Of a stretch of 64,000 nucleotides of DNA, positions 1 through 64,000 are shown one piece after another (positions within the stretch are counted from its first letter, which is position 1; each line of letters opens with the position of its first letter). The DNA lies in contig QPGO01000283.1 in the NCBI GenBank assembly GCA_008632985.1, positions 1 to 64,000 of the forward strand, written 5' to 3'. The position numbers were made by a program, and so were the translations under genes. A model generated the notes under the pieces. That model ran no database searches, was not told the DNA's origin, and saw only the letters and a list, made by a program, of their open reading frames with translations. The stretch is from Psammoneis japonica (lineage: Eukaryota).

Positions 1-1010
1 CCAACAGATGCTGCTCTGGCTCTTTTGGGGGGTGCCATCTTGCCTCAGAGACACCAGCACCTGTGTTTTTGGCTGAGCATTCTCCTGACATGCTTGCCAA
101 TCTTCCTTGTGGTTTCCACACCAGGACCTGCCTGTCATCCGGACTTAGCAATGGTGTCATGCACCCACTCCTTCAAATTTTTTGTGCTTCCACATTCAGC
201 TGTGTCCTTGCTCACATTTTCCAGGACTTGTGTTTGAGTTCCATGGCTTGCTGACAGCTGCACACTCTGTTTCACTGACCCTGACACAACCTTGCCACAC
301 CTTCTTTTGGCAGACTCTTGCAGCTTCTTCAACAGCAAGGCCCTCCAAAGACCATTTCTTTGCCCTTCTTCAGCTGGCTTGTTTGGTGCAATCTGCCAAC
401 ATGAGGTGTGCCTTTGGATTCCTGTGAACTTCCCACCTTTTCCTTTGGATTTCTGTCAACTTCCCAGCCCTTGTCTTTGGATTTCTCACAACTTCCCAGC
501 ATTGTAACAACACCAATCCTTTGGGTGTTGTGCCGTGCCTTTTTGGCTTCTGCGTTGGAGCTTTGTGGCTTGCCAACCAGCATGCGTGGTGTGGTCTCAC
601 TGACTCCCACACCTGACCACGTAGCTTGCAAACAAATTGTGCCAATGCCGTGGACCACTGTTGCCATGCTGGCCTGGTGCAGAAGCTGAAAAGTGAGTGC
701 AAAACCCACAACTCAATCGGAGCTGCTAATGCAAACTTGCTTTGTTGTCCACAAATGTCAGCATGCCTTTCCCCTGCAACTTTGTCTGTCTGTCCCATGA
801 AAAACACCTCTGACCCCAATGTTTCAACATGTTTCCAGGTTGTGAGCATGGTTCCTGTGTGGACAGTGACAAAACAGAGCAGTGGCATGGTGAATGGGTT
901 GTCTAAACCATTTCCCAAGCCATCATAACAAGCAGCCATGTGATGTGTGACAGCATCAATTGCTGGAACCAGGCTGCAATCAACTGTGAGGTTTTCAAAT
1001 TGCCACAAGG
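1..1010 (-). repeat. Decayed dispersed repeat of unknown family, homologous to 47330-48130
   Basis: 85-510 aligns by eye with 47425-47850 (gacatgcttgccaatcttcc... vs gacatgcttgctgatcttcc...). Both give related minus-strand peptides (xLADCxKQAS, TLGSExxF). Confidence 0.6.
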
Positions 1011-1889
1011 GCTCTGAACATTGTGGCATCCTTTGTGTGCACCACCAACCTGGTGATGTCAAAAAATCTCAATCAAAAGCAAAACAACAAGGTGCACACC
1101 TGCTGCTCATTTTGTCTGCTGCTTGCTTTGTCATTTGCTCTGACAACAGCACAGCCCATGTCCAACTGCATGAAAAACCTGAAGTGCTGGGTGAGCAAAT
1201 GTGGTGTTTGCTCTTTTGATTTTTTGGGAGTGTGCGTGTGTTCATGTGTTTCACAAACTTTCAAGGTCTTTGTTTGGTGACGGTGATGCCAATGCTCAAG
1301 CTTTAAATTTCAAAGTCTTTAAAGAACTCTGGGAGCTGGGTGGGCTGCCTCCCAATCTTGCAAAAATGCCCAAGGTGGGTGCCCTTGAAACTCCAGTGAC
1401 AGCAAAGTGAAAATCCATTGTGGAAAAATGGAAGATGTCAGAGACTAAACTTCAAGTTTGCTCCCACAGCAAGTTGTCCCTTGGTGGCAGCCCACTTCAG
1501 CATGCCTCAAACTGGCATTGTTGCAAGGCACTCCAAGGTGAGGAAAAACAACAGAAATCAAAAACCTGGAAATGCTTTGCACAACTTCTGATCCAACCAT
1601 GGAGGAGGTGACAGAGTTAAGTCTGTGGCTGGGTTGAGCCCATTGTGTGCCAAGATGGTTGCAGGAAATGACACTCTTTTTTTGCCCCTGATCATTGGGG
1701 TGTGCAAGAATCATTGCCACAGCAAGCTTTGCATGGTGGCAAGTCCACAACCACAAAGGACAAGGAGTCAATGAAAAGTGCACTCTTTGGCAAGATCACC
1801 TCTGACAATGAATCTGGAGCACTCATTTCACCATCTTCTTTCCCAACTCTCAATGTGCCAGCCACTGCACTGCTTCTGAAATGACGTGG

Positions 1890-2400
1890 CAATTGACAAC
1901 ACTGTGCTTCTTTCACAAAACTGACTCTGGAACACTCACATTCTTGACAACTCTGCCATTGATGCAAAACACATTCCCTGGACCTTCAACTGGTGCATCA
2001 GAGCATGCATTGCAGTGATCAAGGCTGGTCATTTGAGCAACACTGGAGATGCAAGTTGGTCCACAGAGACAACTTGAACTGTGTGTGTGGGCTGTTCCAT
2101 GTCAGCTCCTGGTTGCTTCATGTCTCATCCTGTTGTTTTTGCTTTGTTGCCTTGGCATCCTGGCAAGGGGAGCATTCAGGCATGTTGCATTTTGCCAGGC
2201 TCTTTGGAAGCACACCCAATCTTGCCATCCATTGCAGTTTCACAAAACTTGTGCAACCAAATTGTTGACAGCATTTCAGGAGCAGCCATGCCTCAGCAGA
2301 TCCTTGGTGGTCCTCCATGTCCTTTGCCACAGGCATTGGCTCAGAGTCTTCATCTGGCACTGCAGGTGGTGTCTTGGAGAAGTCCACTCACTCTGAGGTT
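1890..2400 (-). pseudogene. Copia GAG-pre-integrase / integrase N-terminal fragment
   Basis: ORF 2118-2387 reads QQFGCTSFVKLQWMARLGVLPKSLAKCNMPECSPCQDAKATK, matching the Copia pre-integrase pattern H.RFGH.SF.KLQ.MA..G..PK.LA.C..P.C..C. Confidence 0.7.
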
Positions 2401-2449
2401 AAACTTGGCAAGGTGCCCGTGTCTCCCTTGTGCTTGCCATTCATTGTCA

Positions 2450-2670
2450 GTCCATCTAAGTCAAAAACTGCTGCCGTGGACCCATCACCTTCCCCAGGTG
2501 CTGACCCCAAGTCTTGCAATTGGTTTTGGCTCTCCTGCTGGTTTGCTGCTCCTTGCATGGTGCATTGGTGTCATGTCTCTTCTCATCTTCGTCTTGGTCC
2601 ATCTGAGTCAAAAACTGCCACCATGAACCCATCCCCTTCCCCAGGTGCCAACCCTGAGTCTTGCAATTGG
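2450..2670. repeat. Direct repeat, about 74-bp unit at 147-bp spacing
   Basis: gtccatctaagtcaaaaactgc...tcttgcaattgg (2450-2523) recurs at 2597-2670. Confidence 0.75.
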
Positions 2671-3056
2671 CCTTGGCTTGCAGGTCTGTCAAACAAATGA
2701 CGACCTTACACTTGAGTTTGCATCATGCAAAAGCACTCAGTCATGCATGCATTGCAGACATGGAGCAATGGCCCCTGTTGATTGATCCAATTGACTGCAA
2801 TTCGAAAGGAGCATGAAATGTTCAGAATCCCTCTGTGTTGAGTGTTGAAACTGATCTTTTCAATGCTCTGGGCAAATGGACAATTCAATCCACTGGCACT
2901 CACAATTTGTGAACTTACTTCACTGCAACAACCAAGCTCTTCATCAGTTCAAAGACCTTGGTGAACATTGTTGGCAGATTCCAATGGTCAGCAGTTGGGT
3001 GTTTTGATGCGCTTCCTCTGGACTGAGGACTGAAACAAAAGAGACAACCAGTTGCA

Positions 3057-4255
3057 ATGGCATTTTCTCTGACACCTGCTCAGGCCATCACAGGCATTCT
3101 TGATTTTGTTGAGAAGGCTTGCAGAGCTGTCTGCAAGGTTGACAGAGCTGTCTGCAACAAGACAGTTGAGAAGCTCATGGAAAATGGCTTCAACTGCACA
3201 CAGCAGAAACCATTTCAGTTCCTCAAGACCCTCAAAGAGATCAAGCTGCCACAAATGGTTGGAATGAAGATGATGGGATCTTGATGATTCCCAATGACCT
3301 GACAGACATCATGTCCGACACCACCAATTTATTGACACACCACAATCAAATTGAAATGGATCTCATCTGTGATTGCAAGCACGTGCACATCAATCAACTG
3401 GTGAGGCCAGCAAAAGACATGAGGATGCTGTGCCATCTACTTGTGAGTGCACTTTCTGAAGAAGGAAAAACCAGAATTTTGGTCTGGGGAAAGCAATGTA
3501 AAATTGTCAAGAACAACAAGATGTGTCTCTCAGGAAAAATGCTTCTGTTGAAGGTGACAATCAGAGAAAGGCACCTCAACACCAATGCCACTGCAATGAG
3601 CATGAGGATGAAACTCAGCAATCTTGACAAGTGTGTTGGCACAGCATTGAGCAATGTTGTTAAATGCAACCAATGCATGCTGCTCTTGATGCAAGCTCTC
3701 AAGTTTCATGGTGAGACAACGGAAGACCTTCAATTGAACTTGTTTGAGGGACACCTTGTGGCATCCGACAAGACATTTGTCGATTGTGTCCATCACAAGC
3801 ATGATGAAGGAAATGACATGACATGGATCCCAACAAACTTGTGAGCCTCATGGTCAACAAGTGCAAGAAGATGGTCAAGACAGAGGAATGGAGTGCACCA
3901 TCCCTCAATGAGGAGAACATTCTGGCTCCAGAAGTGAAGGTCAAAACCCTCAAGAAATCATCTCGATGCAAGAAAACTGATTCCAAGAAGAAGGGAAATC
4001 CAAAGGGCCAGAAGAAAGGAGGGAAAAAGACTCACTGTCCCAAGCCCAATTGGTTGGAGAAGGATGAGACCCATGAATGATCAACTTCATGAGCCCCAAT
4101 GTTAGAATGACAAGCCACATTGTTGTTGGGCTGTCATGAAGACATGGGCAGAAAGTGTGAGGAAAAGTGGCAGATCCACAAACCATCAGCATGTGAAGGA
4201 AAAGCCTTCCTTGCTCAGAAACTTGGTGGCACAAAACATCCTTCAGAAAAGAGAA
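3057..4255 (+). pseudogene. Copia (CoDi-like) gag, frameshifted; interrupted at 4256 and resuming at 11331-11450
   Basis: MAFSLTPAQAITGILDF...LLKVTIRERHLNTNATAMSMRMKLSNLDK...GETTEDLQLNLFEGHLVASDKTFV...EWSAPS is a typical diatom Copia gag. A Lys/acidic tail continues beyond the nested element. Confidence 0.75.
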
Positions 4256-4440
4256 TGACAGAACATTGAAGGGCAATGATGATGATGACATGAAAGACTC
4301 CCCAAGCACCAGGACTGTGACAACACGAGCACTGGCAAAAGAGAATGAGAGTCAGATCTCAGAGAGATCTGCTTGTCTGTCTAGAATGGTCTGGCATCGT
4401 CCACACACAGTCTGCCCATCCTGCTGTTAGCAGACTGACA
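4256..4440 (-). repeat. 3' LTR of Copia 4256-11330
   Basis: aagggcaatgatgatgatgacatgaaagactc...cagactgaca matches 11160-11330. The adjacent acctcccctg is a PPT on the minus strand. Confidence 0.85.
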
Positions 4441-4499
4441 ACCTCCCCTGATCTGGAATGTCCAAAAGCTGGAAGACAATGCAGATCAACCAATGAACA

Positions 4500-7400
4500 G
4501 GGATGATGTGAAAGAACAGACCAAATGACAAAACGCAATGTCCAGACCCAATGTGCAACAACCAAAAGGGCAATCAGCAGCAGGGATGCCACCACACAAA
4601 AAATGTCAACGGCAGTGTCCCATCATTTGTTGAGCATGCGATGGTGAGTGTAAAGCACCCATCCCAGAGCCTTGGCAAGGTCATCACTGGGATCAACAAT
4701 GCCAGGGATGTGTTGGGTGGCAATCTTGCCAGCCTCCTTCTAGTCTTGGATCATGAAACATTGAACGTTAATGTGTCGCGAGCACTCTGCAGGGACAGAA
4801 TGGTTGATGATCTTTGTTGCCTGCTCATTGTCAATGAATGATGGTGTGGGTCCCACCTGGGGAAACCCCAGTTCATGGAGAACATGGCAAAGGAAAAGGA
4901 CATGCTTGGAGGTGGTTCCGGTGGCATGGAACTCTGCATCTGTAGAACTTGCAGCAGCGACCAATTGTGTCTTGCATTGGAAGGACACAGCGGCACCAGC
5001 AAGCATGCAACTGTGTCCCACAGTGGATTGGTGGTTGCAAAGGTCATTTCCATGCACAGCATCTGGGAAAGCAAGGAGCTGGTGATCACACTCCACAGTG
5101 GGAAAGGACAGCAAGGTGGGATCATCAATCAACCATTTGCAAGGACATTTCAGCAGGCCAGGGTCCAACTTGGTCTTCTTGCAGTTGAGTTCCCAATTCT
5201 TGGTGTGTTGCAGACACTTGGCAACACCCTTGAGTGCATTGTGATGAGCCACAGAAGGACAAGTGGAGAACTTGAACAGGGCACCTGTGGCATGTCTAAT
5301 GTCCAAATGGCAGACAACACATGCATGCAACAATTCACCAAGTGGACTGTGATGACCAAAGCCAGCTGCTTCCTTTAACTCTGCATGCTCCAAAGTGCCT
5401 TCAGCAGGACCAATGGTGGCACACAATTCATGGATAGACTCGACAGGCATCAACATTGCCTTGCAATCAGTGGTGGGTTCATCTGCAGCAGGTTTGATCC
5501 ATCCATGGGAGACAAAAACATGGTCAATGTAGCCACAGATGGCAATGCCAATGGAGTCATCACACTGGTGAATGTCAACACCATTGAAGTCTCCAATGAG
5601 GCCAAGACACTTGAAGGGTGGACCAGCTTCCAAAGGAAGTTGGAGAGCTTTGCCAATCTTGTCATAGATCTTGAGCACAATGGCTTCTTTGGGACATGCA
5701 ATTGAAAAATCATCAACCTGGTGCAAAAGCAGTGCCTCGTGTCTGTTGAAGGCAGCGGAGCAAATGCACTTGTTGTGGGCAGTGTCATGGAACAAAAGAA
5801 TCACATCAGAGAGAATGCCATTGATGTGATTCTCCCAGAGCACGCCAGCTTCTGGGTGTCCTTGGAGAGCATGTTGCATTGGAAGAACCACACTCAGATC
5901 CAACTCAACTCAAAATCCAGACTTGCACCATGTTGCACAAGCTTCATCAACCGCAACATAAACAGAATGAGAAGGCACTGGAAAGTGTGCAAATGCATCT
6001 TGTGCATCGCCTCCACAAATGCGACAGCTCAGAGTCACAGCAAGGGCAAAAAACATCCGGCAGACAGGTCATCAACACACAAAGAATGAGCGGAGTGAAG
6101 GAATGGTGTGTGCCATCATGCTTGAGGTCATGCTGCCAATGGGGATGGAGGACCACAGCATCCTTGGGGCATTTGATGGGTGCACCAAACATGCCAAGCT
6201 CGTGAAATTGATCAAATTGCTTGAATTCACTGGCATGCCATTTGGGGCAAGAGGGTAACTTCTTGAGATGATGATGGGTGAAAGCACCCAATGCTTGTTC
6301 CACTGGAGCAACAGTGTGAGATGAAATGGTGTGTGGGTTCATGACACCATTGTCATGATCAATGTAAAGTGGTGGGGGTTCATCAACATCATCCAAACTG
6401 GAGAAGTCAGCATCAGGGTGTTGAATTGCTGCAATCGCTTGAGTGTCAGCCGGAGAAAAATTCTGGCACATGTTCCTCATCAGGATCCAGTGCAGGAGCA
6501 AAGATGTTGCACTCTGCCAAAGCACATTGTGCAATGCCTTAGAGTCAAGATGGCATTGGGGAGTAAATTCAATCTCAAAATGTGTCTTGTCTGAGTCATG
6601 CATTGCTTGCAACCACTTGACAGCATCATCCACAGTAAAAACACTTTGGTCGTCAATGGAGACAATGCATGCACCCAAAATCTTGTTGTGAGTCACTTTC
6701 AAAGAAGAAAACAAGTGAGCAGCATGGGTGCCATGTTGAATGTCCAAGACACAGACACATTGACAGAGCTCATCGGTGTGGAGGGTCATGCCAAAAGTAG
6801 AATCAGTGAACAGACCCTTCATCATGTGAGTGACAGTCTTGGCAAAAGGGTTGCTGACAAAATGAAACTGCTCCACAGTGGTTTCCTCAGATTCAGTTGG
6901 AATGGGTTCACCGGCTTGAGCACCTTCCAAATGAACCACATTCAGGGGAATGGAATCATGGTCCAAATCATTCACCCCCTCGTCAAATCAGACATGCTTG
7001 GTGGTCTTGACACGAGATGTCTCGGGGTCACACTGAAGGATGTTCTTGGCAGTGTCAGGCAGGTGTCCCAAGAAAATCCCCTTGCAAGAGTTTGTTCAAA
7101 ACTTTGCCCTCTGATGGTTTGATGCTCATGCCCAAACGTGGCAACCAAAAGTCCAGAATGCAGAGAAATCATGTTTCTCACCCACAGCAAGAGCAATCAG
7201 AGCAGCTTCCCATCCTTTCAATGATGCAGCATTCTTGATCCGCAAACAATGGTGAAAAGCACACGGCCAAAACTTTGTGGGCAAATGAGCACCTGTCAAT
7301 GTCACCCGAGTGGCATTGTGGCAATGGTCAAATGACTCTTCTCCACTGGGCCACTCTGATTTGAAGCATCCTCTTTTCCAGTGGGACAAATCACACAGTG

Positions 7401-8565
7401 GAAGTCATCCTCAAAAAGTCACTGAACTGCTGGGTTGCAATGCAACTTGCTGCCTTGATCCAGAAAGACACCTTCACCCAGACATTTTGGTGAGTGCTCC
7501 TCCAGAAAATGGTGAGTCCAATTCAAAGGGGGCAGCTTTGGAAACACAAGCAGCACCATGAAGACATTTTGCAGCATCATCACAGACGGTGATCCAACAA
7601 GTTTCAACATGATCAACCAAGCATTGTTCATTCTTGGAATGCAGGCCAGAGAAAGAGAAATCAATGGCAAGGCCTTGGCAGGGCTGGGTTGCAGTCATCG
7701 TAGAATTTGGATGAGTGGCTGCCTTGGTCTGTTTAGCTTGTGTGCAAGTGGGACAGGTGTCCAAAGGGGATGTGCCATGAGCAAGCTTTGGAACACCATC
7801 AACATGTTCATGGGCATGATGCAGATGGTGATCACTGGGGTGGCCAAGGTGTTGGTGCCACAAGAGTTGTTCAGTGTCTGCCTTGGTGAGAGACTGAATG
7901 GGGATCATCTTCTTGGCATGTTCCTTGAAAGGGACATCTTGGCAGACACGAGGCATTGATTTACATTCTTCATGCAAGAGGTTGTGTTGGGAGTCATGAC
8001 ATGTTTCAATCATGTGTGCCAACACAGCTTTGCATTCATCAGCAAATGAAGGTTCACGCTCTTTCAATTGTGCTGTTGACTCATCAAGAGCTTCATTGGA
8101 TGTTGGAGGTGTGAGAGGGTGCCCACAACATTTGCCATTGATTGATTGTCCATGGATGACAACATCCTGACTCTTGCGCAGTTGATGACATGCCATGCTG
8201 AACTTGCAGGTGCCCAAATTGTGGAACTTGAGGATGCAATCAACATTGTGGTCCTTGCCATGCCATCCATTGGTGAAAGCAACAAACGTTCACCAAACAG
8301 GGTGGAATGAATCTTGGGATGACAGCAAGTTCAAATTGGCATGCAGGCCCATCTCAGGGGGGTTTTCCATGGGAATGTGTAGGTGTCCAAAGCCAAATGG
8401 CATTGCTTCATGACCTGATGCCAGATTAACAGCAAGTGGACATGGATTGTCCAGTGTAAAATCTTGGTGTTGGTGAAGGAGGTCAGGTTCACCAGTGCAC
8501 GCAACATCAGCACCAGCATCCAATTGATCACATTGTTCATCAGGTGCAAAGGAAATGGCACTCAC
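4500..8565 (-). pseudogene. Copia pol (PR, integrase, RT, RNase H), with multiple stops and frameshifts
   Basis: ALQGHPEAGVLWE, LLHQVDDFSIA (RT), AFPDAVHGND and AAASSTDAEF (RNase H), AHLPTKFWPCAF (INT). Confidence 0.85.
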
Positions 8566-11145
8566 TTGAACCAGTTCACTGTCAATGTGATCTGCCTCAG
8601 AAGCAAATGCAATGGTTGGTGTGACAGAAGTGACTCAAACAGAATTGATCTCCACCATCCCTTCTTCGTGGTTGATGCTGTTGCATTCAAAGTCAAACAA
8701 TTTTTCTGATTCGACAGAGGGTTGATGTTGCCTCCCCTGCTCTAAAGAATTTATGGCTGGATCATTGTCCGGCAGGGTGCTGACATCTGGTGTCAAGGAT
8801 GGCACTGGAGATTGTTGGTTGTCCTGTGTTGTCATCAGAGAAAGAGGTGGAGCAATGGCAGGTGACAAAACTGGCAGCCCCTCTTTCACAGTCACCCCGT
8901 GTCTTAGTGAGGAGAAAATGGGCTGTGTTGCAGATCCAAAACTGACTGCAATGGCCCCATTGAAAATCCGGAGACTTGGTGCTGGCACTGGTTGCACCAT
9001 CTGGAGTTTCCTTGGCAGATGGCAACAAACCTTGAGGTCCTTGGAATGTCACAGCCTGCATGGCTGCCGCCCACTTCAAGAACCGACAAAAGCAAATGTG
9101 GAAGCCTTTGATGTGTTGAGTGTTGTTCAATGCTGGGCAGTCATCAAACAAATGGATGCCTGAACAAACTGTGCAAGTTTGGTTGGTTGCTTCCTGTGGG
9201 TTGACCTTGAGCTTGTAGACAGAGGCAGCGCAAGCATGATGGAGGAGGCGATCCTCATCAGTGAGAGGCACATCAATGCCAGCCAATTCTTCACACAGGA
9301 TGTTAAATGTGTTCTCACTTGGTGCAATGGCATCATTGGGGATGTTGTTAGGGTCAGGAGTGTTGTCAACATGAGCCTCCACAAGAGGTGCTTCCAGAAT
9401 CTGCAAAGCATTGATCTCAATGGTGGCGCGGCAAGTGTTGTCTTGATTGTGGTCCCATTTGTGGCATGGGTTGCGAACGTTGGTGCAATTGGAGACAACA
9501 GGACTGTCAGATTGATGCAGGAAGTCTGACAGTGTCTCAACAATCTGGGCATCCATGTGCTTCTTTGGCAATGCTGGAGACTTGCATTTGTCATGTGCAG
9601 CACAAGACAAAACTTGGAATGCCTCATGTTCTTGATGAAGACAGTCATCTCACATGAGTCATCCAATGTAGAGTCCACATCAAAGACACAAGCACAGTGC
9701 AACTGTAGAAAATCCTTGAAAATGATGTGGTGGTCGGTCAGCAACAAGTTTCCTTGCGCAGGACAGGAATCCACCAATCCAGTGGCTTTGTCATTGAAAG
9801 CCAGATGATTCTCACATGGAATTTGCTTGAGTGCTTTGTGTCCAATTTCACAGCACAAAGCAACAACACGATGGCACTTGCTGTTCTTGGGGAACACATT
9901 TGCCTTGGAGAGAATCTTGTGGAGAGAGCTCTCAGCTTCCTTGCAATGTGTGTGCATGTGTTGGGGTGAGTCATCATCCTTGCCATTGCCAATTGTGAAT
10001 CCTTTCTCACCACCGTGGGTCTTGACAAAGCACAGCAAAGGTTGCATGCAGGATCCAGAGTCAAAACAGCAATGCTGGAAATTTTGATGCCAGCCAGAGA
10101 GAGTTGTCATGACACACAGGCAGCTCTCTGAACAACATCTTCTGATCAGGAGTTGATTGAGCTTATGATGAACAGAGTGCCACCATTGAGGATGATGTGG
10201 TCAGAGGCATCAATGCAATGGTGGCATCCATGCTCACATTGGGTGAGTGAACTTTGCAAGGCAACTTTGCCCAATTCCTTGCGACTGCAATGTTCACGAA
10301 CATCCTTGGATAAGGTGTTGGGATGCTTTGATGCAACAGCCACTGCAGCAGCACCTCCTGCAGTCTTCCCAGCAGCAGTCAAAGGCAGAGCTTGGCTTGA
10401 TGCAAACTTGTTGAGTGCTGTAACTAGATCATTCACACCAACAGTTGATGATCCCACAGACATCAAAGATTGGGGTGCAGATGGTGTCTTCCAGGTGCAT
10501 TCTTTGAGAGAGAATTTGCTCCAGTCTCTGTAACTTGATTTCATGGCAGGATCAAAGTGCATGTGCTGCATTGACATGAGAACATGGAGAGATTGTTCGT
10601 GTCTCTGAAGAGACATCTTGATCGTGGATGAGATAGCTTCAGGGGTCAGACAAACCACACGGAGCTTGTCAGGGTCAACAATGTGAAAAGGAGTTTCACC
10701 CACAATTGTCTTGATGGACTGCATGTCCATGTGGCAATCCACCGTGTGTGGTGGAAAAGCTTGATTGATGAGAAACTCTCAGAACAAGTCCACAAAATCC
10801 TTCTTGGACCAAGCATGCTCTGGGCATTCAAAGAATGGATCAAGATCGAATGTGGGGTCCATGTGCAGCATGTTCAGGCCTGTGCAGGAATGTGACAGAA
10901 TAGGATGTGCTTGGAATTCATGACAGATCTCTGCAATTGACATGGGAGTGGCCATTGTGTGGCCAGGAGACATCATGGTTGGACTTGGTGAAAACATTTT
11001 TAGTCATGATGCACACACAGAAATCTGGTGTGTTTCTACCAGCTTGAAAAATGCCGGGAAAGCAAGGGAAAAAAAATCCTTTGGGGAACAAAGATGGGGC
11101 TTGCTTGATCGGCTTACAAAACAAATGAATTGCAGTGTTGCAGGC

Positions 11146-11159
11146 ACAAGGCCACAACC
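11146..11159 (-). promoter_or_regulatory. Decayed primer-binding site, half-tRNA-iMet type
   Basis: The minus strand directly after the LTR reads ggttgtggccttg, resembling the copia-type half-tRNAiMet PBS GGTTATGGGCCCAG with a TA>TG change. Confidence 0.5.
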
Positions 11160-11330
11160 TGACAAAATGCCAAAGGGCAATGATGACAATGACATGAAAG
11201 ACTCTCCCTGAGCACTGGGACTGTGACAACATGAGCACCAGCAGAAAAGAATGAGAGGCAGATCATCTGTCTAGAATGGTCTGGCATTGTCCTTGTGCAG
11301 TCTGTCCATCATGCTGTCAGCAGACTAACA
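11160..11330 (-). repeat. 5' LTR of Copia 4256-11330
   Basis: Minus strand runs TGTTAGTCTG...TTTTGTCA and is homologous to 4256-4440. Confidence 0.85.
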
Positions 11331-12199
11331 AAGAATGATGAGCCAACATTAACCAAGAAGATCCAAAAAGACCTCAAGTCCCTCAAGCCATCAGAAGCTC
11401 CTCCTCTCACTGCCACCACAGATGAGATTGAGTCCTCCAATGAAGAATGACTGGCAGAGCAAGGTGACAAGCCTGATTGTGATTGGGGAATCCAGGGTGT
11501 TGCCATCTGCGTGCATCATTTGCTGCATGGTTTACAACTGTGGTTGTGGCTGTGCCACTGTTGGTGGTGCTGCCAATGCAATTTTAGTGGCTGCAACCTG
11601 CAACTGGATCTCAATCACAGTTCATGAATTGTTGAGGGAAGCAAATTGCAAACACTCTTCTGAACAAATTCATTGCCCCAGAGCTCACATCATGTTGCTG
11701 ACAATTGTCATTTTCCATCTCATTGTTTTCTTTGGCAAGAACCCTGACAACCCCAATCTGTGCTGCTTTTCATGATCAAAACATTGGACAAAAGGTAGAA
11801 GATTGATGTGGCAGGCCCAGTCAAGCATGCAATGGACAGGAAAACAATTGATTGATTTGTCTAAAACAAAATCAATCAACTGTCCACAGCCAAACAATCC
11901 CTGAGAGGGAGAATCAGGTGAGCAATTGTGTGAAACACCTTTGCCTTCTGCATCTTGTAGATTGCACTTTGTTTCACATTTCACATTGCAATTGCATTTC
12001 TTGCCCCAGACTGCCTTGTCCTTCTCTGATGCAGTGTCTCTGTCTGGTGGGGCAATGATCTGACATGGTGCACCAATCCACCCACAAAATTCTTGCCCAT
12101 CGTGCCAAAAATTTCTTGATTTTAATTTAAAAACTCTTGCACCCTGTGCCAGAAATCTTAGTTCTGATGTAAATTTTTTGTCACGCATCACAAGAAAAT

Positions 12200-12395
12200 T
12201 CAAACATGACAAACATGCGGATGATGTTCCCGACATTTTCAAGTGCAACACTTGGCTGCTTTTTACCATGAGACAATTGCCTTTTGGCCAATCCCCGATT
12301 CACATTACTCTCAAACTCTGCTTTAAATACAACAAGCACACGGATGATGTTCCCGACATTTTGCAGTGTGACACTTGGTCACTTTTCACCGTGTG
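12200..12395. repeat. Pair of about 70-bp direct repeats at about 125-bp spacing
   Basis: ggatgatgttcccgacatttt...acacttgg occurs at about 12219 and 12342. Confidence 0.7.
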
Positions 12396-13403
12396 ATAAA
12401 TTGTGCTCCAGTCAATGCCTGACTCACATTTCATTTTTGTTGTTGCTGGTGCAGTGAGTTGAATCTTGGTTAATTTCTCTCTGCTGTTGTCACACACTGC
12501 TGTTTGCCAGTGAACATCACTGTTCTGCTGCCCGTGTGTTCATGAGATCCTCATCCGCTTCTGTGGGTTGTTGTTCACTCTGCCTCCTTGAGAACCCATT
12601 CATGTCAAAGCACTGTTGTCAGTGGCTGTTGCTCCCAGAGTCCCCACCTCTGTGTTCCCATGTGCATTGTTCCTTCCTGTTGCTCCCTCTTCCCTGTCAC
12701 TCCCATCAGTTTTCAGAGCAGCCCATCCCTTCATGTCATCCTTCTTTTTCTTCTTTGTTTTCTTGCCACACTTGCTCTCCAATTTCTTTGTTTGCAGGTG
12801 GTGTGCATCGACTCTGCTGTAATCTGTTCTCTCCTGTGCTGCTGCACAGTGTAGCTCGTTGCATTTGTCGATCCCATTCTGGTTCCATCCTTGATTTTGC
12901 TTTGCTCCCTTTCCCTCTGGAATGTGCACTTGGGGGGCCCACCTTTATTTTTTTTGCTAAACGTCCTTTTTTTTGCTGGAGGCAAGCCCAATGTTTACAC
13001 ATGGACATTAATGTGTGTCACATTGGGCAATCAATGCTGATGCCTTATCCATACATAACATTGTAATAAGTGAAAAATGTAAACAGCCGACGCCGTCCCA
13101 TGTGGGAAGATGGCACAGGCTCATCCCTTCAGAACCACTAAATCAACCACCACCACTGTCAGGCATCCACTGCTAGCCCGTGATCAAGACTACCTACATG
13201 TCACAGACGAGTCCGCCAAAACATCGCGCAGAGAAGTGCCGCCACCCCCATATATCCTCGTGGCAGCATACATACACTATATACATTATTTAGCTCCACC
13301 GCAAAAAAAAATACACTGCATGTTGAGTAATATAAAATGTGAGGATCCTATAAGTAACAACACACCTTTGTGCACGAATGTGTTATATTTCAAATTTTCC
13401 ACA

Positions 13404-13790
13404 TGCACTATGCTCGAAGAACGAGTGTAGGGCCCTAAACGAAAGTAGAACGAAGTTCAAAAAGTGAAAATTATGAGAATTATTTCTACGCGATCATTTT
13501 GGGTTTCTCCGAACGGGTTCTCAACAGCCTAAACCTTTTGTACTGCTCCTACAGACAAAAGGCCTTTCGGAGAATACGATCGTGACAACAGATTGTCCGG
13601 ATACGATTGACATTGACACATAAGATGTCAACATCATCGTACAGTCGCATTTGCGATTCTCGACATCCGATCAACTCTGTGTGATTGATCTGTCCTTCGT
13701 ACGAACCCACGATTGACGTACGATTGGAATATAAATTTGTTTTATATATACATATACATATATATAACATACATAACAACGCATGTTGCA
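13404..13790 (-). repeat. 3' LTR of Gypsy A
   Basis: Matches 30329-30707 (taaacgaaagtagaacgaagttcaaaaagtg...). Confidence 0.92.
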
Positions 13791-13816
13791 TTCGTCTCCC
13801 TAATTGCACATTAGAG

Positions 13817-14242
13817 TCAGTCGTTAAACGGTATTATCCGACGGATATTGACAGTGTCAATGACGTCACCGCGTTTGATCTGCACTGTGCCATTAGTGTG
13901 TACCGTTGTTATCACATACGGTCCAACATAGGGCTGTTCTAATTTCTGCGAGTCTTTTTCGAGTAGTATCTTCTCTCCTACTCTGTACGTATAAGGAGTA
14001 TGTCGAGCATTCTCTCGAGCGTTATTTTTATTTATGATTTCTTGTTTTCGCTGCTGGATTAATTTCCAGTCTGCGACATGTTGGACGTTAAATATCATGT
14101 CTCTGTTAAAGACCAAATGTCCAGGTGTAGCTTGCGTAGTGGTATGATAAGTAGAACGTACTGCAAATGCTGCCGCTGACAATGTTCCAGCGAAGGGATC
14201 CTCAGTGTCCAGAGGTGTGTGTTGCAAATCAAGTGTACGAAT
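13817..14242 (-). pseudogene. Gypsy A integrase C-terminus
   Basis: AAAFAVRSTYHTTTQATPGHLVFNRDM...EQPYVGPYVI (GPY/F motif). Continues ...HQVLGNV from 19350. Confidence 0.9.
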
Positions 14243-15147
14243 CAATGGCAATCTTTCGGCTCTCAGAGTCATTCTGGCCAGTGTGGCGGTTAAATTTAAT
14301 TAACACTGATGTGAGAAAACAGAAAATTCTATTTAACACTTTTTTGTCGTGCGACACTTGCAACGCCAAAATTCCGGGTAACTTTCGAAATCAGATCTGC
14401 GATCCGCATTGGACCGCGAAGCAATGGCGCTGCATCGTTTCGCATCATGGGAGGATGCTGAGCCAAATCCCAGTCACCCTTGCATCAGGATCGACTGGTT
14501 GCGGGCCAGCATGTCCACAGGTGAATTTGTTTTTGTGGATTGCCGTGCCACAGTGCTTGAGAACGAAATCAACAACGTTAACAGCGTCTGTGCCAGAGCA
14601 GTTGACGTTGCAGCGAATGGGTTGATGAGAGTCAATCTTTGTCCCACTGACGCGTTCCAGACGTAGGTGGGAATCCGTGTGACATTGGGCCCGTAGAATT
14701 CTACGTGCGAGCTCCGTAGTAAAATTGTGCGGTAATTAGAATGTCAATGTTCGCCAACAGAAAATGAGGCAATTTTGCGAACGCACAAACTCGCACATGA
14801 TTGAAGTACATCGATTTTTACTTGGCCAGTTACATTCTTCAGACATTGAAGAATGTGACTGGCGCATTGTTGTTTCTATGTGTGCGTCATGTAAAACGTC
14901 TGGGGCTTCGCAAAACAGCAAGTCTGGACAATTTTTTTTAAATGTCACACATAGAAATGTACGTGCAAAACACACGACGGATGATAAAAATTATTTGTGT
15001 CACACGTCAGCACTGCGAGCTCCCACCTGGGGCTGGAACGCGTCCACTTTGACCGATGCCATCGGAAGTAGACTGTCAAGTTTTCGATTAACGATGTCTC
15101 ATGAGCGATGCATCCCTGAAGTTCACTAATCAGACTGGAGCCTTTGG

Positions 15148-16190
15148 GTGGCGAAAGACAAGATTGTGGATTTGTCTTTTGTGTTCCACGCCAATCAAAT
15201 TAGGCAGGAGGAGCATTCAGTGCAAGGGATGGAAAGAGCCCGGATTTTTCGATGCAGGCTCAAGGGACCAGATCATTCTGAAATTGCTCATGTCAGAGGT
15301 GAGCTTTTCAAATCCTTTCCATGTGAGCTCGTGTCACATTCGACGTTGTTCGTTGATCCGAGCACCTCGTGTTTGGTGTTTGATGGTGTCTTGGATGTTT
15401 CCAAAGCACTTGTCCAAATCCTCAACTGTGGGCGAGAGTCCACAGGATGATTCTATCGAGACAGGCGGTGCATTCGAATTTCTAATGTGGCATTTGAGTT
15501 CATCCGACGTGCCACTGTTTCAACAAACCCTCGGGATGCGGTGTCAAGAATTCGACATGAGAAGAAGGTGCTGCCCGGCCTCGATGTCAAAAAGGTTCGC
15601 AACGACCGCAAGTTTGATGTTTTGCATTATGAAACAGAGGATCAGCTGACAACCCTGTCCGAACTGTTGGGGGAGTCTGCTGTGGGTGGGTTGCGAGTGA
15701 AACACCGACTCAAAGTTGGCGCCACCACCCACCTCAAGCTGAACGACTGCATCAATCACGTCACTGGCTCTGAAGAAGAGGAATTTGAGTGTCAAAAAAG
15801 AACAACCCATCGTGGCATTGACATTCTCCGCAATCGCCAGGAGACAGTGGTGGAGGTACGATGCGCCCTGTTCATCCTTGACAAGTCGGTCAGGACAGCT
15901 GATTTCCCCAACATGCGATTGCAAAAGCTTGTGCGCTGCCAGAATCCATTTGGAGCCAACAATGGCGATGTGGGTATCAATTTAGATCAGCAGAATCAGC
16001 ATGACACCCTCTTACGACCCGGCATCAAGTTTGATCACGTGGGCAACACGTGCACCATTGAATCGGTGAATGCTGAGGCGGGAGTGGTCAGTGCACGGCT
16101 TTCCAACAGTGTTGACGCACCTGCACAGTTGTTTGACACACCAAGTGCATGTGCGGCAGTCAAAACTAAATGTAACTTAAACAAGCATGC
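15148..16190 (+). pseudogene. Second (accessory) ORF of the DNA transposon, function unknown
   Basis: ORFs 15148-15450 and 15487 onward share a frame and are separated by one TGA. Protein-like composition up to about 16190, tail-to-tail with the transposase. Start and end are approximate. Confidence 0.55.
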
Positions 16191-16392
16191 ATTCCGTCAG
16201 CACCAGTGTCAGTGGCACAACATTTGTTGGCTGGTGCTGCTTGTTGTTCTAAGCGTGAAAATCTTGTTTTTCACCTTCCATCCCAACATTCCCTGCCGGA
16301 TGCACCGACTCGCCATCATGTCCCGACAGCCACATCATTCGTCGTTGAAGCCATTTCGCTGTGGCGCGCAGCTTGGACGCGTTACCTTTCCC

Positions 16393-19145
16393 TCATCCTA
16401 CAGCACCGCCATGATTCGTCCTTTTGAAGAAGAAAGCCTTCAGCATGGCATTCAGATGCTCCCAACCTTGCTGACTGTAAATGCAGAGGTTTCTCCACTT
16501 GAGCATGAATTCTTTCATGTGGCCGCAGCCAAGCATGTGAATGTAATTCGAAAGTCCCTCAACTCCATAGAGATGCGTCCAAATCTGGAAAAAATCATCC
16601 GCTTCAAACTGATGCTCTGCAATGTCGTCATTGGACAGGTCATCTTTGGATCTCATTATTTCTATAGAACGCTCAAGGTGCGGCACACACACTGTCCATT
16701 GGTCTCGACGGTCCTCATCAACAACTGACAGGTGCACCAACTCGTCTATGCCGTCAAATGTTTTTCGAGTTCGTGGATTATCCATGCGCAGCTGCCCAAC
16801 CTCCTTCTTGTTTTCCTTCAAAGGAAATCTCCATTGTGATGGGTTGTCATTGTAGGAAAGGAGAGTCTGGTTGACAATTGACTCAATGCTTTCAACATGA
16901 CGCTTGATGCGTCCCATCGCGCTCCGCACCTCTGGAAAAAGCGAGCCGTCTTCACAGTTTGCAATCCCCTCCTCGAATGACATTGTGAGACATTTGAGTT
17001 TTAGCCGAGTTTCCATGTGTAATGCGCAAGGGATGGCCGACATCAATGCGTAGAATGCCTTTTCATTCGGTTCCACATGTGCCAAATCTTCCTTGAGAGA
17101 GACAAGTAATTTCTCACTGCCGATCCTCTCCCTTGATCGTTGACTTTTGTCTTCCATGGAACCATAAATGCTCATCTGTCTGATGTTCAACTCTCGGTCC
17201 AACAGTTCACCAAAGTTTGTTGCTTCATCCACAGCCTCCGGCTGGAAATCGATCGACAAAGGGTCACGATCGCCTGCTTCCGTTCCTGTTTCAGACATTC
17301 TTATCTTAGTTTTTCCGTCTTCGGGCAACACATCGCCTGTGATTGTTTACAGACGAGCCACCTCCTCGTCCAGTTTCTCAATAAATGTTTCATCACCGAC
17401 ATCTTGGTGGTGGCAACGCCACTCGTCGTCGCCCCCGTGCAATCCTTCGCACCGTTTGCAAAGGTCGTCGTTCGGGACGGCGCAGTTGTCGGATTTGCAT
17501 GGGCAGCATGGGCAAAAGTAATCTTTCACCTTGCAAGCTCCACCTTTGTGAAGGCCCTTTTGATGGGCAATGTGGTCACCCGTGTGTGACACTTTAAGTG
17601 GTTCTTTGTCATCATCCAGAGGTTCCTCCTCGCAGTCGTTCATGAATTTATAGAAATCTTCAAATGGCTCGAAAGTCTCTTTGCTCTCCTGACCTGTCAT
17701 CACTTGAAATGGGAAACAGCGGTGGCTGGATTGTGCTGTTGATACACCGCTTGTGACCACCGAGCTGGTGAGTTTGTCCATAATTTGACACCTGCCGCGA
17801 CGATGTCATCACGCTTGTTCAGTGTCGCGCCATCAACAGCAGCACTCACTTCCACGCGTCTACTGGCTAAATCGTCCCACAGGCCGTGGGCTTTTAACAA
17901 TGTGGTGAGTGTTGGGTTTGGCTCAAATTTGAAGCCTTCGCCATGTTCTGTGTTAACCATTGACATGGATGCTTTCCCGTCTTGCGCCGCAGCCTCGACT
18001 TTTTTTGCTGCGCCGTACAGAGCTTTGGTTGACGGTGTCACACCACGAAAATACCTGGCGCCACCACTTTCCACCAACCGAAGAACCTCCACTCCTGAGT
18101 ATGACAGCTTTGATCCAGCAAGATCCATGGCTCTTAGAAGTTTAGAGGGTGTGAATGCATTCTCCTTAAACCATTTCCGAGACCGCTCGATAACGGGGCT
18201 TTTGAGAATGCCACTGCAGAAGTCGTCTGAGAAAATGGCATCCACCACCATCGTGTTGGTCTTCTTTATCCCGACCTTTTTACATTGGCGGTTTAACCAC
18301 TCTTCTAAAAAGGTTTGTAGTTCTTCCTTTGCATCCACTTCATTGCTTGATGCTTCCTCATCTTCTTCAGATTCTTCTTCTGTTTCTTCATAAGACTCGT
18401 CGTCGTCGTCTTCGTCTTGGCTTGCCTGTGCCACCATCTCTCCTTCCAGAAGCCTCCTTCTCTTTTTCGGGTGACCCTTGTTTTTGCGGTTCATTGCTGC
18501 AATTTTTTCACGGGGAATCACGTCCGATTTGTGGCAGTGCGCTCGACTCTTCGTCTCTAGCTTCTGTGTGGGGCCAATCAACGAGGTGTGATTGGCTTCA
18601 CACCGACACCTCGCGCTGCTGCGCTTTGCCTTGCCGCTAAGGACATGCTTCTCCTTGTCCCACAGGTCACAATGATGGCATAGAAAATGTCCTTGATCTC
18701 GAAATTTAACATGCCTGTTGATGCCACAGTCGCAGCAAGTGACAGCAGCACTGCCCCTTCTTCGAAGCGTGCGACTACGAGCAGACCTAGATGCCGGCAA
18801 ACAAAAGCCACGTGTGATGACTCGTCTGGCTCGGCTTGGCTGCTCTGCACTTGTTCTTGAGGTGGTTGGAGTTGGGGTGACTGCGGCAGAATGTCCAGTG
18901 CTTCGTCCAGCAAGCCTCTTGCTGGCACGCAGTGCAACCGGAGCAGTTGCACTCATCGTATCTCGTGTCTCTTGGTTGGCGCCATTGTCAGCCATGGAAC
19001 CATCGGCATGTTCAGCGCCTCGTCTGTTCTCATCAGAATCTGGGTTCGTAATTTCTACAGGCTCCCACGCAGGATGTGCTGAGGATGTTAACGTCCCGAA
19101 CCCCAATCGGAACACCATCTTAGCCAATTCTATTTCTGCGAACAA
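16393..19145 (-). pseudogene. DDE transposase of RAG1-core/Transib/Chapaev type (frameshift near 17782, in-frame stop at 17347)
   Basis: Motifs in order: AAVDGATL, SSHRCFPFQVMTGQESKETF, HTGDHIA, YFCPCC, IPCALHM, SNYIHMLGCGH, YSQQGWEHLN. The N-terminus has a Cys/His cluster, a basic stretch and an acidic tract. Confidence 0.75.
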
Positions 19146-19349
19146 AAAACGACTTGACTGTAAACTGATCAGGTGTACTTTTCTTCAACCCATTTGCAAA
19201 AATACACCTGACCCGATAACAGTCAAGTCTATTTTTGCAAAAATTGTGTGAACATTAGAGTTTCAGTACAAAAACGTGTAGATTCTACAGACAGCCATGA
19301 GCAATTTTGGCGTTTTCCGTGAGGGGTCATTTTCGAAAGATTCCTATTG

Positions 19350-22030
19350 ACATTTCCGAGCACTTGATGTGCGCGTTCAATAATTGCATTTGCTTGTGGA
19401 TTTCGTGTAGTTATAGGCTTGACTTTAATGCCACAGTCCTCTTGCACCATGTCTTTGAATTGGTGTCCGATGAACTCACTTCCACAGTCACATGCAATTA
19501 ACGATGGCCAGGGGCATCTACTTGACCACGTTCGTTCAGTAATCCAGCTACAGTTGTGGATTCCTTATTTGGGATTTCCACAACTTCAAACCATCCAGTT
19601 GCTGGATCAATCATTGTCAAACATTTCAGGACTGGGGGTTCTTTCTTTCCCTTGTGACGCATTTTGTATGGGCCAACAAGGTCCACACACAGTCGTTCCC
19701 ATGGCACTGATTCTGCGCACTTAGGAGGTAAATGTCCATGTTTCTTGTGTTTCTTTTTGAATTTCTGGCAAGTCTCACATTTCGACACGTATTTTCGTAT
19801 GTCTTCACGTAAGGTGCACCACCACAAGTGTTGTGAGATTGTCTCTTCTGTTCGATTTATGCCAGGATGGAGAAGGTGCGCATGACACCAATCTATCACT
19901 GCTTTTTGCAATGTCTTTGGAACGACGATTTTATCCTTATGACATGTGAGCAACCGGTCTCGCTTGCCTCCATGAAAAGTCTTTGTATGAAATGTCTTGT
20001 TTGACAATTTGGAGAGAATGTCTTTGTCCCGCTTTTGTTCACAATCAAGAACTTTATAATTTGACGGAAAGACATTGTCGTGGGATTTTGGTGGGACCTT
20101 TTCAGCTGATTCTTCTGTGCTGAGGGTTTCCATGGGTTCTATTTTTCTCACAGTGAGTCGGCTGATCGCATCTGCGACAATGTTTGCCTTGCCCTCAAGG
20201 CACATTGTTTTAGGACTGCATTCTTCCATTGTTGGACGCCAACGCATGACTCTGTCTGTTGTAAAATTTTTGTGTGTGAGATTTTTGTGATCCGTGTGTG
20301 TTTGTCTGTTGGCCAAACAGCACATTTCAGAATTGGTCAGTTTTTCTGCACAATGACCGCCCCCAATTGAGAATTGCTCGCATCAGCGTGTGTCTCAAAG
20401 GGTGTGTTGAAATTCGGACATGACAACAATGTGTCTTTGGAGATTGTGCGCTTCACATTTTCGAAGGCTTTTTGTTCTGTTTCGGTCCATTGCCACTTTA
20501 CTTGGGTTGAAGTGAGTTTGGCTAAAGGAGCTAAAACATGAGATCGTCGAGGCCACATGTCTCGACAGCAGTTGATCACACCGACAAAGCATCGCAATTC
20601 CTTGCGAGTCTCAGGAGTTGCGATCGCGTGAATCGCTTCTACCTTTTTTGGAATTGGACTGATGCCATTGCGGGTGACATAGAAGCCTAAGTAGTCTACT
20701 CCGGGTTTAGCAAAAAGGGACTTTTCGGCGTTGACCTTCAATCCAGCTTGTTCTAGGCGTAAAAACACTGTCTCAAGCTTCTTGAGGTGGTCTTGGAAAT
20801 CACCTTTTGTAAGGCACAATGTGTCGTCAATGTAAGTTCTGACGAACTCCAGACCTGCCATGAGCTCACTCATGTGCTCTTGGAAAATGTCTGGAGCTCC
20901 ACAGATTCCCATGGGGAGTGTGCAGTGCTCACATTTGCCCCAAGGCACAACGATCGTGCACAAACGACGTGCATGCGGCGTCAGCTCGATGTGATAGTGT
21001 CCCACATTTAAATCTAGGGATGTTGCACACATGAAACCTTCAAGCTTCTGCAGCACATCCTGAACATTGGGCAGAGGAAACGGAGTGCATGTTAACCTCT
21101 TATTTGGCTCACGAAAGTTGGATGGAAACCGAACTCGACCATTTTTCTTGGGTTGAATAAAGGTTGGAGCAGCCCATTCAGAACAATTTATTTTTCTTAA
21201 GACCTTTAACTTGCACAGTCTTTCAACCTCCTTACGAGCAGTCGCCTCCAAGGCTTGTGGTGCGGGAAATGGTTTGGCATGATGCGGACTCATGCCCGAT
21301 TTCAACTTCAAATCCACCGGTTTCCCGGTCCATTTGCCTAGAGAACCATCGAAAAGGTTTTCAAATCTTTTTAAGAGGAAGTTTAGCTGCTTCTGCTCTT
21401 CAGGAGTTAGATGAGTAGCTGCTGCTGTCACATCATTGAGGTTTGCAGCGTGACAGTCTGAGTCAAGGATCCGATTGACCCCCTGTCATTAAGACTGATC
21501 ACTGCATGAGATTCCTCAATATGATCGGCAATCAACTTAAAAACATCAGCATCGAAGAGTGCACCAACATTCTTCATAGGGGCAGTTGCATCTTCCCATT
21601 TGATCTCTTCATTCGAGAAGTCTGACACCACCCCAAGACTCGACATTAAGTCGCGTCCCATGATCATGTCATGACGACTCCAAGAAGAAGAGGAATTGTC
21701 AACACACGCCGTTGTTTCGATCATCTTATGTTTGTCAAATTCGGGTGAGGAGAATTGGATTTTACATCGACTGTCAGTCGTAAAGAGCCCTCCTTTGGTT
21801 TCCCAGAGTTTGGTGGCGGATGCTTTGGTTCTGAGTTTCCGCGTGAATTTGCGCAAAATTATGGTTGACGATGTTCCGCTGTCGAGGAGAATGGGTAGAG
21901 GCTTATTTTTCGCTTTGCCTAAAGAGGCATTCATGTGGGCGATGACTGCTGGACTAGCATGAGTTATTTTGGCCCTTTTTCCGGGCTTCCCAATGTCCAG
22001 CAATGCGCAAGACTCCTCTTGCGGTGCAAG
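19350..22030 (-). pseudogene. Gypsy A pol (PR, RT, RNase H, integrase)
   Basis: LLDSGTS (PR), EWAAPTFI and RTYIDDTL (RT), THADASNSQLGAVI (RH), HPGINRTE..CETC and CVDLVGPY (INT). Confidence 0.92.
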
Positions 22031-23105
22031 TCATTCCTCGGAATCGCTGTGCGTCAATTTTTCAAATTGACAATTCTCCTCGTCAAGGGTGTCAGAATCA
22101 CAATCTTTGCTCTTGCGCTTCTTGTCGTTGTTCGAAGAACTCGCCTTGAGTATTTTTTGAACTGCTTGGACCACCATGGCATTCAACTCTTCTTTGCGAG
22201 TGGCATTATCGTTATCGCGACGAGACCACGTGCGATTGCCATTTGAACGGCGCCGTTTTGGATCGGGTTCATAGTTCCCACGGTGTTCTTTCGCAAGTCT
22301 TTTAATCGACCAGCACTTGTCCGTGTTATGAGTGGATTTTTCGCACAGAATGCACCACTTATCGGACTGAGATTTTTCGGCACCATGTTGGTGACCATTT
22401 TTGGAACCACTCTTGGCTTTCGATCCAGCACTGCTGATGGGATCAGCCTTGGCATGAATGCCGTCAAATGCGTCCTCCGCGACCTCCAGGCGCTCCAAAA
22501 ACTCAACCAACTCGTCACAGGTGTGTTTCAAAATTTCGAAACCCTGGACGGTCGACTGACGCTGCCACTTGTGAGGTGCAAGGTTGAAGAGGATGTCCTT
22601 GCGCTCGTCCTCCTCGATCTTCTGATCCTTTCCAAAGGGCAGATGGAACATGAGATCTTCATTAACTTCCTGGACCCAGGCAGCAATCTCGCGTACTTTC
22701 ATTGACTCGGGCTTCTTGAGATTGCGACGCAAATAGCGTTTCTGAACCGAAAGTGCGTTCTTGGGAAACACATGCTTCGTGAGGTGTTGCAGACATTTCT
22801 CAAAGCTTCCTTCCGTAGATTCGTCTTCAATGTTCGCCGCCGCATTCTCAAAAGCACGTAGAGCGTCTCCTTGTAGCAACACACGCATGAGACGGAACTT
22901 GTCGACTTGCTCACTGATGTTCTGGCCCACTAGAAGTTGATCGTAGCTCTTGAGGAATTCGATGTACTTTGGGACACCCTGCTTCTTGTGGCACTCGACA
23001 TTGATGGTGCAGGTGCGGCTGTCCTTCTTCTCAGGATGAAAACACTGCTCCATCTTGAGGTGCTGACTCGGTTTGAGGCTCTTCGGCTCAGAATTCGATT
23101 CCAAC
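22031..23105 (-). pseudogene. Gypsy A gag; 5' end split off by the Copia insertion
   Basis: LLQGDALRAF, HVFPKNALSVQKRYLRR and a CCHC knuckle CILCEKSTHNTDKC. Confidence 0.85.
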
Positions 23106-23383
23106 TGACAGGATTTGAATGGGATTTAGGTGCGCACGAAATGTCGCGCGCCATTTAGTTTGCCACGCACAGTTTTGTGTGCTCTTTAGTTCCGCGCATA
23201 CGCGCGCGATGTAGTTTGCTTTCGAGCCACTCGGCTCACAAGAACAATAACAGCAGCCCGATTGTGCTGACTTACACGTCTTTCGGCTCCTGCAACGGTC
23301 TGTGAGCGGAGACTCATCTGCCATTTAGACAGCAGCAAGGAGTCATTGTTTGAATTCTTGCCATTTGCCTTCAATTTCTGTCA
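23106..23383 (+). repeat. 5' LTR of Copia 23106-30217
   Basis: tgacaggatttg...caatttctgtca, repeated at 29940 and 62774. Confidence 0.95.
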
Positions 23384-23400
23384 GATTAACAGTCTTGCTC
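23384..23400 (+). promoter_or_regulatory. Primer-binding site, probably complementary to the anticodon arm of tRNA-Asn (half-tRNA primer)
   Basis: gattaacagtcttgctc directly follows the LTR. Its reverse complement ...GACTGTTAATC is an anticodon stem-loop with GTT. Identical at 63050. Confidence 0.6.
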
Positions 23401-24322
23401 ATTGTCAACCCATTGAGCAACCGCCATCGTCGTCGTTGATTTACCGACGATGCTATTTCAATTCTGCGTGGACCTCCACACACATTCTACGTGTACATCG
23501 GCAAGTCTACGCGCATTCAACACCAGGCATCGGCAGGAATTTAACGTCACCGTCAAGTCTCCTTAACGCTGGACATCTGGATTGATTGTGCTACCTTTTG
23601 TCGCTGAAGACATACATTCAACGGTCACATCCAAGTCTATCCTTGATCCTCATCCCTTGACACACCCATTCAACGGTTAACGGTCAAGAACCCTACACAT
23701 TCAAAGATCTTCGTCGCTGAAGACATTTACACACACATGTCTTCACGGCCAAGAACTTGAACCCACTCTTTGGACTACGGCTTTGCTGCCACTCTACAAG
23801 CACACCGAGTCTATTGTACCTGATCTACCCCGGACCACTGGTGCTCTGCAGTTCTACCAGGTCCACAAGGACAACTGTGAGAGCAAGCAGCCATGATTAC
23901 AGCCTACGTTGGGGCGAGGGTTTTTTCCCGTGTTTGTTCGTTCGTCCACAGTGCCTAACGCCTACGTCAACTGGCCAGCCTGATCGGGAAATCCAACCGA
24001 CATAAAAATAAGAACGGTTCGGGGGTCTTGTCCACCTCTAGTCAGCTTACCTGCAGGGGTTTACAACCCGCTGCTCCGCTTGCAAGCAACCCAAAGCGCC
24101 ACTGGCTGCGGGTTCGGACGTGCTGGCACAACTCTATGGACCGGATAGGAAGTTTAGCACTTGACAACGAACGGGATAGCACACCCTGGCGACTTCTGAT
24201 TTTAAGATAGTTCAAGATTTCAAGTCAAGTCTATTTCAAGTCAAGTCCATTCCCACTCAAGTTTCAAGTCTACCTCCGCGTCCTAACAAGAATCGCTTGT
24301 CCTGACACTGCTTTTGTCTGCC

Positions 24323-27300
24323 ATGGTTCTCACCCGTCAGCAACAAACCGATGGTTTCGAGCACGTTGTTGGAACCGTGCTTGCCCAAGGTGCTGGAAGC
24401 CCTCTTCGTTTGGCTTTGACCCACGACGGCACGGACTCACACCAAGAACTGTTCACGTTCATACCTTCCCAAATCGACTCGCTTGAGTGCGATAATGGCA
24501 CGAATGTGATCCCATTGCCCCAAGGTTATAAGAACATGTTAGCAGCTCTAGTTAGTCTGTACATTGTCAAAGCACACAAGGGCCTTGATGTTGCCAATGA
24601 CTCTTCGTTGTTCACGCATGATGAGTTCCTTGCCTGCCGCCTCAGTCCCGAGTGCATGTCTTCTGTGTCCGTCGGCAGCTCACCTCTTGCACCTCCGCAC
24701 GTCACCAACCCGACCAAGGCACGCGACCCAGTGCAAGACTTCAAGCGAGGCATCAAGCGTGACCCCACTGCTTTCACGGCTCTCAAATCCGACAAACAGT
24801 GGCACACTTGGCACACCTCACTTGTGGCACAAGCCCGTGCCCAAGACGTTGAGTGCATTCTAGACTCATCGTACAAACCGACCAGCCCCGAAGACAAACT
24901 GCTCTTTGCTGAACAGCAAAAGCACATGTTCGCCGTCTTCAAACGCATCCTTCTCACCGACAAGGGCAAAGCTCTCATTCGCGAAAATGTGGGGTCTTCT
25001 GATGCCCAGACCGTCCACCGCGCCTTGTCCGAGCATGCGCTCGCCTCCACCCGCACATCTATCGAGTCCTCCACCTTGCTCACGTACCTCACCATCACAC
25101 GCCTTGGTGATGGCACTTGGAAAGGTCTGACCCACGGGTTCATCCTTCATTGGCAGGATCAGTTGCGCAAGCATGAGGCACTCATCCCGGCCAGTGACCA
25201 CTTCTCTGAAGGACAGAAGCACGTCATGCTCGAAAATGCCACACATCCTGTTGAGGAACTCCGCACCGTCAAGAACCAAGCTGATCAACATCGCACGCAG
25301 AGTGGCAAGAGCCTCACGTACGATCAATGTTGTGGCTTGCTCCTCTCCGCGGCCGCTTAATGCGACAGCACGTTTCAACCCAAGACGACACCTCGAGCTC
25401 CCCGCCGTGCCATGTACGCACACGACGTCTGCTCCGAGGAACCATCTGATGATGTGTTCTATGACATCGACAGCGACATTGACGTCCTGCAGGCTGACGC
25501 TGCCTGCACCCGCGGTCCCAGCCTCATCGGCGACCAATGGAAACGTCTCCCTCCCGACCACCAATGGATTTGGGATTCGTTGCCCCATTCCTCCAAGGCG
25601 ATCATCCTTGAGCATTCTCGTCCGCCTCCTCGCAACCCACGAGCAGTCAACTGCCATGAGTCCATTGCGGTCAACCTTCACGACCAACGACTTGGGAGTG
25701 ATGGTGATGTCAACTTGTCCGCCCCGACTCCAGCGGACTCTGGTGATCCCGCTCCGAATGTGGATGCCACTTCAGACAATCCCATTCTGGTGCATCTCAC
25801 CAAGTGCAAGCCACTGCCACCCGGTGATCTGCAATGCCTGTTGTCTCCTAACCAAGCCCCCAAGGCTAGTCGACCGGGCCCATCCGCCACTCCCTCTACC
25901 TCGCCTGCTCCTCCAGATGACACCAAACTCAATGGCCGCACTTGCCGCTGTGTCAATGACCACAATGTCATTTGCTCTGCCTCTGCTCATTGCTCCACAC
26001 GCACTGGTGCTCCAGTCAATCGTGGAGCCAACGGCGGCATTGCTGGCCATGACATTTGCGTCATTGCACGCACCTCTCGCCAAGTCGACGTTCAGGGCAT
26101 TGACGACCATCAATTGGTGGACATCCCCATTGTCACTGCTGGTGACGTCATTGAGACACAGCGTGGTCCCGTCATCACCATCCTCCATCAGCATGCATGA
26201 ACGGGAAAGGGCAAGACCATTCATTCCTGTGGCCAGCTTGAATGGCACAAACACGATGTCAACGATCGCTCTGTCAAGGTGCCCAATGGCTTGCAGCGCA
26301 TTGCCACCCCTGATGGCCATGTCATCCCAACTGACATCAAAGGTGGCCTGCCTCATGTTGCCATGCGGGCCTACACTGACGATGAATGGGACACCCTGCC
26401 ACATGTCATCCTTGCCGGTGATGACACATGGGACCCTTCCATCCTCGATCACTCTGTCACTGACGACGACCAGTGGTGCGATGCGATCTCTGACCTGCAG
26501 GACGATCCTACCGCCAACCTGTTTGACGAGTGTGGCAACTGCCGTCACCGTGTCATTGTCAACAAGGCCATCATGTCCGCCTCCTTGTCCACCGATCATG
26601 CATCCGCCCTCGATGACCACCTCATTCCGAATGAAGACGTGTTCTACGAGTGTCATCTACACGCGATTGACCCCAAGGACGAGGACGTTCCGCCTCCGGA
26701 GCGCAATGTGCAGCCCAAGGACCCCCCCTGCGAGTCTCTTTTGCCCTGCTTTGGTTTCCAACCCACTGACACGGTTCGTCGTACTTTCGACTGCACCACG
26801 CAATGCGCCCGCATGCCCGCCGGTGTGCACCTTAAGAAGGCCTGCAAATCGCCCAACCCAGCCCTCAATGTGCACCGCCGCAACGAGCCTGTCGCCAGTG
26901 ACACCGTTTGTGCTGACACCCCAGCCGTCGACTCTGGTTGCACCAGCACCCAACTGTTTGTTGGCACCGAGTCTACCGTCACTGATGTCTGCGGCACCAA
27001 AACCCACAAAGAGTTTGTCAACACACTTGAGGATCAGATCCGTGAGCGTGGTGCTCCATCCAAACTCATCAGTGACCGTGCTCAAGTTGAGATCAGCAAC
27101 AAGGTGCTTGGGATTCTACAAGCCCTCTTCATCTCCAGCTGGCAAAGCGAGCCTCACCAGCAACACCAAAACTTTGCCGAACGCTGACACCAGACCATGA
27201 AGCGCATGGCGAACACCATCATGGACTGTTTCGGTTCACCTGCCCACACATGGCTGCTGGTGCTCATGCATGTTTGCTTCATGCTCAACCACACAGCATC

Positions 27301-29935
27301 CCCACGTCTCCACTGGTGCATGCCCCTTGAGACTCTCACTGGCTCCACCCCGGACATCAGCCCGTTGCTTCACTTTCACTGGTGGGAACCCATGTGCTTC
27401 CACCTCGATGACTCCGATTGGCCATCCGAATCCCATGAGTTGCATGGACGCTTTGTTGGCATTGCTGAACACGTCGGCCACCAGATGACCTTTAAGATTC
27501 TCTCTGACGACACTCAGAAGATCCTCCACCGGTCTGATGTACGATCCGCTACCACCGATCCCTCCGTTCGAAACCTGCGTCTTGATCCTCCTGATGGGGA
27601 GCCACCTGAACCCATCATCAAATCTCGCCATGACGACAACCCCGTCAATTCACCTGATGGGGAGATCAGGGCACCCAAGATGCCAGTTTTTGATCCGCAA
27701 GACATCATCGGACGCACCTTCCTCATGCAGCCACAAGAGGACGGACAATGCCACAGAGCTCACATTGTCAAGGCCATCAAAGATCACGACTGGAAAGTCA
27801 ACGGCAACCCCGAGCTCACTAAGTTCGTTTGCTCTGTCAACAACGACGAGTGCGAGGAAGTCCTGGCCTGCAACGACATCATGAATCACATTGAGCAAGA
27901 AGACGAAGACACCACTGTTTGGAAATTCCGACGCATTGTGTCACACGAAGGACCTCTGAAGCCTCATGACCCAACCTGGAAAGGCTCAAGCTACAACATC
28001 ATGCTTGAATGGGAAAGTGGGGAGATCACGTCCGAGCCTCTTGCCATCATTGCCAAGGACGACCCTGTCACCTGCACCATCCATGCACGAGAGAACGGAC
28101 TTCTCGACACTGACAGCTGGAAGCGGTTCCGTGCCATCGCGAGGCGCCAGAAGAAGCTATTCCGCATGGCCAACCAAGCCAAGCTTCACTCCTTCCGCAC
28201 TGCACCTCGCTACAAGTGCGGATGCGAAGTTCCCCGGAACTACAAACATGCCATGTCCCTAGACGAACGCAACGGCAACCGCAAATGGGGAGACGCAACC
28301 AATCTCGAGATGGACCAACTCGATGAATACGAAGTCTTTCATGACTGCGGGCCCTCCGAGTCTTCCACTCCTCCTGCGGGACACAAGAAGATCCGAGTGC
28401 ACCTGGTGTGCGACGTGAAACACGATGGCCGCCACAAGGCACGACTCGTAGATGATGGACACCTCACGGACGTGCCCATCAACAGTGTCTGCTCTGGAGC
28501 AGTGTCCCTTCGTGGCCTTCGGCTGATGATTTTCCTGGCCGAACTCAACGAGTTGGAGACATGGGCCACCAACATTGGCAATGCCCACCTTGAAGCCACC
28601 ACCAAGGAGAAGCTGTACATTGTAGCTGGACCCGAGTTTGGCAAACTCGAAGGCCACATTCTCGTCATCTACAAGGCCCTGCATGGACTGCACAGCTCCG
28701 GCCTCCACTGGCACGAGCGCTTCGGTGATTGCCTGCGAGCTGAAGGTTTCTTCCCCTGCCACGCCGAACCCGACATTTGGATGCGCAGGAACGGCGACCA
28801 CTGCGAATGTGTTGCCGTTTATGTGGATGACCTCGCCATTGCCATGAAGGATCCTCAATCTTTCGTCGATGCTCTCACGGAAAAGCACAAGTTCAAGCTC
28901 AAGGGTGCGGGACCGATTGAGTTCCATCTAGGCTGCGACTTCTCCCGGGATCCTGATGGCACCTTGTGTCTGTCTCCGCGCAAGTACATCGAATGCATGG
29001 TCGACAGCTGCACACGACTGTTTGGGGAGAAACCTGCCACCAAGGTCCTGTCCCCTCTGGAAAAGGGTGACCACCCCGAACTGGACACTTCCGAACTGCT
29101 GGAGCCCGATGGCATTCAACAGTTCCAGTCTCTTGTCGGTTCCCTCCAATGGGCAGTGTCTCTTGGTCGAATTGACATTGCCACGGCCATCATGTCACTC
29201 TCTGGCTTCCGAGCTGCACCCCGTCAAGGCCACTTGGATCGTGCCAAACGCGTCTGTGGGTGCCTCTCCAAGATGCGACACGGCGCTCTCCGCGTTCGCA
29301 CGGAAGAGCCCAACTGTTCGGATCTCCCTGCACCGGCCTATGAATGGATGCATTCCGTGTACGATGAAGCAGAGGAGATGATCCCGAAGGACGCTCCACC
29401 GCCCCTTGGCAAGTTTGTCACTGCCACCCACTACGTTGATGCAAACTTGTGTCATTGCATGCTCACTGGATGCTCTGTCATGGGAATGCTCCACTTCCTC
29501 AACAAATTCCCGGCTGATTGGTTCTCTAAGAAGCAAGCCACCATGGAGACTGCGACCTGCGGGTCTGAATTTGTTGCCGCAAGGACTTGTGTTGAGCAGA
29601 TTATCGACCTCTGCATTGCCTTGCGTTGCCTCGGCATCCCGATCCATGACATTAGTTGTGTGTTCGGTGACAACAAGTTGGTTGTGGACAGTGCCACCAT
29701 CCCGCACTCCAAGTTACACAAGCGACACACCGCATTGTCGTTCCATCGTGTGCGTGAGGCGATTGCCTCTGGTCACCTTGAGTTCCACTTCATCGAAGGC
29801 TCCCGCAACCCTGCTGACATTCTTAGCAAGCATTGGGGTTGCTCCCAAATCTGGGACCTTCTCCGTCCCCTCATGTTTTGGAACTTCATTCCATCCAAAG
29901 TCGAATCTGTTTCTGTGACTCCTCAAGCAAACTGG
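24323..29935 (+). pseudogene. Copia gag-pol with a few stops and frameshifts (near 25360, 26200, 27187)
   Basis: DFKRGIKRDP (gag), VNRGANGG (PR, from DRGANGG), KLISDRAQVE and SEPHQQHQNFAER (INT), KHDGRHKARLV and VYVDDLAI (RT), HYVDAN, VFGDN and NPADILSK (RH). Confidence 0.93.
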
Positions 29936-29939
29936 GGAG

Positions 29940-30217
29940 TGACAGGATTTGAGTGGGATTTAGATGCGCGCGAAATGTCGCGCGCTATTTAGTTTGCCGC
30001 GCACAGTTTTGTGTGCTCTTTAGTTCCGCGCGCACGCGGGCGACGCAGTTTGCTTTCGAGCCACTCGGCTCACAAGAATGACAACAGTAGCCCGATTGTG
30101 CCGACTTACATGTCTTTTGGCTCCTGCAACGGTCTCTGAGCGGAGACTCATCTGCTATTTAGACAGCAGCAAGGAGTTGTTGTTTGAATTCTTGCCATTT
30201 GCCTTCAATTTCTGTCA
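29940..30217 (+). repeat. 3' LTR of Copia 23106-30217
   Basis: Matches 23106-23383 and is followed by the TSD CCAAC. Confidence 0.95.
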
Positions 30218-30328
30218 CCAACGGGGTTGAGGTGCGATTCTCTCCTGCCTTAACGAAGTCTTGGTGTTGGTTGCATGAGGTGAAAGCTTCATCTTGAACT
30301 TGTTATCTTCTGTGGTGTGTGTGCACAA

Positions 30329-30707
30329 TGCACTGTGCTCAAAGAACGAGTGTAAACGAAAGTAGAACGAAGTTCAAAAAGTGAAAATTATGAGAATTAT
30401 TTCTACGCGATCATTTTGGGTTTCTCCGAACGGGTTCTCAACAGCCTAAACCTTTTGCACTGCTCCTACAGACAAAAGGCCTTTGGGAGAATACGATCGT
30501 GACAACAGATTGTCTGGATACGATTGACATTGACACACAAGATGTCAACTTCATCGTACAGTCGCATTTGCGATTCTCGACATCCGATCAACTCTGTGTG
30601 ATTGATCTGTCCTTCGTACGAACCCACGATTGACGTACGATTGGAATATAAATTTATGTTATACATGCATGTGCATATATATGACATACATGACAACGCA
30701 CATTGCA
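30329..30707 (-). repeat. 5' LTR of Gypsy A
   Basis: Matches 13404-13790. Confidence 0.92.
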
Positions 30708-31199
30708 CACGACTTGTCGAAACGCGACGACAATGGCGACCGCGAACGCAACACACTCCATCAACAGCCATAAATTCACCACAACACTGACATGTGTCGA
30801 TGTCACGTAATTCATTTCACATGTGTGTGCCTTGCTGTGCTTTGACATTGATTGATCTTAGCGAAAACAGCTGAAATGTTCAATTTTTTGCCCATCGCTT
30901 TTCCACTGCATAAGTCAACAACAAGCCCGTTACACTCACACATGTCAATTCTACCACACATGAGTTCATGAGATGCGAAATGTTGTTGATTGTTGTGGCT
31001 CTTGAAGGTGATGCCGTTGAGGAAACGGCAACCACAGAGTCGCCATGGTGTGGTGGTTTCCGCGGTTTCCGGCTACGGCATTTTAACGACGAATTCGCAG
31101 TGCTGAAACTGAGTCGTGCTTGTCGAGTTAGCATGGCTGCCACTTTATGCATCATGTGCCCACCATTCTTAGTGGTGGGGCGCCAGCAAAAAAAAAGGA

Positions 31200-31830
31200 C
31201 GTTTAGCAGAAAAAAACTCAGCTTGGGGGCCATGGGCTGGGTCGGCTCTTGCACCTCTCCATCCTTGTCGAATTGCTCTTCGATCTCTGCCATGGCCATG
31301 GCTGTCTTGCAGCAGTTGTCACACATCAGCCTGGCAAAAGCTTCCATGCTTGTTGTCAGCCAATCACTGACACCTTGTTTGTCTGCCATCTTAAAGTGCT
31401 CTGTTCCAGCCGCCAGGGAGCAGCACCTTTCCAAAAACCAGAAGTGCTTTTGTGGCAACGCCCTGCCCTTTTTGGCATCTTTGATGCTTGGCATTCCTTC
31501 ACATCCAGCCATCTCTAAGCAAGAATCAATGGATGAGAAGACTTCTCCATTGCATCTAGATGCCACCCACATCGTGCGCACCAACCATCTTTTTCCTAAA
31601 AACCTCCTGTCTGTTGTTTCATCTCTGGTTTAGTCTTTTTCCTCACTTTCTCCTTGTTCTCCTCCCACCAAACTGCACAGTCACTGGCGGCCACATTGAG
31701 GTGTTTGCAAACCTTTTTCTGTGTTTTGCTGCCAAAAGCCAACTCAACCTCATTGTGCATCATGAACTTGGTCTTTGGGTGCACTGCCATTGTAATGCAG
31801 GCCATCCATGAACTTCCTCTTCACTGCCTC
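31200..31830 (-). pseudogene. Decayed accessory ORF of a DNA transposon, similar in kind to 50700-52100
   Basis: VHPKTKF...WWEENKEKV and VSDWLTTSMEAFARLMCDNC share an EAFA.L...N(Y) motif with AEAFAHMLLKNSC at about 51480. Confidence 0.45.
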
Positions 31831-33540
31831 TGAGCTGACGATTAACATTCCCACAATCTCTACATTTTAAGATCTTGTTTCTGACATGTCATGGGTGCCA
31901 ACTGCAACCAAGGACACAATCTGTGTTAGCAGGCAAGCCCGCGTCTGTCTCAGTGTTGTTCTCACTGCAATGCATGCACCTGATGAATCATTTTGTACTG
32001 ACATGTTTGCCCACCCTTTTCACAGTGTTGTGGCACCAAAATTTTTCCCTTCGCATCAAACCCAGACCAAAGGTGTGCCTGCCAGCACGTCTGTTGGCCC
32101 TTCTTACTTTTTACTCCCTCTTTTTGAATGCCAAAATTTTCAAATGGCTCAGTTTTAAACATCAATTCTTGAATTTTGCATTTCATTTGATTGGCAGTTT
32201 TTGTCGTTTGCATGGCTTCACATTGCACCAGCAGGTCCACTGCACACTGCATGGTGCACACAATTGACAATGGTGCTGCCACTCATTGCACACCAGATTG
32301 TCCAAATTGCAAGCCAATTTTGTTTTTTGGGCTGCAGCCATGCTTCTAAAAGGGCTGTAATCCGAACACTCCATTTTGCATTTTTGGCAGGCTTGCAACT
32401 GGACTTCCTGCCTTCACTTTGCCGTCTGGCCTCCCATGCTCTTAGCCATCCCTCAGTGCCCGCCAATCCAGAGCATCGTTTGGCCAAGGCCACAGCAGCA
32501 ATTCAAACTTGCTGGGGTTTGGTTTTCCAGTGATTAAAACTTGCTGGGGTTTGGTTTTTTATCTTAGCCCTCCCTCATCATCTTGCTCTTGCCCTTCTTC
32601 CTTCCTCAATGTCATGTCTGGATCTTTCCAACCTGTAAAATTCAAACAAGTGCTCACAGCTGGTGTCCAATCCACTGTTGTGACCCTCTTGGGCAGCATG
32701 GACTCCTGCACAGTGCACCCTCAATCCCATGAGTTTTCATTGTAAAACACCATGTCTCCACCAACTGTGTCGGAGGAAAATGGTTGTCTGTGTGAGGCCA
32801 GGGAACCCTTCCCCTGTTGTGTCCTTCTTCCAGATGAACCACATGCAACATGGTGTTCTTGCCAGTTGTAAACAGATCATGTCTGCAAGATGGCAGATGA
32901 CACACAATTCTTGGGAATCTGCAAGCATTGTCTCCCAACTCGCACGCCACCACAATCGCTGAAGGCAGTTGTCTCCCCTTGCCAATGTGCTGCTGCACAT
33001 TAAAGTGGCTAAAACTGAGCATCAAAGTGACTTTGTCCATGTGTTCCTTGCAATGGACATGTCCAAAGCTCAACCACATCTCCAAAAATGGTTCAACACT
33101 GAACCTTGGATTGTCCAGCCATCCCACAATGATGCAACAATTGCAACTCTGAAAGTCGACACATGGCCTGCTTTTGTCCAGCTCACGATGTAAACCAGAA
33201 AATAAAAATGCACTCTCTGCGCAAATGCTGCACTGGCTTGGCAGTCCGGTGTTTCTGAATTAAAGCAAGCCTTGGGTTGCCATTGTCGCTCCGCATTTTC
33301 ATTGCACTGTCATGCTCAATTGCTTCTTGCAAAGTGTGGGTTGTGTGTCGCCCAATTTGTTTGTTCACTTCATCCATTTTCAACAGAGTTCTCATGTTTT
33401 GAGATAAGAAAAAATGTGTTCTGTGGTGCCTTCCATCGCTGCAAGGCTTCCCAGGCTACCCAGCATGCCCCACTGTTGGCAACTTGAACAGAGCACATTC
33501 AACGCAAGCACCGAGTCTCCATTGCTGTCATTTTGCCCCA

Positions 33541-33967
33541 TGTGTGCACCAGGCGCTGAAAAAGAAGATGTGTTACGACTTTGTCGTTGTGAAAATTATG
33601 AGCTAGTTTAGAGTAGAGAAAATGGGATCATGTGAATAGGGAATCTTGCCAAATCCCTATTCGTTCACATTTGGATCGCATCAAATCGATCGTGCATTCG
33701 CATTGTGGATCGTGCGAATCAAGCCATCACGCGCCATGCACGAGTGATGTCATCGTGTGGAATCACGCTGCCATCGTGGGCCAGACGACGGGCTAGTGTG
33801 CTTCACACGGATGCTCTCTTAGCATCCTTCTGGAATTGCCTGACCTAGAGCCACGCCCTCCTGTGGTCGTGCTTCCCAGGTGCGTGTTAACAACACTGCG
33901 TTGCCACGCACAAGAGGCTCATGCGTGCACGGTCTCGCCGTGTTGTCCAGCAGCGAGGCATGCTGCA
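33541..33967 (-). repeat. 3' LTR of Gypsy B
   Basis: ccaggcgctgaaaaagaagatgtg...gaggcatgctgca matches 44139-44563. Confidence 0.92.
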
Positions 33968-34006
33968 CACTCCCCCATGATCAGGGCCATTAAGTGACAG
34001 GATGTC

Positions 34007-34419
34007 TCACTGGTGACAGGGTGCAATCTGCCGTAGATTGTACGTGTCTGTCAGCGCTCCGTTCTGGATACGCAACGTGCCGTTGTCATGTGCACAGACA
34101 ACTCTGGCGGGTCCTGCACAGCTGTCAGAACCACATTTAGAGGATTGTTCCTGTTTGACAAGTGCCAATTGCCCTGCGGTGTGTTGATGCTCCTTGCGTT
34201 TCTGATTTTCATGCTTGTTGTTTAAGTGGACAAGCTTCTGCTTTCTGGTTTCCATGCACTTCCACTCAGCACGATGGGCAACAGATAAAACCGCATCGCA
34301 TCCGAAGACCAATTGCATGGACTTGCACGCGTGGTCGCATGTGCCGCAGCTCTAATGGCGAAGGCTGCTGCGGAGAGGATGCCACTCCATGGGTCATCTT
34401 CGTCCAGTTCCACATCCTG
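34007..34419 (-). pseudogene. Gypsy B integrase C-terminus
   Basis: ELDEDDPWSGILSAAAFAIRA... continues ...GNMVRSFSVQD from 39866. Confidence 0.85.
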
Positions 34420-34815
34420 TGCAGCAACTCACTCGCACGCTTCTGACACACAGCATTAATTTTGGACATTAGATTAATGTAGCCATTTGAGAGAGGCTCG
34501 CCAGCGTTCGCTAACGCTTGGGCTCCCCTCTCTTCGGTCTACTCACTTCTTTGTTTTGACATCAGTTTCAGCTTGAGCTTGCACTGTAATTACAGTCGAT
34601 TGTAAAGAGCTGAATGAGAAACAACGATGCAACTAACAGGCTTACGAAACAAGAGAAAAGAACATTGAGAGCGAAGGCAGCGAATTGGGCTTTGGAACAA
34701 AAACGGCAAAAGGAGACACGAAAACAATGCGAACAGGATTTGGCGATTCGGGTTGCACAACTCGAGTCGAAGGTAGAGTGCTTGAAGCAGTTTCTTGGAG
34801 GACCAACTTGGCCTG

Positions 34816-36033
34816 ATGAGCAATCGCGAGAGTCTTAAAGAACCGTGCATTTTGCATGCTGTGAAATTTGCTCATTCGGATTTGGAACTTGTAAAATTTA
34901 CTCAATCGCATGATGATGGTAGCACGCGTACGAAGAAGTGCCCTTGTTTTGACGGAACTAATGGCATTGAAGCGTTGTTGTTCGTGGAAGATCGTTTTCG
35001 TAAACTGGCTGCAAAACTTGAATTCACTGCAGGCAAAGAACCATTTGATAATTTCGAGGAAGTGTTGACAGACACCGCTGAAGATAAATGGTCCAATCTC
35101 ACCATGGCGATTCCGAATGCGCAAAAGATGGTGGCTCGTTTTGACCAAGAATTGGCTCGTTTTTATTTGTCACATTGTGAAACTGAAGCACGTGACACGA
35201 TGACTGAATGCTTGCTCTCTCTTAAAAAACCATGTGATGTTGAAGTGCAGGCACATGCGGATCGAATGGAGACCTCAGTGCGACACACGAACAAGTTGCC
35301 AGGAAATAATCCAGTTGTCACTCAGAACCAAAAGAAGAAGATGATCTTCGATGGCTTCCCTTTGTCGTGGCGTGAGATGTGTGCAAGAGCAGGACGCACG
35401 ATTGGAAATGATGCGCTGGCGGAAATTGTAACGCACATGAGCACGGAGAAATCATTTGCAGATGGGAACAAGAAGACTTCGAAGAAGCGCAAAGACGGAC
35501 AGTCGAAAGGTGGCGGCTCTACCAAGAAGAAAGGCAATCGCATTGACCCAGAATCTCAATGTCCTTTGCATGCTCACAATCACAAGTGGAAAGATTGCGT
35601 CATGAATCCCGACTCTAACAACTGCCGTCCAAGAACTGATCGCGGAGGTCGCGGACATGGTGGCCGTGGCGGTCGAGGTGGCGGTCGAGGTGGAGGTCGT
35701 GGTTATGGCGGAGCGCAAGGTCGTGGTTGGCAAGGCCGTGGCCATCAAGGTCGTGGTGGTGGCCGAGGAAACTATGGTGGTCACGGAAACTGTAACTCTG
35801 GCGGCAATGGCGGCGAGCATCATGATGATGGTGGCTCTTACATGCAATGTCAAAACGACACCCGAACCAATGCAGATGGCGGCGGTTACGGCAATCCGGC
35901 CAGAACGGCTCCTCCCAATGATTGGTCTGCTGAAAGCCATCATCTTGATTCGACAGGAAGGCCTCGAGAGCATCGAGGTGGAACGGGAAGTTTTCGACCT
36001 GGTGGTCGCTTCTCGGGACGCGGTCGACACTGA
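34816..36033 (+). pseudogene. Gypsy C gag with a CHHC knuckle and RGG-rich tail
   Basis: Open frame with CPLHAHNHKWKDC followed by RGGRGHGGRGGRGG repeats. Start uncertain. Confidence 0.85.
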
Positions 36034-39000
36034 CCCAATGAGCTTGAAGAGCTGTCGTCCGAGTGTGTCACTCCTGATTTTTACATGTTTGATGATTGCA
36101 CTGATTGCATTGATGATTGTTGTGCACACGCTGCTGATTTATTTGATGATGACGATTTCGGAAATCATGCTGTGAATGACGAAGATGATGTGGGAAATTG
36201 AGTGCGCTGCACCAACCCCAAAAACAAAACCAACAAAACCATTAAATGTGGTCCCTGCAACCTTGTTCGCGGCGCGATTCATTCAAGATAAGGAAAGCAA
36301 GCGCGTGATGCGGGTGTCACTTGATTCCGGTGGAACCCATTCAATGATTCATGCTCGGGTGTTGCCGGTTGGAGCGGTTCCAGCATTGGAAGAGACAGGA
36401 CCGATTCGTGCAAAGTTTGGGACAGTGGCAGGAGAATTCAAAATCAACTCGTTATGTTCGACTGCAGGACTTGGTGCTCCCTGAATTCGATGAGACCAAA
36501 CATGTTGACTGCATGCATGCGCATGTGTTTGACTCACCCTGCCAACATGATGTGATCCTTGGACAGGACTTCTTGGCGAGAGCGGGTGTCACGTTGGATT
36601 TCGAACACGGAATTGTCAAGTGGCTCGGTTCAAGCATTGCAATGAAGCCGAAGAATCAACGGACTGGCATCCAGCAATGGCTTGATGATTTAACTGATGA
36701 GCTAGCTAATGATGATGATGTGTGGGATGGTTACATCCTCGATGCAAAGTGTGAGGAGACGTCCCCGTCTGAAGTGGCTTCAGCTCAGAAGCATCTTACT
36801 GCCGAACAGCAAGAGAAATTGCGTCTCGTGTTGGAGAAACACACTGCTCTTTTTGATGGCACCCTTGGCAAGCACACTGGCGAAAAAGTTCACCTTGACA
36901 TTGATCCTAATGCCATTCCGTACCATTCTCGAGCGCATGCAGTGCCGCACAATGATCTCGAGACTTTTAAGCAAGAATTAGATCACTCAGTGGCTCTTGG
37001 CATTCTTGAAGAAACCGGAACTTCGGAATGGGCTGCAGGTGCCTTTATTCGACCGAAGAAAGATGGTCGAGTACGGTGGCTCAGCGATTTTCGGGAACTC
37101 AACAAAGCCCTCAAGCGCAAGGTTTATCCCTTACCGATCATTCAAGATGTGTTGCAAAAGAGAGCCGGGTGCAAATTTCTTGCAAAATTGGATCTCTCAA
37201 TGATGCACCATACGTTTGAACTGGACGACGATTCCAAAGATCTGACGACAATCGTGACACCCTTTGGAAAGTGTCGACACTGCCGTCTAGCAATGGGTTT
37301 GAAGCCAGCTCCAGATGTTGCGCAATGCTTGATTGAGAAAACTGTGCATGACTTGGACGTTGACGCGTACATTGATGATCTCGCTCAATTTGATGACAAT
37401 TTTGATGTTCACCTTACTCGTCTCGACAAACTCCTGCAACGTTTGGAAGAAGCTGGATTTAAAGTGAACCCTTTGAAATGTGAATGGTGTGTGCAGGAAA
37501 CGGATTTCCTTGGGCATTGGCTAACTCCGACTGGAATTCGTCCGTGGAAGAAGAAAGTGGAAGCCATTCTGCGAATGCAACCTCCGGAAAATGTCAAGCA
37601 GCTTCGTTCGTTCCTTGGTGCTGTGACATGCTATCGTAACATGTGGCCTCGGCGTTCTCACTTGTTGAAACCCTTGACAGATCTCACAGGCAAAGGCTCG
37701 TGGACGTGGACAGCAGATTGTCAGGCAGCGTTCGAAGAGATGAAAGCAGCACTAGCGGCCGAGACGTCAATGGCGTGTCCGAATCATAACAAACCCTTCC
37801 ACATTTATGCCGATGCCAGTGATTGCCAAATGGGCGCAGTGATTGTACAAGATGGAAAACCCATTGCATGTTGGTCTCGAAAGCTGAACGCGGCGCAACA
37901 AAACCACTCGACGATCGAAAAAGAACTCTTGGCCATTGTCATGTGCTTCCGCGAATTCCGAACAATGCTCCTTGGCGGCAATTTGCATGTGTTCACTGAC
38001 CACAAGAACCTCACCTTTCGCACCTTGAATTCACAACGTGCACTCCGTTGGCGCCTCTTTCTGGAAGACTTTGCCCCTCAATTCCATCACATCGAAGGCC
38101 GCTTGAATGTCTTGGCTGATTGTTTTTCTCGTTTACCTCACATGGATCCTCCCTCTGAAGGGAAGAGTTTGGCTCCGGGTAAAGGAACTGTTGTTGATTT
38201 TGCTCCGCTCGATTCGAAGTTGGTGCCGAGTGAGGAACCATCCGAAGTCGAGGATTTCCGCGATGAGGACTTGGAGCTTGGCGCATGCCGATTCAAGTGT
38301 TGTCGCAACATTGAAAATGAAGGCCACTCACACTTCTTCTCTTTCTTTGTTGATGAGCCGGAACTGTTTGATTCTTTTTTGAATTACCCTACGATGCAGG
38401 AGATGCAAAATCCAATGACGTTACAACGGATTCAAGAGCACCAGTTCGAGGACCAACAATTGAACCAGATGCGCATTGCTCACCCTGATCGTTTTCTCGT
38501 GGAACATGTGAATAATCGACCGCTTGTGTGTTGTCGTATGCGATCAAATGATCCTCCAGGACAGTGGAAAATCTGTTTGCCGACTGCGCTCATGCCCAAC
38601 ATCTTACGGTGGTGTCATCTCGTCCTTGGCCATGCCGGAAGCCAGCGCATGCGTGAAACAATCCAGGCTCATTGTCATCACCCTGGGTTGCGTCGCATGT
38701 GTGATGAATGTTCTTGTGCTGATTGCCAACGTAACAAAACTTTGGGTCCTGGCTGTGGAGAGCTGCCCGAATGAGAAGCTCCATTGACTCCCTGGTCGGA
38801 AGTGGCGGTTGACCTCATTGGCCCGTGGAAAATCAAAGCACCAAATGGAGAGATTGAGTTTCGCGCGTTGACCTGTGTTGATCCTGTCTCTAATCTTGTT
38901 GAACTGGTGAGAATTGAGAATAAAACTGCTCGACATGTTGCCAACCAATTCAAAAACTGCTGGCTTGCACGCTGTCCCAGACCAAATCGATGCATCCACG

Positions 39001-39578
39001 ACAACGGCGGCGAGTTCACCGGATGTGAGTTTCAGATGCTATTGCAACGAGCCGGAATTAATGATGTGCCGACTGCTTCATACAACCCTCAAGCCAACGC
39101 CATTTGTGAACGAATGCACCAGACTGTCGGCAATGTGTTGCGCATGCTCATTGCTTCTGATCCACCTCAAAACCTTCAGGATGCAGCTAGCCTCGTGGAC
39201 GATGCTTTGGCAACTGCAATGCATGCAACCCGCTGTGCTGTTTCCCGTTCCTTACAGATTTCACCAGGTGCTGTGGTGTTCGGACGTGACATGATCTTGG
39301 ATGTCCCAGCACTGGCAGATTTGTTGATGATTCAAGGCCATCGCCAGATGCTGATCAACGACAACTTGCGACGAGCTGATGCCAAGAGAAGATCCTGCGA
39401 TTGTCAAGTGGGCGATCAAGTTCTAATCAAGTGCATTGAGCCATCCAGACTCGAACCTCGTGCTCATGGTCCTTGTCCCATTGTTCAAGTGCATGTAAAT
39501 GGCACACTCTCGGTTCGTCGAGCTCCTCATGTGGTTGAGCACCTCAACATTCGGCGCCCAATTCCTTTTCACGGTTGA
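36034..39578 (+). pseudogene. Gypsy C pol (PR, RT, RH, INT), frameshift near 36450 and stop at 38772
   Basis: SLDSGGT (PR), SDFRELNK and AYIDDL (RT), IYADASD (RH), GHAGSQR..CADC, VAVDLIGPW, IHDNGGEF and NPQANAICER (INT). Confidence 0.93.
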
Positions 39579-39865
39579 TCAGGGGGTTTTCTTCCCAACA
39601 CCTGGGTTTCCTCCTGTCATTGTCTTTACTTTTGGTTTTGGTCCTTGGTTTTTGGCCCTTTGCATGATCCTCCAGTTCTTTCGGATCATGGAAGGGAAGA
39701 GTGCAGCAACTCACTCGCACGCTTCTGATGTGTGGCATTAATTTTGGACATTAGATTGACGCAGCCGTTTGAGAGAGGCTCGCCAGCGTTCGCTGATGCT
39801 CAGGCTCCCCTCTCTTCGGTCTGCTCACTTCTTTGTTTTGACATCAGTTTCAGCTTGAGCTTGCA

Positions 39866-42800
39866 TCCTGCACTGAAAAGGAACGCACCATGTTACCAAG
39901 TGTCTGGTGCACACGTTCCACTGTGGCACTCGCCTGTGGATTCCGTTTGCTTGTGGGTTTCTTCAAAATCCCATGGTCATTTTTAATCATCTGGCTAAAT
40001 TCTGCCACAAATTCTGTCCCACGGTCACAAACCACCTGGGTTGGCCACGGATGTCTGCACAGCCACGTTTGTTCCACGACGTTTGCTACGACGTCTGCGC
40101 GTTTCGTAGACACTTCTTCAATCTCGAACCACCCGGTTGCTGGGTCAATCATTGTGACTGCCCACAATTGCAAAGTGTTCTTTCCGCGTCTTTGAATTTT
40201 ATATGGCCCCATCATGTCTGTGCACAGAGTCTCCCATGGAATCATCTCTGCGACCTTTTCTGGCAGCTTCCCATGACGCTGTGTTCGGCGTTTTGTCTTC
40301 TGGCATCGATCGCACTTAACGCACGTAGAATGCACCGTAGACCTCACACTGGGCCAGCAGAAGTGCTGGGCAATGGACATTTCCGTACGTGTCTCACCTG
40401 GATGACACAGTGTCTCGTGGTGCCATTCAGTTAGCGGAACCTGCAATGACTGTGGTGCTGCGATTTTGTCCTTATGACAGATTAACTGTTGTGATGACCC
40501 TCCCCCACGATGCGCGCAAATGGAGCAGTCGGACGAGTCCTCAGCTCGTGAGAGTAGGCGCTTGTCCTTTTGTTGTGCTTTTTGAATGCGCTTGAAGCTA
40601 ACAGGCAGAGACATCTCATCTTGCGCCTCTGCATTAAAAGCTTCATGCAAAGGACGACTCAATGGAGTGTCTTTTACATCCGGATTGGCCTCGGAAGGCA
40701 AGCTGGGTGCTGGTCGAAGGTGACTAAGAGCGTCAGTGACTGGGTCATGGGTGCCCTCAACACAGCGTTTCTTCGCATGTTAACCGCCAGCGCATGACAC
40801 GCTCGGCATTGAATGCTTTGTACGTGAGATTTTTATGATCAGCACATACAATCATACGATGACCAAGGAGAATCGTTCGAAATTCTTTCAACGTCTCCAC
40901 AATGGCGAGCAATTCTCTCTCCGTTGTTGCACAATTTAATTGCGCACTGTTGAGCTTTCTGCTGCAAAAGGCGACAGGTTTATTATCTTGGGATATAACT
41001 GCTCCCAATTGACACTTAGAGGCATCGGCATGTGTCTCAAAGGGTTTGTTAAAATCAGGATGTGACAACAAAACATCATCCGACATCACCCGTTTAACGG
41101 TTTCGAACGCCTCGTCTTCAACGGACGTCCACTCCCACTTAACAGTCTCACTTGCGAGTCGTGTTGGCGGAGCCAAGACTTCAGAACGTCTAATCCACGT
41201 GTCACGGCAGCAGTTCACCACACCAACAAATGAGCGCAGGTCGCGTTTGTTGGTTGGGCTCGCGATTCACTTGATGGCGTCGACTTTATCAGGCATTGGT
41301 CGCACTCCGTCTCTGTTGACCAGATGGCCCAAATGTTCTAATTGGGTTTGACAGAAATGAGATTTAGTTGCGTTAACTTTTAGTCCTGCTTTCTGGACCC
41401 TCAACAAAACTTCTTCAAGTTTGTTGAGGTGATCTTCATGGGTGCCTTTTGTCATGACGAGAAGGTCATCTAAGCATGTTCGAATGAACAACAGATCTTC
41501 AAATGAGCCTGACATGCGTTCTTGGAAAATGTCTGGTGAATTACACAATCCCATGGGCAATGCCTGCATCTCACACTTGCCCCACGGGAAGATGAGCGTG
41601 CAGAGCTTCTTGCCATCAGCATCCAATCGGATAACCCTGCTCATGCACAGATGGTCCCCAGAGACCATCTGTGCACTGTCGCCTGCACAGATGGTCTCCA
41701 GAGACCATCTGTGCAGCTGCGTTAAATTCTACGTGTTTGTGCCAGGAAAATGTACCTCCAACCTATCCGGCAGGCGTGAGAAATATTTTATGTACGAGAA
41801 AGAGTTCGTTGGGGCAGGCGAACAACATCACTCTATGAAGTGACTGGTACAAAACCTACGTAAATGCACAGATGCGCTCTGGAGCATGTCTGTGCAAATT
41901 CGAGCTCGTAAATAATAAGCAGGGATATGACAATAGCCCACATTTAAATCCAGTGATGTAGCCCACATAAAGCCTTCGAGCTTAAGTAGCACATCTTGGA
42001 TATGAGGAATCGGATAAGGCAATCGCTTGATCCGTTTATTCAGCTCTCTGAAATCATTAATAAAGCGTACCGTTAAATCTTTCTTCGGTATGATAAATGA
42101 TGGAGCTGCCCATTGGGATCGGTTAACGCGTTTGAGAACACCGATACGTACTAGGCGTTCTACTTCTTTACGTAGCGTAGCTTCGTACGCACGAGGTACT
42201 TTATACGGACGAGCGTGGTATGGTTCTACACCCTCCTTAAGTTGGATATGGTAGGGTTCTCCCTTCCATTCTCCTAATGTCCCATCAAATAAGGACTCAT
42301 GGCGTTTCAATAGTGCCAAAAGGTCGTTTTATTGAACTATAGAAAATCTTATTGCCCCTCGCGTTATGTCCTCGAGGCAGGCCGGCGCGTACTTAGCGTC
42401 TAAAATACGCGAAATCCGGTCGGTTTCCGAAGATAAGGCTTCTGGATCTTGAAGATAGAAGGAGGTTTCTACCGTAGCATCTACGTGCCTCATTGGTACT
42501 TCTCCATTGACTAATGGCCACTCTATCATCTGTTTAGAGAAGACAATATCAATGCCTTGTGTCTCCAGAATGTCACGTCCAATAATCATATCGTACTTGC
42601 CCAACTTTCCGTTGTGTACGTGGACGGTATGTTTAAGTTCTGCAGTTTCGGATAATTCTGGTAACCGAGATTTAACGGTACAGTCGTTAGACGTACTGAA
42701 CGAGCCTGCTACCGTGGTCCAGTTTGTCTCAGCCGTTGAATGGCTTCGCAGACGTTTACAGTATCGACTATCGAGTAGAGTACTGCTGGCGCCACGATCT

Positions 42801-42900
42801 AGCAGTGCCTTAATAGTTTGAGTCTTGCCCTTGCCATGTTTAGCATTCATAGCTATAAACAAGATTGGAGTAAGATGAGTCTTTTTAACTCGTTTGCGGG
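39866..42900 (-). pseudogene. Gypsy B pol, RT split by the MITE at 41635-41924
   Basis: LLDRGAS (PR), QWAAPSFI, NDFRELNK, SLDLNVGYCH/IRLD and IRTCLDDLL (RT), HADASKCQLG (RH), CHPGETRT and VCDRGTEF (INT). Confidence 0.92.
41635..41924. mobile_element. 290-bp MITE with CCC...GGG ends (piggyBac-like)
   Basis: TIR ccctgctcat / ataagcaggg (9 of 10 match), flanks ATAA/ATAT. Removing the element plus one flank restores RT GYCHIRLD. Confidence 0.85.
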
Positions 42901-42994
42901 ATTGGCCTACAACACGTGTACGATGGTAATTCAGTTGTTCATTTATACATTCATCTAATGTATTAAAACTACCTGTATCGTGTCGGCCCCCTTC

Positions 42995-44040
42995 TCAGGT
43001 GTCCGAATCTTCGGAATCACTTAAGTTGAGGTCGCGGAAGTGATTGAGCTCCTGCTCGCGTGCCTTGCGCTTTTTCTGAGCGTTGGCAAAGAACTCCTCG
43101 ACCTTCGATCCGATGAGAGCATTAATGTCTTCCTCATTCCGAGGTTTTGCATTAGGTTTGCTGCCTCCGTTGTTGGAATGTCCAGTCTTGACATGTTTTA
43201 CGTGGTGCTTGAGCTGACGGCAATCCTCCGCATGATGTCCACAGTTAGTCCCGTGCAGCGTGCACGACTTCTGGGTGTTCCGTTGGGTCGTGATCAACGA
43301 CTCAGGATTGTCCGTTCTACATCCCCGCTTACGTGGAACCTTAGCATATTGGTCCAGGTTACCTTCGGTGAGCTCGACCTGCTCGATGCGCTCGCAGAAC
43401 TGTGCAAATTCGGCGACAGCATGCGCCAACAGGTCAAAATTCTGTAGCGTCATGAACTTCTGCCATGCGTTCGGCACACCGTACTCGAACATGTCGCACA
43501 GTTCGTCATCAGGTGATGGTGCTGGTGCTTCTCCATCCTCCGTCACGGGTGGAAACTGAGAGATGCAGCCATTAATTTCAACAGCCCTCGCGACGTAGTC
43601 ACGAGTAGAAACCTCTGCGGGCTTGCGCATGAAGCGCCTCAGATGACGCTTCTGCAATGGTGCCGCCCCATGTGGGAAGATACTTTCCTTTAGCTTCGCG
43701 ATGCATGCTGCGTGCGTGGCGTTGGTTTGGGATGCCTGCTTGTCAGCGGCATTGTTCAATGACGTCAGAGCATCGCCCTGCAGTGGGTCACGCATGAGGG
43801 CAAATTTCGCTGGCCCGGTCGTGATGTTTTGTCCTTCGTGCATGCGATCCACGTTGTGTAGAAAGATCAGGAGTGTCTTGCATGTAGCCGCAGAAAGGTG
43901 CGGAATGCCCATCTCGTGCGTTGGACTGTCCTGATCAGTGGGTTGTTACGCAGCTTGAACGTCTGGCACTTGCCCTGCTGCAGCTCTTTCTTCTCCGGCC
44001 GTGCAAACGGAATCGGTGGCTTGGTCCGCTTCTTCATGGT
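42995..44040 (-). pseudogene. Gypsy B gag, frameshifted near 43930
   Basis: PPIPFARPEKKEL, LQGDALTS, IFPHGAAPLQKRHLRR and knuckle CTLHGTNCGHHAEDC. Homologous to Gypsy A gag. Confidence 0.85.
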
Positions 44041-44138
44041 CGTTTTAAGATTTGTCGGTCCTGCCAACATTTCGTAGTTTCGTTTCTGTGGATTTCGTTG
44101 CCTCGCACAACATGCGGGAGCAACACCACTGTGCCCTG

Positions 44139-44563
44139 TGCATGTGCCAGGCGCTGAAAAAGAAGATGTGTTACGACTTTGTCGTTGTGAAAATTATGAG
44201 CTAGTTTAGAGTAGAGAAAATGGGATCATGTGAATGGGGAATCTTGCCAAATCCCCATTCGTTCGCATTTGGATCGCATCAAATCGATCGTGCGTTCGCA
44301 TTGTGGATCGTGCGAATCAAGCCATCACGCGCCATGCACGAGTGATGTCATCATGTGGAATCACGCCACCATCGTGGGCCAGATGACGGGCTAGTGTGCT
44401 TCACACAGATGCTCTCTTAGCATCCTTCTGGAATTGCCTAAGACCTGGAGCCACGCCCTCCTGTGGTCGTGCTTCCCAGGTGCGTGTTAACAATGCTACG
44501 TTGCCACGTACAAGAGGCTCATGCACGGTCTCGCCGTGTTGTCCAGTGGCGAGGCATGCTGCA
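44139..44563 (-). repeat. 5' LTR of Gypsy B
   Basis: Matches 33541-33967. Confidence 0.92.
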
Positions 44564-47329
44564 ATTTGCATCTCCACTTTTTTGGGATTGTTGTGTCAAT
44601 GCTGCATGGGAAGTTCTTTGCACAGTCACTGATCTCAAAATTTTGTAAATGGGTCAATTGTCCAGGCTTTCTCTGCCAGGAAAAATGCAGCATCCTTAAA
44701 TAAAATGACCAAGGCATGTTGTTTGTGCATCTTTTGTTTTGTGCAATGAATGACATGCACTGCTGCAGCTTTCTGTTTTATGTTGCTGAAACAGAACACA
44801 AAATTTTGATGTTCACTCCTCATTGTGTTGCTTGATTTTTACTGATTTATGATCTAATTCAATGAGCTGTCACAAAAACAGGTTGCTCATTTGTTTATGA
44901 TCATTTTTCATTCATTGGGACATTTGGTGTAACTTGGCTTGTAGTCCCATGTGGTGCTGTCACATGTGATGGCACTGGCAATCACATGATGGCACCAGCG
45001 ATCACAATGTCACACAGCAACACAACAACTGCGTTGCTGAGCCTTCTTGCCAGGTTGCACCCTCTCCATGCTGCCACATCTATTGTCACCTTCCATGGTG
45101 TTGTCATGTCTGCTTTCCACTTGGCATCTCATCTCCCTCCCCTTCCGACAGGACTGGATTGCAAAAACAGCACAATCTCTTGGCAACACATGCACTTCCA
45201 ACCTGGTCAGCATGTTGGCAAAAGGACCTTGATTTACAAAAAGGTCTCTTCTGTTGGCTTGTCTCCTGCGGATGCAAATCATCTGTTCTGAACACTCGAC
45301 ATGGACAGAGTTCTAAACACACTTCCCACCGGCCAAGCTTTGGTCATTTGGCCAAGATCGCTGCATCACTGCTCACAGGTTTACATGGATAAATGTCTGT
45401 TGTCTGCATTGAGGGAGGTGGCAGAGGAATTGTCATGGCAGGCAGCCACACAAAGAGAGGCAGATGCAAGGAGAAAGGCTCTGTGTTGCAAAAGAAAGGG
45501 TGTCCATGATGCAAACAGTGAGGAAAATCATGCATCTGCTGAAGGGGTGGGTGGTTCTTCTGTTGTTTCCTGCATGAGATGTCAGCAGAGGTTTGCGTTT
45601 GCTTAGACTGTTTTGGGAAGGCAAGCTCTTCCCACCCCACACCATTTTGCAGAACTGCCACCAAAGACAAACAAAGAACTGATGACAGTGAATCTTGCAC
45701 TGCCAATCACACAGTCCAAGAAAACCCCAGTGGTTGTGATGGCACAGCTTCCACAAGCACTCATGCTGTCCAACAATTGCCAGAAGAAGCTGGAGATGAT
45801 GAGTGTTGTGATGGACCCCTCTTTTCTGATCAAGCGGAGTTAGACAACCATGATTTCAGACTTTGCACCACATTGGCAGACGGTGCAGAAATCTCCACTG
45901 CAGAGAACAATGATGTCACAAAAAACACATTGGTCATTGGCATGGTGTTTGGCAATGAAACAACCAATGCATCCACCCAGGAATGTCGAGACACCGTACA
46001 TTGCAATGCACCAGTCAGCACTGGTTTCAATGTCCACACTGTTGACTGCAGTGTGACAAACACTTCTAATCCAGCCAAATCACATGAACGCTGACGTCTG
46101 GGCTCTTCATCAATCTAAGAATTGGACTGCCAATGAATGCACCCACAACTCCACATCCATGGACGTTGTGCACATGCCCAGTTTGCACTTCAATGACAGA
46201 TTTTTGACAAATTCTTTCTTCAGTCAATCATTCACCCATTTCTGTCTAAAGATGTTGGACGTTGGCAATGTGCATCTGCCAATCAACTTGCAGGTTGCTG
46301 AGGGTCTGTTCAAAAACTGGCCAGCAGTTGGCAAAGTCTGGATTGTCAGATGCCTGTGCCAGGATCAATGGGAGGAAATGCCTCTCTTCCATCCCACAGT
46401 GGTGGTGCCACTGGAATATCATGGAAAGGAAGGAGACTCACTTCACCAGAGCAAAGATTGTGGAGTTACATTGTCGGAGTTTAGCTCATCTTTGTGCGCA
46501 TGTCACCTTGCTTTTGCTTTTTGCTCATTCCAACCAATCATCTGTAATTTGTCTCCAGATGAAGGGGTGGTTTCTGACAATGAACATGAACCAGTTGGAA
46601 CTTTTCCCCCACCAATGTGGACAAAATGAGTTTCATTGCACCAGCTCCACACAGAAGCAGTTGCATTGCTGCCGCTTCTTGTGAGGTTGCCCACTCATTG
46701 ATGGAAGGCGATGGCATTGATGGCAAGGTTTGCATGCAATGTTGGGATCTCAATGGATGGGGATGGAGTCACATGTGAACTTGTGGAGTTGGCTTGGTGT
46801 TGGAGTGGGACCCTGTTGCAACAAATTCAATGGGAGGAGAGCCAAGGGTGGAAGAGGCAGCAACGTCCCCTGGTTCTTTGAATTTTCCCATTTGCAAATG
46901 TTCGCCATGAGCACCATCTGATTGATGGGAAGAAACAGCACAAATGCTTTGAGAAAAGGAGAGTTTGCAGGGAAAACAAGTTCTTAGGTGGTGTTGAAGA
47001 CCAGTTTGGAGGAAACGTTTGCCACACATGGGACAATCATTTCCCACAGTGAAGGAGGTTGCCATTGTTCATGTTACAAAAACAAGTGAGATGGAGATGC
47101 ATGGGGTGAGCCACGTGGTAAAAATGACATGTGGCAGGTGACAAGATTGTGTTGGATGAGTCAACTTGTGTGTCACCATGCAAGATCATGCTTTGGCTTA
47201 ATGTGCAACATCAGTTGTCTGCATGCCAGCATGTGGTGCTTGCATCAAGCAATTAACAACATGAGACAACAAATCCAACTTTCCACAGTGATGGAAATTT
47301 TGTCATGCTGGCACGCATCTTGGATTTGT

Positions 47330-48130
47330 GTGCAACCAAATGTCCTGATGGACAGTCAAGCTCTTCTGGCATGCTCTCCCACCTGACAGATGCTAGCACC
47401 TGCATCTCCAGCCTAAAAATTCTTCAGACATGCTTGCTGATCTTCCTCATGGTTTCCATGCATCCATCTGCCTGTCGTCCCAACTCGGCAATGGCATCAT
47501 GCAACCTCTCCTTTAACTCTTTCATGCTTCTGCACTCATCTGGCTGTGTCCTTGCCCATCTTTTCTGGGAGTCATGCTGGAGTTCCACAGCTCCATGCAC
47601 TCTGTCTCCCCAACCCCGACACAACCTCACTTTGCCCTCTTTCAGCAGACCCTCAACAGCTTCTCCAACAGCAAGGCCTTCCAGAGATTGTTTCTTTGCC
47701 CTCATCCAGCTGGCTTGTTTGCTGCAATCTGCCAACTCGAGGCACACCTTTGAATTCCTGTTGACTTCCCAGCCCTTTCTTTTGGATTCCTGTTAACCTC
47801 CTGGCCCTCATCTGTGGATTCCTTTAAACTTCCCAGCCCTTGAACAACACCTCTCTTTTGTCAGAGCTTCATGGCTTGCTGACTGGCACACATTTGGTCT
47901 CACCATCTCCCAACCCATCGTGTGGCTCATGAATGCACAACTGATGCTGCCAGCCAATGTCACCCTGTCAACTGGATGCAAAAGCTAAAAAGCAAGCACA
48001 AGACCCACAACTCAACCTGAGTTGCAAATGCAAAGTTGCCACATTGTTGTCCACAATTGTCAGTGTGTCCCACACTGCAACTTTGCATGTCTGTCTTATG
48101 AAAACTGCCTCTGACCCCAATGTTCCAGCA
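47330..48130 (-). repeat. Second copy of the unknown repeat at 1-1010
   Basis: Nucleotide and peptide similarity to 60-830. Confidence 0.6.
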
Positions 48131-48189
48131 CCTTCCCTCTGCTTCTCATGTGTCTCAGGTGGGATGGCAACAATGTTGTTCATCTCATG

Positions 48190-48400
48190 GGAGTGATGTG
48201 CAAGCTGCTTGGTCTTGCCTTTTAATGCATCCATTGGTGGACCCCAAATGGCTGCCATTGTGTCCATGTCTTTGGAAGTGATGGACAAGTTCTTCACATG
48301 GTTCAAATGTAAAAACTGCTTGAAATCCCTCACACTGGGAATTCCAGTCTTCTGATGTATTCTGAGTGCTCAGTGCTCAGTGCTCACCACCTCCCTCTCT
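48190..48400 (-). pseudogene. Copia pol fragment (pre-integrase region)
   Basis: PSVRDFKQ...ITSKDMDTMAAIWGPPMDALKGKTK matches the diatom Copia pattern PS..DF...VT..DI..A..IWGP....LKGKT. Confidence 0.6.
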
Positions 48401-49199
48401 TGGTGCAGCCTGCAGTGTTCTGTTCTGCCACTGGAACCACAGTTCCAGATGCACTCCTGTGCTTCTTGTTTCTCTTGTTCTTTTTCTTTGACAGCATGCT
48501 CACATGAGATTCACTTCCCCAGAGTTCATCAACATGGTCAAAGAATCTCTGGCTTGGTGCAAAAGCAGATGTGGCCCCATGACATTTGCTCCAAGCACCA
48601 TGACTTTTGGCAATCTTGAACCAATTGTCATGTGCAACATCTTGTTGGTGCTTGCAGTCCAGGGACTTGTGACTGTTCTTGTCATCTCTTTGCTCATTGT
48701 TCTTTCTTTTGTGTTAATTGAGAGGATTGTCATCTTTTAGATGGTTCAATGCTGGCACATCCATTGCCTTCACTAGAGTCTTCAGACAGGCAGGTGCCTT
48801 TGCCCAGACCACATTCTTTCATGAAGCTCTTCTTTGAGCTCTTGCAATGGTGATCATTGCTGTTCTTCAAGTGTGGAGTTTCCATCTTGGCACTCCTTGG
48901 TGTTGGAGATAAATGCATCCAACATTCACTCCAAAGAGTTGCTGGCACTGCCTTCAGTGCTAACAGACACTGACCTGTGTGCAGTCATTTGAACACTGAA
49001 CACCTGGACAATGAGTGGCAGAGGTGGTGGTGGTGAACAAATGACCAAGGCCAAAGTTGTGGTCATGGCAGAGGTGACAAGAGTTGCAGTTCCTCCAACT
49101 AAAAGAAGAAACCAACACCAAGATGTGTTTTCAGTCTGAGATGAAGTTCTGTGCTTTGTCACTGAACAGCAATGCTTGCAATGCCGCACATGAAGATGT

Positions 49200-50295
49200 T
49201 GACAGGATTTAAACAAGATTTTAGTTTGTCACACACACTCACATGTGCTCTCAGTTCTGCACACGACGTGTGATGCAGTTTGCTTTTGAGCCACTTGGCT
49301 CACAAGAATGACAACAGCAGCACCAATGTCACAACACCAGTCTTTCAGCTCCTGTGGTGGCATCTGCATGGATGCTCATCTGCTGTTTAGACAGCAGCAA
49401 GGAGTCAATGTTTTCTTCCACCCAGTCATCTTCATTTTCTGTCAGATGGACAGTCTCTTTCATTTTCATCCATTGTTGGGCATTCATCATCATTTTGACA
49501 ATGCGCATTGTTGTTGGTGGAAGCATGTGCCTGCCTTCCTCACTGCTGCATGTTGGATTAGATCAGTGCATTTTGATTCATTCACGGATTGTTGTCACCG
49601 GATGTGTTTGTTCAACGGATGTTCATTTGGTCAGGAATTCTCACATTCTCCTGCACTTGAGATTCTAAATTCCCTGCAGCAGATTCTACCCTCATTGGCA
49701 GACAGACCACAATCCATCCTCACACATTCACACACACAGGATGCATTCCAACTGCCATGACCACTGCCCCATGTCTGCCCCGGACTGCTGGTTTTCTGCA
49801 GCTCTGCAAGGTCCACAAGGATGACTGTGAGAGGAAGCAGTTTGTGATTGCAGCCTGCATTGGGGCAAGGATGCCTTTCCCATGTTTGTTCATCCCTCCA
49901 CAGTGCCTGTTTGGACGGCCTGATCAGGTCATCCAACCAATGCAAAATGGGAACAGTTTTGGGGGATTTGTCCACCTCCAGTTGGCTTGTCAGCAAGGGC
50001 ATTTAACCCATTGCTCCGCTCTCAAGCAACCCAAGGCATCACCAGCCAATCACCAGCCAAGGGTTTGGACATGCTGGCACAACTCTGTGGAATGGTGGAT
50101 GGGAAACTCAGCACTTGACTGTGAATGGGACAGCACAACCTGTCAGCTTCTGATTTGTGACACAGTTCAAGTTTCAAGTTAATTCAAGTTCAACCTCTGG
50201 CCCAAGTTCCAACACTCTCCTCAGTTGCACCATGGTCCTCACCTGACAGCAACAAACCAATGGCTTTGAGCACATCTTGGGCACTGTTCTGAACA
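49200..50295 (+). mobile_element. Old 3'-truncated Copia related to 23106-30217 (LTR 49200-49444, 5' UTR, start of gag)
   Basis: tgacaggattt...ttttctgtca LTR, decayed PBS gatggacagtc, UTR homologous to 23384-24322, and atggtcctcacctgacagcaacaaacc matching gag MVLTRQQQT. Confidence 0.85.
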
Positions 50296-50699
50296 TCAGG
50301 GGCCCAAATTAATGAATCCTTGCTTCTGCAGCCAACCTGATTTGTGACTTAATCAGTCAGATTTGCCATGAATCACATGAATTTATGACAAACTCATGTG
50401 ATTGTAAACAAACAAATGTCCTGCACCTTCAACAAACATCCGGTGGATTGAATCAGTGACATGCAACACAACAAGTTCATTGTCCAACCCAACAAGTTCA
50501 TTGTGCCACCCAATGAGTTTGCTGCTGTCCAACAATTTGACACAAACAAAACATTACATTTGACGACAATTGACAACTGACTGACAATGGATGTGTTGAC
50601 TTGTTTCCCAAATGACCATTTTGCAAGGATGCCATTCAATTTGCTTGCCAATCGGAGTGCTGTAATTCAATCTGTCAATTTATGCTCACTCTACATTGT

Positions 50700-52100
50700 C
50701 ACTTGAAATTGTGCGAATGTTGCATCTGATCAATTGTCTGCCAAACAGGCATCAACTCCAGTTTGCATGTCTCCGTGCAGTCCACCATGTGGTCAGAGTC
50801 GTTCTCCTGCTCCCCTTTCCTGTCACACTTGGCCCTTGTCATCCTGCACATCTCTTCCCATTTGCCCAGTCGCTCATCCCAGATGTCTTGCTTGATTTCC
50901 CTCACCATTTTCTCAAAGAACTTGTTTGCCCTCGGCAACCATCCTTTGCTCTTCCTGGGCATCTTGCATCATCTCCTCAAAGTGCCTTCTTTCTCTCCTC
51001 TCTTGGCATCTTCCACCATGAAGTGCTTCAGGCATCTCATGTGTTTTCTCTTCTTAGCACCAAACTCCCTGTCTGGAAGGTTCTTGTGGCCCTCCAGCTC
51101 TGTGGTGACCTCTGTCAAAACAGACAACTGGTCCTGTGTCATTTTCTCCACTCTCACCTTCTTGATGCATTTGTTGCAGTTGTTGATCAACTTCTCCCCC
51201 ACCTCCTTGAACTCGTTCACCAACTCATCAACCGTTCCTTGCTCTGTGGTCTCTTCAGGGTCTTTCTCCAAAATGGTGAATGTGCTTGATGCATTTTCTT
51301 CATCCTTCCACTTGGCAATGGCAATGTCTGGCAGCATGGTTTCACACAAGTCTCCCCTTCCAGTTGGGTTTCCTGGGTCGTCAACATCCACACAGCAGTC
51401 CATCATCAAATGGCTCCCCTTGTTGTTGCTCTTGTGGTGCTCTGTAATCCACACAACACAACTGTTCTTGAGGAGCATGTGGGCGAATGCCTCGGCACAC
51501 GATGTGCCCAACCTTTTGTTTTTGGACAGGCTCTTCTTCCAATGAATTTCTCCAATGACAGGTTTCAACAAGCAGTCATAGAACCCTGTCTGCAATGCAG
51601 GATTCAACAATTGCTCCTGGAATCGTTCTGGCGATGGCAAGATGCAACTGTGCTTGTTGCAGTGTGCACAAAGGGCTGTGTCAGTGTGTACAAAGGGCTG
51701 CGTGTCATGAGCAACAACACCACACTGATGTCAACATTTTGTTCCCTCATCCATGACAATCCTCCGTGACAACACTTGCCGTGAAGCTTGTCTTGCTGTG
51801 CTTGACATGCATTCAACCACTTCATCATCAGCCAATCATGGTGCGTTCTGCTTTCTTTCATTTTCATCCACAGGAAATGCAGGTGTGTCTTCTGCTCTGC
51901 CTCTGGCAGCTCTGAAAGCATTCTGTCCATTGGCGTTGGTCCACAATTCTGGGCGCAGTCTCTGTAAAGCATTCCAGTTTCCTCTGGCTGTTCTGCATCA
52001 AACACGAATGTGATGCTAAGACCTTTTCTTTGACATGTTCTCTCACCTTGACTGTGTCTTTGCCCACCTTCTCCTTGTCATCCCCCTCCACTCAGCTGGA
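50700..52100 (-). pseudogene. Accessory ORF divergent from the Plavaka-like transposase
   Basis: FYDCLLKPVIGEIHWKK...AEAFAHMLLKNSCVVW and KGWLPRANKFF. Fragmented. Confidence 0.5.
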
Positions 52101-52699
52101 TTGATCGGCCTTTGCACCATGGTTGCCATGATGTCTCCAGATGTTGTGTGTGTCATTGCTTTCCAGTGCTTGTCTCAGAGTGTGGTGCTGTTGATTGTGT
52201 GCACATTCCTTCCCAAGGTGGTTTGCCATTGCAATCTGGATTTCCTTGCATTTGCGAATCTCACACTCCAAACATTAGATCAGCATTGATTTCACAGTTT
52301 GCATCATGTTCACTCATGCAATTCGAATTTACTCACCTGAGTTTCAAAATCAATGCAATGTCCTGTGACTGGATGACTGAATGTGCGATTTTTCCAGTTC
52401 CATTTCCCATTTGTCTGACATTTGTGTCTGTCCAGCTGCAAGGCACGACGTGCTTTCTCAATCAATGCCCACACATTTTCAACAATCCGATTTGAAAATC
52501 AATTGGTTCATTCGATTCCAACAATTTTCTTCCTGTCAGCATCTGTCTTGGCAACCCCCCCTGAAATTTGACCCTTTGCCCATGACTTGTCACCACCATT
52601 GCTGCCACAAGCCCCACCGAATCAGTCGTGTTGATGCTCCGGCCAGTGATTTGGGCACATTGTCCCAAGCTGCTGCATTGCTCCTTTGTCAATGACGTG

Positions 52700-55600
52700 A
52701 TGATGAGTCCATGGTGTTGTCCTCCTCCCAACATGTCTCTGACTCCGCTGGATCATCTACAAATGCACTGGACCATTCCGACACCAGTTCCTTCACTGCC
52801 TCTCTGTCTGTTTCCTCCCAGTCATCCAGTGGCACAATGTCAGGATCTGATCTTGACTTTGAGAACAGAGGGTTTGATGACAACGATGATGATGCATCGG
52901 ATGCCAATGGATCTCTTTCTGACAATGAAGATGACAAGGAGGATCTGTGTCTGTTCAAGATGTTTCCCGGCACCAACCCCACTCACAATGGTGGGGTCGA
53001 TGAAGAGGACACTTTGCCAGCAGAATCGTCTAATGTTGGTGATCAAGAATTTTTTTCCCCATTCTGGTGCAGCTTTACATTGGCTGAGGAAGCTTCTCTT
53101 GAGCTGATCACACTGTGCAACAACTCCAGTGCAACCCAAGGCTTTCACAATTCACTGCTCACCCTGCTGTGATGGCTTCACAAGAAAAAGAATTTTGATG
53201 CATCCAAGGCTCTTTGCCATGAAAATTTTAGTCAAAACCCTGCAAACCAAGGTGCACATGCCCAAGTCAGACACACGTCTCATTTCTGGGTGCCAAGCAC
53301 TTGTTTCCGAATGCTGGACTTGCTGAGGGACTTGCTGACCCACTCTCATTTTGAAGATCACCACAATCTCAATCATTCCAAGAATGTTTCCGCAAGTTTG
53401 TCCCTGTTGACAACTCCAACCTTGGTGAAATTGTTTGCAACAAATGGTGCTCTGACACATGCAACAATCTCCCCAATGATTTTGATCCAGAGAAGGACCT
53501 CCTTCTTCCAATCAGCTTGCACGCAGACCAAACAGGCACCAATGCCTGTCAATGACATCCACTTGAACCCTGGCTGTTTTGCATCCTCATTGTGAAGAGA
53601 AAAGCTCGCAAACACTCACATGCTTGGCATCACCTGGGTTTCACACCCAGCACAGATGAAGGAGGTTCATCTGGTGGCACTGATGAAAACGGCAACTCCG
53701 CAGAGGACAATGCATCACCACGTGCTGATTCATCCAGCAATGTGCAGGCCTGCCATGACATGCTTTCTTTTTTTTGGAGGACTTGAAGGATCTGGAGAAG
53801 AAACCACCCAGGATGATGGTGAATCTGGGTGGGCAACATTGGCTAATGTGCATCCTCCTCATGCAGGGCCCAATCTTTGGACCAGAAATCACAGGACTGC
53901 ACATGCTGTTGAAAAGCCACCAATGGAGGTGGTGCTGGCAGGGTTCATCAACTGTGCATGTGTTTGTCTACAAACACATCCAACACCTTCCTCCCCACAC
54001 AAGAAAATGGACTGTCTTGCACTCCAATAAATGTGAAGAGACAGTGTCTCATCTAAACCAAATTGCCCTTGGATTTCATGTTGCATCTGTTGAGGAAATC
54101 AACTCCAATGGACGCATGGAGGATTTCCTGAAATGGCAGCACAAGCCAGCCGTGGCACTGCTTGCCAGACCTTGCACAATGCACCCAACAAGAAATGCCT
54201 TTGTGAAGCCATTGATTTTGGGAGCAACCTGTGGGGTGTGTTTCCCACTGCTGCCGATGACCACCTGCACTCTTGGGAGGCCGGCAGCAGAGAGAATGCA
54301 GCCACTGTGTTTTATCATGGTTTGACACCTAAAGAAAAAGAGAGTTTCAAAAAGGAGTTGGTGTCAGCAGTGGGGTCCACCAGGTCAAGTGCATTCAGGA
54401 ACTGTCCAAAAGGACGTCTGAGCTCTGGTTTCACCAGGAGGACTCTCATGACTCACTCAGAAAATGTTGGCACCTTGTTTTGTCTCAGTGTGGCAATGCA
54501 ACATAGATCCACTCATGACACAATGGAAAAAGCTCATGAATGACAGAAAAAGAAATGCACTGCCTTTCCATCTGCTTCAAAGATGGCAAGTTTGTTGCAA
54601 AAGGGGAAACAGAGTGCTCTAGCTGAAAAGGGGAAACAGAGTGCTCCAGCTGGCAGCAGTCACTTGGAAAACACCAATTCCAGGAAAACAACTTCCCATT
54701 GAACAGCTTTGAACAGGCATGGACAGAAGAGGAAAAGACATTCCAACACATTGCAAGGTGGATCATTGGCAGGCAGATGCTTCTCAAAATGACAAAGCTG
54801 TTTCCCAAAGTGACGACCCTGCTTCTCAAAATAACAACACAGCTTTGACACCCAGCACCTTTCCTTTCAGGAAAAATTTACACACTGTGCCACAGACCAT
54901 GACACAAGTGATGCATTCAACAGAAAACCTGCTGCCGTGCAATTTGTCATCAAGCAACTCAAGCTGCATGGCTTCGCCTTTTTGTTGCAAGATGATTTTG
55001 ATGATTTCCAAATGGACCAGCTCTTCGTGGAATCTTGGAAGACAATGAAGGCCACACATGGCAAGCATTCTGTCTCCTGCCCCTCACACCAATCTGTCAA
55101 ATCCCTCAAGTGTCCAATCCTTCTGGACCGGTGCCAAGGCCCACTAAATGAAGAGTTTGAGACTGATGTTGAGAAGTGTGTGGAATGCAGGTTGAGAAAA
55201 AATGTTGCAAAGAAGAAGGTTGATTTGCCTCCTCCCTCTTCTGTGAATGTCATGGAGGAAGACACCAACCACCCACACCAGTTTTCTCACCCAATGCACA
55301 ATTGTTTGGAGAAGCATCATCACAAAAAGCCACAGATGAAGGGCAATGGGCACACCGGATCAACACTTTCCAACATGTCCACACCTTTGCTTCCTTCCTT
55401 GAACACATTCTCTGTTGTCATGCGCATTGTCACTGTTCCCACTTGCTTCCCAAGGAAATGCAGACAGACAACAAAGCCCTTGCATTTGGGGCAAAGAGGG
55501 TCATGGTGTGCATGGACACAATGATTTATTGTGGCGACTCTGCCATTGACAATGACACAGGGAAAAATCATTCACAGCTTCACACACTGTTAAATTGATT

Positions 55601-56525
55601 GTTTGTGGGTGAGCCAATGCAAATGTGCACGTCAACGGGTGAGAGGCTTTTGAAAACAAAAGCCAAAAAAATGTTAAAGACAGCCCAGAAGCAAGGAGAG
55701 GAAACCTTTGTGCACCAAACTTGTGAAAGGGTGTGTGTGAGTCCATGCTCTTTGATCATCATGTTGACACCCTGGACAGCACAAGCACAGGTGATGCGAG
55801 TGATGACATGGACAACTCCTCTGCAATGCTGGCCACGACCACCACACAAAAGATGCCTCATTTTGTGTTTGAACAGGATCAATTTGACAATGTCCTGTCA
55901 ATGGATTGTTTTGGAAAGATGCACAAACCAAACAAAGAATCCGGCAAACCATGCAGGGCTTTCATTAAAGCAGTGCAAGAATTGGAGCCAAACCAGAGTC
56001 AATTCGAAACATGGAAGAAAGTGAAGCTCTCTGATGGGGAACATGTGTGTGCCCATCCACAACACGGCTCCAAGGAGGGCACCTCGTGTGATTGGGCAGC
56101 TGTTGACTTTGACATGGACAACGACTCAAACGAGACATGCCCAGCGAGAGTTGTTGGCCTTTACAAGGACAATGCAGGCACTGTGAAGGCCGTTGTCCAT
56201 TCAGCTGATTGCAAGCATGCAAGTCCACCTGCAGAGACACCAGGCTGTTCATGCATTGCCAACAAGAATTCCAAAGCAACGACAAGCCCTCCATGAGAAA
56301 CGTTCCTGTCTCATCTGTAGAAAGCGTGGATGCCTGTGCTTCCAAATGAAACACCACAAAGACCCAGTCCCACCTCAGATGTTGTCAGCCAACGCAAGGA
56401 AAGCACACACCATCATGGCAGTTTGTCCCAGAGTGGAGTGGGCTGAGACATTTGTCCAATGGACAAGGGAGATGATGATGCAAGAGGCCACCAAGACCAA
56501 CTCAGCACACAGGTGCAGATTTTAG
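52700..56525 (+). pseudogene. Plavaka-like (CACTA-related) DNA transposase, heavily decayed
   Basis: Fragments read by eye: DPEKDLLLPISLHADQTGT...HPLEPWLF...RKARKHSHAWHHLGFTP, VQACHDML, DQKSQD, DDHLHSWEAG, and C-terminal AHPQH...CDWAAVDF...CPARVVG. Termini not found. Confidence 0.65.
54599..54652. repeat. 27-bp tandem duplication
   Basis: aaaaggggaaacagagtgctc(t/c)agctg occurs twice. Confidence 0.85.
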
Positions 56526-57521
56526 GTGTGACAGGAGGCAGCTCCTAAACAACAGTTAAAGAACTGTTGGTCAGAGATGTGGCTGCGCAATTTTGACACA
56601 ACCATCACAGATTTCCATGCGTCTTGCTCATCATGCAGAATGACAAAACCAGGGCACCAATGCATTGTCCAATCAGCATGAATTGACATCAGAATGCCCA
56701 CCACCCCCCGTTTTGGCAAGGAAATTGTGGATTCCTTGGGAACAATCAGTGGCAAGTTGTTGAGAACATCCAGCTGGTTGCAATTTTCAAGATGCTGCCA
56801 CACCATTTTAAAGTTTCCACACAACAACAGGCACATGATGAAGTGGGTGTGTTTGCATGTTGGATGCAAATTGCTTCTGTATTGCCTCAATTTGAAATGC
56901 TGCTGCAGCTTCCCATCCACCTTTGGTGCATCAATGGTGTTGAATGGCCGATGGCTTTGATGGTGCAGTTGTCCATCCTCTCCTTGAAAAAAAAGTCTTT
57001 GATGTCCAGCTCCATGTGCCAGCCTTCTGCTTTCTTGAACAGGTGGGCATTGATGAAGCAGCAGCAGCAAGTCATTGTGGCTTGCATGCTGGGAACATCT
57101 CCTCAAATGCATTGCCCCAGGCAATCAGCCAGGCCAATGCAGTGTCAGCACATTTGTTGGCTTGGACCAATGCAACGGCAATTGATGCAGTTCCCCTTGG
57201 TTGGCAAAAGAGTGTCAATTTTATTTTGTGTCATTCCAAAGTTGCTCAAAAGGCAAATTATGTTCTTTTGCAAAAGTGCCACTTGTCATTCTGCAGCACT
57301 TGCCTCACCTCCATCAGCTGTGCAAGTGTGCAATCCTCAACAGGATTGGGAAACCACAGTGGAAAATCAACACCATCTGACATGGTGATCACGGAACTTT
57401 GACTGGGGGAACAGATTTGGGAAAATGAACGACAGAAACCCAGCGACACATGTCAACCATTTGCTTGGTCGTGCATTGTTGCTCTGGAATTGTTCGACCA
57501 ATCCGAGTGAGCAATTGTCAA

Positions 57522-60500
57522 TGACAGAAATTGAAAATGACTGGGTGGAAGAAAACAATGACTCCTGACTGCTGTCTAAACAGCAGATGAGTCTACGTGC
57601 AGAGACCATCACAGGAGCCGAAAGACTGGTGTTGTGATGTTGGCACTGCTGTCATTGTTCTTTTGAGCTGAGTGGCTTGAAAGCAATGTGCATCATGCAC
57701 ATCACATGCGGAACTAAGAGGACATGCAATTGTGTGTGACAAACTAAAATCTTGTTCAAATCCTGTCACTTCCCAGTTTGATTGAGGAGTCCACAGCAAC
57801 AGATTCAAAATTGGATTGATCAAAGGCCTCGGGATCAAAGTTCCAAAACACAAGAGGATGGAGGAGGTTCCAAACCTGGGAGCAACCCCAGTGTTTGCTG
57901 AGGATGTCAGCATGATTGCGGGAACCTTCAATGAAGTGGAACTCAAAGAAACCAGAGGCAATTGCCTCATGCACATGATGGAACAAGAGGACAGTGTGTT
58001 GCTTGTGTAACTTGGAGTGTGGCATGGGGCACTGTCCACAACCAACTTGTTGTCCCCAAACATGCAACAGGTGTCACAGATTGGGACACCAAGGCAATGC
58101 AATGCAGTGCACAGATCAATGATCTGTTCAATGCTTGTCCTTGCAACAACAAACTCAAATCCATGCATCACAGTCTTGACTGTTGCTGGTTTCTTGGAGA
58201 ATCAATCAGCCAAGAACTTGTTGAGGAAATGAGTGATGCCCGTGACTGAGCATCCGGTGAGCATGCAATGGAGAAAGTTTGCATCAACATGATGGGTTGT
58301 GGTGATGAACTTGCCAAGTGGCTTGGGCGCATCTTGTGGGAGCAGCTCTTCTGCCTCCCCACACACAGATTGGGCCCAGTTGTGCATGGGCTTGGGGAGG
58401 TCCAAACTGTTGGGTTCCTTCATGCACACTTGGAGGGCACCATGTGGCAATGGACAAGAATCCACACACATGTTTGGCATGGTCCAGGTGGCCTTGATGG
58501 GGTGTGGCATGGAAACTGCACAGGGACATTACGGCTGCAGCAACATCAATGTGACTGAGGGACACAGCCCATTGCAGGGAACCAATCAGGGATTGGAGTT
58601 GGTGGATGCCATCAGCTCTAAGTAATTCAGAGGTGATGAGCTCAGGGTGGTCTCCCTTCTCAAGAGGGGAAAGCACGCACAGTTGTTGACCATGTGCTCA
58701 ATGCAATTGCAAGGAGCAAGGCACAGGGTGCCATTGGAATCATGGGTGAAGTTGCAACCAAGGTGGAACTCCAGTGGTCTAGTGCCCTTGAGCTTGAACT
58801 TGCATTTCTCTGTGAGAGTGTCTGCAAAAGCTTGGGGGTCCTTCATGGCAAAGGCCAGGTCGTCCACATGCACTGCCATGTGTTTGCAGTGGTCACCATC
58901 CAGATGTCGGGTTTGGCATGGCATGGGGAGAAACCTTCTGCATGCAAACAATTGGCAAAGCATTCATGCCACCTGAGGCCAGAGCTGTGGAATCCATGTG
59001 ACGCCTTGTGGATGAAAAGGATGTGTCCTTCCAGCTTGCCACATTTGGGGCCTGCCACAATGTGCAGTTTCTCCTTGGTCGTGGCTTCAAGACAGGCATT
59101 CCCAATGTCGGTCAACCAAGTCTCTAGTTCATTGAGTTTGGCCAGGAAGGTCATCAACCAAAGGCCGCAGAGGGACACTGCTCCAGAGCAGACACTGTCA
59201 ATGGGTGTGTCTGTGAGGTGTCCATCAGCAACAAGTCGTGCTTTGTGCCTTCCATCATGTTTGATGTCACAGACAAGATCCACCCTAATCTTCTTGTGTC
59301 CTGCTGGGGCACTGGAGTCCTTGCAGTGTCTGCAATCATGAAAGACCTCACACTCACCAAGCTGAGTCATCTCAAGGTCCATTGCATCTCCCCACTTGTG
59401 GTTGCCATTGCGCTCCTCAAGGGCCAAGGCATGCTTGCAATCCTGGGGCACTTCACACCCATGCTTGCATCGTGATGCAGTGCAGAACGAGCACAGCTTG
59501 GCTTGGTTGGCTGTGCAGAATGGCTTTTTCTGGTGCAGAGCCACACTTTGGAAGCATTTTCATCCATCAGTTTTGAGCAAACCATGCTCACATGCATGGA
59601 TGGCACAAGTGATGGATTGTCTTTGGCAATGATGGCAAGAGGTTCCAACGTGATCTTCCCATTCTCCCATTCAAGCATGATGTTGTAGCTTGAGCCTTTC
59701 CAGGAGGGGTGATGAGGTCTCAATGGTCCTTTGTGTGAGACGATGTGTCAGAACTTCCAGAGAGCAGAGTCCTTGTCTTCCTGCTCAATGTGGTGCATGA
59801 TGTCATTGCAGGCAAGGATTTCCTCACATTCATCATTGTCAATGGTGCAAATGAATTTGACTGGTTCTGGGTTGTTGCCAATTTCCCAGTCATGGTCTTC
59901 AACAGCCTTGATGATGCGGGCTCTGCAGTGTTGTCCGTCTTCTTGTGGCTTCAAGAGGAAGGTGCATCCAATGATGTCCTCGGGGTCAAAGACCGGCATT
60001 TTGGGCATCCTGATCACCTCCACATCTGGTGAATCTGGTGAATCCTTGGAGTCTTGTTGAGTTTTGATGATGGGTTTGGCAAATTTTTCATCGGGAGGGT
60101 CAAGATGCAGGTTGGAAGCAGACGGGTCATGGGCGGAATGCACGTTGGAGTGGCAAAGAATCTTCTGAGCATTGTCAGAAAGAATTTTGAACGTCATTTG
60201 ATGACCCACCGGTTCAGCAATGCCGATGAAGGGACCACACAACTTGCGGGATTCAGACGGCCAGTCAGAATCATCAAGGTGGTGGCACACAGGTTCCCAC
60301 GATTAAAAGCGGAGGAGGGGGCTGATGTCGGGGGTGGATCTGGACAGCACTTTGGTGGGAGCATGCCAGTGAAGCTTGGCAGATGCTGCATGGTCAAGCA
60401 CAAAGCACATGCACATGAGGGCCACAAGCCAGGTGCAGGCCGGGGATCCAAGCAATCCATGATGGTGTTGGCCATGTTCTTCACAGTTTGGTGGCAGCGC

Positions 60501-62773
60501 TCAGCAAAATTCTGGTGTTGTTGGTGGGGCTGGCTTTGCTGACTGGAGATGAAGAGGGCACGAAGGATGCTGAGAACCTTGTCACTGATCTCAACCTGAG
60601 CACGGTCACTGATGAGCTTGGACGGAGCACCACGGTTGTGAATGTTGTCTTTGAGCATGTTGATGAATTCCTTGTCAGTCTTGGTGCTGCACACATCCAT
60701 GATGTTGGATTCCATGCCAAGGAAGAGCTGAGTGCTGACACATCTAGAGTCAATGGCAGGGGTGTCAAAGTGCACCACATCAGTGGCAACGGGTTCATTA
60801 CGTTGGTGGACATTGAGAGCCGGGTTGGGCAACTTGCATGCCTTTTTCAGGTGCATGCTGATGGGCATGTGAGCATGCTGTGTCATGCAATCAAAAGTCC
60901 TGCAAACAGTGTCCTTTGGGAGGAAGCCATGGCAGTGGCGGAGGGACTCACAATGGTTGGGATCCTTGGGGTTGATCTCACTCTCATGGCAATCATAGAA
61001 AAAATCAGATGTTGGGATGATGTGGTCATCAAGGATGGAGTTCACAAGCATGGCATTGTGGATGACATGTTGGTGGCGATGGTTGCCAAACTCATCAAAG
61101 AGGTTGGTGGTTGGGTTGTCTTTGAGGTCTGACATGGTGCCATGCCACGTCTCATTGTCTGTGAACTGTTGGTCGAGGATGGATGGGTCCCAGGTGTCAT
61201 CACCAGTGAGGATGACATCAGGCAGAGTGTCCCATTCCGCATTGGTGTGCAGTCATGTTGCAATGTGTGGCAGGCTGCCTTTGATGTCAATGGGGATGAC
61301 GTGCCTGTCAATGGTGGTGATGTGCTGCAGACCATTGGGGACCTTGATCGACCGATCGTTGATGTCATGTTTGCACAACTTGAGTTGGCCGCACAAGTGC
61401 ATGGTCTTGCCCTTTCCAGTGCAGGTGCACCAGTGAAGGATGGCAACAATGGGTCCACATTGTGTGTGGATTGCACCACAGGCAGTGACAATGGGAATGT
61501 TGACAAGCTGATGGTTGTCCATGTGTCAACCTGGTGATCAGTGTGGGTGATGACATGAACATCATCACCAGCGATGCCACAATTTGTGCCAAGATCTATG
61601 AGAGCACCCTTGTGAGTTGAGTTGTGTGTTGAGGCGGAGTCCACAACATTGTGGTCATTGGCACAACGGCAAGTGTGACTGTTGATCTCAATGTTGGTGG
61701 CAGCATCACAGGAGAATGTTGATCCAGGGAGTTTGTCACTAGAGCGGGCCAAGGGTGGCCTGTTGGGTGCAAGGAGATGTTGCAAGTCACTGGGTGACAG
61801 AGGCTTGTGCTTGGTGAGGTGCACCAGGATGGGGTTAGCATCAGTTGCATCGGCTGCAGTGTCAGGTGGTTTGGGGGCCGACGCAAGATCATGGGCATTG
61901 GCAAACAAGTTGACATTGCCATTGCTGCCCAGATGGAAGGGTCATGCAGGTTCACAGCCATTGAGTCATGGCAGTTGCTGGCACGGGCAGTGCGCAAGCC
62001 AAGGATGATGGCCTTGGTGGACTGAGGCAAGGTGTCCCAGATGCGCTGGTGATCTGGTGGATTGCAATGCCATTGTTCCCTGGTGAGGGAGGAGGCACCA
62101 CGAGTCTGTGCAACATGAGCCTGGATGACATCAATGTCACTGTCAATGTCGAAGAACACATCATCATCAGGGTCATCGGGGGCCAGGTCATGGGCACTGA
62201 CAGTGTGGCACAGAGTGCATGAGGCCGTCTTGGGGATGAACGTGCTGTCCTGCTGTGCTGCCATGGAAAGCAGGAGCCCACAACATTGCTCATGTGAAAG
62301 GCTTGTGCCATTCAGTGTGCAATGCTGATTGGCTTGGTTCCACATCTGAATGGAGTTTGTTGCCAGGGTGAATGGCATTCTCATGCATGACACGTTTCTG
62401 GCCAGCAGAGAAGCAGTCTGCAGTCAGGATCAGAGCTTTGCACTTGCAAAGTTGGTCATGCCAGTGAAGTGTGAAGGCATGGGTGGTGTCTTTCCAGGTG
62501 CCATCACCAAGGCGAGCAGTGCTGAGATGTGCAACAAGGGTCGATGACTCCAGGATGCACAGGCAGATGCAAGGGCACACTTGGACAGTTCACGGTGCAC
62601 TGCTTGAGCATCAGACATGTTCACAAATGAGAGCCTTGCCCTTGTCATTTTGCAAGATGTGCTCAAACACAGCAAACATGCATTTCTGTTGTTCAGCAAA
62701 CAGGGCTTTGTCCTCAGCCACAGAGGGCTTGCATGTCAGATCAAGGATGCGGTCAATGTCCTGAGAGTGGGCC
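57522..62773 (-). mobile_element. Old, heavily decayed Copia of the same lineage as 23106-30217, interrupted in gag by a younger relative
   Basis: 3' LTR at 57522-57768 (most similar to 49200-49444) with adjacent PPT. Minus-strand KHDGRHKARLV, KLISDRAQVE and ARLGDGTWK are colinear with 24900-29900. Confidence 0.92.
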
Positions 62774-64000
62774 TGACAGGATTTGAACAGGATTTAGGTG
62801 CGCGCGAAATGTCGCGCGCTGTTTAGTTTACCGCGCACAGTTTTGTGTGCTTTGGTTCCGCGCGTTCGCGCGCGATGTAGTTTGCTTTCGAGCCACAAGG
62901 CTCACAAGAATAATGACAGTAGCCCGATTATACCGACTTACACGTCTTTCGGCTCCTGCAACGGTCTCTGAGCGGAGACTCATCTGCCATGTAGACAGCA
63001 GCAAGGAGTTGTTGTTTGAATTCTTGCCATTTGCCTTCAATTTCTGTCAGATTAACAGTCTTGCTCATTGTCAACCCATTGAGCAACCGCCATCGTCGTC
63101 GTTGATTTACCGACGACGCTATTTCAATTCTGCGTGGACCTCCGTGTGTGTTCTACATACATCGGCAAGTTTACGTGCGTTCAACACCAGGCATCGGCAG
63201 GAATTTAACGTCACCGTCAAGTCTCCTTACCGCTGGATGTCTGGATTGATTGTGCCACCTTTGATCGCTGAAGACATGCATCAACGGTCATATCCAAGTC
63301 TATCCTTGATCCTCATCCCTTGACACACCCATTCAATGGTTAACGGTCAAGAACCCTACATATTCAAGGATCTTCGTCGCTGAAGACACACATGTGTACA
63401 TGTCTTCACGGCCAAGGACTTGAACCCACCCTTTGGACTGCGGCTTTGCCACCACTCTACAAGCACGCCGAGTCTATTGTACCTGATCTACCCCGGACCA
63501 CTGGTGCTCTACAGTTCTACTAGGTCCACGAGGACAACTGTGAGAGCAAGCAGCCGTGATTGCAGCCTACGTTGGGGCGAGGGTGTTTTCCCGCGTTTGT
63601 TCGTTCGTCCACAGCGCCTAACGCCTACGTCAACTGGCCAGCCTGATCGGGAAATCCAACCGACATAAAATAAGAACGGTTCGGGGGTCTTGTCCACCTC
63701 TAGTCAGCTTACCTGCAGGGGGTTTACAACCCGCTACTCCGCTCATAAGCAACCCAAAGCGCCACTGGCTGCGGGTGCGGACGTGCCGGCACAACTCTAC
63801 GGACCGGATAGGAAGTTTAGCACTTGACAACGAACGGGATAGCAAAGCCCAGCGACTTCTGATTTTAAGGTAGTTCAAGATTTCAAGTCAAGTCTATTTC
63901 AAGTCAAGTCTATTCTCACCCAAGTTTCAAGTCTACCTTCACCACCTTCGCTTCCCAACAAGAATTGCTTGTCCTGACACCACTTTTGTCTGCCATGGTT
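62774..64000 (+). mobile_element. 5' end of a young Copia (LTR 62774-63049, PBS, 5' UTR, gag ATG at 63995), running off the window
   Basis: Highly similar to 23106-24328. Confidence 0.95.

Follow-up and report, generated by a model that had tools for sequence, protein, structure and literature searches.

TpA-specific, post-integration hypermutation of copia and gypsy retrotransposons in a 64-kb stretch of eukaryotic DNA

Results

The window, by which we mean the whole 64-kb stretch of DNA that was analysed, is filled with nested copia and gypsy LTR retrotransposons of a eukaryote. Among 29 + 148 open reading frames (ORFs) scanned with Pfam, LTR-retroelement domains alone exceeded the cut-off, with no transposase; no host gene was found by these scans or by tRNA and Rfam searches of the window, neither of which gave a match. 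The original prediction had counted DNA transposons among the affected sequences, a claim that we could not confirm, as each motif it quoted sits in a copia or gypsy element. Relatives of the elements came from marine and other metagenomes. Neither the close relatives of gypsy pol, gag and copia pol nor 10 clusters supplied a name, the sole named match being a diatom transcript at 48% identity.

The left end of the window (1–12000) is a heavily decayed zone, with observed/expected ratios (o/e) of 0.08 for TA, 0.13 for CG, 1.85 for TG and 1.81 for CA, in which relics of one old copia-type element lie on the minus strand (RT/RNase H-like, 4659–5393; gag-pre-integrase, 7477–8289). The element that we call the big gypsy follows on the minus strand (13403–30707; LTRs 13403–13790 and 30328–30707; gag-pol 19322–23158; integrase end 13826–14245) and is interrupted by two nested insertions. 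One, at 14300–19300, carries long ORFs without a Pfam family at a TA o/e of 0.14–0.5 and stays unassigned to class, repeat analysis and an Atlas search having yielded nothing usable for it. The other is copia A on the plus strand (23105–30217; LTRs 23106–23383 and 29940–30217, with TG..CA ends), flanked by the 5-bp target duplication CCAAC and showing a TA o/e of 0.04–0.6 and a CG o/e of about 0.8. An inter-element spacer (30708–33548) has a TA o/e of 0.18–0.46, while its CG falls from 1.23 at 30501–31000 to 0.14–0.56 from 31001 on; across 31692–33560 it is single-copy in a public sequencing run, at a depth of 30–40.

To the right of the spacer lies the outer gypsy on the minus strand (33549–44563; LTRs 33549–33967 and 44147–44563), into which the inner gypsy was inserted on the plus strand (34419–39865; LTRs 34419–34583 and 39701–39865; pol ORF nearly intact at 36348–38771). 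The empty site of this insertion was recovered as a contig of the run linking 34414 directly to 39866. Within the outer gypsy, a sharp-edged patch on the minus strand covering the protease and the start of the RT (41901–43000) is unmutated, with o/e of 1.11 for TA, 1.20 for CG, 0.86 for TG and 0.88 for CA. A second heavily decayed zone (44600–57500; TA about 0.1, CG about 0.2), partly single-copy in the run, has remnants of an old copia element, LTR and leader, at 49200–50193. The right end holds copia B, an old minus-strand copy with 71% identity to copia A (57522–62715), and the 5′ part of a third, plus-strand copy, copia C, with 91.5% identity to copia A (62773–64000), which ends at the window edge.

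As predicted, TA is nearly absent over most of the window and TG and CA are excessive. TA was counted 985 times against 4228 expected (o/e 0.23), the minimum among 200 shuffles being 4087, and the excess of TG (6485 versus 4070) and CA (6274 versus 3916, o/e 1.60) is 1.6-fold. CG is also depleted (1997 versus 3769), and the combined loss of TA (3243) and CG (1772), 5015 in all, is close to the TG plus CA gain of 4773, with CpG decay the source of about one third of that gain. The two losses vary along the window, TA and CG o/e being 0.36 and 0.82 at 12001–44500 and 0.10 and 0.20 at 44501–62700. The argument that decay of 5-methylcytosine (5mC) cannot account for TA removal stands in so far as TA loss is not 5mC decay alone; the parallel loss of CpG had been overlooked. 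Surviving CG is about equally frequent after all four 5′ bases, and a TCG preference, like that of the amphioxus deaminase BjADAT2, was accordingly rejected for the CpG loss. No periodicity of surviving TA or CG on the nucleosome scale (100–300 bp) exceeded shuffles.

Fungal RIP, which had already been set aside, is likewise a chromosomal, dinucleotide-based transition hypermutation of repeated mobile DNA that acts on both strands and ruins reading frames. RIP, however, changes C to T at CpA and so makes TpA, whereas the window loses TpA and retains its GC content; the TA and CA ratios and the polarity from TA to CA or TG are the opposite of a TpA excess.

The depleted sequence was also compared with reads. 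Eight contigs of 405–1384 bp, assembled from exact 31-letter words of the public run at a word depth of 30–40, matched depleted single-copy parts of the window with 0 differences, although this run may be the data behind the window assembly and its independence is not proven. Of the 40 variant places listed (291 further ones exist), 12 have TA and 10 have CG in other genomic copies, against TG or CA in the window. The check in accurate reads thus favours real mutations, with the reservation that the reads are perhaps the window's own source. A sequencing or consensus artefact, with the base-caller misreading TA and CG that carry modifications, would explain why both palindromic YpR steps appear converted to TG/CA with a random outcome at each site, and strand-mixed miscalls could mimic the pattern. 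Its probability is nonetheless negligible in our view: beyond the contigs, independent miscalls on two strands should also make CG from TA, but Tyr to Arg was seen in just 1 of 51 columns, and depletion follows true divergence, transversions included.

Polarity was established at the level of residues, with unmutated homologues as the reference and conserved columns scored for each element. Every motif quoted as evidence for Tyr to Cys, Tyr to His and related changes was found in the window: CLDD at 41465–41476 on the minus strand, GKCEH, GHYH, FREPNK and WRPTMEEC within 20218–21116, and VCDVKH, GNAHL, KALHGL, ATCGSEF and HWGCSQ within 28406–29848. In five LTR retrotransposons, most conserved Tyr residues have been replaced by Cys or His, with little change in other residue classes. 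The inner gypsy has 8 His, 8 Cys, 4 Tyr and 1 Arg at 21 conserved Tyr columns, and shows no change at any of its 35 Trp, Asn and Gln columns. The 30 Tyr columns of copia A read 13 Cys, 9 Tyr, 5 His, 2 Phe and 1 Trp, compared with 15 Cys, 10 His, 1 Tyr and 4 others for the 30 in copia B, and depletion thus increases with element age. In copia B, 40 Arg columns read 8 Arg, 16 His, 11 Cys, 3 Gln, 1 Trp and 1 gap. At 20 Tyr columns, the big gypsy has 6 Cys, 5 His, 3 Tyr and 6 others. The outer gypsy kept Tyr at 4 of 6 conserved columns inside the unmutated patch versus 0 of 13 elsewhere in the element.

Single-step events in two of these ORFs comprised 32 TA>TG, 17 TA>CA, 24 CG>TG/CA and 6 other transitions. 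A>G outside TA occurred 2 times against 49 TA events, so that A>G is strongly enriched at TA, the point on which the original prediction could have failed. Its suggestion of Pol-eta-type WA>WG synthesis did not survive the same data. Such mutagenesis is expected to hit TA and AA alike and to produce A>T and A>C beside A>G; AA is undepleted (o/e 1.17), A>G is nearly confined to TA and transversions are few.

The timing of the change was read from the LTRs. Four LTR pairs (1238 aligned bp) contained 59 substitution events, 52 of them at TA, CG or CA-versus-TG steps: 25 TA versus TG/CA, 17 CG versus TG/CA and 10 CA-versus-TG doubles, leaving 2 other transitions and 5 transversions. An element integrates with two identical LTRs, and as the members of a pair now differ mainly at TA steps, the mutations arose in the chromosome after integration. 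By hand calculation, each LTR lineage has lost about 26% of its TA and 11% of its CG, against a background pair divergence of about 0.6%, figures that are not per-generation rates. These pairs bear out the prediction that the A:T>G:C change is specific to TA, acts on the chromosome and is symmetric between the strands. When the TG and CA labels were put through runs tests, no strand-coordinated tracts emerged (z +0.04 to +1.46), while control dinucleotide pairs were strongly clustered.

An origin of the changes ahead of integration, whether in retroelement RNA edited from A to I by an ADAR-like enzyme or in reverse-transcriptase errors, had been dismissed, and we agree that it is very improbable. 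ADAR does prefer U before the edited A (cited in the Discussion of bioRxiv 10.64898/2026.01.13.699255), the 32 TA>TG against 17 TA>CA amount to a mild sense-strand excess, and some outcomes are common to copia A and B. The excess arises, however, because Tyr codons are TAY, the favoured flank described below. LTRs of one element diverge at TA steps, CA-versus-TG doubles included, which rules against hyperediting fixed by retrotransposition, as do the absence of coordinated runs and of AA depletion.

The favoured target is T-A-pyrimidine. In the decayed zones, TA survives at 5 of 1763 RTAY compared with 92 of 1771 YTAR, and among 46 polarised events a pyrimidine lay 3′ of the mutated A in 30 of 170 opportunities and a purine in 16 of 202 (p 0.007). 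Two positions before the mutated A, the identity of the base had no effect on these events. The same preference predicts shared outcomes between copies: copia A and copia B have the identical Cys or His at 11 of the 16 Tyr columns mutated in both. Some of these changes could also have been inherited from source copies that were already mutated.

The modified base could instead be thymine, if T at R-T-A is oxidised or hypermodified by a TET/JBP-type route (5hmU-like) and then mispairs with G or is mis-repaired, giving T>C. The outcome at TA would be identical, A>G on one strand being inseparable by sequence from T>C on the other, and a pyrimidine after A is a purine before T on the opposite strand. 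In dinoflagellate DNA, 5hmU is found preferentially at TpA and TpC, which also speaks for this route. We consider it unlikely: T excision with abasic bypass should yield transversions, which were scarce in the LTR pairs (5/59), and no known T modification would be expected to yield clean T>C so efficiently.

The process is uneven by region, sparing sharp-edged patches and, in some cases, one LTR of a pair. This bears on a further alternative without targeted defence, namely that a genome-wide context bias turns TA into TG/CA wherever selection is absent and that old non-coding DNA simply decays in this way. The most depleted parts are indeed old and now single-copy, depletion grows from copia A to copia B, and the window is without host genes for contrast. 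We nevertheless judge such a bias quite unlikely. The LTRs of the big gypsy are of the same age, but at their 10 TA-versus-TG/CA differences TA was retained 9 times in the left LTR and once in the right. A 1.1-kb patch within one element is untouched and its edges are sharp. Moreover, a comparable process in Bigelowiella natans is limited, by the preprint's account, to particular inserts and lines (bioRxiv 10.64898/2026.01.13.699255).

Discussion

Taken together, the data are best explained by post-integration, TpA-specific A:T>G:C hypermutation of LTR elements, accompanied by slower CpG decay and of the same kind as the process in B. natans, a reading to which we assign a probability of roughly 75%. 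Contrary to the original prediction, which knew of no described system of this kind, a 2026 preprint (Mettrop et al., bioRxiv 10.64898/2026.01.13.699255) reports that NCLDV and virophage DNA integrated in B. natans undergoes TpA>TpG/CpA hypermutation de novo. A full-text search of literature outside the subscription journals gave this preprint as the sole account of TpA-specific hypermutation of integrated DNA. According to it, two viral inserts in mutation-accumulation lines gained 231 de novo mutations, of which 230 were A>G or T>C, all of these at TpA, and RT and DDE coding sequences are TpA-depleted.

The two cases share A>G/T>C changes that are nearly exclusive, lie at TpA and give TpG or CpA by strand, are regionally confined and uneven, and lead to long-term TpA loss with CpA/TpG gain. 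The window agrees on each count that can be compared: CpG decay aside, transitions at TA stand almost alone in the LTR pairs (25 TA plus 10 CA-versus-TG against 2 other transitions and 5 transversions), both TpG and CpA products occur with A>G nearly absent elsewhere, and TA loss per LTR lineage lies far above background. The evidence differs in kind. As described in the preprint, that from B. natans comes from mutations arising de novo in viral inserts that are single-copy and remain rich in TA (Rho 0.45 and higher), whereas the window offers fossil evidence in high-copy LTR retrotransposons at an o/e of 0.06–0.4, plus strong CpG decay. What is new here is the near-saturation on copia and gypsy, the TAY flank preference, the lack of strand-coordinated tracts, the sharp unmutated patches and the timing from LTR pairs; the words 'flank', 'trinucleotide', 'LTR', 'copia' and 'gypsy' were not found when the main text of the preprint was searched for them.

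Under the preferred reading, integrated copies in the chromosome undergo fast TpA-specific A:T>G:C transitions. TA sites change individually to TG or CA, with either strand as the target and preferably where a pyrimidine follows. Methylated CpG becomes TG/CA in parallel by ordinary decay, which resembles the main process in acting on a palindromic YpR step, independently per site and strand, and forms the second component in the window. This decay cannot remove TA, and young elements lose TA faster than CG. Old copies approach saturation, with Tyr codons ruined and TAA and TAG stops lost.

The process appears to be enzymatic, most likely through deamination of adenine to hypoxanthine at 5′-T-A-Y in DNA, which would be copied as if it were G when the DNA is next replicated. 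The chemistry of TadA/ADAT2-type deaminases yields A>G in DNA, and their natural tRNA target, A34, follows U33 and thus lies in a T-A context. The one eukaryotic ADAT2 tested on DNA, BjADAT2 of amphioxus, is reported to prefer hairpin or single-stranded DNA, with GAA favoured for A and TCG for C (PMC10354150), whereas the process in the window prefers TAY.

We infer that the process serves as a defence against mobile DNA. To our knowledge, examples of a cell mutating incoming DNA on purpose are scarce outside RIP and APOBEC-type editing, and for adenine no such system has been established. The same signature was present in 9 of 78 related metagenome loci, which form two families, both less identical to the window at the nucleotide level than the best match, at 68.5%; polarity was assigned there by dinucleotide-site classes, singleton-based polarisation being confounded as most copies are mutated. 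This suggests, tentatively, a region-targeted DNA base-editing defence that converts T-A-Y to T-G-Y in integrated mobile DNA, a mirror image of RIP that may be widespread in aquatic protists rather than confined to one chlorarachniophyte, saturating LTR retrotransposons here and also leaving its mark on copia elements in at least one further eukaryote, an uncultured one.

The window thus displays action on integrated DNA and its long-term effect on retrotransposons, in which TA is almost gone and Tyr codons have turned into Cys or His, a scar that also occurs in environmental sequences. The TAY flank preference can be used in identifying the enzyme. For genome annotation, TA-depleted transposon relics give rise to long spurious ORFs and so slip through gene filters that rely on stop codons, and as they also evade Pfam detection, genomes that contain them are prone to mis-annotation.

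Nested LTR retrotransposons fill the window

Self-comparison, Pfam and tblastn with homologues resolved the 64-kb window into nested LTR retrotransposons. On the minus strand, a gypsy element that we call big gypsy (13403–30707) is interrupted by two insertions; inside it lie copia A (23105–30217, with the target duplication CCAAC) and a nested insertion at about 14.3–19.3 kb (14300–19300) with a TA observed/expected ratio (o/e) of 0.14–0.5. A second minus-strand gypsy, the outer gypsy (33549–44563), hosts the plus-strand inner gypsy (34419–39865). Copia B (57522–62715, minus strand) is an old copy with 71% identity to copia A, and copia C starts at 62773. Two heavily decayed zones, 1–12 kb and 44.6–57.5 kb, hold only faint copia relics. 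The relatives of the pol proteins are metagenome sequences, the sole named one being a diatom transcript at 48% identity. The nested insertion at 14300–19300 contains ORFs of 425 and 494 aa, for which no Pfam family was found apart from a sub-threshold zf-RVT hint at 14155–14622; a search for its terminal repeats found none. Searches of the 64-kb window yielded no tRNA, Rfam match, host gene or transposase. The original prediction had extended the mutational pattern to DNA transposons, which the lack of a detected transposase does not support; the protein motifs it quoted were all recovered where it had placed them, and all lie within copia or gypsy elements.

TpA and CpG are both converted to TpG/CpA

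The whole window contains 985 TA dinucleotides against 4228 expected from base composition, and the lowest count in 200 shuffles was 4087. TG (6485 versus 4070 expected) and CA (6274 versus 3916) are in excess, while CG is depleted (1997 versus 3769). The summed deficit of TA and CG (5015) and the summed excess of TG and CA (4773) balance only when CpG loss, missed by the original prediction, is counted. In the decayed zones TA o/e is 0.08–0.10 and CG o/e 0.13–0.20, compared to 0.36 and 0.82 in the younger middle of the window (12001–44500). Among stop triplets, TAA occurs 339 times, TAG 223 and TGA 1475. Loss of TAA and TAG accounts for the 85 stop-free frames of at least 150 aa on both strands; most of these are spurious, and gene predictions would be inflated by them.

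To establish polarity, we scored columns at which Tyr is conserved in homologues, using as reference unmutated homologues whose Tyr content has a median of 3.6% and a minimum of 2.6% (120 proteins). The 21 columns of the inner gypsy read His at 8, Cys at 8, Tyr at 4 and Arg at 1, and the 30 of copia A read Cys at 13, Tyr at 9, His at 5, Phe at 2 and Trp at 1. Copia B retains a single Tyr in 30 columns (15 Cys, 10 His, 4 other). Three Tyr remain among 20 columns in the big gypsy (6 Cys, 5 His, 6 other) and four among 19 in the outer gypsy (5 His, 4 Cys, 6 other). Residue classes besides Tyr are nearly intact in the young elements, and changes of Arg to His or Cys in the window's elements occur via CpG decay. 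In two ORFs, the single-step codon changes comprised 32 TA>TG, 17 TA>CA, 24 CG>TG/CA and 6 other transitions. A>G changes are thus enriched at TA and scarce outside it. Together with the dinucleotide counts, the homologue comparison bears out the core of the original prediction, namely TA depletion with TG/CA excess and replacement of Tyr by Cys or His.

Mutations accumulated after integration

An LTR retrotransposon integrates with two identical LTRs. Across 1238 aligned bp, four such pairs now differ by 59 substitution events, of which 25 are TA versus TG/CA, 17 are CG versus TG/CA, 2 are other transitions and 5 are transversions. The remaining 10 are doubles with CA in one LTR and TG in the other, the pattern left when the two strands of a single ancestral step are hit independently. 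When copia A versus copia C was added, 103 of 134 events fell at YpR steps (TA, CG, TG or CA). Worked by hand from event counts, each LTR lineage has lost about 26% of its TA and about 11% of its CG, compared to a background divergence of about 0.6%. Since the LTRs have diverged mainly at TA and CG steps since integration, the main process works on DNA that is already integrated. These later differences exclude RNA editing and reverse-transcriptase error, both of which would act before integration, as the main cause. The window records hypermutation of retrotransposons that is real, chromosomal and post-integration and consists of TpA-specific transitions, accompanied by CpG decay.

Public reads reproduce the depleted sequence

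A public sequencing run (X1) was available as Logan contigs, built from exact 31-letter words (140.7 Mb in total, longest 315 kb). Eight contig matches of 405–1384 bp each showed 0 differences from the window; all come from single-copy parts with strong depletion and a word depth of 30–40. X1 is possibly the source data of the assembly, so its independence from the window is unproven, but it rules out a consensus artefact of noisy reads. A single X1 contig linking 34414 to 39866 represents the inner gypsy's insertion site in its empty state.

The copia and gypsy families of the window are very abundant in the genome. Summed word depth of the young families is in the thousands, with 10064 contigs placed at ≥90% likeness; it reaches about 143000 over the copia LTR (30001–30667) and 2000–26000 over the gypsy elements (33336–44674), compared to 30–40 in single-copy parts. 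Differences between young-family contigs and the window comprised 92 A>G, 101 T>C, 53 C>T, 45 G>A and 34 transversions. Among 40 of the variant places compared between copies (there are 291 more), 12 had TA in other copies and TG/CA in the window, 10 had CG in other copies and TG/CA in the window, and 3 had TG/CA in other copies and TA in the window.

The target is T-A-Y, without strand tracts

In the decayed zones, RTAY survives at 5 of 1763 YpR sites with that flank, compared to 92 of 1771 for YTAR; young elements retain RTAY at 64/1625 and YTAR at 165/1575. In a set of 46 polarised events, the mutated adenine was followed by C in 18/88, T in 12/82, G in 10/105 and A in 6/97 (pyrimidine versus purine, p 0.007), and the base two before it had no effect. 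Flank survival and this pyrimidine excess define the target as T-A-Y. Tyr codons are themselves TAY, the favoured flank, which explains a mild sense-strand excess. CpG loss showed no flank bias, in line with simple 5mC decay.

Tracts of TG or CA would be left by a processive single-strand deaminase, by transcription-strand editing and by repair-patch synthesis alike. Runs tests in eight regions found no such tracts: the choice between TG and CA was independent between sites (z +0.04 to +1.46), and control complementary pairs clustered strongly. No periodicity was found at 100–300 bp. The inner gypsy LTRs carry CACACA in one copy and TGTGTG in its twin (34447–34452 versus 39729–39734), as if an ancestral TATATA had taken three single-strand hits per copy; this pair is the sole sign of very short-range strand coordination.

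Hypermutation is uneven along the window

The mutation process is uneven across the window. A 1.1-kb patch with sharp edges inside the outer gypsy (41901–43000) has a TA o/e of 1.11 and a CG o/e of 1.20 and retains Tyr at 4 of 6 columns, compared to 0 of 13 in the remainder of the element, where the reading frame is mutated. The patch could have arisen by gene conversion or by recombination with a copy that escaped mutation, or it could have been protected locally. The big gypsy LTRs (13403–13790 and 30328–30707) are of equal age, and the left one keeps TA at 9 of 10 differing sites (binomial p 0.02); TA is near normal in this LTR and its surroundings (13.0–14.3 kb).

A similar process in B. 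natans and the candidate agent

A full-text search of the openly accessible literature for TpA hypermutation returned a single relevant report, a preprint on B. natans (10.64898/2026.01.13.699255). According to its available text, an integrated giant-virus region and a virophage region together took 231 of the 302 nuclear mutations in mutation-accumulation lines; A>G and T>C changes made up 230 of the 231, and every one of these was at TpA, with rates about 1000-fold over background in some lines only. It also describes TpA-poor, CpA+TpG-rich clusters, notes RT and DDE coding sequences, and proposes an ADAT2 homologue as agent. The processes in the window and in B. natans are of the same kind. 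The interpretation originally offered is partly supported: its inference was in essence correct, but its statement that no such system had been described is out of date. Beyond the B. natans findings in the text available, the window adds nearly saturated LTR retrotransposons, timing from LTR pairs, the TAY rule, the lack of strand tracts, patchiness and accompanying CpG decay.

Since the sole ADAT2 assayed on DNA preferred GAA for adenine, as far as the accessible part of PMC10354150 describes, we infer an adenine deaminase as agent in the window only provisionally. Modification of thymine may be the route instead; its outcome would be identical to that of deamination, so sequence alone cannot separate the two.

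Scarred copia loci in metagenomes

Scanning metagenome contigs with a copia alignment returned 78 loci with TA o/e from 0.21 to 0.94. In 69 of these, Cys occupied none of the conserved Tyr columns and His at most 2. The other nine (L065, L058, L068, L069, L060, L061, L077, L053 and L063) combine a TA o/e of 0.21–0.72 with Cys or His at 5–15 of 15–23 Tyr columns, and group into two families. All 78 loci have at most 68.5% nucleotide identity to the window's copia, and the nine lie outside its 40 best matches. Variable sites of the TA/TG/CA type number 80 and 57 in the two families and those of the CpG type 71 and 70, with many ordinary differences as well. The bias towards a pyrimidine after the A is seen again, with 179/550 versus 98/410 in family I; family II shows the same direction without significance, and copies within either family are not mutually independent. 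These loci provide moderate evidence that the scar seen in the window is also present in another, uncultured eukaryote.

Follow-up and report, generated by a model that had tools for sequence, protein, structure and literature searches.

To our knowledge, no natural enzyme is firmly established as defending a genome by turning A into G in its chromosomal DNA. In the tRNA targets of TadA and ADAT2-ADAT3, the target A34 follows U33, with C next in bacterial tRNA-Arg; the later adenine base editors accept most contexts for A. A TadA-8e A48E editor is reported to prefer YAC (PMC13109818). On DNA, the preference of amphioxus ADAT2 was for GAA and TCG, not TA (PMC10354150); we know of no other eukaryotic ADAT2 that has been tried on DNA. 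The closest described system is the alga Bigelowiella natans, for which the preprint text of Mettrop et al. (bioRxiv 10.64898/2026.01.13.699255) reports that integrated viral DNA underwent de novo TpA>TpG/CpA hypermutation during mutation accumulation in culture lines, describes TpA-poor reverse-transcriptase and DDE genes, and proposes an adenine deaminase. The main text of the preprint holds no flank rule, with no mention of context, flanking, trinucleotide or logo. This 2026 preprint on one alga is the only account of TpA hypermutation known to us, and our literature searches brought up no further case of transposons decaying by TA>TG/CA.

We analyzed a window of 64 kb (the whole stretch of DNA under study), which consists of copia and gypsy LTR retrotransposons nested in one another, with no host gene among them. 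The named relatives of its transposons are diatom sequences, and Pfam gave no match for five of the eight old ORFs of the window. The features are as follows (o/e, observed/expected ratio; LTR values are the identity within each pair).

1..12400, no strand assigned: old retrotransposon DNA, heavily mutated (TA o/e 0.06-0.12, CG o/e 0.09-0.18, TG/CA o/e about 1.8)
4269..11331, minus strand: decayed copia-type element with LTR remnants at 4269-4441 and 11173-11331 (76.6%) and a gag_pre-integrase domain at 7474-8289; Tyr is only 0-0.5% of its translated ORFs
13403..30707, minus strand: gypsy G3, LTRs at 13403-13790 and 30328-30707 (93.6%), RT/RNase H/integrase at 19498-21485; carries nested copia A
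23106..30217, plus strand: copia A, 278-bp TG..CA LTRs (92%), 5-bp target-site duplication CCAAC, pol ORF at 27188-29992; TA o/e down to 0.13-0.32, CG still 0.74-0.83
33549..44563, minus strand: gypsy G1, LTRs at 33549-33967 and 44147-44563 (94.8%); interrupted by G2
34419..39865, plus strand: gypsy G2, 165-bp LTRs (90.9%), 5-bp duplication
41801..43000, minus strand: unmutated block inside G1 (TA o/e 1.06-1.13, CG 1.05-1.25, TG/CA 0.83-0.99)
44600..62700, no strand assigned: second old mutated block (TA o/e 0.06-0.22), containing copia copies D and B
49200-50273, plus strand: old copia copy D, a relative of A
57522-62715, minus strand: old copia copy B, a relative of A
62773..64000, plus strand: copia copy C, from the same family as A (91.5% identical to 23105-24328) and cut by the window end

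Over the 12 and 18 kb of old DNA, TA o/e is 0.06-0.12, CG o/e 0.08-0.31 and TG/CA o/e 1.8-1.9, and more than 90% of the TA dinucleotides of this retrotransposon DNA have gone to TG/CA. The unmutated block in G1 served as the in-window baseline, and 25 related metagenome loci with normal TA o/e (0.60-0.91) as the external one; the GC content of these loci (0.39-0.45) is lower than that of the window, so that the loss of ATAT-type words may be overstated. Tyr content was normal (minimum 2.3%) in every database homologue of the copia and gypsy proteins, with no other mutated lineage among them. Loss of TA and CG and gain of TG/CA track element age: the LTR pairs show about 1-2% transversions with about half of their TA sites changed, and young A and old B differ by 10% transversions, with TA o/e about 0.07. 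At 136 sites one of these two copies reads CA and the other TG, the trace left when an ancestral TA (or CG) is struck independently in each copy. CpG decay is also evident, since 213 of the 302 CGs of A read TG or CA in B. In young copy pairs, 54 of 116 TA sites had changed versus 30 of 146 CG sites, and the sequence pattern indicates that CpG methylation decay is a separate, slower process co-occurring with TpA loss. Contigs of a sequencing run (X1) differed from window positions 24101-44100 at 1633 variable places, 85% of them transitions. Among the 40 variable places listed, 14 were A>G, of which eight were CA in the window versus CG in other copies and two were at TA; these variants were left out of the flank rule because most of the listed A>G places were of the CA/CG type.

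The scaling of TA loss with the transversion clock, seen both in the LTR pairs and between A and B, would be expected from an untargeted context bias, such as damage or polymerase error at TpA, acting genome-wide on all neutral DNA, with old transposons TA-poor only through age. A low-copy stretch at 32.1-33.4 kb is likewise TA-poor, and the window contains transposons only, with no gene as control. We nevertheless consider such a bias unlikely: a 1.2-kb unmutated block lies inside a mutated element, though recent conversion could explain this block, and in the preprint text the B. natans signature is seen only in certain regions and lines, where the rate is 1000 times that of the genome (bioRxiv 10.64898/2026.01.13.699255).

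The specificity of the process was clearest in five young copy pairs, which formed the comparison set for A<>G counts. Such differences depended strongly on the 5' base, affecting 42 of 174 adenines after T, 3 of 324 after A and 7 of 303 after G (OR 34, p=9e-18), as would be expected of A>G/T>C transitions confined to TpA. Even the TAA and TAG adenines changed at 12-20%, versus 1-2% for AA and GA. These counts bear directly on a polymerase-eta-type WA>WG signature, which accounts for the TA>TG direction and nothing more, and which would make AA>AG comparable to TA>TG; the original prediction had likewise named equal frequencies as evidence against itself. The observed 3/324 versus 42/174 refutes this signature. 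Mere selection or chance does no better, as the pattern is age-graded and present in non-coding LTRs, and the contexts of the surviving sites deviate from expectation at p=7e-19 and 6e-10; this whole group of explanations has a negligible likelihood.

These two values come from 195 surviving TAs of the pooled old DNA, which divide into 6 RTAY, 93 mixed and 96 YTAR. The former is the chi-square test against 1:2:1, and the latter the comparison with the window's youngest block (28, 51 and 27 of 106 in the same order). In the unmutated relatives, RTAY, YTAR and mixed sites number 2722, 1581 and 4172. The original prediction, that RTAY is nearly erased and YTAR persists in the old DNA, thus holds far beyond chance, and the TA sites that it named are all present within 1-3 bases (146 ACTTAGC, 727 GCTAAT, 904 TCTAAA, 1304 and 1320 TTTAAA-type, 1618 GTTAAG and 4382 TCTAGA). 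Its description of the survivors was too sharp. Positions 1-12500 retain 79 TAs (TA o/e 0.09), with RTAY at 1 (ATAC 1; ATAT, GTAC and GTAT 0), YTAR at 36 (TTAA 14, TTAG 10, CTAA 8, CTAG 4) and mixed sites at 42; YTAR, said to make up most of the survivors, accounts for only 46%, and GTAA (11), of which few were said to be left, is with GTAG (11) as common as TTAG or CTAA. The same pattern was observed at 44001-62000, where 130 TAs comprise 6 RTAY, 68 YTAR and 56 mixed sites, and the control dinucleotides AT, GC and CG had no comparable R/Y flank skew. The original prediction had named uniform NTAN depletion as evidence against itself, but depletion was far from uniform: survival relative to the unmutated relatives spans 0.004 to 0.255, with about 1% for RTAY, 9% for mixed sites and 23% for YTAR. 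YTAR had been held to be no target at all, whereas its density of 3.15 per kb versus 13.5 per kb in the unmutated relatives amounts to an approximately fourfold depletion, and 8 of 29 YTAR sites had changed in the young pairs.

A model of two independent half-sites fits the survivors roughly (deviance 12.8, df 6, p=0.046; p=0.007 in a second fit), the lack of fit being marginal, and gives decay exponents of 2.5 for TAT, 1.5 for TAC, 0.8 for TAG and 0.6 for TAA, an order unchanged in middle-aged DNA. Simple decay gave a better fit than a hand-calculated equilibrium model with additive rates, which was dropped. Synergy at RTAY (6 observed versus about 14 expected from independent half-sites) was not borne out by the young pairs, in which 11 of 22 RTAY, 35 of 65 mixed and 8 of 29 YTAR sites had changed; RTAY is no faster than mixed sites there, a weaker effect than the survivor data imply. 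The 3' base nevertheless mattered in these five pairs, with TAY changed at 27 of 82 and TAR at 15 of 92 (OR 2.5, p=0.013). In mixed contexts, TAY correctly predicted which pair had mutated in 23 of 34 cases. Where a conserved Tyr codon followed a pyrimidine, it had turned into TGY in 26 and CAY in 10 cases; after a purine the split was even (20 and 20), in line with strand symmetry. With pairs and Tyr codons pooled, TAY fits the mixed-context direction in 49 of 70 cases (p=0.001), although selection in lineages then still active may have influenced the Tyr test, and G1 and G3 have some states in common. A pyrimidine 3' of the target A is thus favoured 2-3 fold, T being at least as good as C, and a purine is still hit. 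The 5'-TAY-3' target proposed for either strand therefore stands as a graded preference of about 2-3 fold, which three tests on the sequence support, and falls in its all-or-none form. The order of the 3' base indicated by these data is about T = C > G > A, and A two bases downstream (+2) appears mildly protective.

Read from sequence, TAY with A as the target and RTA with T as the target on the other strand describe the same base pair and would look alike, and all flank tests here fit both equally. The altered base could then be thymine, with an enzyme modifying T in 5'-R-T-A-3', for example to 5-hydroxymethyluracil or a derivative, and replication or repair fixing T>C. In its favour, dinoflagellate DNA carries 5-hydroxymethyluracil preferentially at TpA. 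This base pairs well with A, and we know of it as no strong T>C mutagen; nor do we know of any such T modification on record in diatom-type hosts, and nothing in the sequence favours thymine as the altered base. We regard a thymine target as improbable beside deamination of the adenine.

The two LTRs of one insertion provide evidence for the timing of these changes. Among the four LTR pairs, 25 of 84 mismatches were TA<>TG/CA, and CA<>TG double differences were also present; A and G2 carry target-site duplications, and the empty G2 site is present in contigs of the X1 run (joint 34414>39866). Because LTRs of single insertions differ at TA, the change occurs in integrated DNA. Both strands were hit equally in the LTR pairs (TA>TG 23 versus TA>CA 23), and no single-strand runs of changes were detected (66 runs versus 68 expected). 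A different source would be ADAR-like A-to-I editing of transposon transcripts before reverse transcription, with new copies inheriting the changes. Among 34 conserved Tyr columns, A and B share 10 mutated positions, which favours this idea and indicates that some changes predate insertion. As the main cause, RNA editing is largely refuted by the TA differences between LTRs of one insertion, the equal damage to both strands, the unaffected AA and the lack of strand-coordinated runs, and we consider it very unlikely.

Taken together, we lean towards a TpA-eroding, TAY-biased transition process acting after integration alongside CpG decay, with a DNA adenine deaminase as its putative agent. On this reading, two kinds of context-specific transition wear the retrotransposons down once they have integrated. 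Besides ordinary CpG decay there is a faster process, which changes A:T to G:C at the TA step and leaves TpG or CpA in place of TpA. The faster process acts on resident DNA and on either strand alike; it strikes TA approximately 10-25 times more often than AA or GA, and favours 2-3 fold an A:T pair whose A precedes a pyrimidine. With two such adenines in every TA, RTAY is erased first, mixed sites next and YTAR last. The agent may be an adenine deaminase, TadA/ADAT-like or of another kind, which would produce inosine in DNA with a 5'-T-A-Y-3' preference and be aimed at DNA that is silenced or foreign, as has been suggested for B. natans. More tentatively, an alga whose transposons are of diatom type may defend its genome, in the manner of RIP, with a natural adenine deaminase that works on chromosomal DNA under a 5'-TAY-3' rule. 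Such an enzyme would be a natural counterpart of the adenine base editors made in the laboratory, and at least two distant eukaryotic lineages would possess one. If so, the measured flank rule is a fingerprint by which to identify the enzyme. The rule supplied here is quantitative (TAT about equal to TAC, then TAG, then TAA) and offers a biochemical standard against which to judge candidate deaminases, or an enzyme that modifies thymine instead. In practice, most TAA and TAG stops and Tyr codons are lost from such DNA, and therefore gene finders will report long false ORFs.

Among known systems, ADAR hyper-editing and APOBEC editing of retroelements produce clusters of deaminase-driven transitions, as proposed for the window. 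However, ADAR also edits after A and on one RNA strand, and APOBEC causes C>T; neither fits, and the marks of ADAR hyper-editing (5' U or A, strand-coordinated clusters, action before integration) were not found in the window. Fungal RIP likewise works in situ, disabling transposon copies through transitions that can be recognized by a dinucleotide signature, but its chemistry is opposite: RIP turns CpA into TpA and makes DNA AT-rich, whereas the window loses TpA and rises in G+C. C>T at CpA with TpA excess was accordingly not seen, TpA being lost rather than gained. TadA and ADAT resemble the process in the T (U) 5' of the target A, which the window also has; they are, however, tRNA enzymes. 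The nearest likeness is to B. natans as described in the preprint text: TpA>TpG/CpA as the only change, on both strands, TpA loss coupled to CpA and TpG gain, and TpA-depleted clusters enriched in CpA and TpG, all present in the window. That text describes de novo mutations in single-copy giant-virus and virophage inserts, whereas we describe a fossil record in LTR retrotransposons, in which the same signature is near completion and arose after integration. Beyond the main text of the preprint, the window adds the evidence from LTR pairs, the rule TAY>TAR and the CpG decay that accompanies TpA loss.

The window consisted of nested LTR retrotransposons and held no recognisable host gene. Self-comparison of the window identified four intra-element LTR pairs and further copies, and Pfam identified the protein domains.

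Elements and domains in the window
4269-4441 and 11173-11331: LTR remnants, 76.6% alike, of an old copia element (self-comparison)
7474-8289, minus strand: copia-type gag_pre-integrase domain in old DNA (Pfam)
13403-30707: gypsy element G3, intra-element LTR pair (self-comparison)
19.5-21.5, 36.3-39.6 and 39.9-40.8 kb: gypsy-type reverse transcriptase, RNase H and integrase domains (Pfam)
23106-30217: copia element A, intra-element LTR pair (self-comparison)
33549-44563: gypsy element G1, intra-element LTR pair (self-comparison)
34419-39865: gypsy element G2, intra-element LTR pair (self-comparison)
49200-50273: D, old copy of the A family (self-comparison)
57522-62715, minus strand: B, old copy of the A family (self-comparison)
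62773-64000: C, second young copy of A (self-comparison)

Target-site duplications of 5 bp flank A and G2, and the empty site of G2 (joint 34414>39866) was present in contigs of the window's sequencing run. The nearest database proteins were unnamed (63-68% identity); the few named relatives were diatom sequences, from Cylindrotheca, Pseudictyota, and Nitzschia.

The observed/expected (o/e) dinucleotide ratios at 1-12000 were 0.06-0.12 for TA, 0.09-0.18 for CG, and 1.80-1.89 for TG/CA, with approximately the same values at 46-62 kb; the younger elements had TA ratios of 0.13-0.6, yet CG ratios of 0.7-1.0. According to the original prediction, YTAR persists and RTAY is erased in the oldest DNA; every TA site that it named was found, and the observation as such was confirmed. 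The 79 TAs at 1-12500 comprised 1 RTAY, 36 YTAR, and 42 mixed sites (RTAR or YTAY), and the 130 at 44001-62000 comprised 6, 68, and 56, respectively. In the pooled old DNA (195 TAs, with 6 RTAY, 96 YTAR, and 93 mixed), class proportions differed both from a 1:2:1 ratio (p = 7e-19) and from those of the window's youngest block (106 TAs: 28, 27, and 51; p = 6e-10). However, to say that survivors were mostly YTAR was an overstatement, because GTAA and GTAG were as frequent as TTAG or CTAA. A larger baseline was provided by 21 of 25 related copia loci from metagenome contigs, after exclusion of four near-duplicates (L007, L009, L013, and L022); it covered 116,840 bases with TA o/e of 0.60-0.91 and 8475 TAs (2722 RTAY, 4172 mixed, and 1581 YTAR). 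Relative to these loci, which exceed the window in AT-richness, old DNA retained 0.9% of RTAY, 8.5% of mixed, and 23% of YTAR sites; NTAN depletion was thus non-uniform, with per-word survival lowest for ATAT (0.004) and ATAC/GTAT (0.009) and highest for TTAA (0.236) and CTAA/TTAG (0.255). Loss of TAA and TAG stops opened long frames on both strands at 1-12500, where 13 frames of at least 150 aa, several of them overlapping, lay in 12.5 kb and gene finders would report false genes. Translated old elements contained 0-0.5% Tyr and raised His and Cys.

At integration, an insertion carries two identical LTRs. Among the 84 mismatches in the four LTR pairs, 25 were TA versus TG or CA and 17 were CG versus TG or CA; further mismatches were CA versus TG, the mark of a single ancestral site hit in each copy. 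When young A was compared with old B, CA stood opposite TG at 136 sites. With LTR pairs and A versus C pooled and identical flanks required in both copies, 54/116 TA sites differed versus 30/146 CG sites (p = 1e-5). Strand outcomes were even (23 TA>TG, 23 TA>CA), one-strand runs along the element were absent (66 runs versus 68 expected), and no transcription-strand bias was seen in either measure. These results demonstrated that the A:T>G:C change at TpA occurs in situ and is strand-symmetric; the LTR-pair differences, the equal strands, and the lack of one-strand runs exclude, as the main cause, pre-integration editing of a single RNA strand. At 10 conserved Tyr positions (27188-29992 and 57522-60200), A and B were identically mutated, and the interior of A was TA-poorer than expected from its LTR divergence. 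Thus, transposition in this family seems to have continued from partly mutated copies, perhaps mobilised in trans.

Specificity was determined from A<>G differences in five young pairs (the four LTR pairs and A versus C), with strands pooled and identical flanks required. Such differences were observed at 42/174 sites after T, 3/324 after A, and 7/303 after G; those after C (32/329) are CpG decay on the other strand. The odds ratio of TA versus AA was 34 (p = 9e-18), and the rarity of AA>AG relative to TA>TG rules out a polymerase-eta signature. Compared with other contigs of the run (24101-44100), 85% of copy differences were transitions; among the 40 differences listed, most of the A>G and T>C ones had CA/TG here and CG in other copies, which is private CpG decay of the window locus, so that this comparison is uninformative on TA.

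Survivors alone leave two options for the deciding base, 3' of A or two bases 5'. Three discriminating tests agree in pointing to the 3' side, as expected from the proposed 5'-TAY-3' target. In the young pairs, the change rates were 5/43 for TAA, 10/49 for TAG, 10/34 for TAT, and 17/48 for TAC, that is, 27/82 for TAY versus 15/92 for TAR (OR 2.5, p = 0.013). In mixed contexts of nine copy pairs (A versus B left out), RTAR became RCAR 8 times and RTGR 6 times, and YTAY became YTGY 15 times and YCAY 5 times; 23 outcomes were TAY-predicted versus 11 opposite (p = 0.06). Columns with Tyr in at least 60% of homologous proteins, and hence with an ancestral TAY, contained TGY 21, CAY 22, and TAY 10 after a purine, and TGY 32, CAY 11, and TAY 12 after a pyrimidine; with states shared by A and B counted once, TGY versus CAY was 20 versus 20 after a purine and 26 versus 10 after a pyrimidine (p = 0.011), counts in which selection in formerly active lineages may play a part and G1 and G3 have some states in common. 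The mixed-context and Tyr tests combined gave 49 versus 21 (p = 0.001). An independent two-half-site model gave a moderate fit to the survivors (deviance 12.8, df 6, p = 0.046); by 3' base, the decay exponents were T 2.5, C 1.5, G 0.8, and A 0.6 in old DNA and again T>C>G>A in middle-aged DNA (1.23, 0.57, 0.43, and 0.30). The 3' pyrimidine preference at TpA is 2-3 fold. The TAY target therefore stood as a graded preference, not an all-or-none rule: YTAR was not immune, given its 23% survival and 8/29 sites changed in the young pairs, where RTAY (11/22 changed) was not above mixed sites (35/65).

An effect of A at +2 went unremarked in the original prediction. TA survival was 0.24 with this base versus 0.07-0.10 with any other; the young pairs showed the same direction, non-significantly (8/58 versus 25/105 changed, p = 0.16). 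Survivors at 1-12400 and 44600-62700 were enriched for A at +2 on the A strand (T two bases before TA), and their commonest hexamer was TGTAAA/TTTACA (16/194).

We proposed that adenine in DNA would be deaminated enzymatically, giving A:T>G:C at TpA. The natural site of TadA is U33-A34-C35-G36 of tRNA-Arg. A thymine-directed modification may act instead, since the TAY-adenine base pair is equally describable as a T with a purine on its 5' side, and the sequence fits both. The mutation process may be aimed at transposons or may act on all neutral DNA, as a window without genes fits either. TA loss tracks a transversion clock (approximately 1-2% transversions in LTR pairs, 10% in A versus B). 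The low-copy segment 32105-33438 was also TA-poor (o/e 0.23-0.36), with a summed contig depth of approximately 170 versus 40,000-130,000 over the copia element; thus, high copy number does not seem to be required. A 1.2-kb block in G1 (41801-43000) was unmutated (TA o/e 1.06-1.13, CG 1.05-1.25) between mutated flanks (TA o/e 0.2-0.48), conserved Tyr codons being intact at 5/5 positions in or beside it and 0/13 downstream. At approximately 41610-41928 there is a rearrangement or joint. A fresh copy likely supplied the block through recent conversion or recombination; alternatively, the block may reflect local protection.

In mutation-accumulation lines of B. natans, A>G and T>C changes made up 230 of the 231 hypermutations, all 230 on TpA, and the hypermutations were limited to integrated giant-virus and virophage DNA; that genome also has TpA-poor reverse-transcriptase and DDE domain genes, and an ADAT2 candidate was named (bioRxiv preprint 10.64898/2026.01.13.699255). 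The reported DNA targets of amphioxus ADAT2 are GAA and TCG, with hairpin loops as preferred substrates (PMC10354150), and thus differ from the TA of the window; TadA-8e A48E prefers YAC, according to a review (PMC13109818). No other reports of TA>TG/CA decay of transposons were found in the literature searched. Taken together, a phenomenon of this kind has one previous description, in B. natans, in a report whose main text presents no flanking-base analysis (10.64898/2026.01.13.699255); new details are the flank rule and the evidence from LTR pairs of in situ action.

Follow-up and report, generated by a model that had tools for sequence, protein, structure and literature searches.

LTR pairs point to post-integration loss of TpA alongside CpG decay in nested retrotransposons of Psammoneis japonica

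ADAR hyperediting and APOBEC3 act against retroelements through deaminase-driven, clustered transitions with a preference for particular neighbouring bases. Deamination of 5-methylcytosine at CpG of methylated transposons occurs in vertebrates, plants, and many protists. Fungal RIP changes C to T at CpA, and the resulting surplus of TpA is recognized by two indices, a high TpA/ApT (threshold about 0.89) and a low (CpA+TpG)/(ApC+GpT) (threshold about 1.03). The closest described system is that of Bigelowiella natans, for which TpA-specific hypermutation of integrated NCLDV and virophage DNA has been reported (Mettrop et al., bioRxiv 10.64898/2026.01.13.699255). The accessible text of that preprint describes two integrated viral regions in which A>G or T>C changes at TpA made up 230 of 231 mutations, and also clusters depleted of TpA, enriched for CpA+TpG, and enriched for reverse-transcriptase domains (10.64898/2026.01.13.699255). 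The terms LTR, retrotransposon, Copia, and CpG occur 0 times in its main text, as far as accessible (10.64898/2026.01.13.699255). Dinoflagellate transposons are enriched for 5-hydroxymethyluracil, a modified thymine that earlier studies located preferentially at TA and TC, as described in the available portion of the source (PMC11572971).

Here, we analysed 64,000 nucleotides from Psammoneis japonica (assembly GCA_008632985.1, contig QPGO01000283.1, positions 1 to 64,000 of the forward strand), referred to below as the window. Its features are collected in Table 1. We propose, with a probability of roughly 0.85, that it contains nested LTR retrotransposons in a genome that goes on converting TpA to CpA or TpG after their integration, beside CpG decay. 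At the palindromic TA step, T would change to C or A to G, in chromosomal DNA once the element has integrated, with CpG decaying to TpG or CpA in parallel.

Elements were assigned to Ty3/Gypsy and Ty1/Copia by direct LTRs with TG...CA ends, TSDs, and pol domains in the order typical of each family (RVT_2 in Copia; RVP, RVT_1, RT_RNaseH, Integrase_H2C2, and rve in the Gypsy elements). Self-BLAST delimited three LTR pairs (13436-13790/30353-30707, 23106-23383/29940-30217, and 33549-33967/44147-44563) and an additional Copia copy (62773-64000). The original prediction had recognized these three pairs, and all were confirmed. The boundaries of Gypsy A and Gypsy B had to be extended to the full LTRs of Table 1, Gypsy B turned out to be a minus-strand element, and a fourth pair, that of Gypsy D, had been missed. 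In a sensitive BLAST search of the window, the LTRs of Gypsy A, B, and D matched no additional copies.

Rfam and tRNA scans of the window gave no match, and the only domains found in 68 flank ORFs were the transposon domains gag_pre-integrs and RVT_2. The whole 64-kb window is transposon-derived and holds no host gene, so that its patterns describe transposon DNA only. The Copia family is extremely abundant (summed word depth 40,000-120,000, compared with about 120-170 in unique sequence of the window), and its best pol protein match in a search of 5.8 billion proteins was 65% identical. One protein cluster carried a Bacillariophyta label through a single record, which is too weak to build on. 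A 5.1-kb segment of the Gypsy A internal region (14236-19353) was absent from other copies of that family. The assembly appears accurate, as 5 contigs of the X1 sequencing run (542-1447 bases) showed 0 differences to unique parts of the window.

Table 1. Retrotransposons, LTRs, and relics in the window
Feature	Coordinates	Strand	Remarks
Gypsy A 3' LTR	13404..13790	-	TA-rich; TA retained at 9/10 TA-type differences with partner LTR
Gypsy A 5' LTR	30329..30707	-	CA/TG state at 9/10 TA-type and 2/2 CG-type differences
Gypsy A probable 4-bp TSD	13400-13403 / 30708-30711		CACA / CACG; one CA/CG difference
Gypsy A internal region	13791..23105	-	RVT_1, RT_RNaseH_2, Integrase_H2C2
Nested Copia 5' LTR	23106..23383	+	TG...CA ends; TSD CCAAC 23101-23105
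Nested Copia internal region	23384..29939	+	RVT_2; very high-copy family
Nested Copia 3' LTR	29940..30217	+	TSD CCAAC 30218-30222
Gypsy B 3' LTR	33534..33967	-	TSD ATTT 33530-33533
Gypsy B 5' LTR	44132..44563	-	TSD ATTT 44564-44567
Gypsy B protease, RT, RNase H, integrase	39850-42994	-	
ORF without Pfam match, preceding Gypsy B pol domains	42995-43945	-	At expected gag place
Gypsy D 5' LTR	34420..34583	+	TSD TCCTG 34415-34419; Gypsy D nested in Gypsy B
Gypsy D 3' LTR	39702..39865	+	TSD TCCTG 39866-39870
Copia2, second Copia copy	62774..64000	+	5' LTR 62774-63049 and internal start; cut by window end; outgroup
Old transposon relics	1..13000		gag_pre-integrs remnant
Old transposon relics	44600..62700		Include old Copia copy and old Copia LTRs
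Old Copia copy	57553-61523	-	
Old Copia LTRs	49220-49444 and 57522-57748		

We compared partner LTRs across the three BLAST-delimited cores of Gypsy A, Copia, and Gypsy B (1048 aligned columns), which contained 47 transitions and 5 transversions. An even spread of mismatches across contexts, named by the original prediction as the outcome that would speak against it, was not observed. Instead, 45 of the 47 transitions lay in a YpR dinucleotide, a context that accounts for 53-55% of background positions (~0.54; binomial p=2.7e-10), and only 2 fell outside YpR in all 1048 columns. By dinucleotide class, these cores held 20 mismatches of TA versus CA/TG, 13 of CG versus TG/CA (13 of 39 YpR dinucleotide mismatches), 6 swaps of TG versus CA, and 0 of CG versus TA. 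The Gypsy D pair contributed 15 mismatches in 164 columns, all transitions at YpR. In five alignments, copies differed at ~38% of their TA and ~21% of their CG sites, and about 85% of LTR mismatches came from these two hypermutable dinucleotides. All four LTR pairs, each with a TSD, gave one pattern.

The individual strings quoted in the original prediction were each found at the position given there. Two Gypsy A 35-mers (13743-13777 and 30660-30694) differed at 7 places, each with TA in the first and CA or TG in the second. The Gypsy B edges at 33541 and 44139 differed by TG/CA swaps, the pair cagcagcg / cagtggcg was present, and three Copia 16-mers were located at 23241, about 30075, and about 62907.

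Mismatches between the Copia LTRs were polarised using the Copia2 LTR as outgroup, which assigned 21 of 21. These comprised TA>CA (6), TA>TG (1), CG>CA/TG (6), TG>CG (2), TG>TA (1), CA>TA (1), other transitions (2), and transversions (2). Relative to ancestral sites, CA or TG had replaced 7 of 11 TA and 6 of 23 CG, while 2 changes created TA. Polarisation by family majority relied on 19,853 X1 sequencing contigs (from a run totalling 141 million letters) compared with the window. Among the 40 of 2202 variable places listed, none of which was a Gypsy LTR site, the window copy carried TA>TG/CA at 5, TG>TA at 1, and CG>TG/CA at 6. Comparison of young and old Copia over 3948 columns gave a matching picture: of 37 TA sites in the young copy, 22 read CA or TG in the old one (reverse, 5), and of 225 CG sites in the young copy, 166 did so (reverse, 23).

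The direction from TA to CA or TG put forward by the original prediction is borne out by the Copia2 outgroup, the family majority, the young and old Copia, and composition, and is joined by decay of CG to TG or CA. The ancestral dinucleotides are TA and CG, and both have almost vanished from old copies. The rate of loss per ancestral TA is ~2x that per ancestral CG and tens of times that at other positions. Mismatches of Gypsy A, B, and D have no outgroup within the window, and the direction of TA loss in these elements would follow from the general evidence. For Gypsy A, the hits assigned in this way are lopsided, with 11 of 12 in the 5' LTR. Were the direction opposite in this element, C>T changes in the 3' LTR would account for that distribution just as well.

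Dinucleotide composition extended these patterns to the relics. TpA O/E was 0.23 for the whole window, 0.29-0.40 in young elements, and 0.10-0.12 in old relics; CpA and TpG O/E were 1.6-1.9 in the window and about 1.8 in old relics. The relics at one end (1..13000) had TpA O/E of 0.04-0.22, CpG of 0.06-0.28, and CpA+TpG of 1.75-1.92, and those at 44600..62700 had TpA O/E of 0.05-0.15. CpG O/E was 0.16-0.23 in old copies and 0.06-0.35 in old relics overall, as expected of the CpG decay polarised above. When divided into 1-kb windows, 56 of 64 had TpA O/E <=0.43, 37 of 64 also had CpA+TpG >=1.52, and TpA-depleted runs were continuous at 1-13000 and 45001-63000. Related Copia loci from metagenomes had TpA O/E of 0.60-0.98 in 25 of 25 cases; judged by these sequences, the low TpA of the window Copia appears to be host-specific. 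Single-copy parts of Gypsy A were likewise TA-poor. The TA remaining in old relics was best retained in TTAA and CTAA/TTAG, which is suggestive only.

Two rival explanations concern the direction of change. In RIP-like cytosine deamination, repeated DNA would in truth have changed from CpA and TpG to TpA, and it is the copies with TA that would be mutated. A TA/CA mismatch is indeed symmetric without an outgroup, one Gypsy A LTR holds TA at nearly all of its TA-type differences (9 of 10), and polarisation did yield one CA>TA and two TG>TA events. However, events polarised at single sites favoured the opposite direction by 12 (TA>CA/TG) to 2 (CA>TA and TG>TA; binomial p=0.013), and TA is scarce rather than abundant in old copies (O/E 0.07-0.12). 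The RIP indices were also reversed, with TpA/ApT of 0.10-0.40 and (CpA+TpG)/(ApC+GpT) of 1.38-1.96, and we give this explanation almost no credence. Ordinary CpG decay alone, with swaps and all other YpR mismatches derived from methylated CG and no special role for TA, agrees with the frequency of CG>TG/CA, seen in 6 of 21 polarised Copia LTR changes, 13 of 39 YpR mismatches, and the CpG O/E of 0.16-0.23 in old copies. It is nevertheless very improbable: the 20 mismatches of TA versus CA/TG are unreachable from CG in one step, CG was never found opposite TA, and CpG decay cannot give TpA O/E of 0.04-0.15. The TG/CA swaps bear on the same question. The original prediction derived them from ancestral TA and named CG at these sites as the contrary outcome; at the 3 Copia sites where CA, TG, and a third state coexist, the third state was TA in 3 of 3 and CG in 0. 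This origin does not necessarily hold for every swap, because about 40% of YpR mismatches are plain CpG decay. The swaps also exceed the number expected from independent double hits (6 to 9 seen versus about 1.8 expected by arithmetic on class counts; Poisson p 0.01 to 1e-4), which counts against the proposed explanation.

Two further rivals concern the timing. That the differences post-date integration had been claimed from the outset, and each of the LTR pairs of Copia, Gypsy A, Gypsy B, and Gypsy D represents one insertion with its TSD. Editing of element RNA or cDNA by an ADAR-like or APOBEC-like enzyme would instead place the changes before integration. ADAR-type enzymes prefer a 5' U (cited in the accessible text of 10.64898/2026.01.13.699255), and such editing could partly explain differences between separate copies, e.g. 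Copia and Copia2. Yet both LTRs are copied from one template and still differ in four elements with TSDs. Derived changes occur in both LTRs, CA-type and TG-type changes occur within one LTR, and non-autonomous dead relics are still losing TA, all of which makes an origin before integration most unlikely. Ectopic gene conversion or recombination among diverged family copies could have imported the LTR differences, in which case TA would have been lost elsewhere in the family and the pairs would carry no timing value. The great abundance of the Copia family is in keeping with this, 4-22% of family contig depth also carries certain of the derived states, and conversion between LTRs could also make host LTRs less diverged than nested ones. 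Against it, few or no other copies carry the derived states of the best-supported sites (the other letter having a family share of 0.78-1.0 among the 40 of 2202 places listed), the mismatches are scattered single sites rather than tracts, and the low-copy Gypsy A and D LTRs show the same spectrum. We consider conversion very unlikely as the source of the differences.

Returning to conversion of TpA after integration, its tempo seems uneven. LTRs of nested elements were more diverged than those of their hosts (36/442 versus 39/809, p=0.024), and intensity seems to vary among elements and between the two LTRs of one element. Such unevenness would suit targeted or episodic activity better than a uniform clock. 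No significant strand coordination was found in a hand tally of neighbouring events at most 10 bases apart in the same copy (18 same type versus 11 different). Directly abutting dinucleotides were of the same type in 13 cases and different in 3, counts that are non-independent and lie in microsatellite-like tracts; at three places, (CA)n in one copy stood opposite (TG)n in the other. A transcribed-strand bias of CA-type versus TG-type changes was considered and dropped, as the elements were inconsistent. RTAY sites differed in 11 of 24 cases and YTAR sites in 5 of 25 (p=0.07), which is suggestive only.

By analogy, we infer that the TpA loss is the same kind of process as the TpA hypermutation of integrated foreign DNA in B. 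natans, and that enzymatic editing of silenced DNA most likely lies behind it. Adenine might be deaminated to inosine at TpA, as the B. natans preprint proposes, or thymine at TpA might carry a mutagenic modification. Dinoflagellate 5-hydroxymethyluracil was our first idea for the mechanism and is kept only as possible chemistry, as nothing ties the window to dinoflagellates and the 141 million letters of X1 contigs are few for a typical dinoflagellate genome. The CpG share, judging from sequence, most likely derives from 5-methylcytosine deamination.

More boldly, and only tentatively, the window may represent DNA editing directed at TpA that is independent of the B. natans reference case and the second of its kind, with dual erosion of TA and CG in element-targeted bursts, one strand at a time, as the facing (CA)n and (TG)n tracts would suggest. 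Silencing might recruit the agent, either a processive adenine deaminase of ssDNA or an enzyme that modifies thymine. CA and TG would then end as the sole pyrimidine-purine steps of transposons, and bursts would make younger nested insertions more diverged than their hosts and load hits on one LTR. If true, this would amount to an 'anti-RIP' genome defence. Should the enzyme be a natural TpA-specific DNA adenine deaminase, it would be of interest to both genome-defence biology and base editing.

LTR pairs serve here as a natural before-and-after experiment, in which TA loss in chromosomal DNA after integration can be followed without culture work, and they also yield relative mutation rates. 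Two practical consequences follow. Dating by LTR divergence is invalid in this genome, where two hypermutable dinucleotides supply ~85% of LTR mismatches and nested insertions would be dated as older than the elements that contain them. In the relics, the near absence of TAA and TAG will also lead gene finders to predict long ORFs that are spurious.

ADAR and APOBEC3 act on RNA or on cDNA before integration and affect both LTRs alike, whereas the LTRs of one insertion differ here. Deamination of 5-methylcytosine would account for the share of CG>TG/CA changes and the low CpG of old relics, but not for the loss of TA. 5-Hydroxymethyluracil offers a possible route to T>C at TpA, although the available portion of the source reports no mutagenic effect for dinoflagellates (PMC11572971). 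Like fungal RIP, the process is a dinucleotide-specific transition hypermutation that degrades transposons within the genome, and neighbouring hits may share a strand. Unlike RIP, which makes TpA from CpA, it destroys TpA, with the indices reversed; TA is also scarce in the single-copy parts of Gypsy A, so that any dependence on repeats is hypothetical.

The strongest resemblance is to B. natans, as far as the accessible text of the preprint describes that system. Both show A>G or T>C changes at TpA, giving TpG or CpA, in chromosomal DNA of foreign origin, and both show long-term TpA depletion with CpA+TpG enrichment. Reverse-transcriptase and DDE domains are enriched among the TpA-depleted genes of B. 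natans, and its activity is uneven and apparently regulated, as that in the window may be too. In the B. natans viral regions, nearly every change was AT>GC at TpA and GC>AT was not in excess, whereas CG>TG/CA decay is co-dominant here. The targets in the window are LTR retrotransposons, which the only published account, in its accessible text, left unexamined, and the evidence comes from LTR pairs rather than mutation-accumulation lines. Depletion of TpA is also deeper, with O/E of 0.04-0.15 versus 0.45 for the B. natans NCLDV region. On the portion of that account available, TpA hypermutation of integrated DNA has so far been reported from one alga only; its probable reach into LTR retrotransposons, with CpG decay alongside, would be new here.

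Our analysis confirmed the original observation on the LTR pairs and supported its interpretation, namely that transposons of this genome lose TA to CA or TG in the chromosome, after integration. Per site, TA was lost about twice as often as CG. Self-comparison and Pfam scans revealed a stack of LTR retrotransposons in the window (Table). The three LTR pairs of the original inventory were recovered, and a fourth, belonging to Gypsy D, had been overlooked. As Gypsy D is the plus-strand element nested in Gypsy B, Gypsy B is therefore a minus-strand element. The nested Copia lies 111 bases from the Gypsy A 5' LTR. A contig from a public sequencing run bridged its insertion site in Gypsy A sequence (joint 23103/30226); other Gypsy A copies thus lack the Copia, confirming it as a later insertion. 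Its polymerase was 65% identical to the closest match among 5.8 billion proteins. The sole domains within the 68 flank ORFs were gag_pre-integrs and RVT_2, and no RNA genes were found in the window.

Table. Transposable elements and facing tracts in the window.
Feature	Coordinates	Strand	Mismatches/columns, full LTRs	Remarks
Gypsy A LTRs	13404-13790 and 30329-30707	minus	17/379	probable 4-bp target-site duplication (TSD) CACA/CACG
Nested Copia LTRs	23106-23383 and 29940-30217	plus	21/278	inside Gypsy A; perfect TSD CCAAC
Gypsy B LTRs	33534-33967 and 44132-44563	minus	22/430	TSD ATTT
Gypsy B protease, RT, RNase H, integrase	39850-42994	minus		Pfam scans
Gypsy B ORF in gag position	42995-43945			without match; upstream of protease-to-integrase block
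Gypsy D	34420-39865	plus	15/164	nested in Gypsy B; 164-bp LTRs; perfect TSD TCCTG
Gypsy D RT, RNase H, integrase	36348-39578	plus		
Copia2 (second Copia copy)	from 62774			continues past window end
Old transposon debris	1-13000 and 44600-62700			remainder of window
Facing tract	23477-23484 vs 63143-63150 (approximate)			every position a transition
Facing tract	34447-34452 vs 39729-39734			every position a transition

One part of Gypsy A (14236-19353; 5.1 kb) was skipped by contigs of other family copies (joints 14135/14236 to 19353) and showed single-copy depth (~120-165, vs ~7000 in the adjoining part). Its long ORFs had no Pfam match, and it was still TA-poor, with an observed/expected ratio (O/E) for TpA of 0.16-0.35. 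A short stretch at 14690-14938 is a distinct, very high-copy repeat embedded in Gypsy A, with a summed contig word depth of ~80,000 that far exceeded the rest of the element.

All sequence strings quoted in the original prediction were found where it had placed them. Three BLAST-delimited LTR cores (Gypsy A, Copia, and Gypsy B; 1048 aligned columns) contained 47 transitions and 5 transversions. The proposed context bias was pronounced: 45 of the 47 transitions fell at pyrimidine-purine dinucleotides (YpR), which make up 53-55% of positions (p=2.7e-10). TA was paired with CA or TG 20 times, CG with TG or CA 13 times, TG with CA 6 times (swaps), and CG with TA never, alongside conserved TA (33), CG (61), CA (70), and TG (77). 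For the Gypsy D pair, all 15 mismatches within 164 columns were YpR transitions.

Two mismatched copies do not by themselves reveal which one changed, so direction requires other evidence. Four concordant lines (outgroup, family majority, young and old Copia copies, and composition) supported TA loss to CA or TG, the direction originally proposed. Using the Copia2 LTR as outgroup polarised 21 of 21 mismatches in the nested Copia LTR pair: TA>CA (6), TA>TG (1), CG>CA (3), CG>TG (3), TG>CG (2), TG>TA (1), CA>TA (1), other transitions (2), and transversions (2), with one TG>CG and the TG>TA forming a tandem TG>CA. Given 11 TA and 23 CG in the inferred ancestor, TA loss was ~2.4x CG loss per site and copy.

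To establish the family majority, we placed contigs from a public sequencing run of the organism on 13968-33967 at 80% likeness. Of 2202 variable places, the 40 with the strongest support were considered; at these, the window copy differed from the majority by TA>TG/CA at 5 (14727, 14729, 14857, 14880, and 23836), TG>TA at 1 (20681), CG>TG/CA at 6, and one tandem TG>CA (28114-28115), the remainder being other changes or low-share sites. A third comparison set the young Copia against an old minus-strand copy at 57553-61523 of the window, over 3948 columns with 73% identity. Where the young copy had TA (n=37), the old copy carried CA/TG at 22 and TA at 6, with the reverse change 5 times. For CG (n=225), the corresponding counts were 166, 18, and 23.

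Composition followed the same course. From young elements to old flanks, TpA O/E fell from 0.29-0.40 to 0.10-0.12 (down to 0.04-0.15 in 1-kb windows) and CpG O/E from 0.82-0.93 to 0.16-0.20, while CpA and TpG climbed to ~1.8 in old sequence. Repeat-induced point mutation (RIP) of fungi makes TpA from CpA; RIP indices in the window (TpA/ApT 0.10-0.40; (CpA+TpG)/(ApC+GpT) 1.38-1.96) were its mirror image. Because 25 of 25 related metagenome Copia loci keep a TpA O/E of 0.60-0.98, the depletion is a property of the host and not of this Copia clade.

At the three sites of the three-LTR alignment where CA and TG coexist with a third state, that state was TA each time. These sites thus showed TA rather than CG, in keeping with the original proposal, and TA is a real source of the swaps. 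When two old Copia LTRs were aligned alongside, they had CA or TG alone at two of these sites and a gap at the third, and never showed CG. CG is probably a further source, because CpG decay is about equally common in absolute numbers. Swaps in the cores (6) and over full LTRs (9) exceeded the ~1.8 expected from independent double hits, as estimated from LTR-core counts (Poisson p 0.01 to 1e-4). This excess could reflect hot sites, two-step paths via unstable TA or CG, or coupled events.

Both LTRs of a single insertion are copied from one template. As every pair here is flanked by a TSD, their differences date from residence in the chromosome or, at the earliest, from the final step of cDNA synthesis. 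Derived changes were present in both LTRs of a pair, with CA-type and TG-type changes within a single LTR, which counts against editing of one cDNA strand. TA also dwindles towards zero in dead relics, as judged from 1-kb window composition. Together, the TSD-bracketed pairs and the derived changes in both LTRs support the proposed post-integration origin. Ectopic conversion from other family copies may explain individual sites, but derived states were private or nearly so at the best-supported places (best 40 of 2202). Assembly error is unlikely, as five short-read contigs identical to unique parts of the window showed 0 differences and 90% TA removal is beyond any error model.

A nested element cannot predate its host element, yet the nested LTRs were more diverged (Copia and Gypsy D, 36/442) than those of their hosts (Gypsy A and Gypsy B, 39/809; Fisher p=0.024). 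The Gypsy A 5' LTR, adjacent to the high-copy Copia, carried CA/TG at 9 of its 10 differences of TA type and at both of those of CG type. TpA-normal islands occurred at 41751-43000 (O/E 0.9-1.3; CpA+TpG down to 0.61), covering the Gypsy B protease and start of RT, and at 13251-14000 (O/E 0.7-1.25). Both lie inside or adjoining TA-poor sequence, making for kilobase-scale patchiness in the depletion. Though numbers are small, nested-element divergence, Gypsy A lopsidedness, and patchiness suggest that activity is uneven and may be targeted or episodic. At three places, (CA)n in one copy faced (TG)n in the other, as would result if runs of neighbouring TAs (or of alternating CG) had each been changed along a single strand, one strand in one copy and the other strand in its counterpart. 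The overall tally of same-type and different-type neighbours (18 vs 11) was not significant. The flanking context of TA differences leaned towards RTAY (p=0.07), and TA retention in old relics was highest in TTAA and CTAA/TTAG.

The near absence of TA makes TAA and TAG stops uncommon in the relics (1-13400 and 44600-62700; 4.6-6.0 per kb, vs 25-27 per kb for TGA), leaving long stop-free frames without domain matches on both strands. Gene finders would over-call there.

The loss of TA to CA/TG adds to a kind of process described only recently, and known from one account in full-text searches (preprint 10.64898/2026.01.13.699255). There, mutation-accumulation lines of Bigelowiella natans yielded 302 nuclear mutations, 231 of which lay in two regions of integrated viral DNA. 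With a single exception these 231 were A>G or T>C changes, every one of them at TpA, and only some lines were affected. TpA-depleted, CpA+TpG-enriched clusters in that genome over-represent reverse-transcriptase and DDE domains, and the preprint puts forward an ADAT2-like deaminase acting on DNA adenine. Thymine modification would be an alternative chemistry: in dinoflagellates, to which nothing ties the window, 5hmU is enriched in transposons and was placed by earlier work preferentially at TA and TC (PMC11572971). LTRs, retrotransposons, Copia, and CpG go unmentioned in the main text of the B. natans preprint. Compared with what that text describes, the window bears the same signature, here in LTR retrotransposons, but with much deeper TpA depletion and with CpG decay alongside.

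Follow-up and report, generated by a model that had tools for sequence, protein, structure and literature searches.

The window analysed here is the whole stretch of 64,000 nucleotides from Psammoneis japonica (GCA_008632985.1, contig QPGO01000283.1, positions 1-64,000, forward strand). It carries a transposon copy with two convergent genes, a transposase and a second gene called ORF2. The host site of this copy is the integrase gene of an LTR retrotransposon. The features are the following:

13817..14242, minus strand: host retrotransposon integrase, C-terminal part (flank), from ORFs
14243..19349, no strand: whole transposon copy, 5107 bp, including a nested 396-bp MITE and its 4-bp duplication
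14243..14258, plus strand: terminal inverted repeat (TIR) on the ORF2 side, starting CAATG
14424..14648, plus strand: N-terminal 75 codons of ORF2 (MALHRF start), within ORF 14382-14666, truncated by the MITE
14649..15044, no strand: nested MITE of 396 bp; its inverted ends are 24 nt long
15049..16200, plus strand: remainder of ORF2, from translation, HMM and alignment to ORF2 of related loci
16249..19118, minus strand: transposase pseudogene, ~950 codons, from ORFs, translation and tblastn of intact homologs
16459..16461, minus strand: putative catalytic Glu codon (QQGWE), located by tblastn, 20 residues past the second His of N-Y-x-H-x5-H
17575..17577, minus strand: putative second catalytic Asp codon (TGDH), with C-x2-C 21 residues on
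17832..17834, minus strand: putative first catalytic Asp codon (VDGA), on near-invariant column D459 (L009 numbering)
19334..19349, minus strand: TIR on the transposase side; the minus strand reads CAATAGGAATCTTTCG
19350..19564, minus strand: host retrotransposon integrase, catalytic-core part (flank), from ORFs

The sequence-only reading had placed an element at 14243..19349. Its inverted ends, the integrase halves on either side and the empty sites confirm these borders. The ends (14242-14258 and 19334-19350) pair over 17 nt at 88% identity (16-17 nt overall). The minus-strand integrase frame is split by the transposon into ORFs 19229-19564 and 13817-14299. Two contigs of other retroelement copies, from the same sequencing run, pass from 14236 to 19353 with 10 letters between. 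Given these joints, the transposon copy is an insertion with sharp borders. Read depth is ~32-60 inside the transposon, against thousands for the host retroelement. Self-comparison of the window gave no second transposon copy within it, and Pfam gave nothing relevant on the window's ORFs.

The MITE is a later insertion and is not part of the transposon family's own make-up. It lies between two copies of CACT (14645-14648 and 15045-15048), the 4-bp duplication. Its read depth is 62,766-162,958, compared with ~32 for the surroundings, and read-assembly contigs show loose ends at 14649 and 15044.

The transposase gene has its first Met at 19118 and a likely natural stop at 16249-16251. Its reading frame shifts once, between 17781 and 17748, and is interrupted by two in-frame stops (TAA at 17347-17349, and 16393-16395); the frameshift had been noticed before, together with a single stop instead of two. 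Intact homologs align across these breaks in tblastn. The family HMM matches at 17781-18776, 17353-17748, 16396-17313 and 16297-16392.

ORF2 is continuous in frame over the MITE after removing the MITE and one CACT copy. It has in-frame stops at 15127-15129 and 15448-15450. Its HMM matches at 15145-15441 (E 1.2e-12) and 15505-16110 (E 3.2e-22). The short N-terminal piece is below the ORF2 HMM threshold, with no match at E<=1e-3, and its pattern resembles the family consensus. The 3' end is approximate because the next in-frame stop is only at 16728. Thus, the convergent gene proposed earlier at 15148-16190 is real, although those borders were partial: it starts near 14424, and the MITE lies inside it. 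The window copy is inactivated by the frameshift, the four in-frame stops over both genes, the MITE in ORF2 and a heavy loss of TA dinucleotides.

The transposase belongs to a large family, which counts 3386 cluster representatives at E<=1e-3 and still 529 when the cutoff is E<=1e-30. We fetched 80 related loci using an alignment of C-terminal transposase fragments. Both ORFs are intact in 19 of them, with 3' ends 19-270 bp apart. An intact element is ~5 kb long, with TIRs of 14-26 nt starting CA(A/C)TA and two convergent intronless genes. Its transposase has ~1000 residues, and the predicted model shows a RAG1/Transib fold in the C-terminal ~640. The ORF2 protein has ~440 residues and no recognisable domain.

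The motif order read earlier in the window transposase was correct, and its residues fall on invariant or near-invariant family columns. More precisely, these are two Asp, C-x2-C, C-x2-H, N-Y-x-H-x5-H and QQGWE. Intact members show D, D, C-x2-C, an additional conserved Cys3-His cluster, C-x2-H, H-x5-H and E. Around the second Asp, the invariant columns are D555, C576 and C579 in 67 sequences, or D223, C244 and C247 in the P0001-numbered alignment. C244 and C247, which come after the second Asp and before the Glu, are near-invariant in 80 sequences and invariant in 67. Further near-invariant columns are N571, Y572, H574, H580, Q596, Q597, G598 and E600, where H574/H580 is the conserved His pair before the Glu. 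RAG1 and Transib have their motifs in the same succession, D, D, C-x2-C, C/D-x2-H, His pair and E. The catalytic roles of these residues are putative, suggested by motif order and fold.

The AF2 model of the intact member P0001, made with 80 sequences, has a pLDDT of 93.7 and a pTM of 0.91. A model from 7 sequences only was unusable (pLDDT 49). Foldseek with the P0001 model gave a best E of 2.6e-10, and RAG1, HzTransib and BbRAGL are all the matches listed at E<=1e-3. The comparison with RAG1 and HzTransib had been proposed by the sequence-only reading, and both matched. Hermes came next, at E 0.26. VIA-align against RAG1 gave Z 21.2, with 452 residues aligned at an rmsd of 4.6 (model 13-650, RAG1 459-1005). 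The Z values were 20.4 for HzTransib and 19.1 for BbRAGL, compared with 10.8 for the P element, 8.6 for ISCth4 and 7.1 for Hermes. So, the RAG1 kinship suggested from the sequence is upheld by the predicted fold. Against Transib (HzTransib, 6pqx/6pqn) and the RAG1 core (4wwx, 5zdz), the likeness covers the ~640-residue catalytic fold (Z 20-21, ~415-460 residues aligned).

On the other hand, the family has no profile-detectable sequence similarity to Transib or RAG1. When its sequence profiles were run against PDB, neither RAG1 nor Transib chains appeared at E<=10, only low-complexity or chance entries. Among 58 family members, none matched a Pfam transposase family; the same holds for Transposase_21 (PF02992) and for DUF1280 (PF06918), which was tested for Chapaev. 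Therefore, the kinship rests on the predicted fold and on motif order. These support a transposase related to RAG1 at fold level, with putative residue equivalences to RAG1. The family also differs from Transib and RAG1 in its H-x5-H (H-x4-H in those), in the additional Cys3-His cluster after C-x2-C and in its conserved second gene. Likewise, its CAATA/CACTA ends and the absence of a 5-bp duplication set it apart.

The ends were compared in 10 complete copies, the window and 9 metagenomic loci. Both genes lie between the ends in all of them. The copies start with CAATA in 8 of 10 (window included) and with CACTA in 2 of 10, and all 10 have 5'-CA..TG-3' termini. The CAAT start described from the window, which there reads CAATG, was thus right. 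When only the outer ends are compared, the family TIRs are symmetric over their outer 14-26 nt.

The insertion seems to have left no target-site duplication. In the two empty-site contigs, the net gain is 5106 bp for a 5107-bp element, so the duplication is ~0 bp. No direct repeat adjoins the ends in any of the 10 complete copies. The empty-site comparison and the complete copies show no duplication of 2-5 bp, the 3-bp and 5-bp lengths included; the lack of a 5-bp duplication had already been noted from the window. Most weight falls on the empty-site comparison of the window, since chimeric flanks are possible in the 9 metagenomic copies. When offsets from the ends were allowed, a direct repeat of 7 nt turned up in copy L022, 1 and 2 nt away from them (shuffle p ~0.03), and a repeat of 5 nt in copy L038, with offsets of 0 and 4. 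The remaining 8 copies are not above chance, and no consistent rule holds across the 10. No fixed target motif was found in the complete copies. The absence of a target-site duplication is unusual for a DDE transposase. Spy elements, relatives of PIF/Harbinger, are a precedent for DDE cut-and-paste without it, as described in PMC4122938. However, they have a transposase of another superfamily (PHIS), and our family shows no fixed target motif.

These data bear on whether the element is a true Transib or RAGL transposon, with ORF2 as a highly diverged RAG2-like subunit in a ProtoRAG-type pair. RAG1, HzTransib and BbRAGL are its top structural matches, and its two genes converge like those of ProtoRAG. 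Another stramenopile, Aureococcus, is already known to have a RAG1L-RAG2L transposon (PMC9435367). Nevertheless, we consider this reading very unlikely. Transib is defined in PMC4411706 by a transposase related to the RAG1 core, a 5-bp target-site duplication and RSS-heptamer-like termini (CAC...). The family shows the first at fold level only, and the 5-bp duplication is absent. Transib and RAGL ends have the CAC-type heptamer (PMC4411706 and PMC9435367), while the CAATA/CACTA ends share only CA with it. No RAG1 match appears at sequence level in the profile searches of PDB, and no kelch, RAG2 or PHD Pfam family was found in 31 ORF2 proteins at E<=10. The earlier remark that ORF2 lacks obvious kelch or PHD motifs is borne out by this count, although ORF2 could have a propeller fold.

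The comparison with ProtoRAG made before holds for the convergent gene arrangement and goes no further. ProtoRAG/RAGL elements likewise have two genes inside one pair of TIRs, a RAG1-fold transposase and a second element-encoded protein, in their case a RAG2-like kelch propeller that often includes a PHD finger. In contrast, the ORF2 of this family carries no kelch, PHD or RAG2 signature, its TIRs are short and, over the outer 14-26 nt, symmetric where those of RAGL are asymmetric and RSS-like (12/23-type, two conserved boxes with unequal spacers), and the 5-bp duplication is missing. AanRAGL, from the pelagophyte Aureococcus, also has a stramenopile alga as host, but its two genes run in the same direction according to PMC9435367.

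The marks of the family point instead to the CMCT clade (CACTA/EnSpm, Mirage, Chapaev, Transib and relatives). PMC12730594 characterises this clade by a C-x2-C after the second Asp and before the Glu, H-x3-4-H ahead of the Glu, 5'-CA..TG-3' termini and a 2-5-bp duplication. The family shares the C-x2-C and a His pair in the same interval, and the CA..TG termini, with the exact CACTA in some copies. Its resemblance to RAG1 is visible to sensitive methods only, as that paper reports for ESTA. According to it, RAG1 likeness at such a level is common to the whole clade, so "RAG1/Transib-like" has to be taken broadly. The family differs from the clade in H-x5-H instead of H-x3-4-H. Since the position and context of the His pair are otherwise as expected, we read H-x5-H as a variant of the CMCT motif. 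It also differs in the absence of a 2-5-bp duplication, of Transposase_21 and of DUF1280, and in its convergent, conserved partner gene.

The element could then be a divergent EnSpm/CACTA (CMC) family, perhaps already in a repeat library, with ORF2 as counterpart of the second DNA-binding protein of CACTA. The CACTA starts in two copies beside CAATA in eight are in its favour, and so are the C-x2-C, the His pair and the CA..TG termini. Likewise, RAG1 likeness is reported for other CMCT members (PMC12730594). We hold this reading as possible but on balance unlikely. Neither Transposase_21 nor any other Pfam transposase is matched by the 58 members, and the 3-bp duplication is absent. CACTA elements make two proteins. 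However, a single transcription unit yields both of them, instead of two convergent genes. In addition, full-text searches of the literature on diatom Transib and diatom CACTA found no description of such a family.

ORF2 is a conserved component of the element. It is present in 64 of the 80 loci, and in 50 of the 51 with at least 1000 nt beyond the transposase match. It is always downstream of the transposase on the opposite strand (64 of 64 loci having ORF2). Its absence from other copies, which the sequence-only reading had named as the observation to count against it, was thus not found. Among 6 copies, all 15 pairs give a dN/dS of 0.09-0.14, which indicates that ORF2 is under purifying selection. 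The earlier suggestion of a family with its own partner protein agrees with these results.

ORF2 might also be a passenger without a role in transposition, either a gene taken from the host or a nested element of other origin. The ORF2 stretch (~15050-16207) exceeds the transposase stretch by some 20-110 in read depth, and contigs carrying small indels align to it. It follows that a second partial ORF2 copy may exist apart from the transposase. We give the passenger reading very little credit, the least of those considered. The position and direction of ORF2 do not change between subfamilies, even where their ORF2 proteins are only 18-60% identical to one another, and a dN/dS of ~0.1 also argues against it. 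Moreover, the 20 ORF2 homologs found are all unnamed ORFs of similar length, and no host-gene family is among them. One record in the 90%-identity cluster of the homolog P0160 bears the label of an MMETSP transcriptome sequence from Attheya septentrionalis.

The single-sequence search with the ORF2 of the window gave no match, and homology emerged only through the related loci. Pfam found no domains in ORF2, its profile matched no RAG2 in PDB, and the ESM Atlas gave no usable match, the model of ORF2 itself being poor (pLDDT 0.38). A BAH domain (Arabidopsis SHL, 5znp_A) appeared with the full profile at E 0.018 (positions 7-136) and was lost with the N-terminal 150 residues alone; it is an unconfirmed lead only. 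A co-fold of the transposase core with ORF2 residues 146-446 scored 0.00, in a run where alignments were unused and ORF2's own fold was uncertain, so that this score weighs neither for nor against binding.

We conclude with good confidence that the copy is a dead, single-copy member of a large and apparently undescribed family of ~5-kb, two-gene, cut-and-paste transposons. The family would occur in diatoms and other microbial eukaryotes and form a separate CMCT lineage, outside Transib/RAGL. CMCT is the best reading of its fold, motifs and ends, by which it is placed. The distinct lineage suggested from the window fits the lack of Pfam transposase and profile RAG1/Transib matches, the CAATA/CACTA ends and the missing 5-bp duplication. 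Repbase may already list the family under a different name.

In this lineage, the transposase would bind and pair the two element ends. Like RAG1-type enzymes, it would cut the ends with its DDE site and join them to a new site. ORF2 might be an element-encoded accessory factor required for propagation. It would then play a part like that of RAG2 beside RAG1, or like that of the second CACTA protein. We infer both the cut-and-paste chemistry and the accessory role. A bolder proposal, which we regard as doubtful, is an independent and widespread two-subunit system of RAG1 type in microalgae. There, a partner of new fold would license or target the transposase as RAG2 does, and joining without stagger would leave no duplication.

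The family is invisible to Pfam, and diatom genomes and plankton metagenomes probably carry it without annotation or under a wrong label. If the apparent absence of a target-site duplication is confirmed, the family would have a trait that is rare in DDE transposons. The V(D)J recombinase arose from a RAG1-type transposase, which is one reason for interest in these enzymes; another is the continuing debate on how RAG1 became dependent on RAG2. The present family is abundant, RAG1-like by fold only, and has its own conserved convergent partner. Therefore, it offers a second natural case for asking what an accessory subunit does. With both genes intact in those 19 loci, the question is open to experiment. 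If the bolder proposal were true, the stagger of strand transfer would be evolvable within the RAG1 fold. It would also mean that RAG1-fold nucleases acquired an accessory subunit on more than one occasion, or that such a pairing predates RAG1-RAG2.

The element is a 5107-bp insertion at window positions 14243-19349, between imperfect inverted repeats of 17 nt (88% identity). The flanking ORFs on the minus strand (19229-19564 and 13817-14299) are two halves of one LTR-retrotransposon integrase gene. Integrase paralogs elsewhere in the window are uninterrupted across the element junction. We aligned the contigs of one public sequencing run containing this DNA on window 13400-20400. Read depth was in the thousands in the retroelement flanks and about 32-60, or about single copy, in the element interior. 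Two contigs from other retroelement copies represent empty sites, passing from 14236 to 19353 with 10 letters between. Given this depth contrast and the two empty sites, the 5107-bp insertion and its borders are real.

The window also presents a 388-bp direct repeat at 13403-13790 and 30328-30707 (93.6% identity). These two copies are probably the LTRs of the retrotransposon hosting the element. The 17-kb gap between the repeats implies more nested insertions. Within the same span, GC content climbs to 0.53-0.58 between 24 and 30 kb.

Complete elements were recovered from nine related metagenomic loci. They measure 4.9-5.2 kb and show perfect or near-perfect inverted ends of 12-26 nt, starting with CAATA in seven and with CACTA in two. 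Six of the seven CAATA elements carry CAATACCAGCC... (L038 with one mismatch in one arm), and the remaining one carries CAATACGGATC. Homology between copies ends exactly at the first C of the terminus. The window element has CAATG and CAATA ends, with a G that agrees with TA-to-TG decay in the Psammoneis japonica genome.

No adjacent direct repeat of 2-10 nt was found among the 10 complete copies, window included. The sole hints of a duplication follow no consistent rule. They are ATCCTAC in locus L022 (99-105 and 5135-5141, 1 and 2 nt from the ends; shuffle p about 0.03) and GTGCA in L038 (222-226 and 5163-5167, 0 and 4 nt from the ends; shuffle p about 0.15). Metagenomic flanks are possibly chimeric, so the empty-site comparison in the window carries the weight on this point. 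The site has 10 letters in the empty copies versus 9 flanking letters plus the element. Therefore, there is no target duplication, give or take one base. The sequence-only reading, which described CAAT ends and saw no 5-bp duplication, agrees with these results.

Just inside the transposase-side end, the stretch 19143-19237 forms an inverted repeat with 40-nt arms (83%) around a 15-nt loop. It overlaps the upstream end of the transposase open frame and may serve either as a binding site in subterminal position or as a promoter element.

Genes of the window copy and the MITE nested in it.
19184 (first Met 19118) to about 17781, minus strand: transposase frame A, from ORF and translation
Between 17781 and 17748, minus strand: transposase frameshift; tblastn of intact homologs is continuous through it
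To 16249, minus strand: second transposase frame, with in-frame stops at 17347-17349 and 16393-16395; tblastn runs through
From 14424, plus strand: first part of ORF2, interrupted by the 396-bp MITE at 14649-15044
From 15049, plus strand: remainder of ORF2, in frame, with stops at 15127-15129 and 15448-15450
14649-15044, 396 bp: nested MITE inside ORF2, with 24-nt inverted ends, beginning GACGCGTTCCAG

Intact homologs cross all three transposase breaks in tblastn, and the gene is therefore a pseudogene. The same continuity rules out a spliced gene. The frameshift was already recognized from the sequence, with one stop instead of the two present. Likewise, the convergent second gene was correctly proposed; its start is at 14424 and not at 15148, and the MITE interrupts it. 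The family ORF2 HMM matches the window at 15145-15441 and 15505-16110. Both genes of this copy are dead.

The nested MITE shows a 4-bp CACT duplication. Contig depth over it sums to 62,766-162,958 versus about 32 for unique DNA, which places it among the most abundant repeats of the genome. The element's own DNA is depleted in TA (observed/expected 0.19-0.32), with an excess of TG and CA (1.3-1.55). The MITE is less depleted (0.57) than its surroundings (0.19-0.25). Elsewhere in the window, TA values are 0.08 in 1-12000 and 0.22 in 31000-64000, and the retroelement stretch 13403-14242 is near normal (0.87). In the window transposase, family-conserved tyrosines are replaced by histidine or cysteine: W-x-C-Y-H reads WRCHH, and N-L-Y reads NLC.

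Over the ORF2 stretch 15050-16207, read depth exceeds that of the transposase region by about 20-110. Contigs that differ by small indels also map there, at 15205, 15250 and 15254. Probably, a second, diverged partial ORF2 copy without transposase exists elsewhere in the genome.

A word-index search with the window transposase found only 5 relatives. When a profile was run against 1.84 billion cluster representatives, 3386 matched at E<=1e-3, 529 of them also at E<=1e-30; complete members are about 1000 residues long. None of 58 members matched Pfam transposase families, including RAG1, Transposase_21 and DUF1280. Alignments of 80 and 67 sequences show the same (near-)invariant motifs that were listed from the window sequence: two Asp, a C-x2-C 21 residues past the second Asp, a Cys3-His cluster, C-x2-H, N-Y-x-H-x5-H and QQGWE. 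The window copy retains all of these residues.

The Cys3-His cluster, C-x3-C-x10-C-x-H, immediately follows C-x2-C (residues 262-279 of P0001, an intact homolog, in the 80-sequence alignment). Its conservation suggests a putative second zinc site. RAG1 is not known to have a zinc site of this kind. The N-terminal region of the window transposase (18690-18760, minus strand) presents a zinc-ribbon-like C-x2-C-x16-C-x2-C motif with a weak match to Pfam zinc_ribbon_6 (E 0.88); Pfam otherwise identified nothing in this protein. The N-terminal regions of other members have weak Pfam matches of coiled-coil type.

Profile-against-sequence searches of the PDB with the family profiles gave no RAG1 or Transib match at E<=10. 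With only 7 sequences, the structure prediction reached pLDDT 49 and could not be used. The P0001 model from 80 sequences reached pLDDT 93.7 and pTM 0.91. Foldseek against the PDB gave a best E of 2.6e-10, and the matches listed at E<=1e-3 were exclusively RAG1, HzTransib and the amphioxus RAG1-like protein. The next fold was Hermes (E 0.26).

VIA-align comparison of the P0001 model with known structures.
RAG1: Z 21.2, 452 residues aligned, rmsd 4.6, model 13-650 on RAG1 459-1005
HzTransib: Z 20.4, 416 residues aligned
BbRAGL: Z 19.1
P element transposase: Z 10.8
ISCth4: Z 8.6
Hermes: Z 7.1

The RAG1 relation proposed from motifs thus held in the Foldseek search, and VIA-align separates Z 19.1-21.2 from 10.8 for the next fold. 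A predicted RAG1-type fold across the whole catalytic region is well supported. From their order, spacing and fold, we infer that the conserved residues correspond to those of RAG1: D127, D223 and E600 of P0001 would form the catalytic triad, and C244, C247, H574 and H580 would be the zinc ligands.

The window ORF2, as sole query, found zero homologs. In the DNA around 80 metagenomic relatives of the transposase, a homologous ORF2 adjoins the transposase 3' end on the opposite strand. We surveyed 80 loci with an HMM of 36 ORF2 proteins. ORF2 occurs in 64 of them, without exception downstream and convergent. The sequence-only reading had named its absence from other copies as grounds for refutation; 50 of the 51 loci with at least 1000 nt past the transposase match carry it (exception L075). 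Both ORFs are intact in 19/80 loci, L009 among them (transposase at least 900 codons, ORF2 at least 400), and their 3' ends lie 19-270 bp from each other. One assembly supplied six copies, and ORF2 dN/dS was 0.09-0.14 in all 15 pairs of these. The 90%-identity cluster of P0160, an ORF2 homolog, includes a record labelled as MMETSP transcriptome of the diatom Attheya septentrionalis, and additional homologs come from Attheya scaffolds. As noted from the sequence, ORF2 has no evident kelch or PHD motif: none of 31 proteins matched Pfam, including kelch, RAG2 and PHD, at E<=10. A weak match to a BAH domain (E 0.018) was lost when the profile was limited to the N-terminal part, so that BAH is an unconfirmed lead. 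An ESM Atlas search with ORF2 gave nothing usable.

Transib and RAGL elements are described with ends resembling the CAC heptamer and with a target duplication of 5 bp (PMC4411706, PMC9435367). The present family shows neither. The CMCT clade (CACTA/EnSpm, Mirage, Chapaev, Transib and relatives) is described as sharing C-x2-C, H-x3-4-H, CA..TG termini and 2-5-bp duplications, with a RAG1 likeness visible by HHpred (PMC12730594). Like this clade, the family has C-x2-C and CA..TG termini, some exactly CACTA. In contrast, it has H-x5-H, no duplication and a conserved convergent partner gene. Because it has some CMCT traits and lacks the Transib/RAGL hallmarks, we place it in the CMCT clade as a lineage of its own, outside Transib, RAGL, EnSpm and Chapaev. 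Full-text searches of the literature on diatom Transib and CACTA elements, RAG1-type transposases and Lanisha turned up no account of a family like this one. It may be a catalogued but unpublished Repbase entry.

Our results show a mobile element whose ends are defined, together with an enzyme of RAG1 fold and a partner gene under selection. The acidic and zinc-ligand residues of the enzyme are conserved in the family. Such a transposase would move the element by DDE cut-and-paste transposition, and ORF2 may be a required accessory factor of this process.

Follow-up and report, generated by a model that had tools for sequence, protein, structure and literature searches.

Why does a single retrotransposon insertion look hypermutated along most of its length and unmutated over roughly a kilobase? 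The locus that raises this question lies in a stretch of 64,000 nucleotides from Psammoneis japonica (contig QPGO01000283.1 of assembly GCA_008632985.1, positions 1 to 64,000, forward strand), hereafter the window. An initial annotation of this DNA had described a sharply bounded unmutated island inside a hypermutated Gypsy element, next to a MITE, and had argued that one insertion of one age carries two mutation loads, so that targeting must depend on position.

Architecture of the host element

The host is a minus-strand Ty3/Gypsy element at 33534-44563, into which a second Gypsy and a 290-bp MITE have inserted. Its 3′ LTR (TG...CA; 33534-33967, minus strand; TA share 0.13) is preceded on the plus strand by the target site duplication (TSD) ATTT at 33530-33533, and its 5′ LTR (44132-44563, minus strand) is followed by ATTT at 44564-44567; the two LTRs are 94.8% identical (33534-33967 versus 44147-44563), which bears out the claim of one insertion. 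A purine-rich tract lies immediately internal to the 3′ LTR. The 3′ internal end (33968-34419, minus strand), identified by tblastn with residues 957-1096 of the homologue P0121, holds the integrase C-terminus and the polypurine tract (PPT) and is TA-depleted (1.8 TA per 100 bp). It is followed by the nested Gypsy (G3; 34420-39865, plus strand), which has 165-bp LTRs and a perfect 5-bp TSD (TCCTG) and is TA-depleted along its whole length, without an island.

The interrupted pol resumes in the hypermutated left flank (39866-41634, minus strand), which encodes integrase, RNase H and the C-terminal half of the reverse transcriptase (RT; Pfam rve, Integrase_H2C2, RT_RNaseH and RVT_1). Beyond the MITE (41635-41924, unstranded), the Gypsy part of the TA-rich island (41925-42994, minus strand; Pfam RVP and RVT_1) carries the protease and the N-terminal half of the RT, with a single in-frame TAA at 42329-42331. 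An in-frame TGA (42995-42997, minus strand) terminates gag, and the pol of relatives begins directly after this TGA; a sense-strand purine run, GAGAAGGGGG, at 42987-42996 overlaps it. The gag ORF (42998-43945, minus strand; 2.0 TA per 100 bp) forms the hypermutated right flank, and only three gag homologues were found, P0241 and P0242 among them. The minus-strand Pfam order RVP, RVT_1, RT_RNaseH(_2), Integrase_H2C2 and rve is that of a Ty3/Gypsy pol, and the pol is collinear with the 1,096-aa P0121; no protein homologue closer than 58% identity was found. Coding capacity is not intact, being interrupted by stops, the nested Gypsy and the MITE, and CLDD replaces the YLDD motif.

Extent and composition of the TA-rich island

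Counts of TA per 100 bp were 0-5 in the bins of 39001-41700, 7-10 in 12 of the 13 bins of 41701-43000 (the exception being 41801-41900, within the MITE, with 4) and 1 in 43001-43100. A two-change-point model fitted to all TA, CA and TG sites of 39866-44146 placed the island at 41723-42976 (2ΔlnL 101.4 for the two-border model), with support intervals of 41710-41784 for the left border and 42970-43045 for the right, and with a TA share of 0.42 inside versus 0.11 outside. The sharply bounded island was thus confirmed. TA density stands at about 2 per 100 bp outside it and rises to about 8.6 within, and the Gypsy part alone retains 26 RTAY sites in 1,069 bp, whereas the left flank has 6 in 1,766 bp and gag has 3 in 948 bp; 92 TA sites are kept in the island. 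The sum of TA, CA and TG per 100 bp is constant (island 19.5, left flank 20.1, gag 18.7, LTR 20.9), so that the flanks resemble island-type sequence in which about 70% of the TA has been turned into CA or TG.

The MITE at the left border

The element at the left border is short and non-coding and has terminal inverted repeats (TIRs), CCCTGCTCAT and ATAAGCAGGG, matching at 9 of 10 positions. A palindromic unit of 32 nt occurs in it three times, and ATA stands at both junctions as a duplication, the left one having an additional A. In a contig of the same sample, 41628 is joined to 41923, three letters being shared and 41629-41922 skipped, which indicates that family copies without the MITE exist. 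Summed contig depth over the MITE was 2,300-5,100 versus about 35-40 for single-copy contigs, in bins that include the Gypsy edges; no other MITE copy occurs within the 64-kb window.

The change of mutation load had been placed inside the MITE, on the grounds that its left TIR was mutated and its right TIR was not. The TIR sequences were as quoted, but the 'mutated' state of the left one depends on a single T/C mismatch. The left 85 bp of the MITE are TA-free, yet consist mostly of two copies of the 32-nt unit, which lacks TA in the otherwise TA-rich right half as well; the left border is therefore not placeable inside the MITE, and the proposed transition was not supported. The TA-bearing part of the MITE is unmutated (6.8 TA per 100 bp).

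Direction of change

Polarity was assessed with 50 full-length homologues, at alignment columns in which at least 50% of them have Tyr. The island peptides quoted in the initial annotation are present, and Tyr is kept at 7 of 11 such columns in the island (Cys or His at 2 of 11) versus 2 of 20 in the left flank, where 17 of 20 read Cys or His (Fisher p = 0.003 for Tyr kept and 0.0005 for Cys/His). Five of the six alignable Tyr residues of the closest gag homologue are His or Cys in this gag. Polarised replacements of TA by TG or CA numbered 39 in 1,800 bp of left flank versus 4 in 1,065 bp of island, and three of these four lie less than 70 bp from the MITE. Both strands were hit in the flank (24 TG to 15 CA), which implies a process acting on double-stranded DNA, and the TG/CA skew reached p<0.01 in only 1 of 128 windows of 500 bp.

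The changes are thus from TpA to TpG or CpA, on both strands, and confined to delimited regions. Over the whole window the observed/expected (o/e) ratio is 0.23 for TA and 1.6 for CA/TG, TA o/e in the targets ranges from 0.03 to 0.4, and all recognisable TA-depleted sequence is transposon. RTAY was rejected as the specific target, the mutated share being about 24% for TTA/TAA contexts versus about 35% for the rest, only a modest gap in a hand tally over LTR and repeat pairs; the supported motif is TpA. Processive mutation tracts, which had been proposed as a cause, gained little from the strand patterns (runs test p=0.36; longest run p=0.05, marginal; regional bias p=0.009).

Decay after insertion

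All 18 substitutions between the host LTRs are YpR transitions of TA or CG type, as are all 15 between the LTRs of G3, and 17 of the 21 between those of the Copia element described below are transitions of TA or CG type; each of these three elements has a matching TSD. The decay therefore went on in place after insertion, and the LTR-LTR differences in four elements, including the second Gypsy considered next, show it to be a DNA-level process on integrated copies. In the host pair, five sites are TA in one LTR and mutated in the other and six are CA in one and TG in the other, versus eight at which TA is kept in both. These data support two mutation loads in one insertion.

A second island and elements lacking one

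A second TA-rich island (13001-14400, minus strand) comprises the 3′ LTR of another Gypsy, G2 (13403-13790, minus strand), its integrase C-terminus (13820-14299, minus strand) and about 400 bp of outside flank. The 5′ LTR of G2 (30328-30707, minus strand) is cut off from the G2 gag by a Copia element (23106-30217; TSD CCAAC). The 5′ LTR has lost 11 TA/CG (YpR) sites versus one in the 3′ LTR (p=0.006), with six of nine TA losses within 28 bp, and Tyr is kept at 5 of 31 columns in the G2 body and at 3 of 5 in the TA-rich tail. This asymmetry is direct evidence for a position-dependent load within one insertion, and it provided independent backing for the claim made at the host locus; as LTRs are identical at insertion, it is also beyond the reach of mosaic recombination. 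No sequence shared between the islands 41723-42976 and 13001-14400 was found. Neither G3 (Tyr kept at 4 of 37 columns) nor Copia has a TA-rich island, so that possession of an exempt segment is not general among LTR elements.

State of the island across the family

Summed contig depth was 11,100-17,000 over the island and 11,500-19,300 over the flanks, compared with about 35-40 for flanking contigs without differences; the host Gypsy family numbers roughly 300-500 copies. Two runs of the same sample were so shallow that only high-copy sequence assembles, and their contigs differed from the island at 2 of 163 and 5 of 316 letters (1.2-1.6%) and from the flanks at 15 of 215, 4 of 90 and 10 of 132 letters (4.4-7.6%). 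The flank contig is TA-poor, with His at the YLDD codon versus Cys in this copy. Among the 40 of 147 differing places that were listed, 32 are majority differences within the element, one of them in the Gypsy part of the island and two in the MITE; in the left flank, 1-2 of the 15 listed differences are private TA losses and most are of CpG type, so that the direct sign of TA lost privately by this copy's internal flanks is slim. A 30-mer of the island had no match among metagenome contigs.

The TA-rich state is thus the majority state of a high-copy family and not private to this locus, from which it follows that locus-private causes (local chromatin, a MITE boundary or a one-off conversion) are not the whole story. 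The flank states at 40088, 41543 and 44196 are common to 61-95% of copies, so that much of the flank depletion is inherited, and the family pattern could go back to one past event in a master copy. Part of the contrast between island and flanks predates the insertion of this copy.

Explanations for the island

The best reading, to which we give a probability of about 0.45, is patch-wise targeting by a mutator acting in place, with this segment never targeted. Two DNA-level transition processes would erode the repeats, one converting TpA to CpA or TpG and the other being ordinary CpG decay, both ending in CA or TG; both would act on integrated copies in patches with edges of less than 100 bp rather than evenly along the element. 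The protease and RT N-terminal segment of the family would lie outside the targeted patches and would have stayed TA-rich in the lineage that gave most of the copies; in this copy that state would have outlasted insertion, the LTRs, gag and the RT C-terminal, RNase H and integrase regions meanwhile continuing to decay. We infer, then, an island never targeted as opposed to one restored. The patch borders may be set by the footprint of a guide RNA, by a chromatin domain or by something else. In its specific form, which we regard as doubtful, a heritable guide with sequence specificity, such as small RNAs or a chromatin mark that is copied, would direct both the TpA mutator and CpG decay, its footprint having edges below 100 bp and the 1.07-kb protease/RT-N segment being guide-free and exempt in most copies. 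The MITE probably landed in the island owing to a need for A/T-rich (ATA) targets, scarce in the depleted flanks.

The main rival, tenable though on balance unlikely, is a mosaic made by recombination: a non-autonomous family, its RT C-terminal half, RNase H and integrase being dead, and mobilised by an intact TA-rich relative, would have received its protease and RT N-terminal half by template switching or by gene conversion of a master copy, and the chimera would then have been amplified; in a variant, copies of the majority type may also have renewed the island of this copy through ectopic conversion. Gene conversion, among the causes listed in the initial annotation, is a live candidate. 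Both borders are sharp with the reading frame kept, the right one falls where gag stops and pol starts, two ORFs that are separate in relatives, and in the family majority the TA-rich island goes together with the TA-poor flank, the latter with its widely shared states. The closeness of the island to the majority, relative to flanks whose differences are mostly of CpG type, would fit a younger segment, and a contig at about single-copy depth, in which the first base of the Tyr codon of YLDD is T on the plus strand, suggests that a less mutated copy may exist; the lack of an island in G3 and Copia also agrees with a mosaic. Recombination does not, however, explain why 92 TA and 26 RTAY sites stayed in the island of a copy whose LTRs gained TA-type changes once it had inserted, nor the 11:1 asymmetry of the G2 LTRs. 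The window holds no donor, and homologue ranking (50 per segment) gave no sign of a separate origin for RT-N (rho 0.45-0.47 versus RT-C and integrase), although this is a weak test.

Protection confined to this site, with the MITE or nearby open chromatin serving as a boundary or as the nucleus of a protected domain, appears improbable. The MITE adjoins the left border and its TA-bearing part is unmutated, and the second island likewise ends by an insertion junction (about 14250); yet most family copies are TA-rich here and MITE-free copies exist, the right border has no insertion, and the position of three of the four polarised island hits beside the MITE would leave its own edge unshielded. 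A TA-requiring insertion is in any case expected in TA-rich DNA. The chromatin and boundary causes suggested earlier, being private to the locus, are therefore insufficient. An assembly chimera, or a polishing collapse onto a young or consensus copy, is similarly unlikely: the family is high-copy, the island is almost identical to the majority variant, contigs are short and none among the pieces listed was shown to bridge either border, but in its flanks this copy departs at many letters from 82-100% of the family depth and so was not polished to consensus, the frame and RT alignment are continuous across both borders and the MITE, and the window has a second, unrelated island. Had a collapse occurred, the majority state of the family would still be one of TA-poor flanks on either side of a TA-rich island. 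Least credible is editing of reverse-transcription intermediates before integration, with a gradient from plus-strand priming sites and the purine run acting as a candidate central PPT that protects downstream DNA. The run stands exactly at the sharp right border and resembles the G-rich 3′ PPT, and the pattern belongs to the element itself and extends over the family; against this, there are four purine runs in 4.3 kb, one of them within the island and without effect (chance of coincidence about 7% by our own estimate), both strands are about equally hit, the left border shows no gradual gradient, and both the LTR pairs and published mutation-accumulation lines place the action on integrated DNA.

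Comparison with known systems

Fungal RIP is a dinucleotide-specific, DNA-level transition mutator of repeats that leaves dead, compositionally skewed transposons; its direction is C-to-T at CpA, so that TpA is made from CpA/TpG. The direction here is the opposite, TpA being destroyed, and no sign of a meiotic or duplication-sensing trigger was seen; RIP itself was rejected on the TpA o/e of 0.03-0.4 in targets and on the polarity from TA to CA/TG. APOBEC3G, which acts on HIV and other retroviruses, converts C to U on one cDNA strand before integration, with a load that drops sharply at polypurine tracts. The present load is likewise position-dependent within a retroelement, with a purine run at the sharp border; APOBEC was nevertheless rejected, as the changes are at TpA, on both strands and after integration. 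RNA hyperediting of the ADAR type (A-to-G on the sense strand only, before integration) was rejected because both directions occur and the LTRs of one insertion differ. 5-Hydroxymethyluracil, found in dinoflagellates, was dropped as a cause for want of a link. Mosaic LTR retrotransposon families arise by template switching between co-packaged RNAs and show in-frame patches with sharp homologous breakpoints common to all descendants, which leaves the unequal post-insertion decay within one copy and the G2 LTR asymmetry unaccounted for. If the island is such a recombination patch, the finding is an ordinary one, though it can serve to mark a TA-rich helper element; if the guide reading is true, the islands here and at 13001-14400 are direct read-outs of recognition by a defence system.

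A full-text literature search found one preprint on a comparable process, in which viral DNA integrated in Bigelowiella natans undergoes TpA hypermutation (Mettrop et al., bioRxiv 10.64898/2026.01.13.699255); it turned up no account of islands inside retrotransposons. According to the main text of that preprint, the hypermutation is region-limited and episodic in integrated foreign DNA, is seen in a subset of lines and is attributed to an adenosine deaminase; RT domains are enriched among TpA-depleted coding sequences, and RIP is cited as a parallel (bioRxiv 10.64898/2026.01.13.699255). TpA hypermutation of foreign DNA has been described only recently, and patchy insertions make its targeting a mapping problem, the borders to be mapped for small RNAs, base modifications and chromatin being those at 41.7-42.0 kb, 42.98-43.02 kb, about 14.3 kb and about 30.65 kb. 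As far as the preprint's main text describes it, the B. natans process agrees with ours in being almost exclusively from TpA to TpG or CpA, on both strands of integrated DNA in delimited regions of foreign origin, and in leaving TpA-depleted, CpA+TpG-enriched clusters. The targets there are two inserts, one of 186 kb from a giant virus and one of 25 kb from a virophage, whereas here they are LTR retrotransposons, and the terms retrotransposon, CpG, boundary and context do not occur in the main text. The window shows the process hitting such elements and continuing after insertion, with CpG decay running alongside, unlike in the B. natans account, toward a common CA/TG sink, and with exempt patches of about 1.1-1.4 kb inside single insertions.

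Composition and repeat content

The window is transposon-dense eukaryotic DNA in which Pfam searches recognised three Gypsy elements and one Copia element within 64 kb, and its dinucleotide composition is extreme (observed/expected ratios: TA 0.23, CG 0.53, CA 1.60, TG 1.59). Three states were told apart in 500-bp bins: an extreme state (1–12500, 31500–33500 and 44500–62500; TA ~0.03–0.15, CG ~0.0–0.3), where TA and CG are almost absent and CA/TG lie near 1.9; a moderate state covering most recognisable elements (TA 0.15–0.5, CG near 1); and a state with TA near 1 (13001–14000 and 42001–43000). The extreme-state stretches gave no Pfam match. The Copia element (24890–30217) aligned with 62715–57522 at just 69.5% identity and, judged from sequence, the extreme class is probably old transposon, at least part of it old Copia (57522–62715). 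TpA decay and CpG decay end in one common sink.

The focal Ty3/Gypsy element (33534–44563, minus strand) has ATTT at either end and comprises, from left to right on the plus strand, the 3' LTR (33534–33967), the 3' internal end, a nested plus-strand Gypsy (G3, 34420–39865, perfect TSD TCCTG), integrase, RNase H and the C-terminal half of RT (39866–41634), a 290-bp MITE (41635–41924), the N-terminal half of RT with protease (RT-N/protease, 41925–42994), an in-frame TGA (42995–42997), gag (42998–43945) and the 5' LTR (44132–44563), with all Gypsy parts other than G3 on the minus strand. The sharp right border of the TA-rich stretch described below coincides exactly with a sense-strand purine run, GAGAAGGGGG (42987–42996), which overlaps the gag stop and resembles the element's G-rich 3' PPT. 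Four such runs occur in 4.3 kb, and this one may serve as a central PPT or lie there by chance.

A TA-rich island in the focal Gypsy

TA counts per 100 bp were 0–5 up to 41700, 7–10 in 12 of the 13 bins of 41701–43000 (the exception, 41801–41900, having 4), and then 1. A two-border likelihood scan placed the island at 41723–42976 (2ΔlnL 101), with support intervals of 41710–41784 on the left and 42970–43045 on the right. Since the RT frame continues through both the MITE and the right border, the island is part of the Gypsy and not a nested insert. The density of TA+CA+TG was equal across island, flanks and LTRs (18.7–20.9 per 100 bp), so that the flanks look like island-type sequence in which ~70% of TA has turned into CA/TG.

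Tyrosine columns, scored against 50 full-length homologues of ~50% identity, were retained in 7/11 cases in the island and 2/20 in the left flank (Fisher p = 0.003), where 17/20 are now Cys or His (p = 0.0005 against the island). A single TA>TG or TA>CA change suffices to explain 39 replacements in the flank (1,800 bp) and 4 in the island (1,065 bp), with three of these four lying within 70 bp of the MITE, and in gag five of the six alignable tyrosines of the closest homologue have become His or Cys. The initial annotation was right that a sharply bounded, tyrosine-keeping island lies inside a hypermutated Gypsy, and the pattern is highly non-random. Its placing of the left transition inside the MITE did not hold up: the sole footing was one T/C mismatch between the TIRs, and although the left 85 bp of the MITE are TA-free, they consist largely of a 32-nt unit, present twice, that is TA-free in the TA-rich right half too. 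The direction of polarised TA changes within 39923–41614 varied by region: in RNase H 15 led to TG and 3 to CA, whereas most of those in the final third of integrase led to CA. A split test gave p = 0.009, but the runs test and the 500-bp TG/CA skew were not significant.

Decay of integrated DNA and a second island

LTRs are identical at insertion, and LTR pairs therefore record post-insertion changes. Substitutions of the types TA/(CA or TG), CG/(CA or TG) or CA/TG made up 18/18 in the focal pair, 15/15 in the G3 pair and 17/21 in the Copia pair, and decay therefore acts on integrated DNA. Both strands are affected (24 TG vs 15 CA among polarised events), no TG/CA skew was found at the 500-bp scale across the window, and CpG decay goes along with TA decay. 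CA-versus-TG double differences (six in 33534–33967/44132–44563, four in 34420–34583/39701–39865) far exceed the expectation from single differences under a uniform per-site rate, which points to strongly hot TA sites; at three adjacent sites one G3 LTR reads TGTGTG and the other CACACA.

A second TA-rich stretch (13001–14400) holds the 3' LTR (13403–13790) and integrase C-terminus (13820–14299) of another Gypsy, G2, whose body lies at 19334–23105 and 5' LTR at 30328–30707. G2 is interrupted by the Copia (TSD CCAAC on both sides) and by a ~5-kb insert (c. 14250–19333), which splits the integrase and has long open frames; the insert matched nothing in Pfam, and a search at E<=1e-10 turned up no terminal repeats. 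Tyrosine columns were retained in 5/31 cases in the G2 body (17/31 Cys/His) and in 3/5 in its tail (0/5 Cys/His). The 5' LTR shows 11 losses and the 3' LTR 1 (binomial p = 0.006 for this pair, among four that were tested), and six of nine TA losses were packed into 28 bp (30664–30691) at the edge adjoining TA-poor DNA. As this asymmetry is post-insertion, recombination before integration cannot account for it, with the caveat that the two sides of the 4-bp duplication of G2 (CACA vs CACG) agree only on the assumption of one CpG-type change. The second island extends ~400 bp past the LTR into outside DNA; patches are thus not confined by element borders. The whole G2/Copia complex lies between the two arms of a 33-nt T-rich inverted match (94%; 12948–12980 and 31183–31215).

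Relatives of the focal Gypsy

Short-read contigs of one sample were compared with 39000–45500. Summed depth reached 11,000–19,000 across the Gypsy body and 37,000–63,000 across the LTR, against a reference depth of ~35–40 in flanking contigs matching without differences, a ratio which implies roughly 300–500 internal copies at a likeness of at least 90%; island and flank depth were equal. In two very shallow runs of the same sample, where only high-copy sequence can assemble, island contigs differed from this copy at 2/163 and 5/316 positions and flank contigs at 15/215, 4/90 and 10/132. The 215-nt flank contig is TA-poor, and the YLDD tyrosine codon (41475–41477), Cys in this copy, is His in this abundant variant. 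Position 41475 is T in one contig of about single-copy depth, and the YLDD tyrosine may therefore be intact in a copy elsewhere in the genome.

Among the best-supported 40 of 147 differing places, 32 fell within the focal Gypsy (Gypsy island 1, MITE 2, left flank 15, gag 6, 5' UTR/LTR 8). The lone Gypsy-island difference, at 42716, is TG in this copy and TA in 89% of depth, while roughly half of this set's sites in flank, gag and LTR are TG/CA in this copy and CG in 82–100% of the family. In most of the family, TA-poor flanks enclose a TA-rich island, and this copy resembles the majority far more closely in its island than in its flanks. A contig joining across the MITE with three shared letters indicates that family copies without the MITE exist.

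Interpretation and comparison with a known system

The reading we favour, at a probability of roughly 45%, is that a mutator would act in place on integrated copies, patch by patch, and that RT-N/protease would lie outside the targeted patches in both the source lineage of the family and this copy. Patch-wise targeting would account for the changes between LTRs and their asymmetry in G2, for the state shared across the family and for the island's lower CpG-type divergence. It is weakened by the lack of a known mechanism, by the want of an island in G3 and Copia, and by the fact that the flanks inherited much of their depletion, with states common to 61–95% of copies. The main rival, possible though rather doubtful, is a recombinant master, in which an intact TA-rich helper re-supplied RT-N/protease before amplification; the sharp borders preserve frame and one sits at the gag/pol junction, both of which fit it, but the post-insertion contrast between the island and this copy's own LTRs, and the G2 LTR result, are left unexplained.

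Protection specific to the MITE or locus is improbable, being contradicted by the family data, and the MITE probably sits where it does because it needs an A/T-rich target, such targets being scarce in depleted DNA. An assembly or polishing artefact appears equally improbable, since under a collapse the flanks would hardly retain private letters against 82–100% of family depth. Least probable of all is cDNA editing with a central polypurine tract as border: the purine run at 42987–42996 is present, but both strands are affected and the changes arise after integration.

The identical TpA>TpG/CpA signature was reported in 2026 for Bigelowiella natans, where hypermutation concerns two integrated viral regions only and is episodic, and a deaminase-based defence was proposed (Mettrop et al., bioRxiv 10.64898/2026.01.13.699255); the main text of that preprint mentions neither retrotransposons nor CpG, boundaries or context. 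Going by that text, the underlying mutator is already described and the sharply bounded exempt patches are a new detail. The focal Gypsy and the B. natans viral inserts are alike in their signature, and exempt patches within single insertions, two of them in 64 kb, offer a handle on how the mutator is guided.
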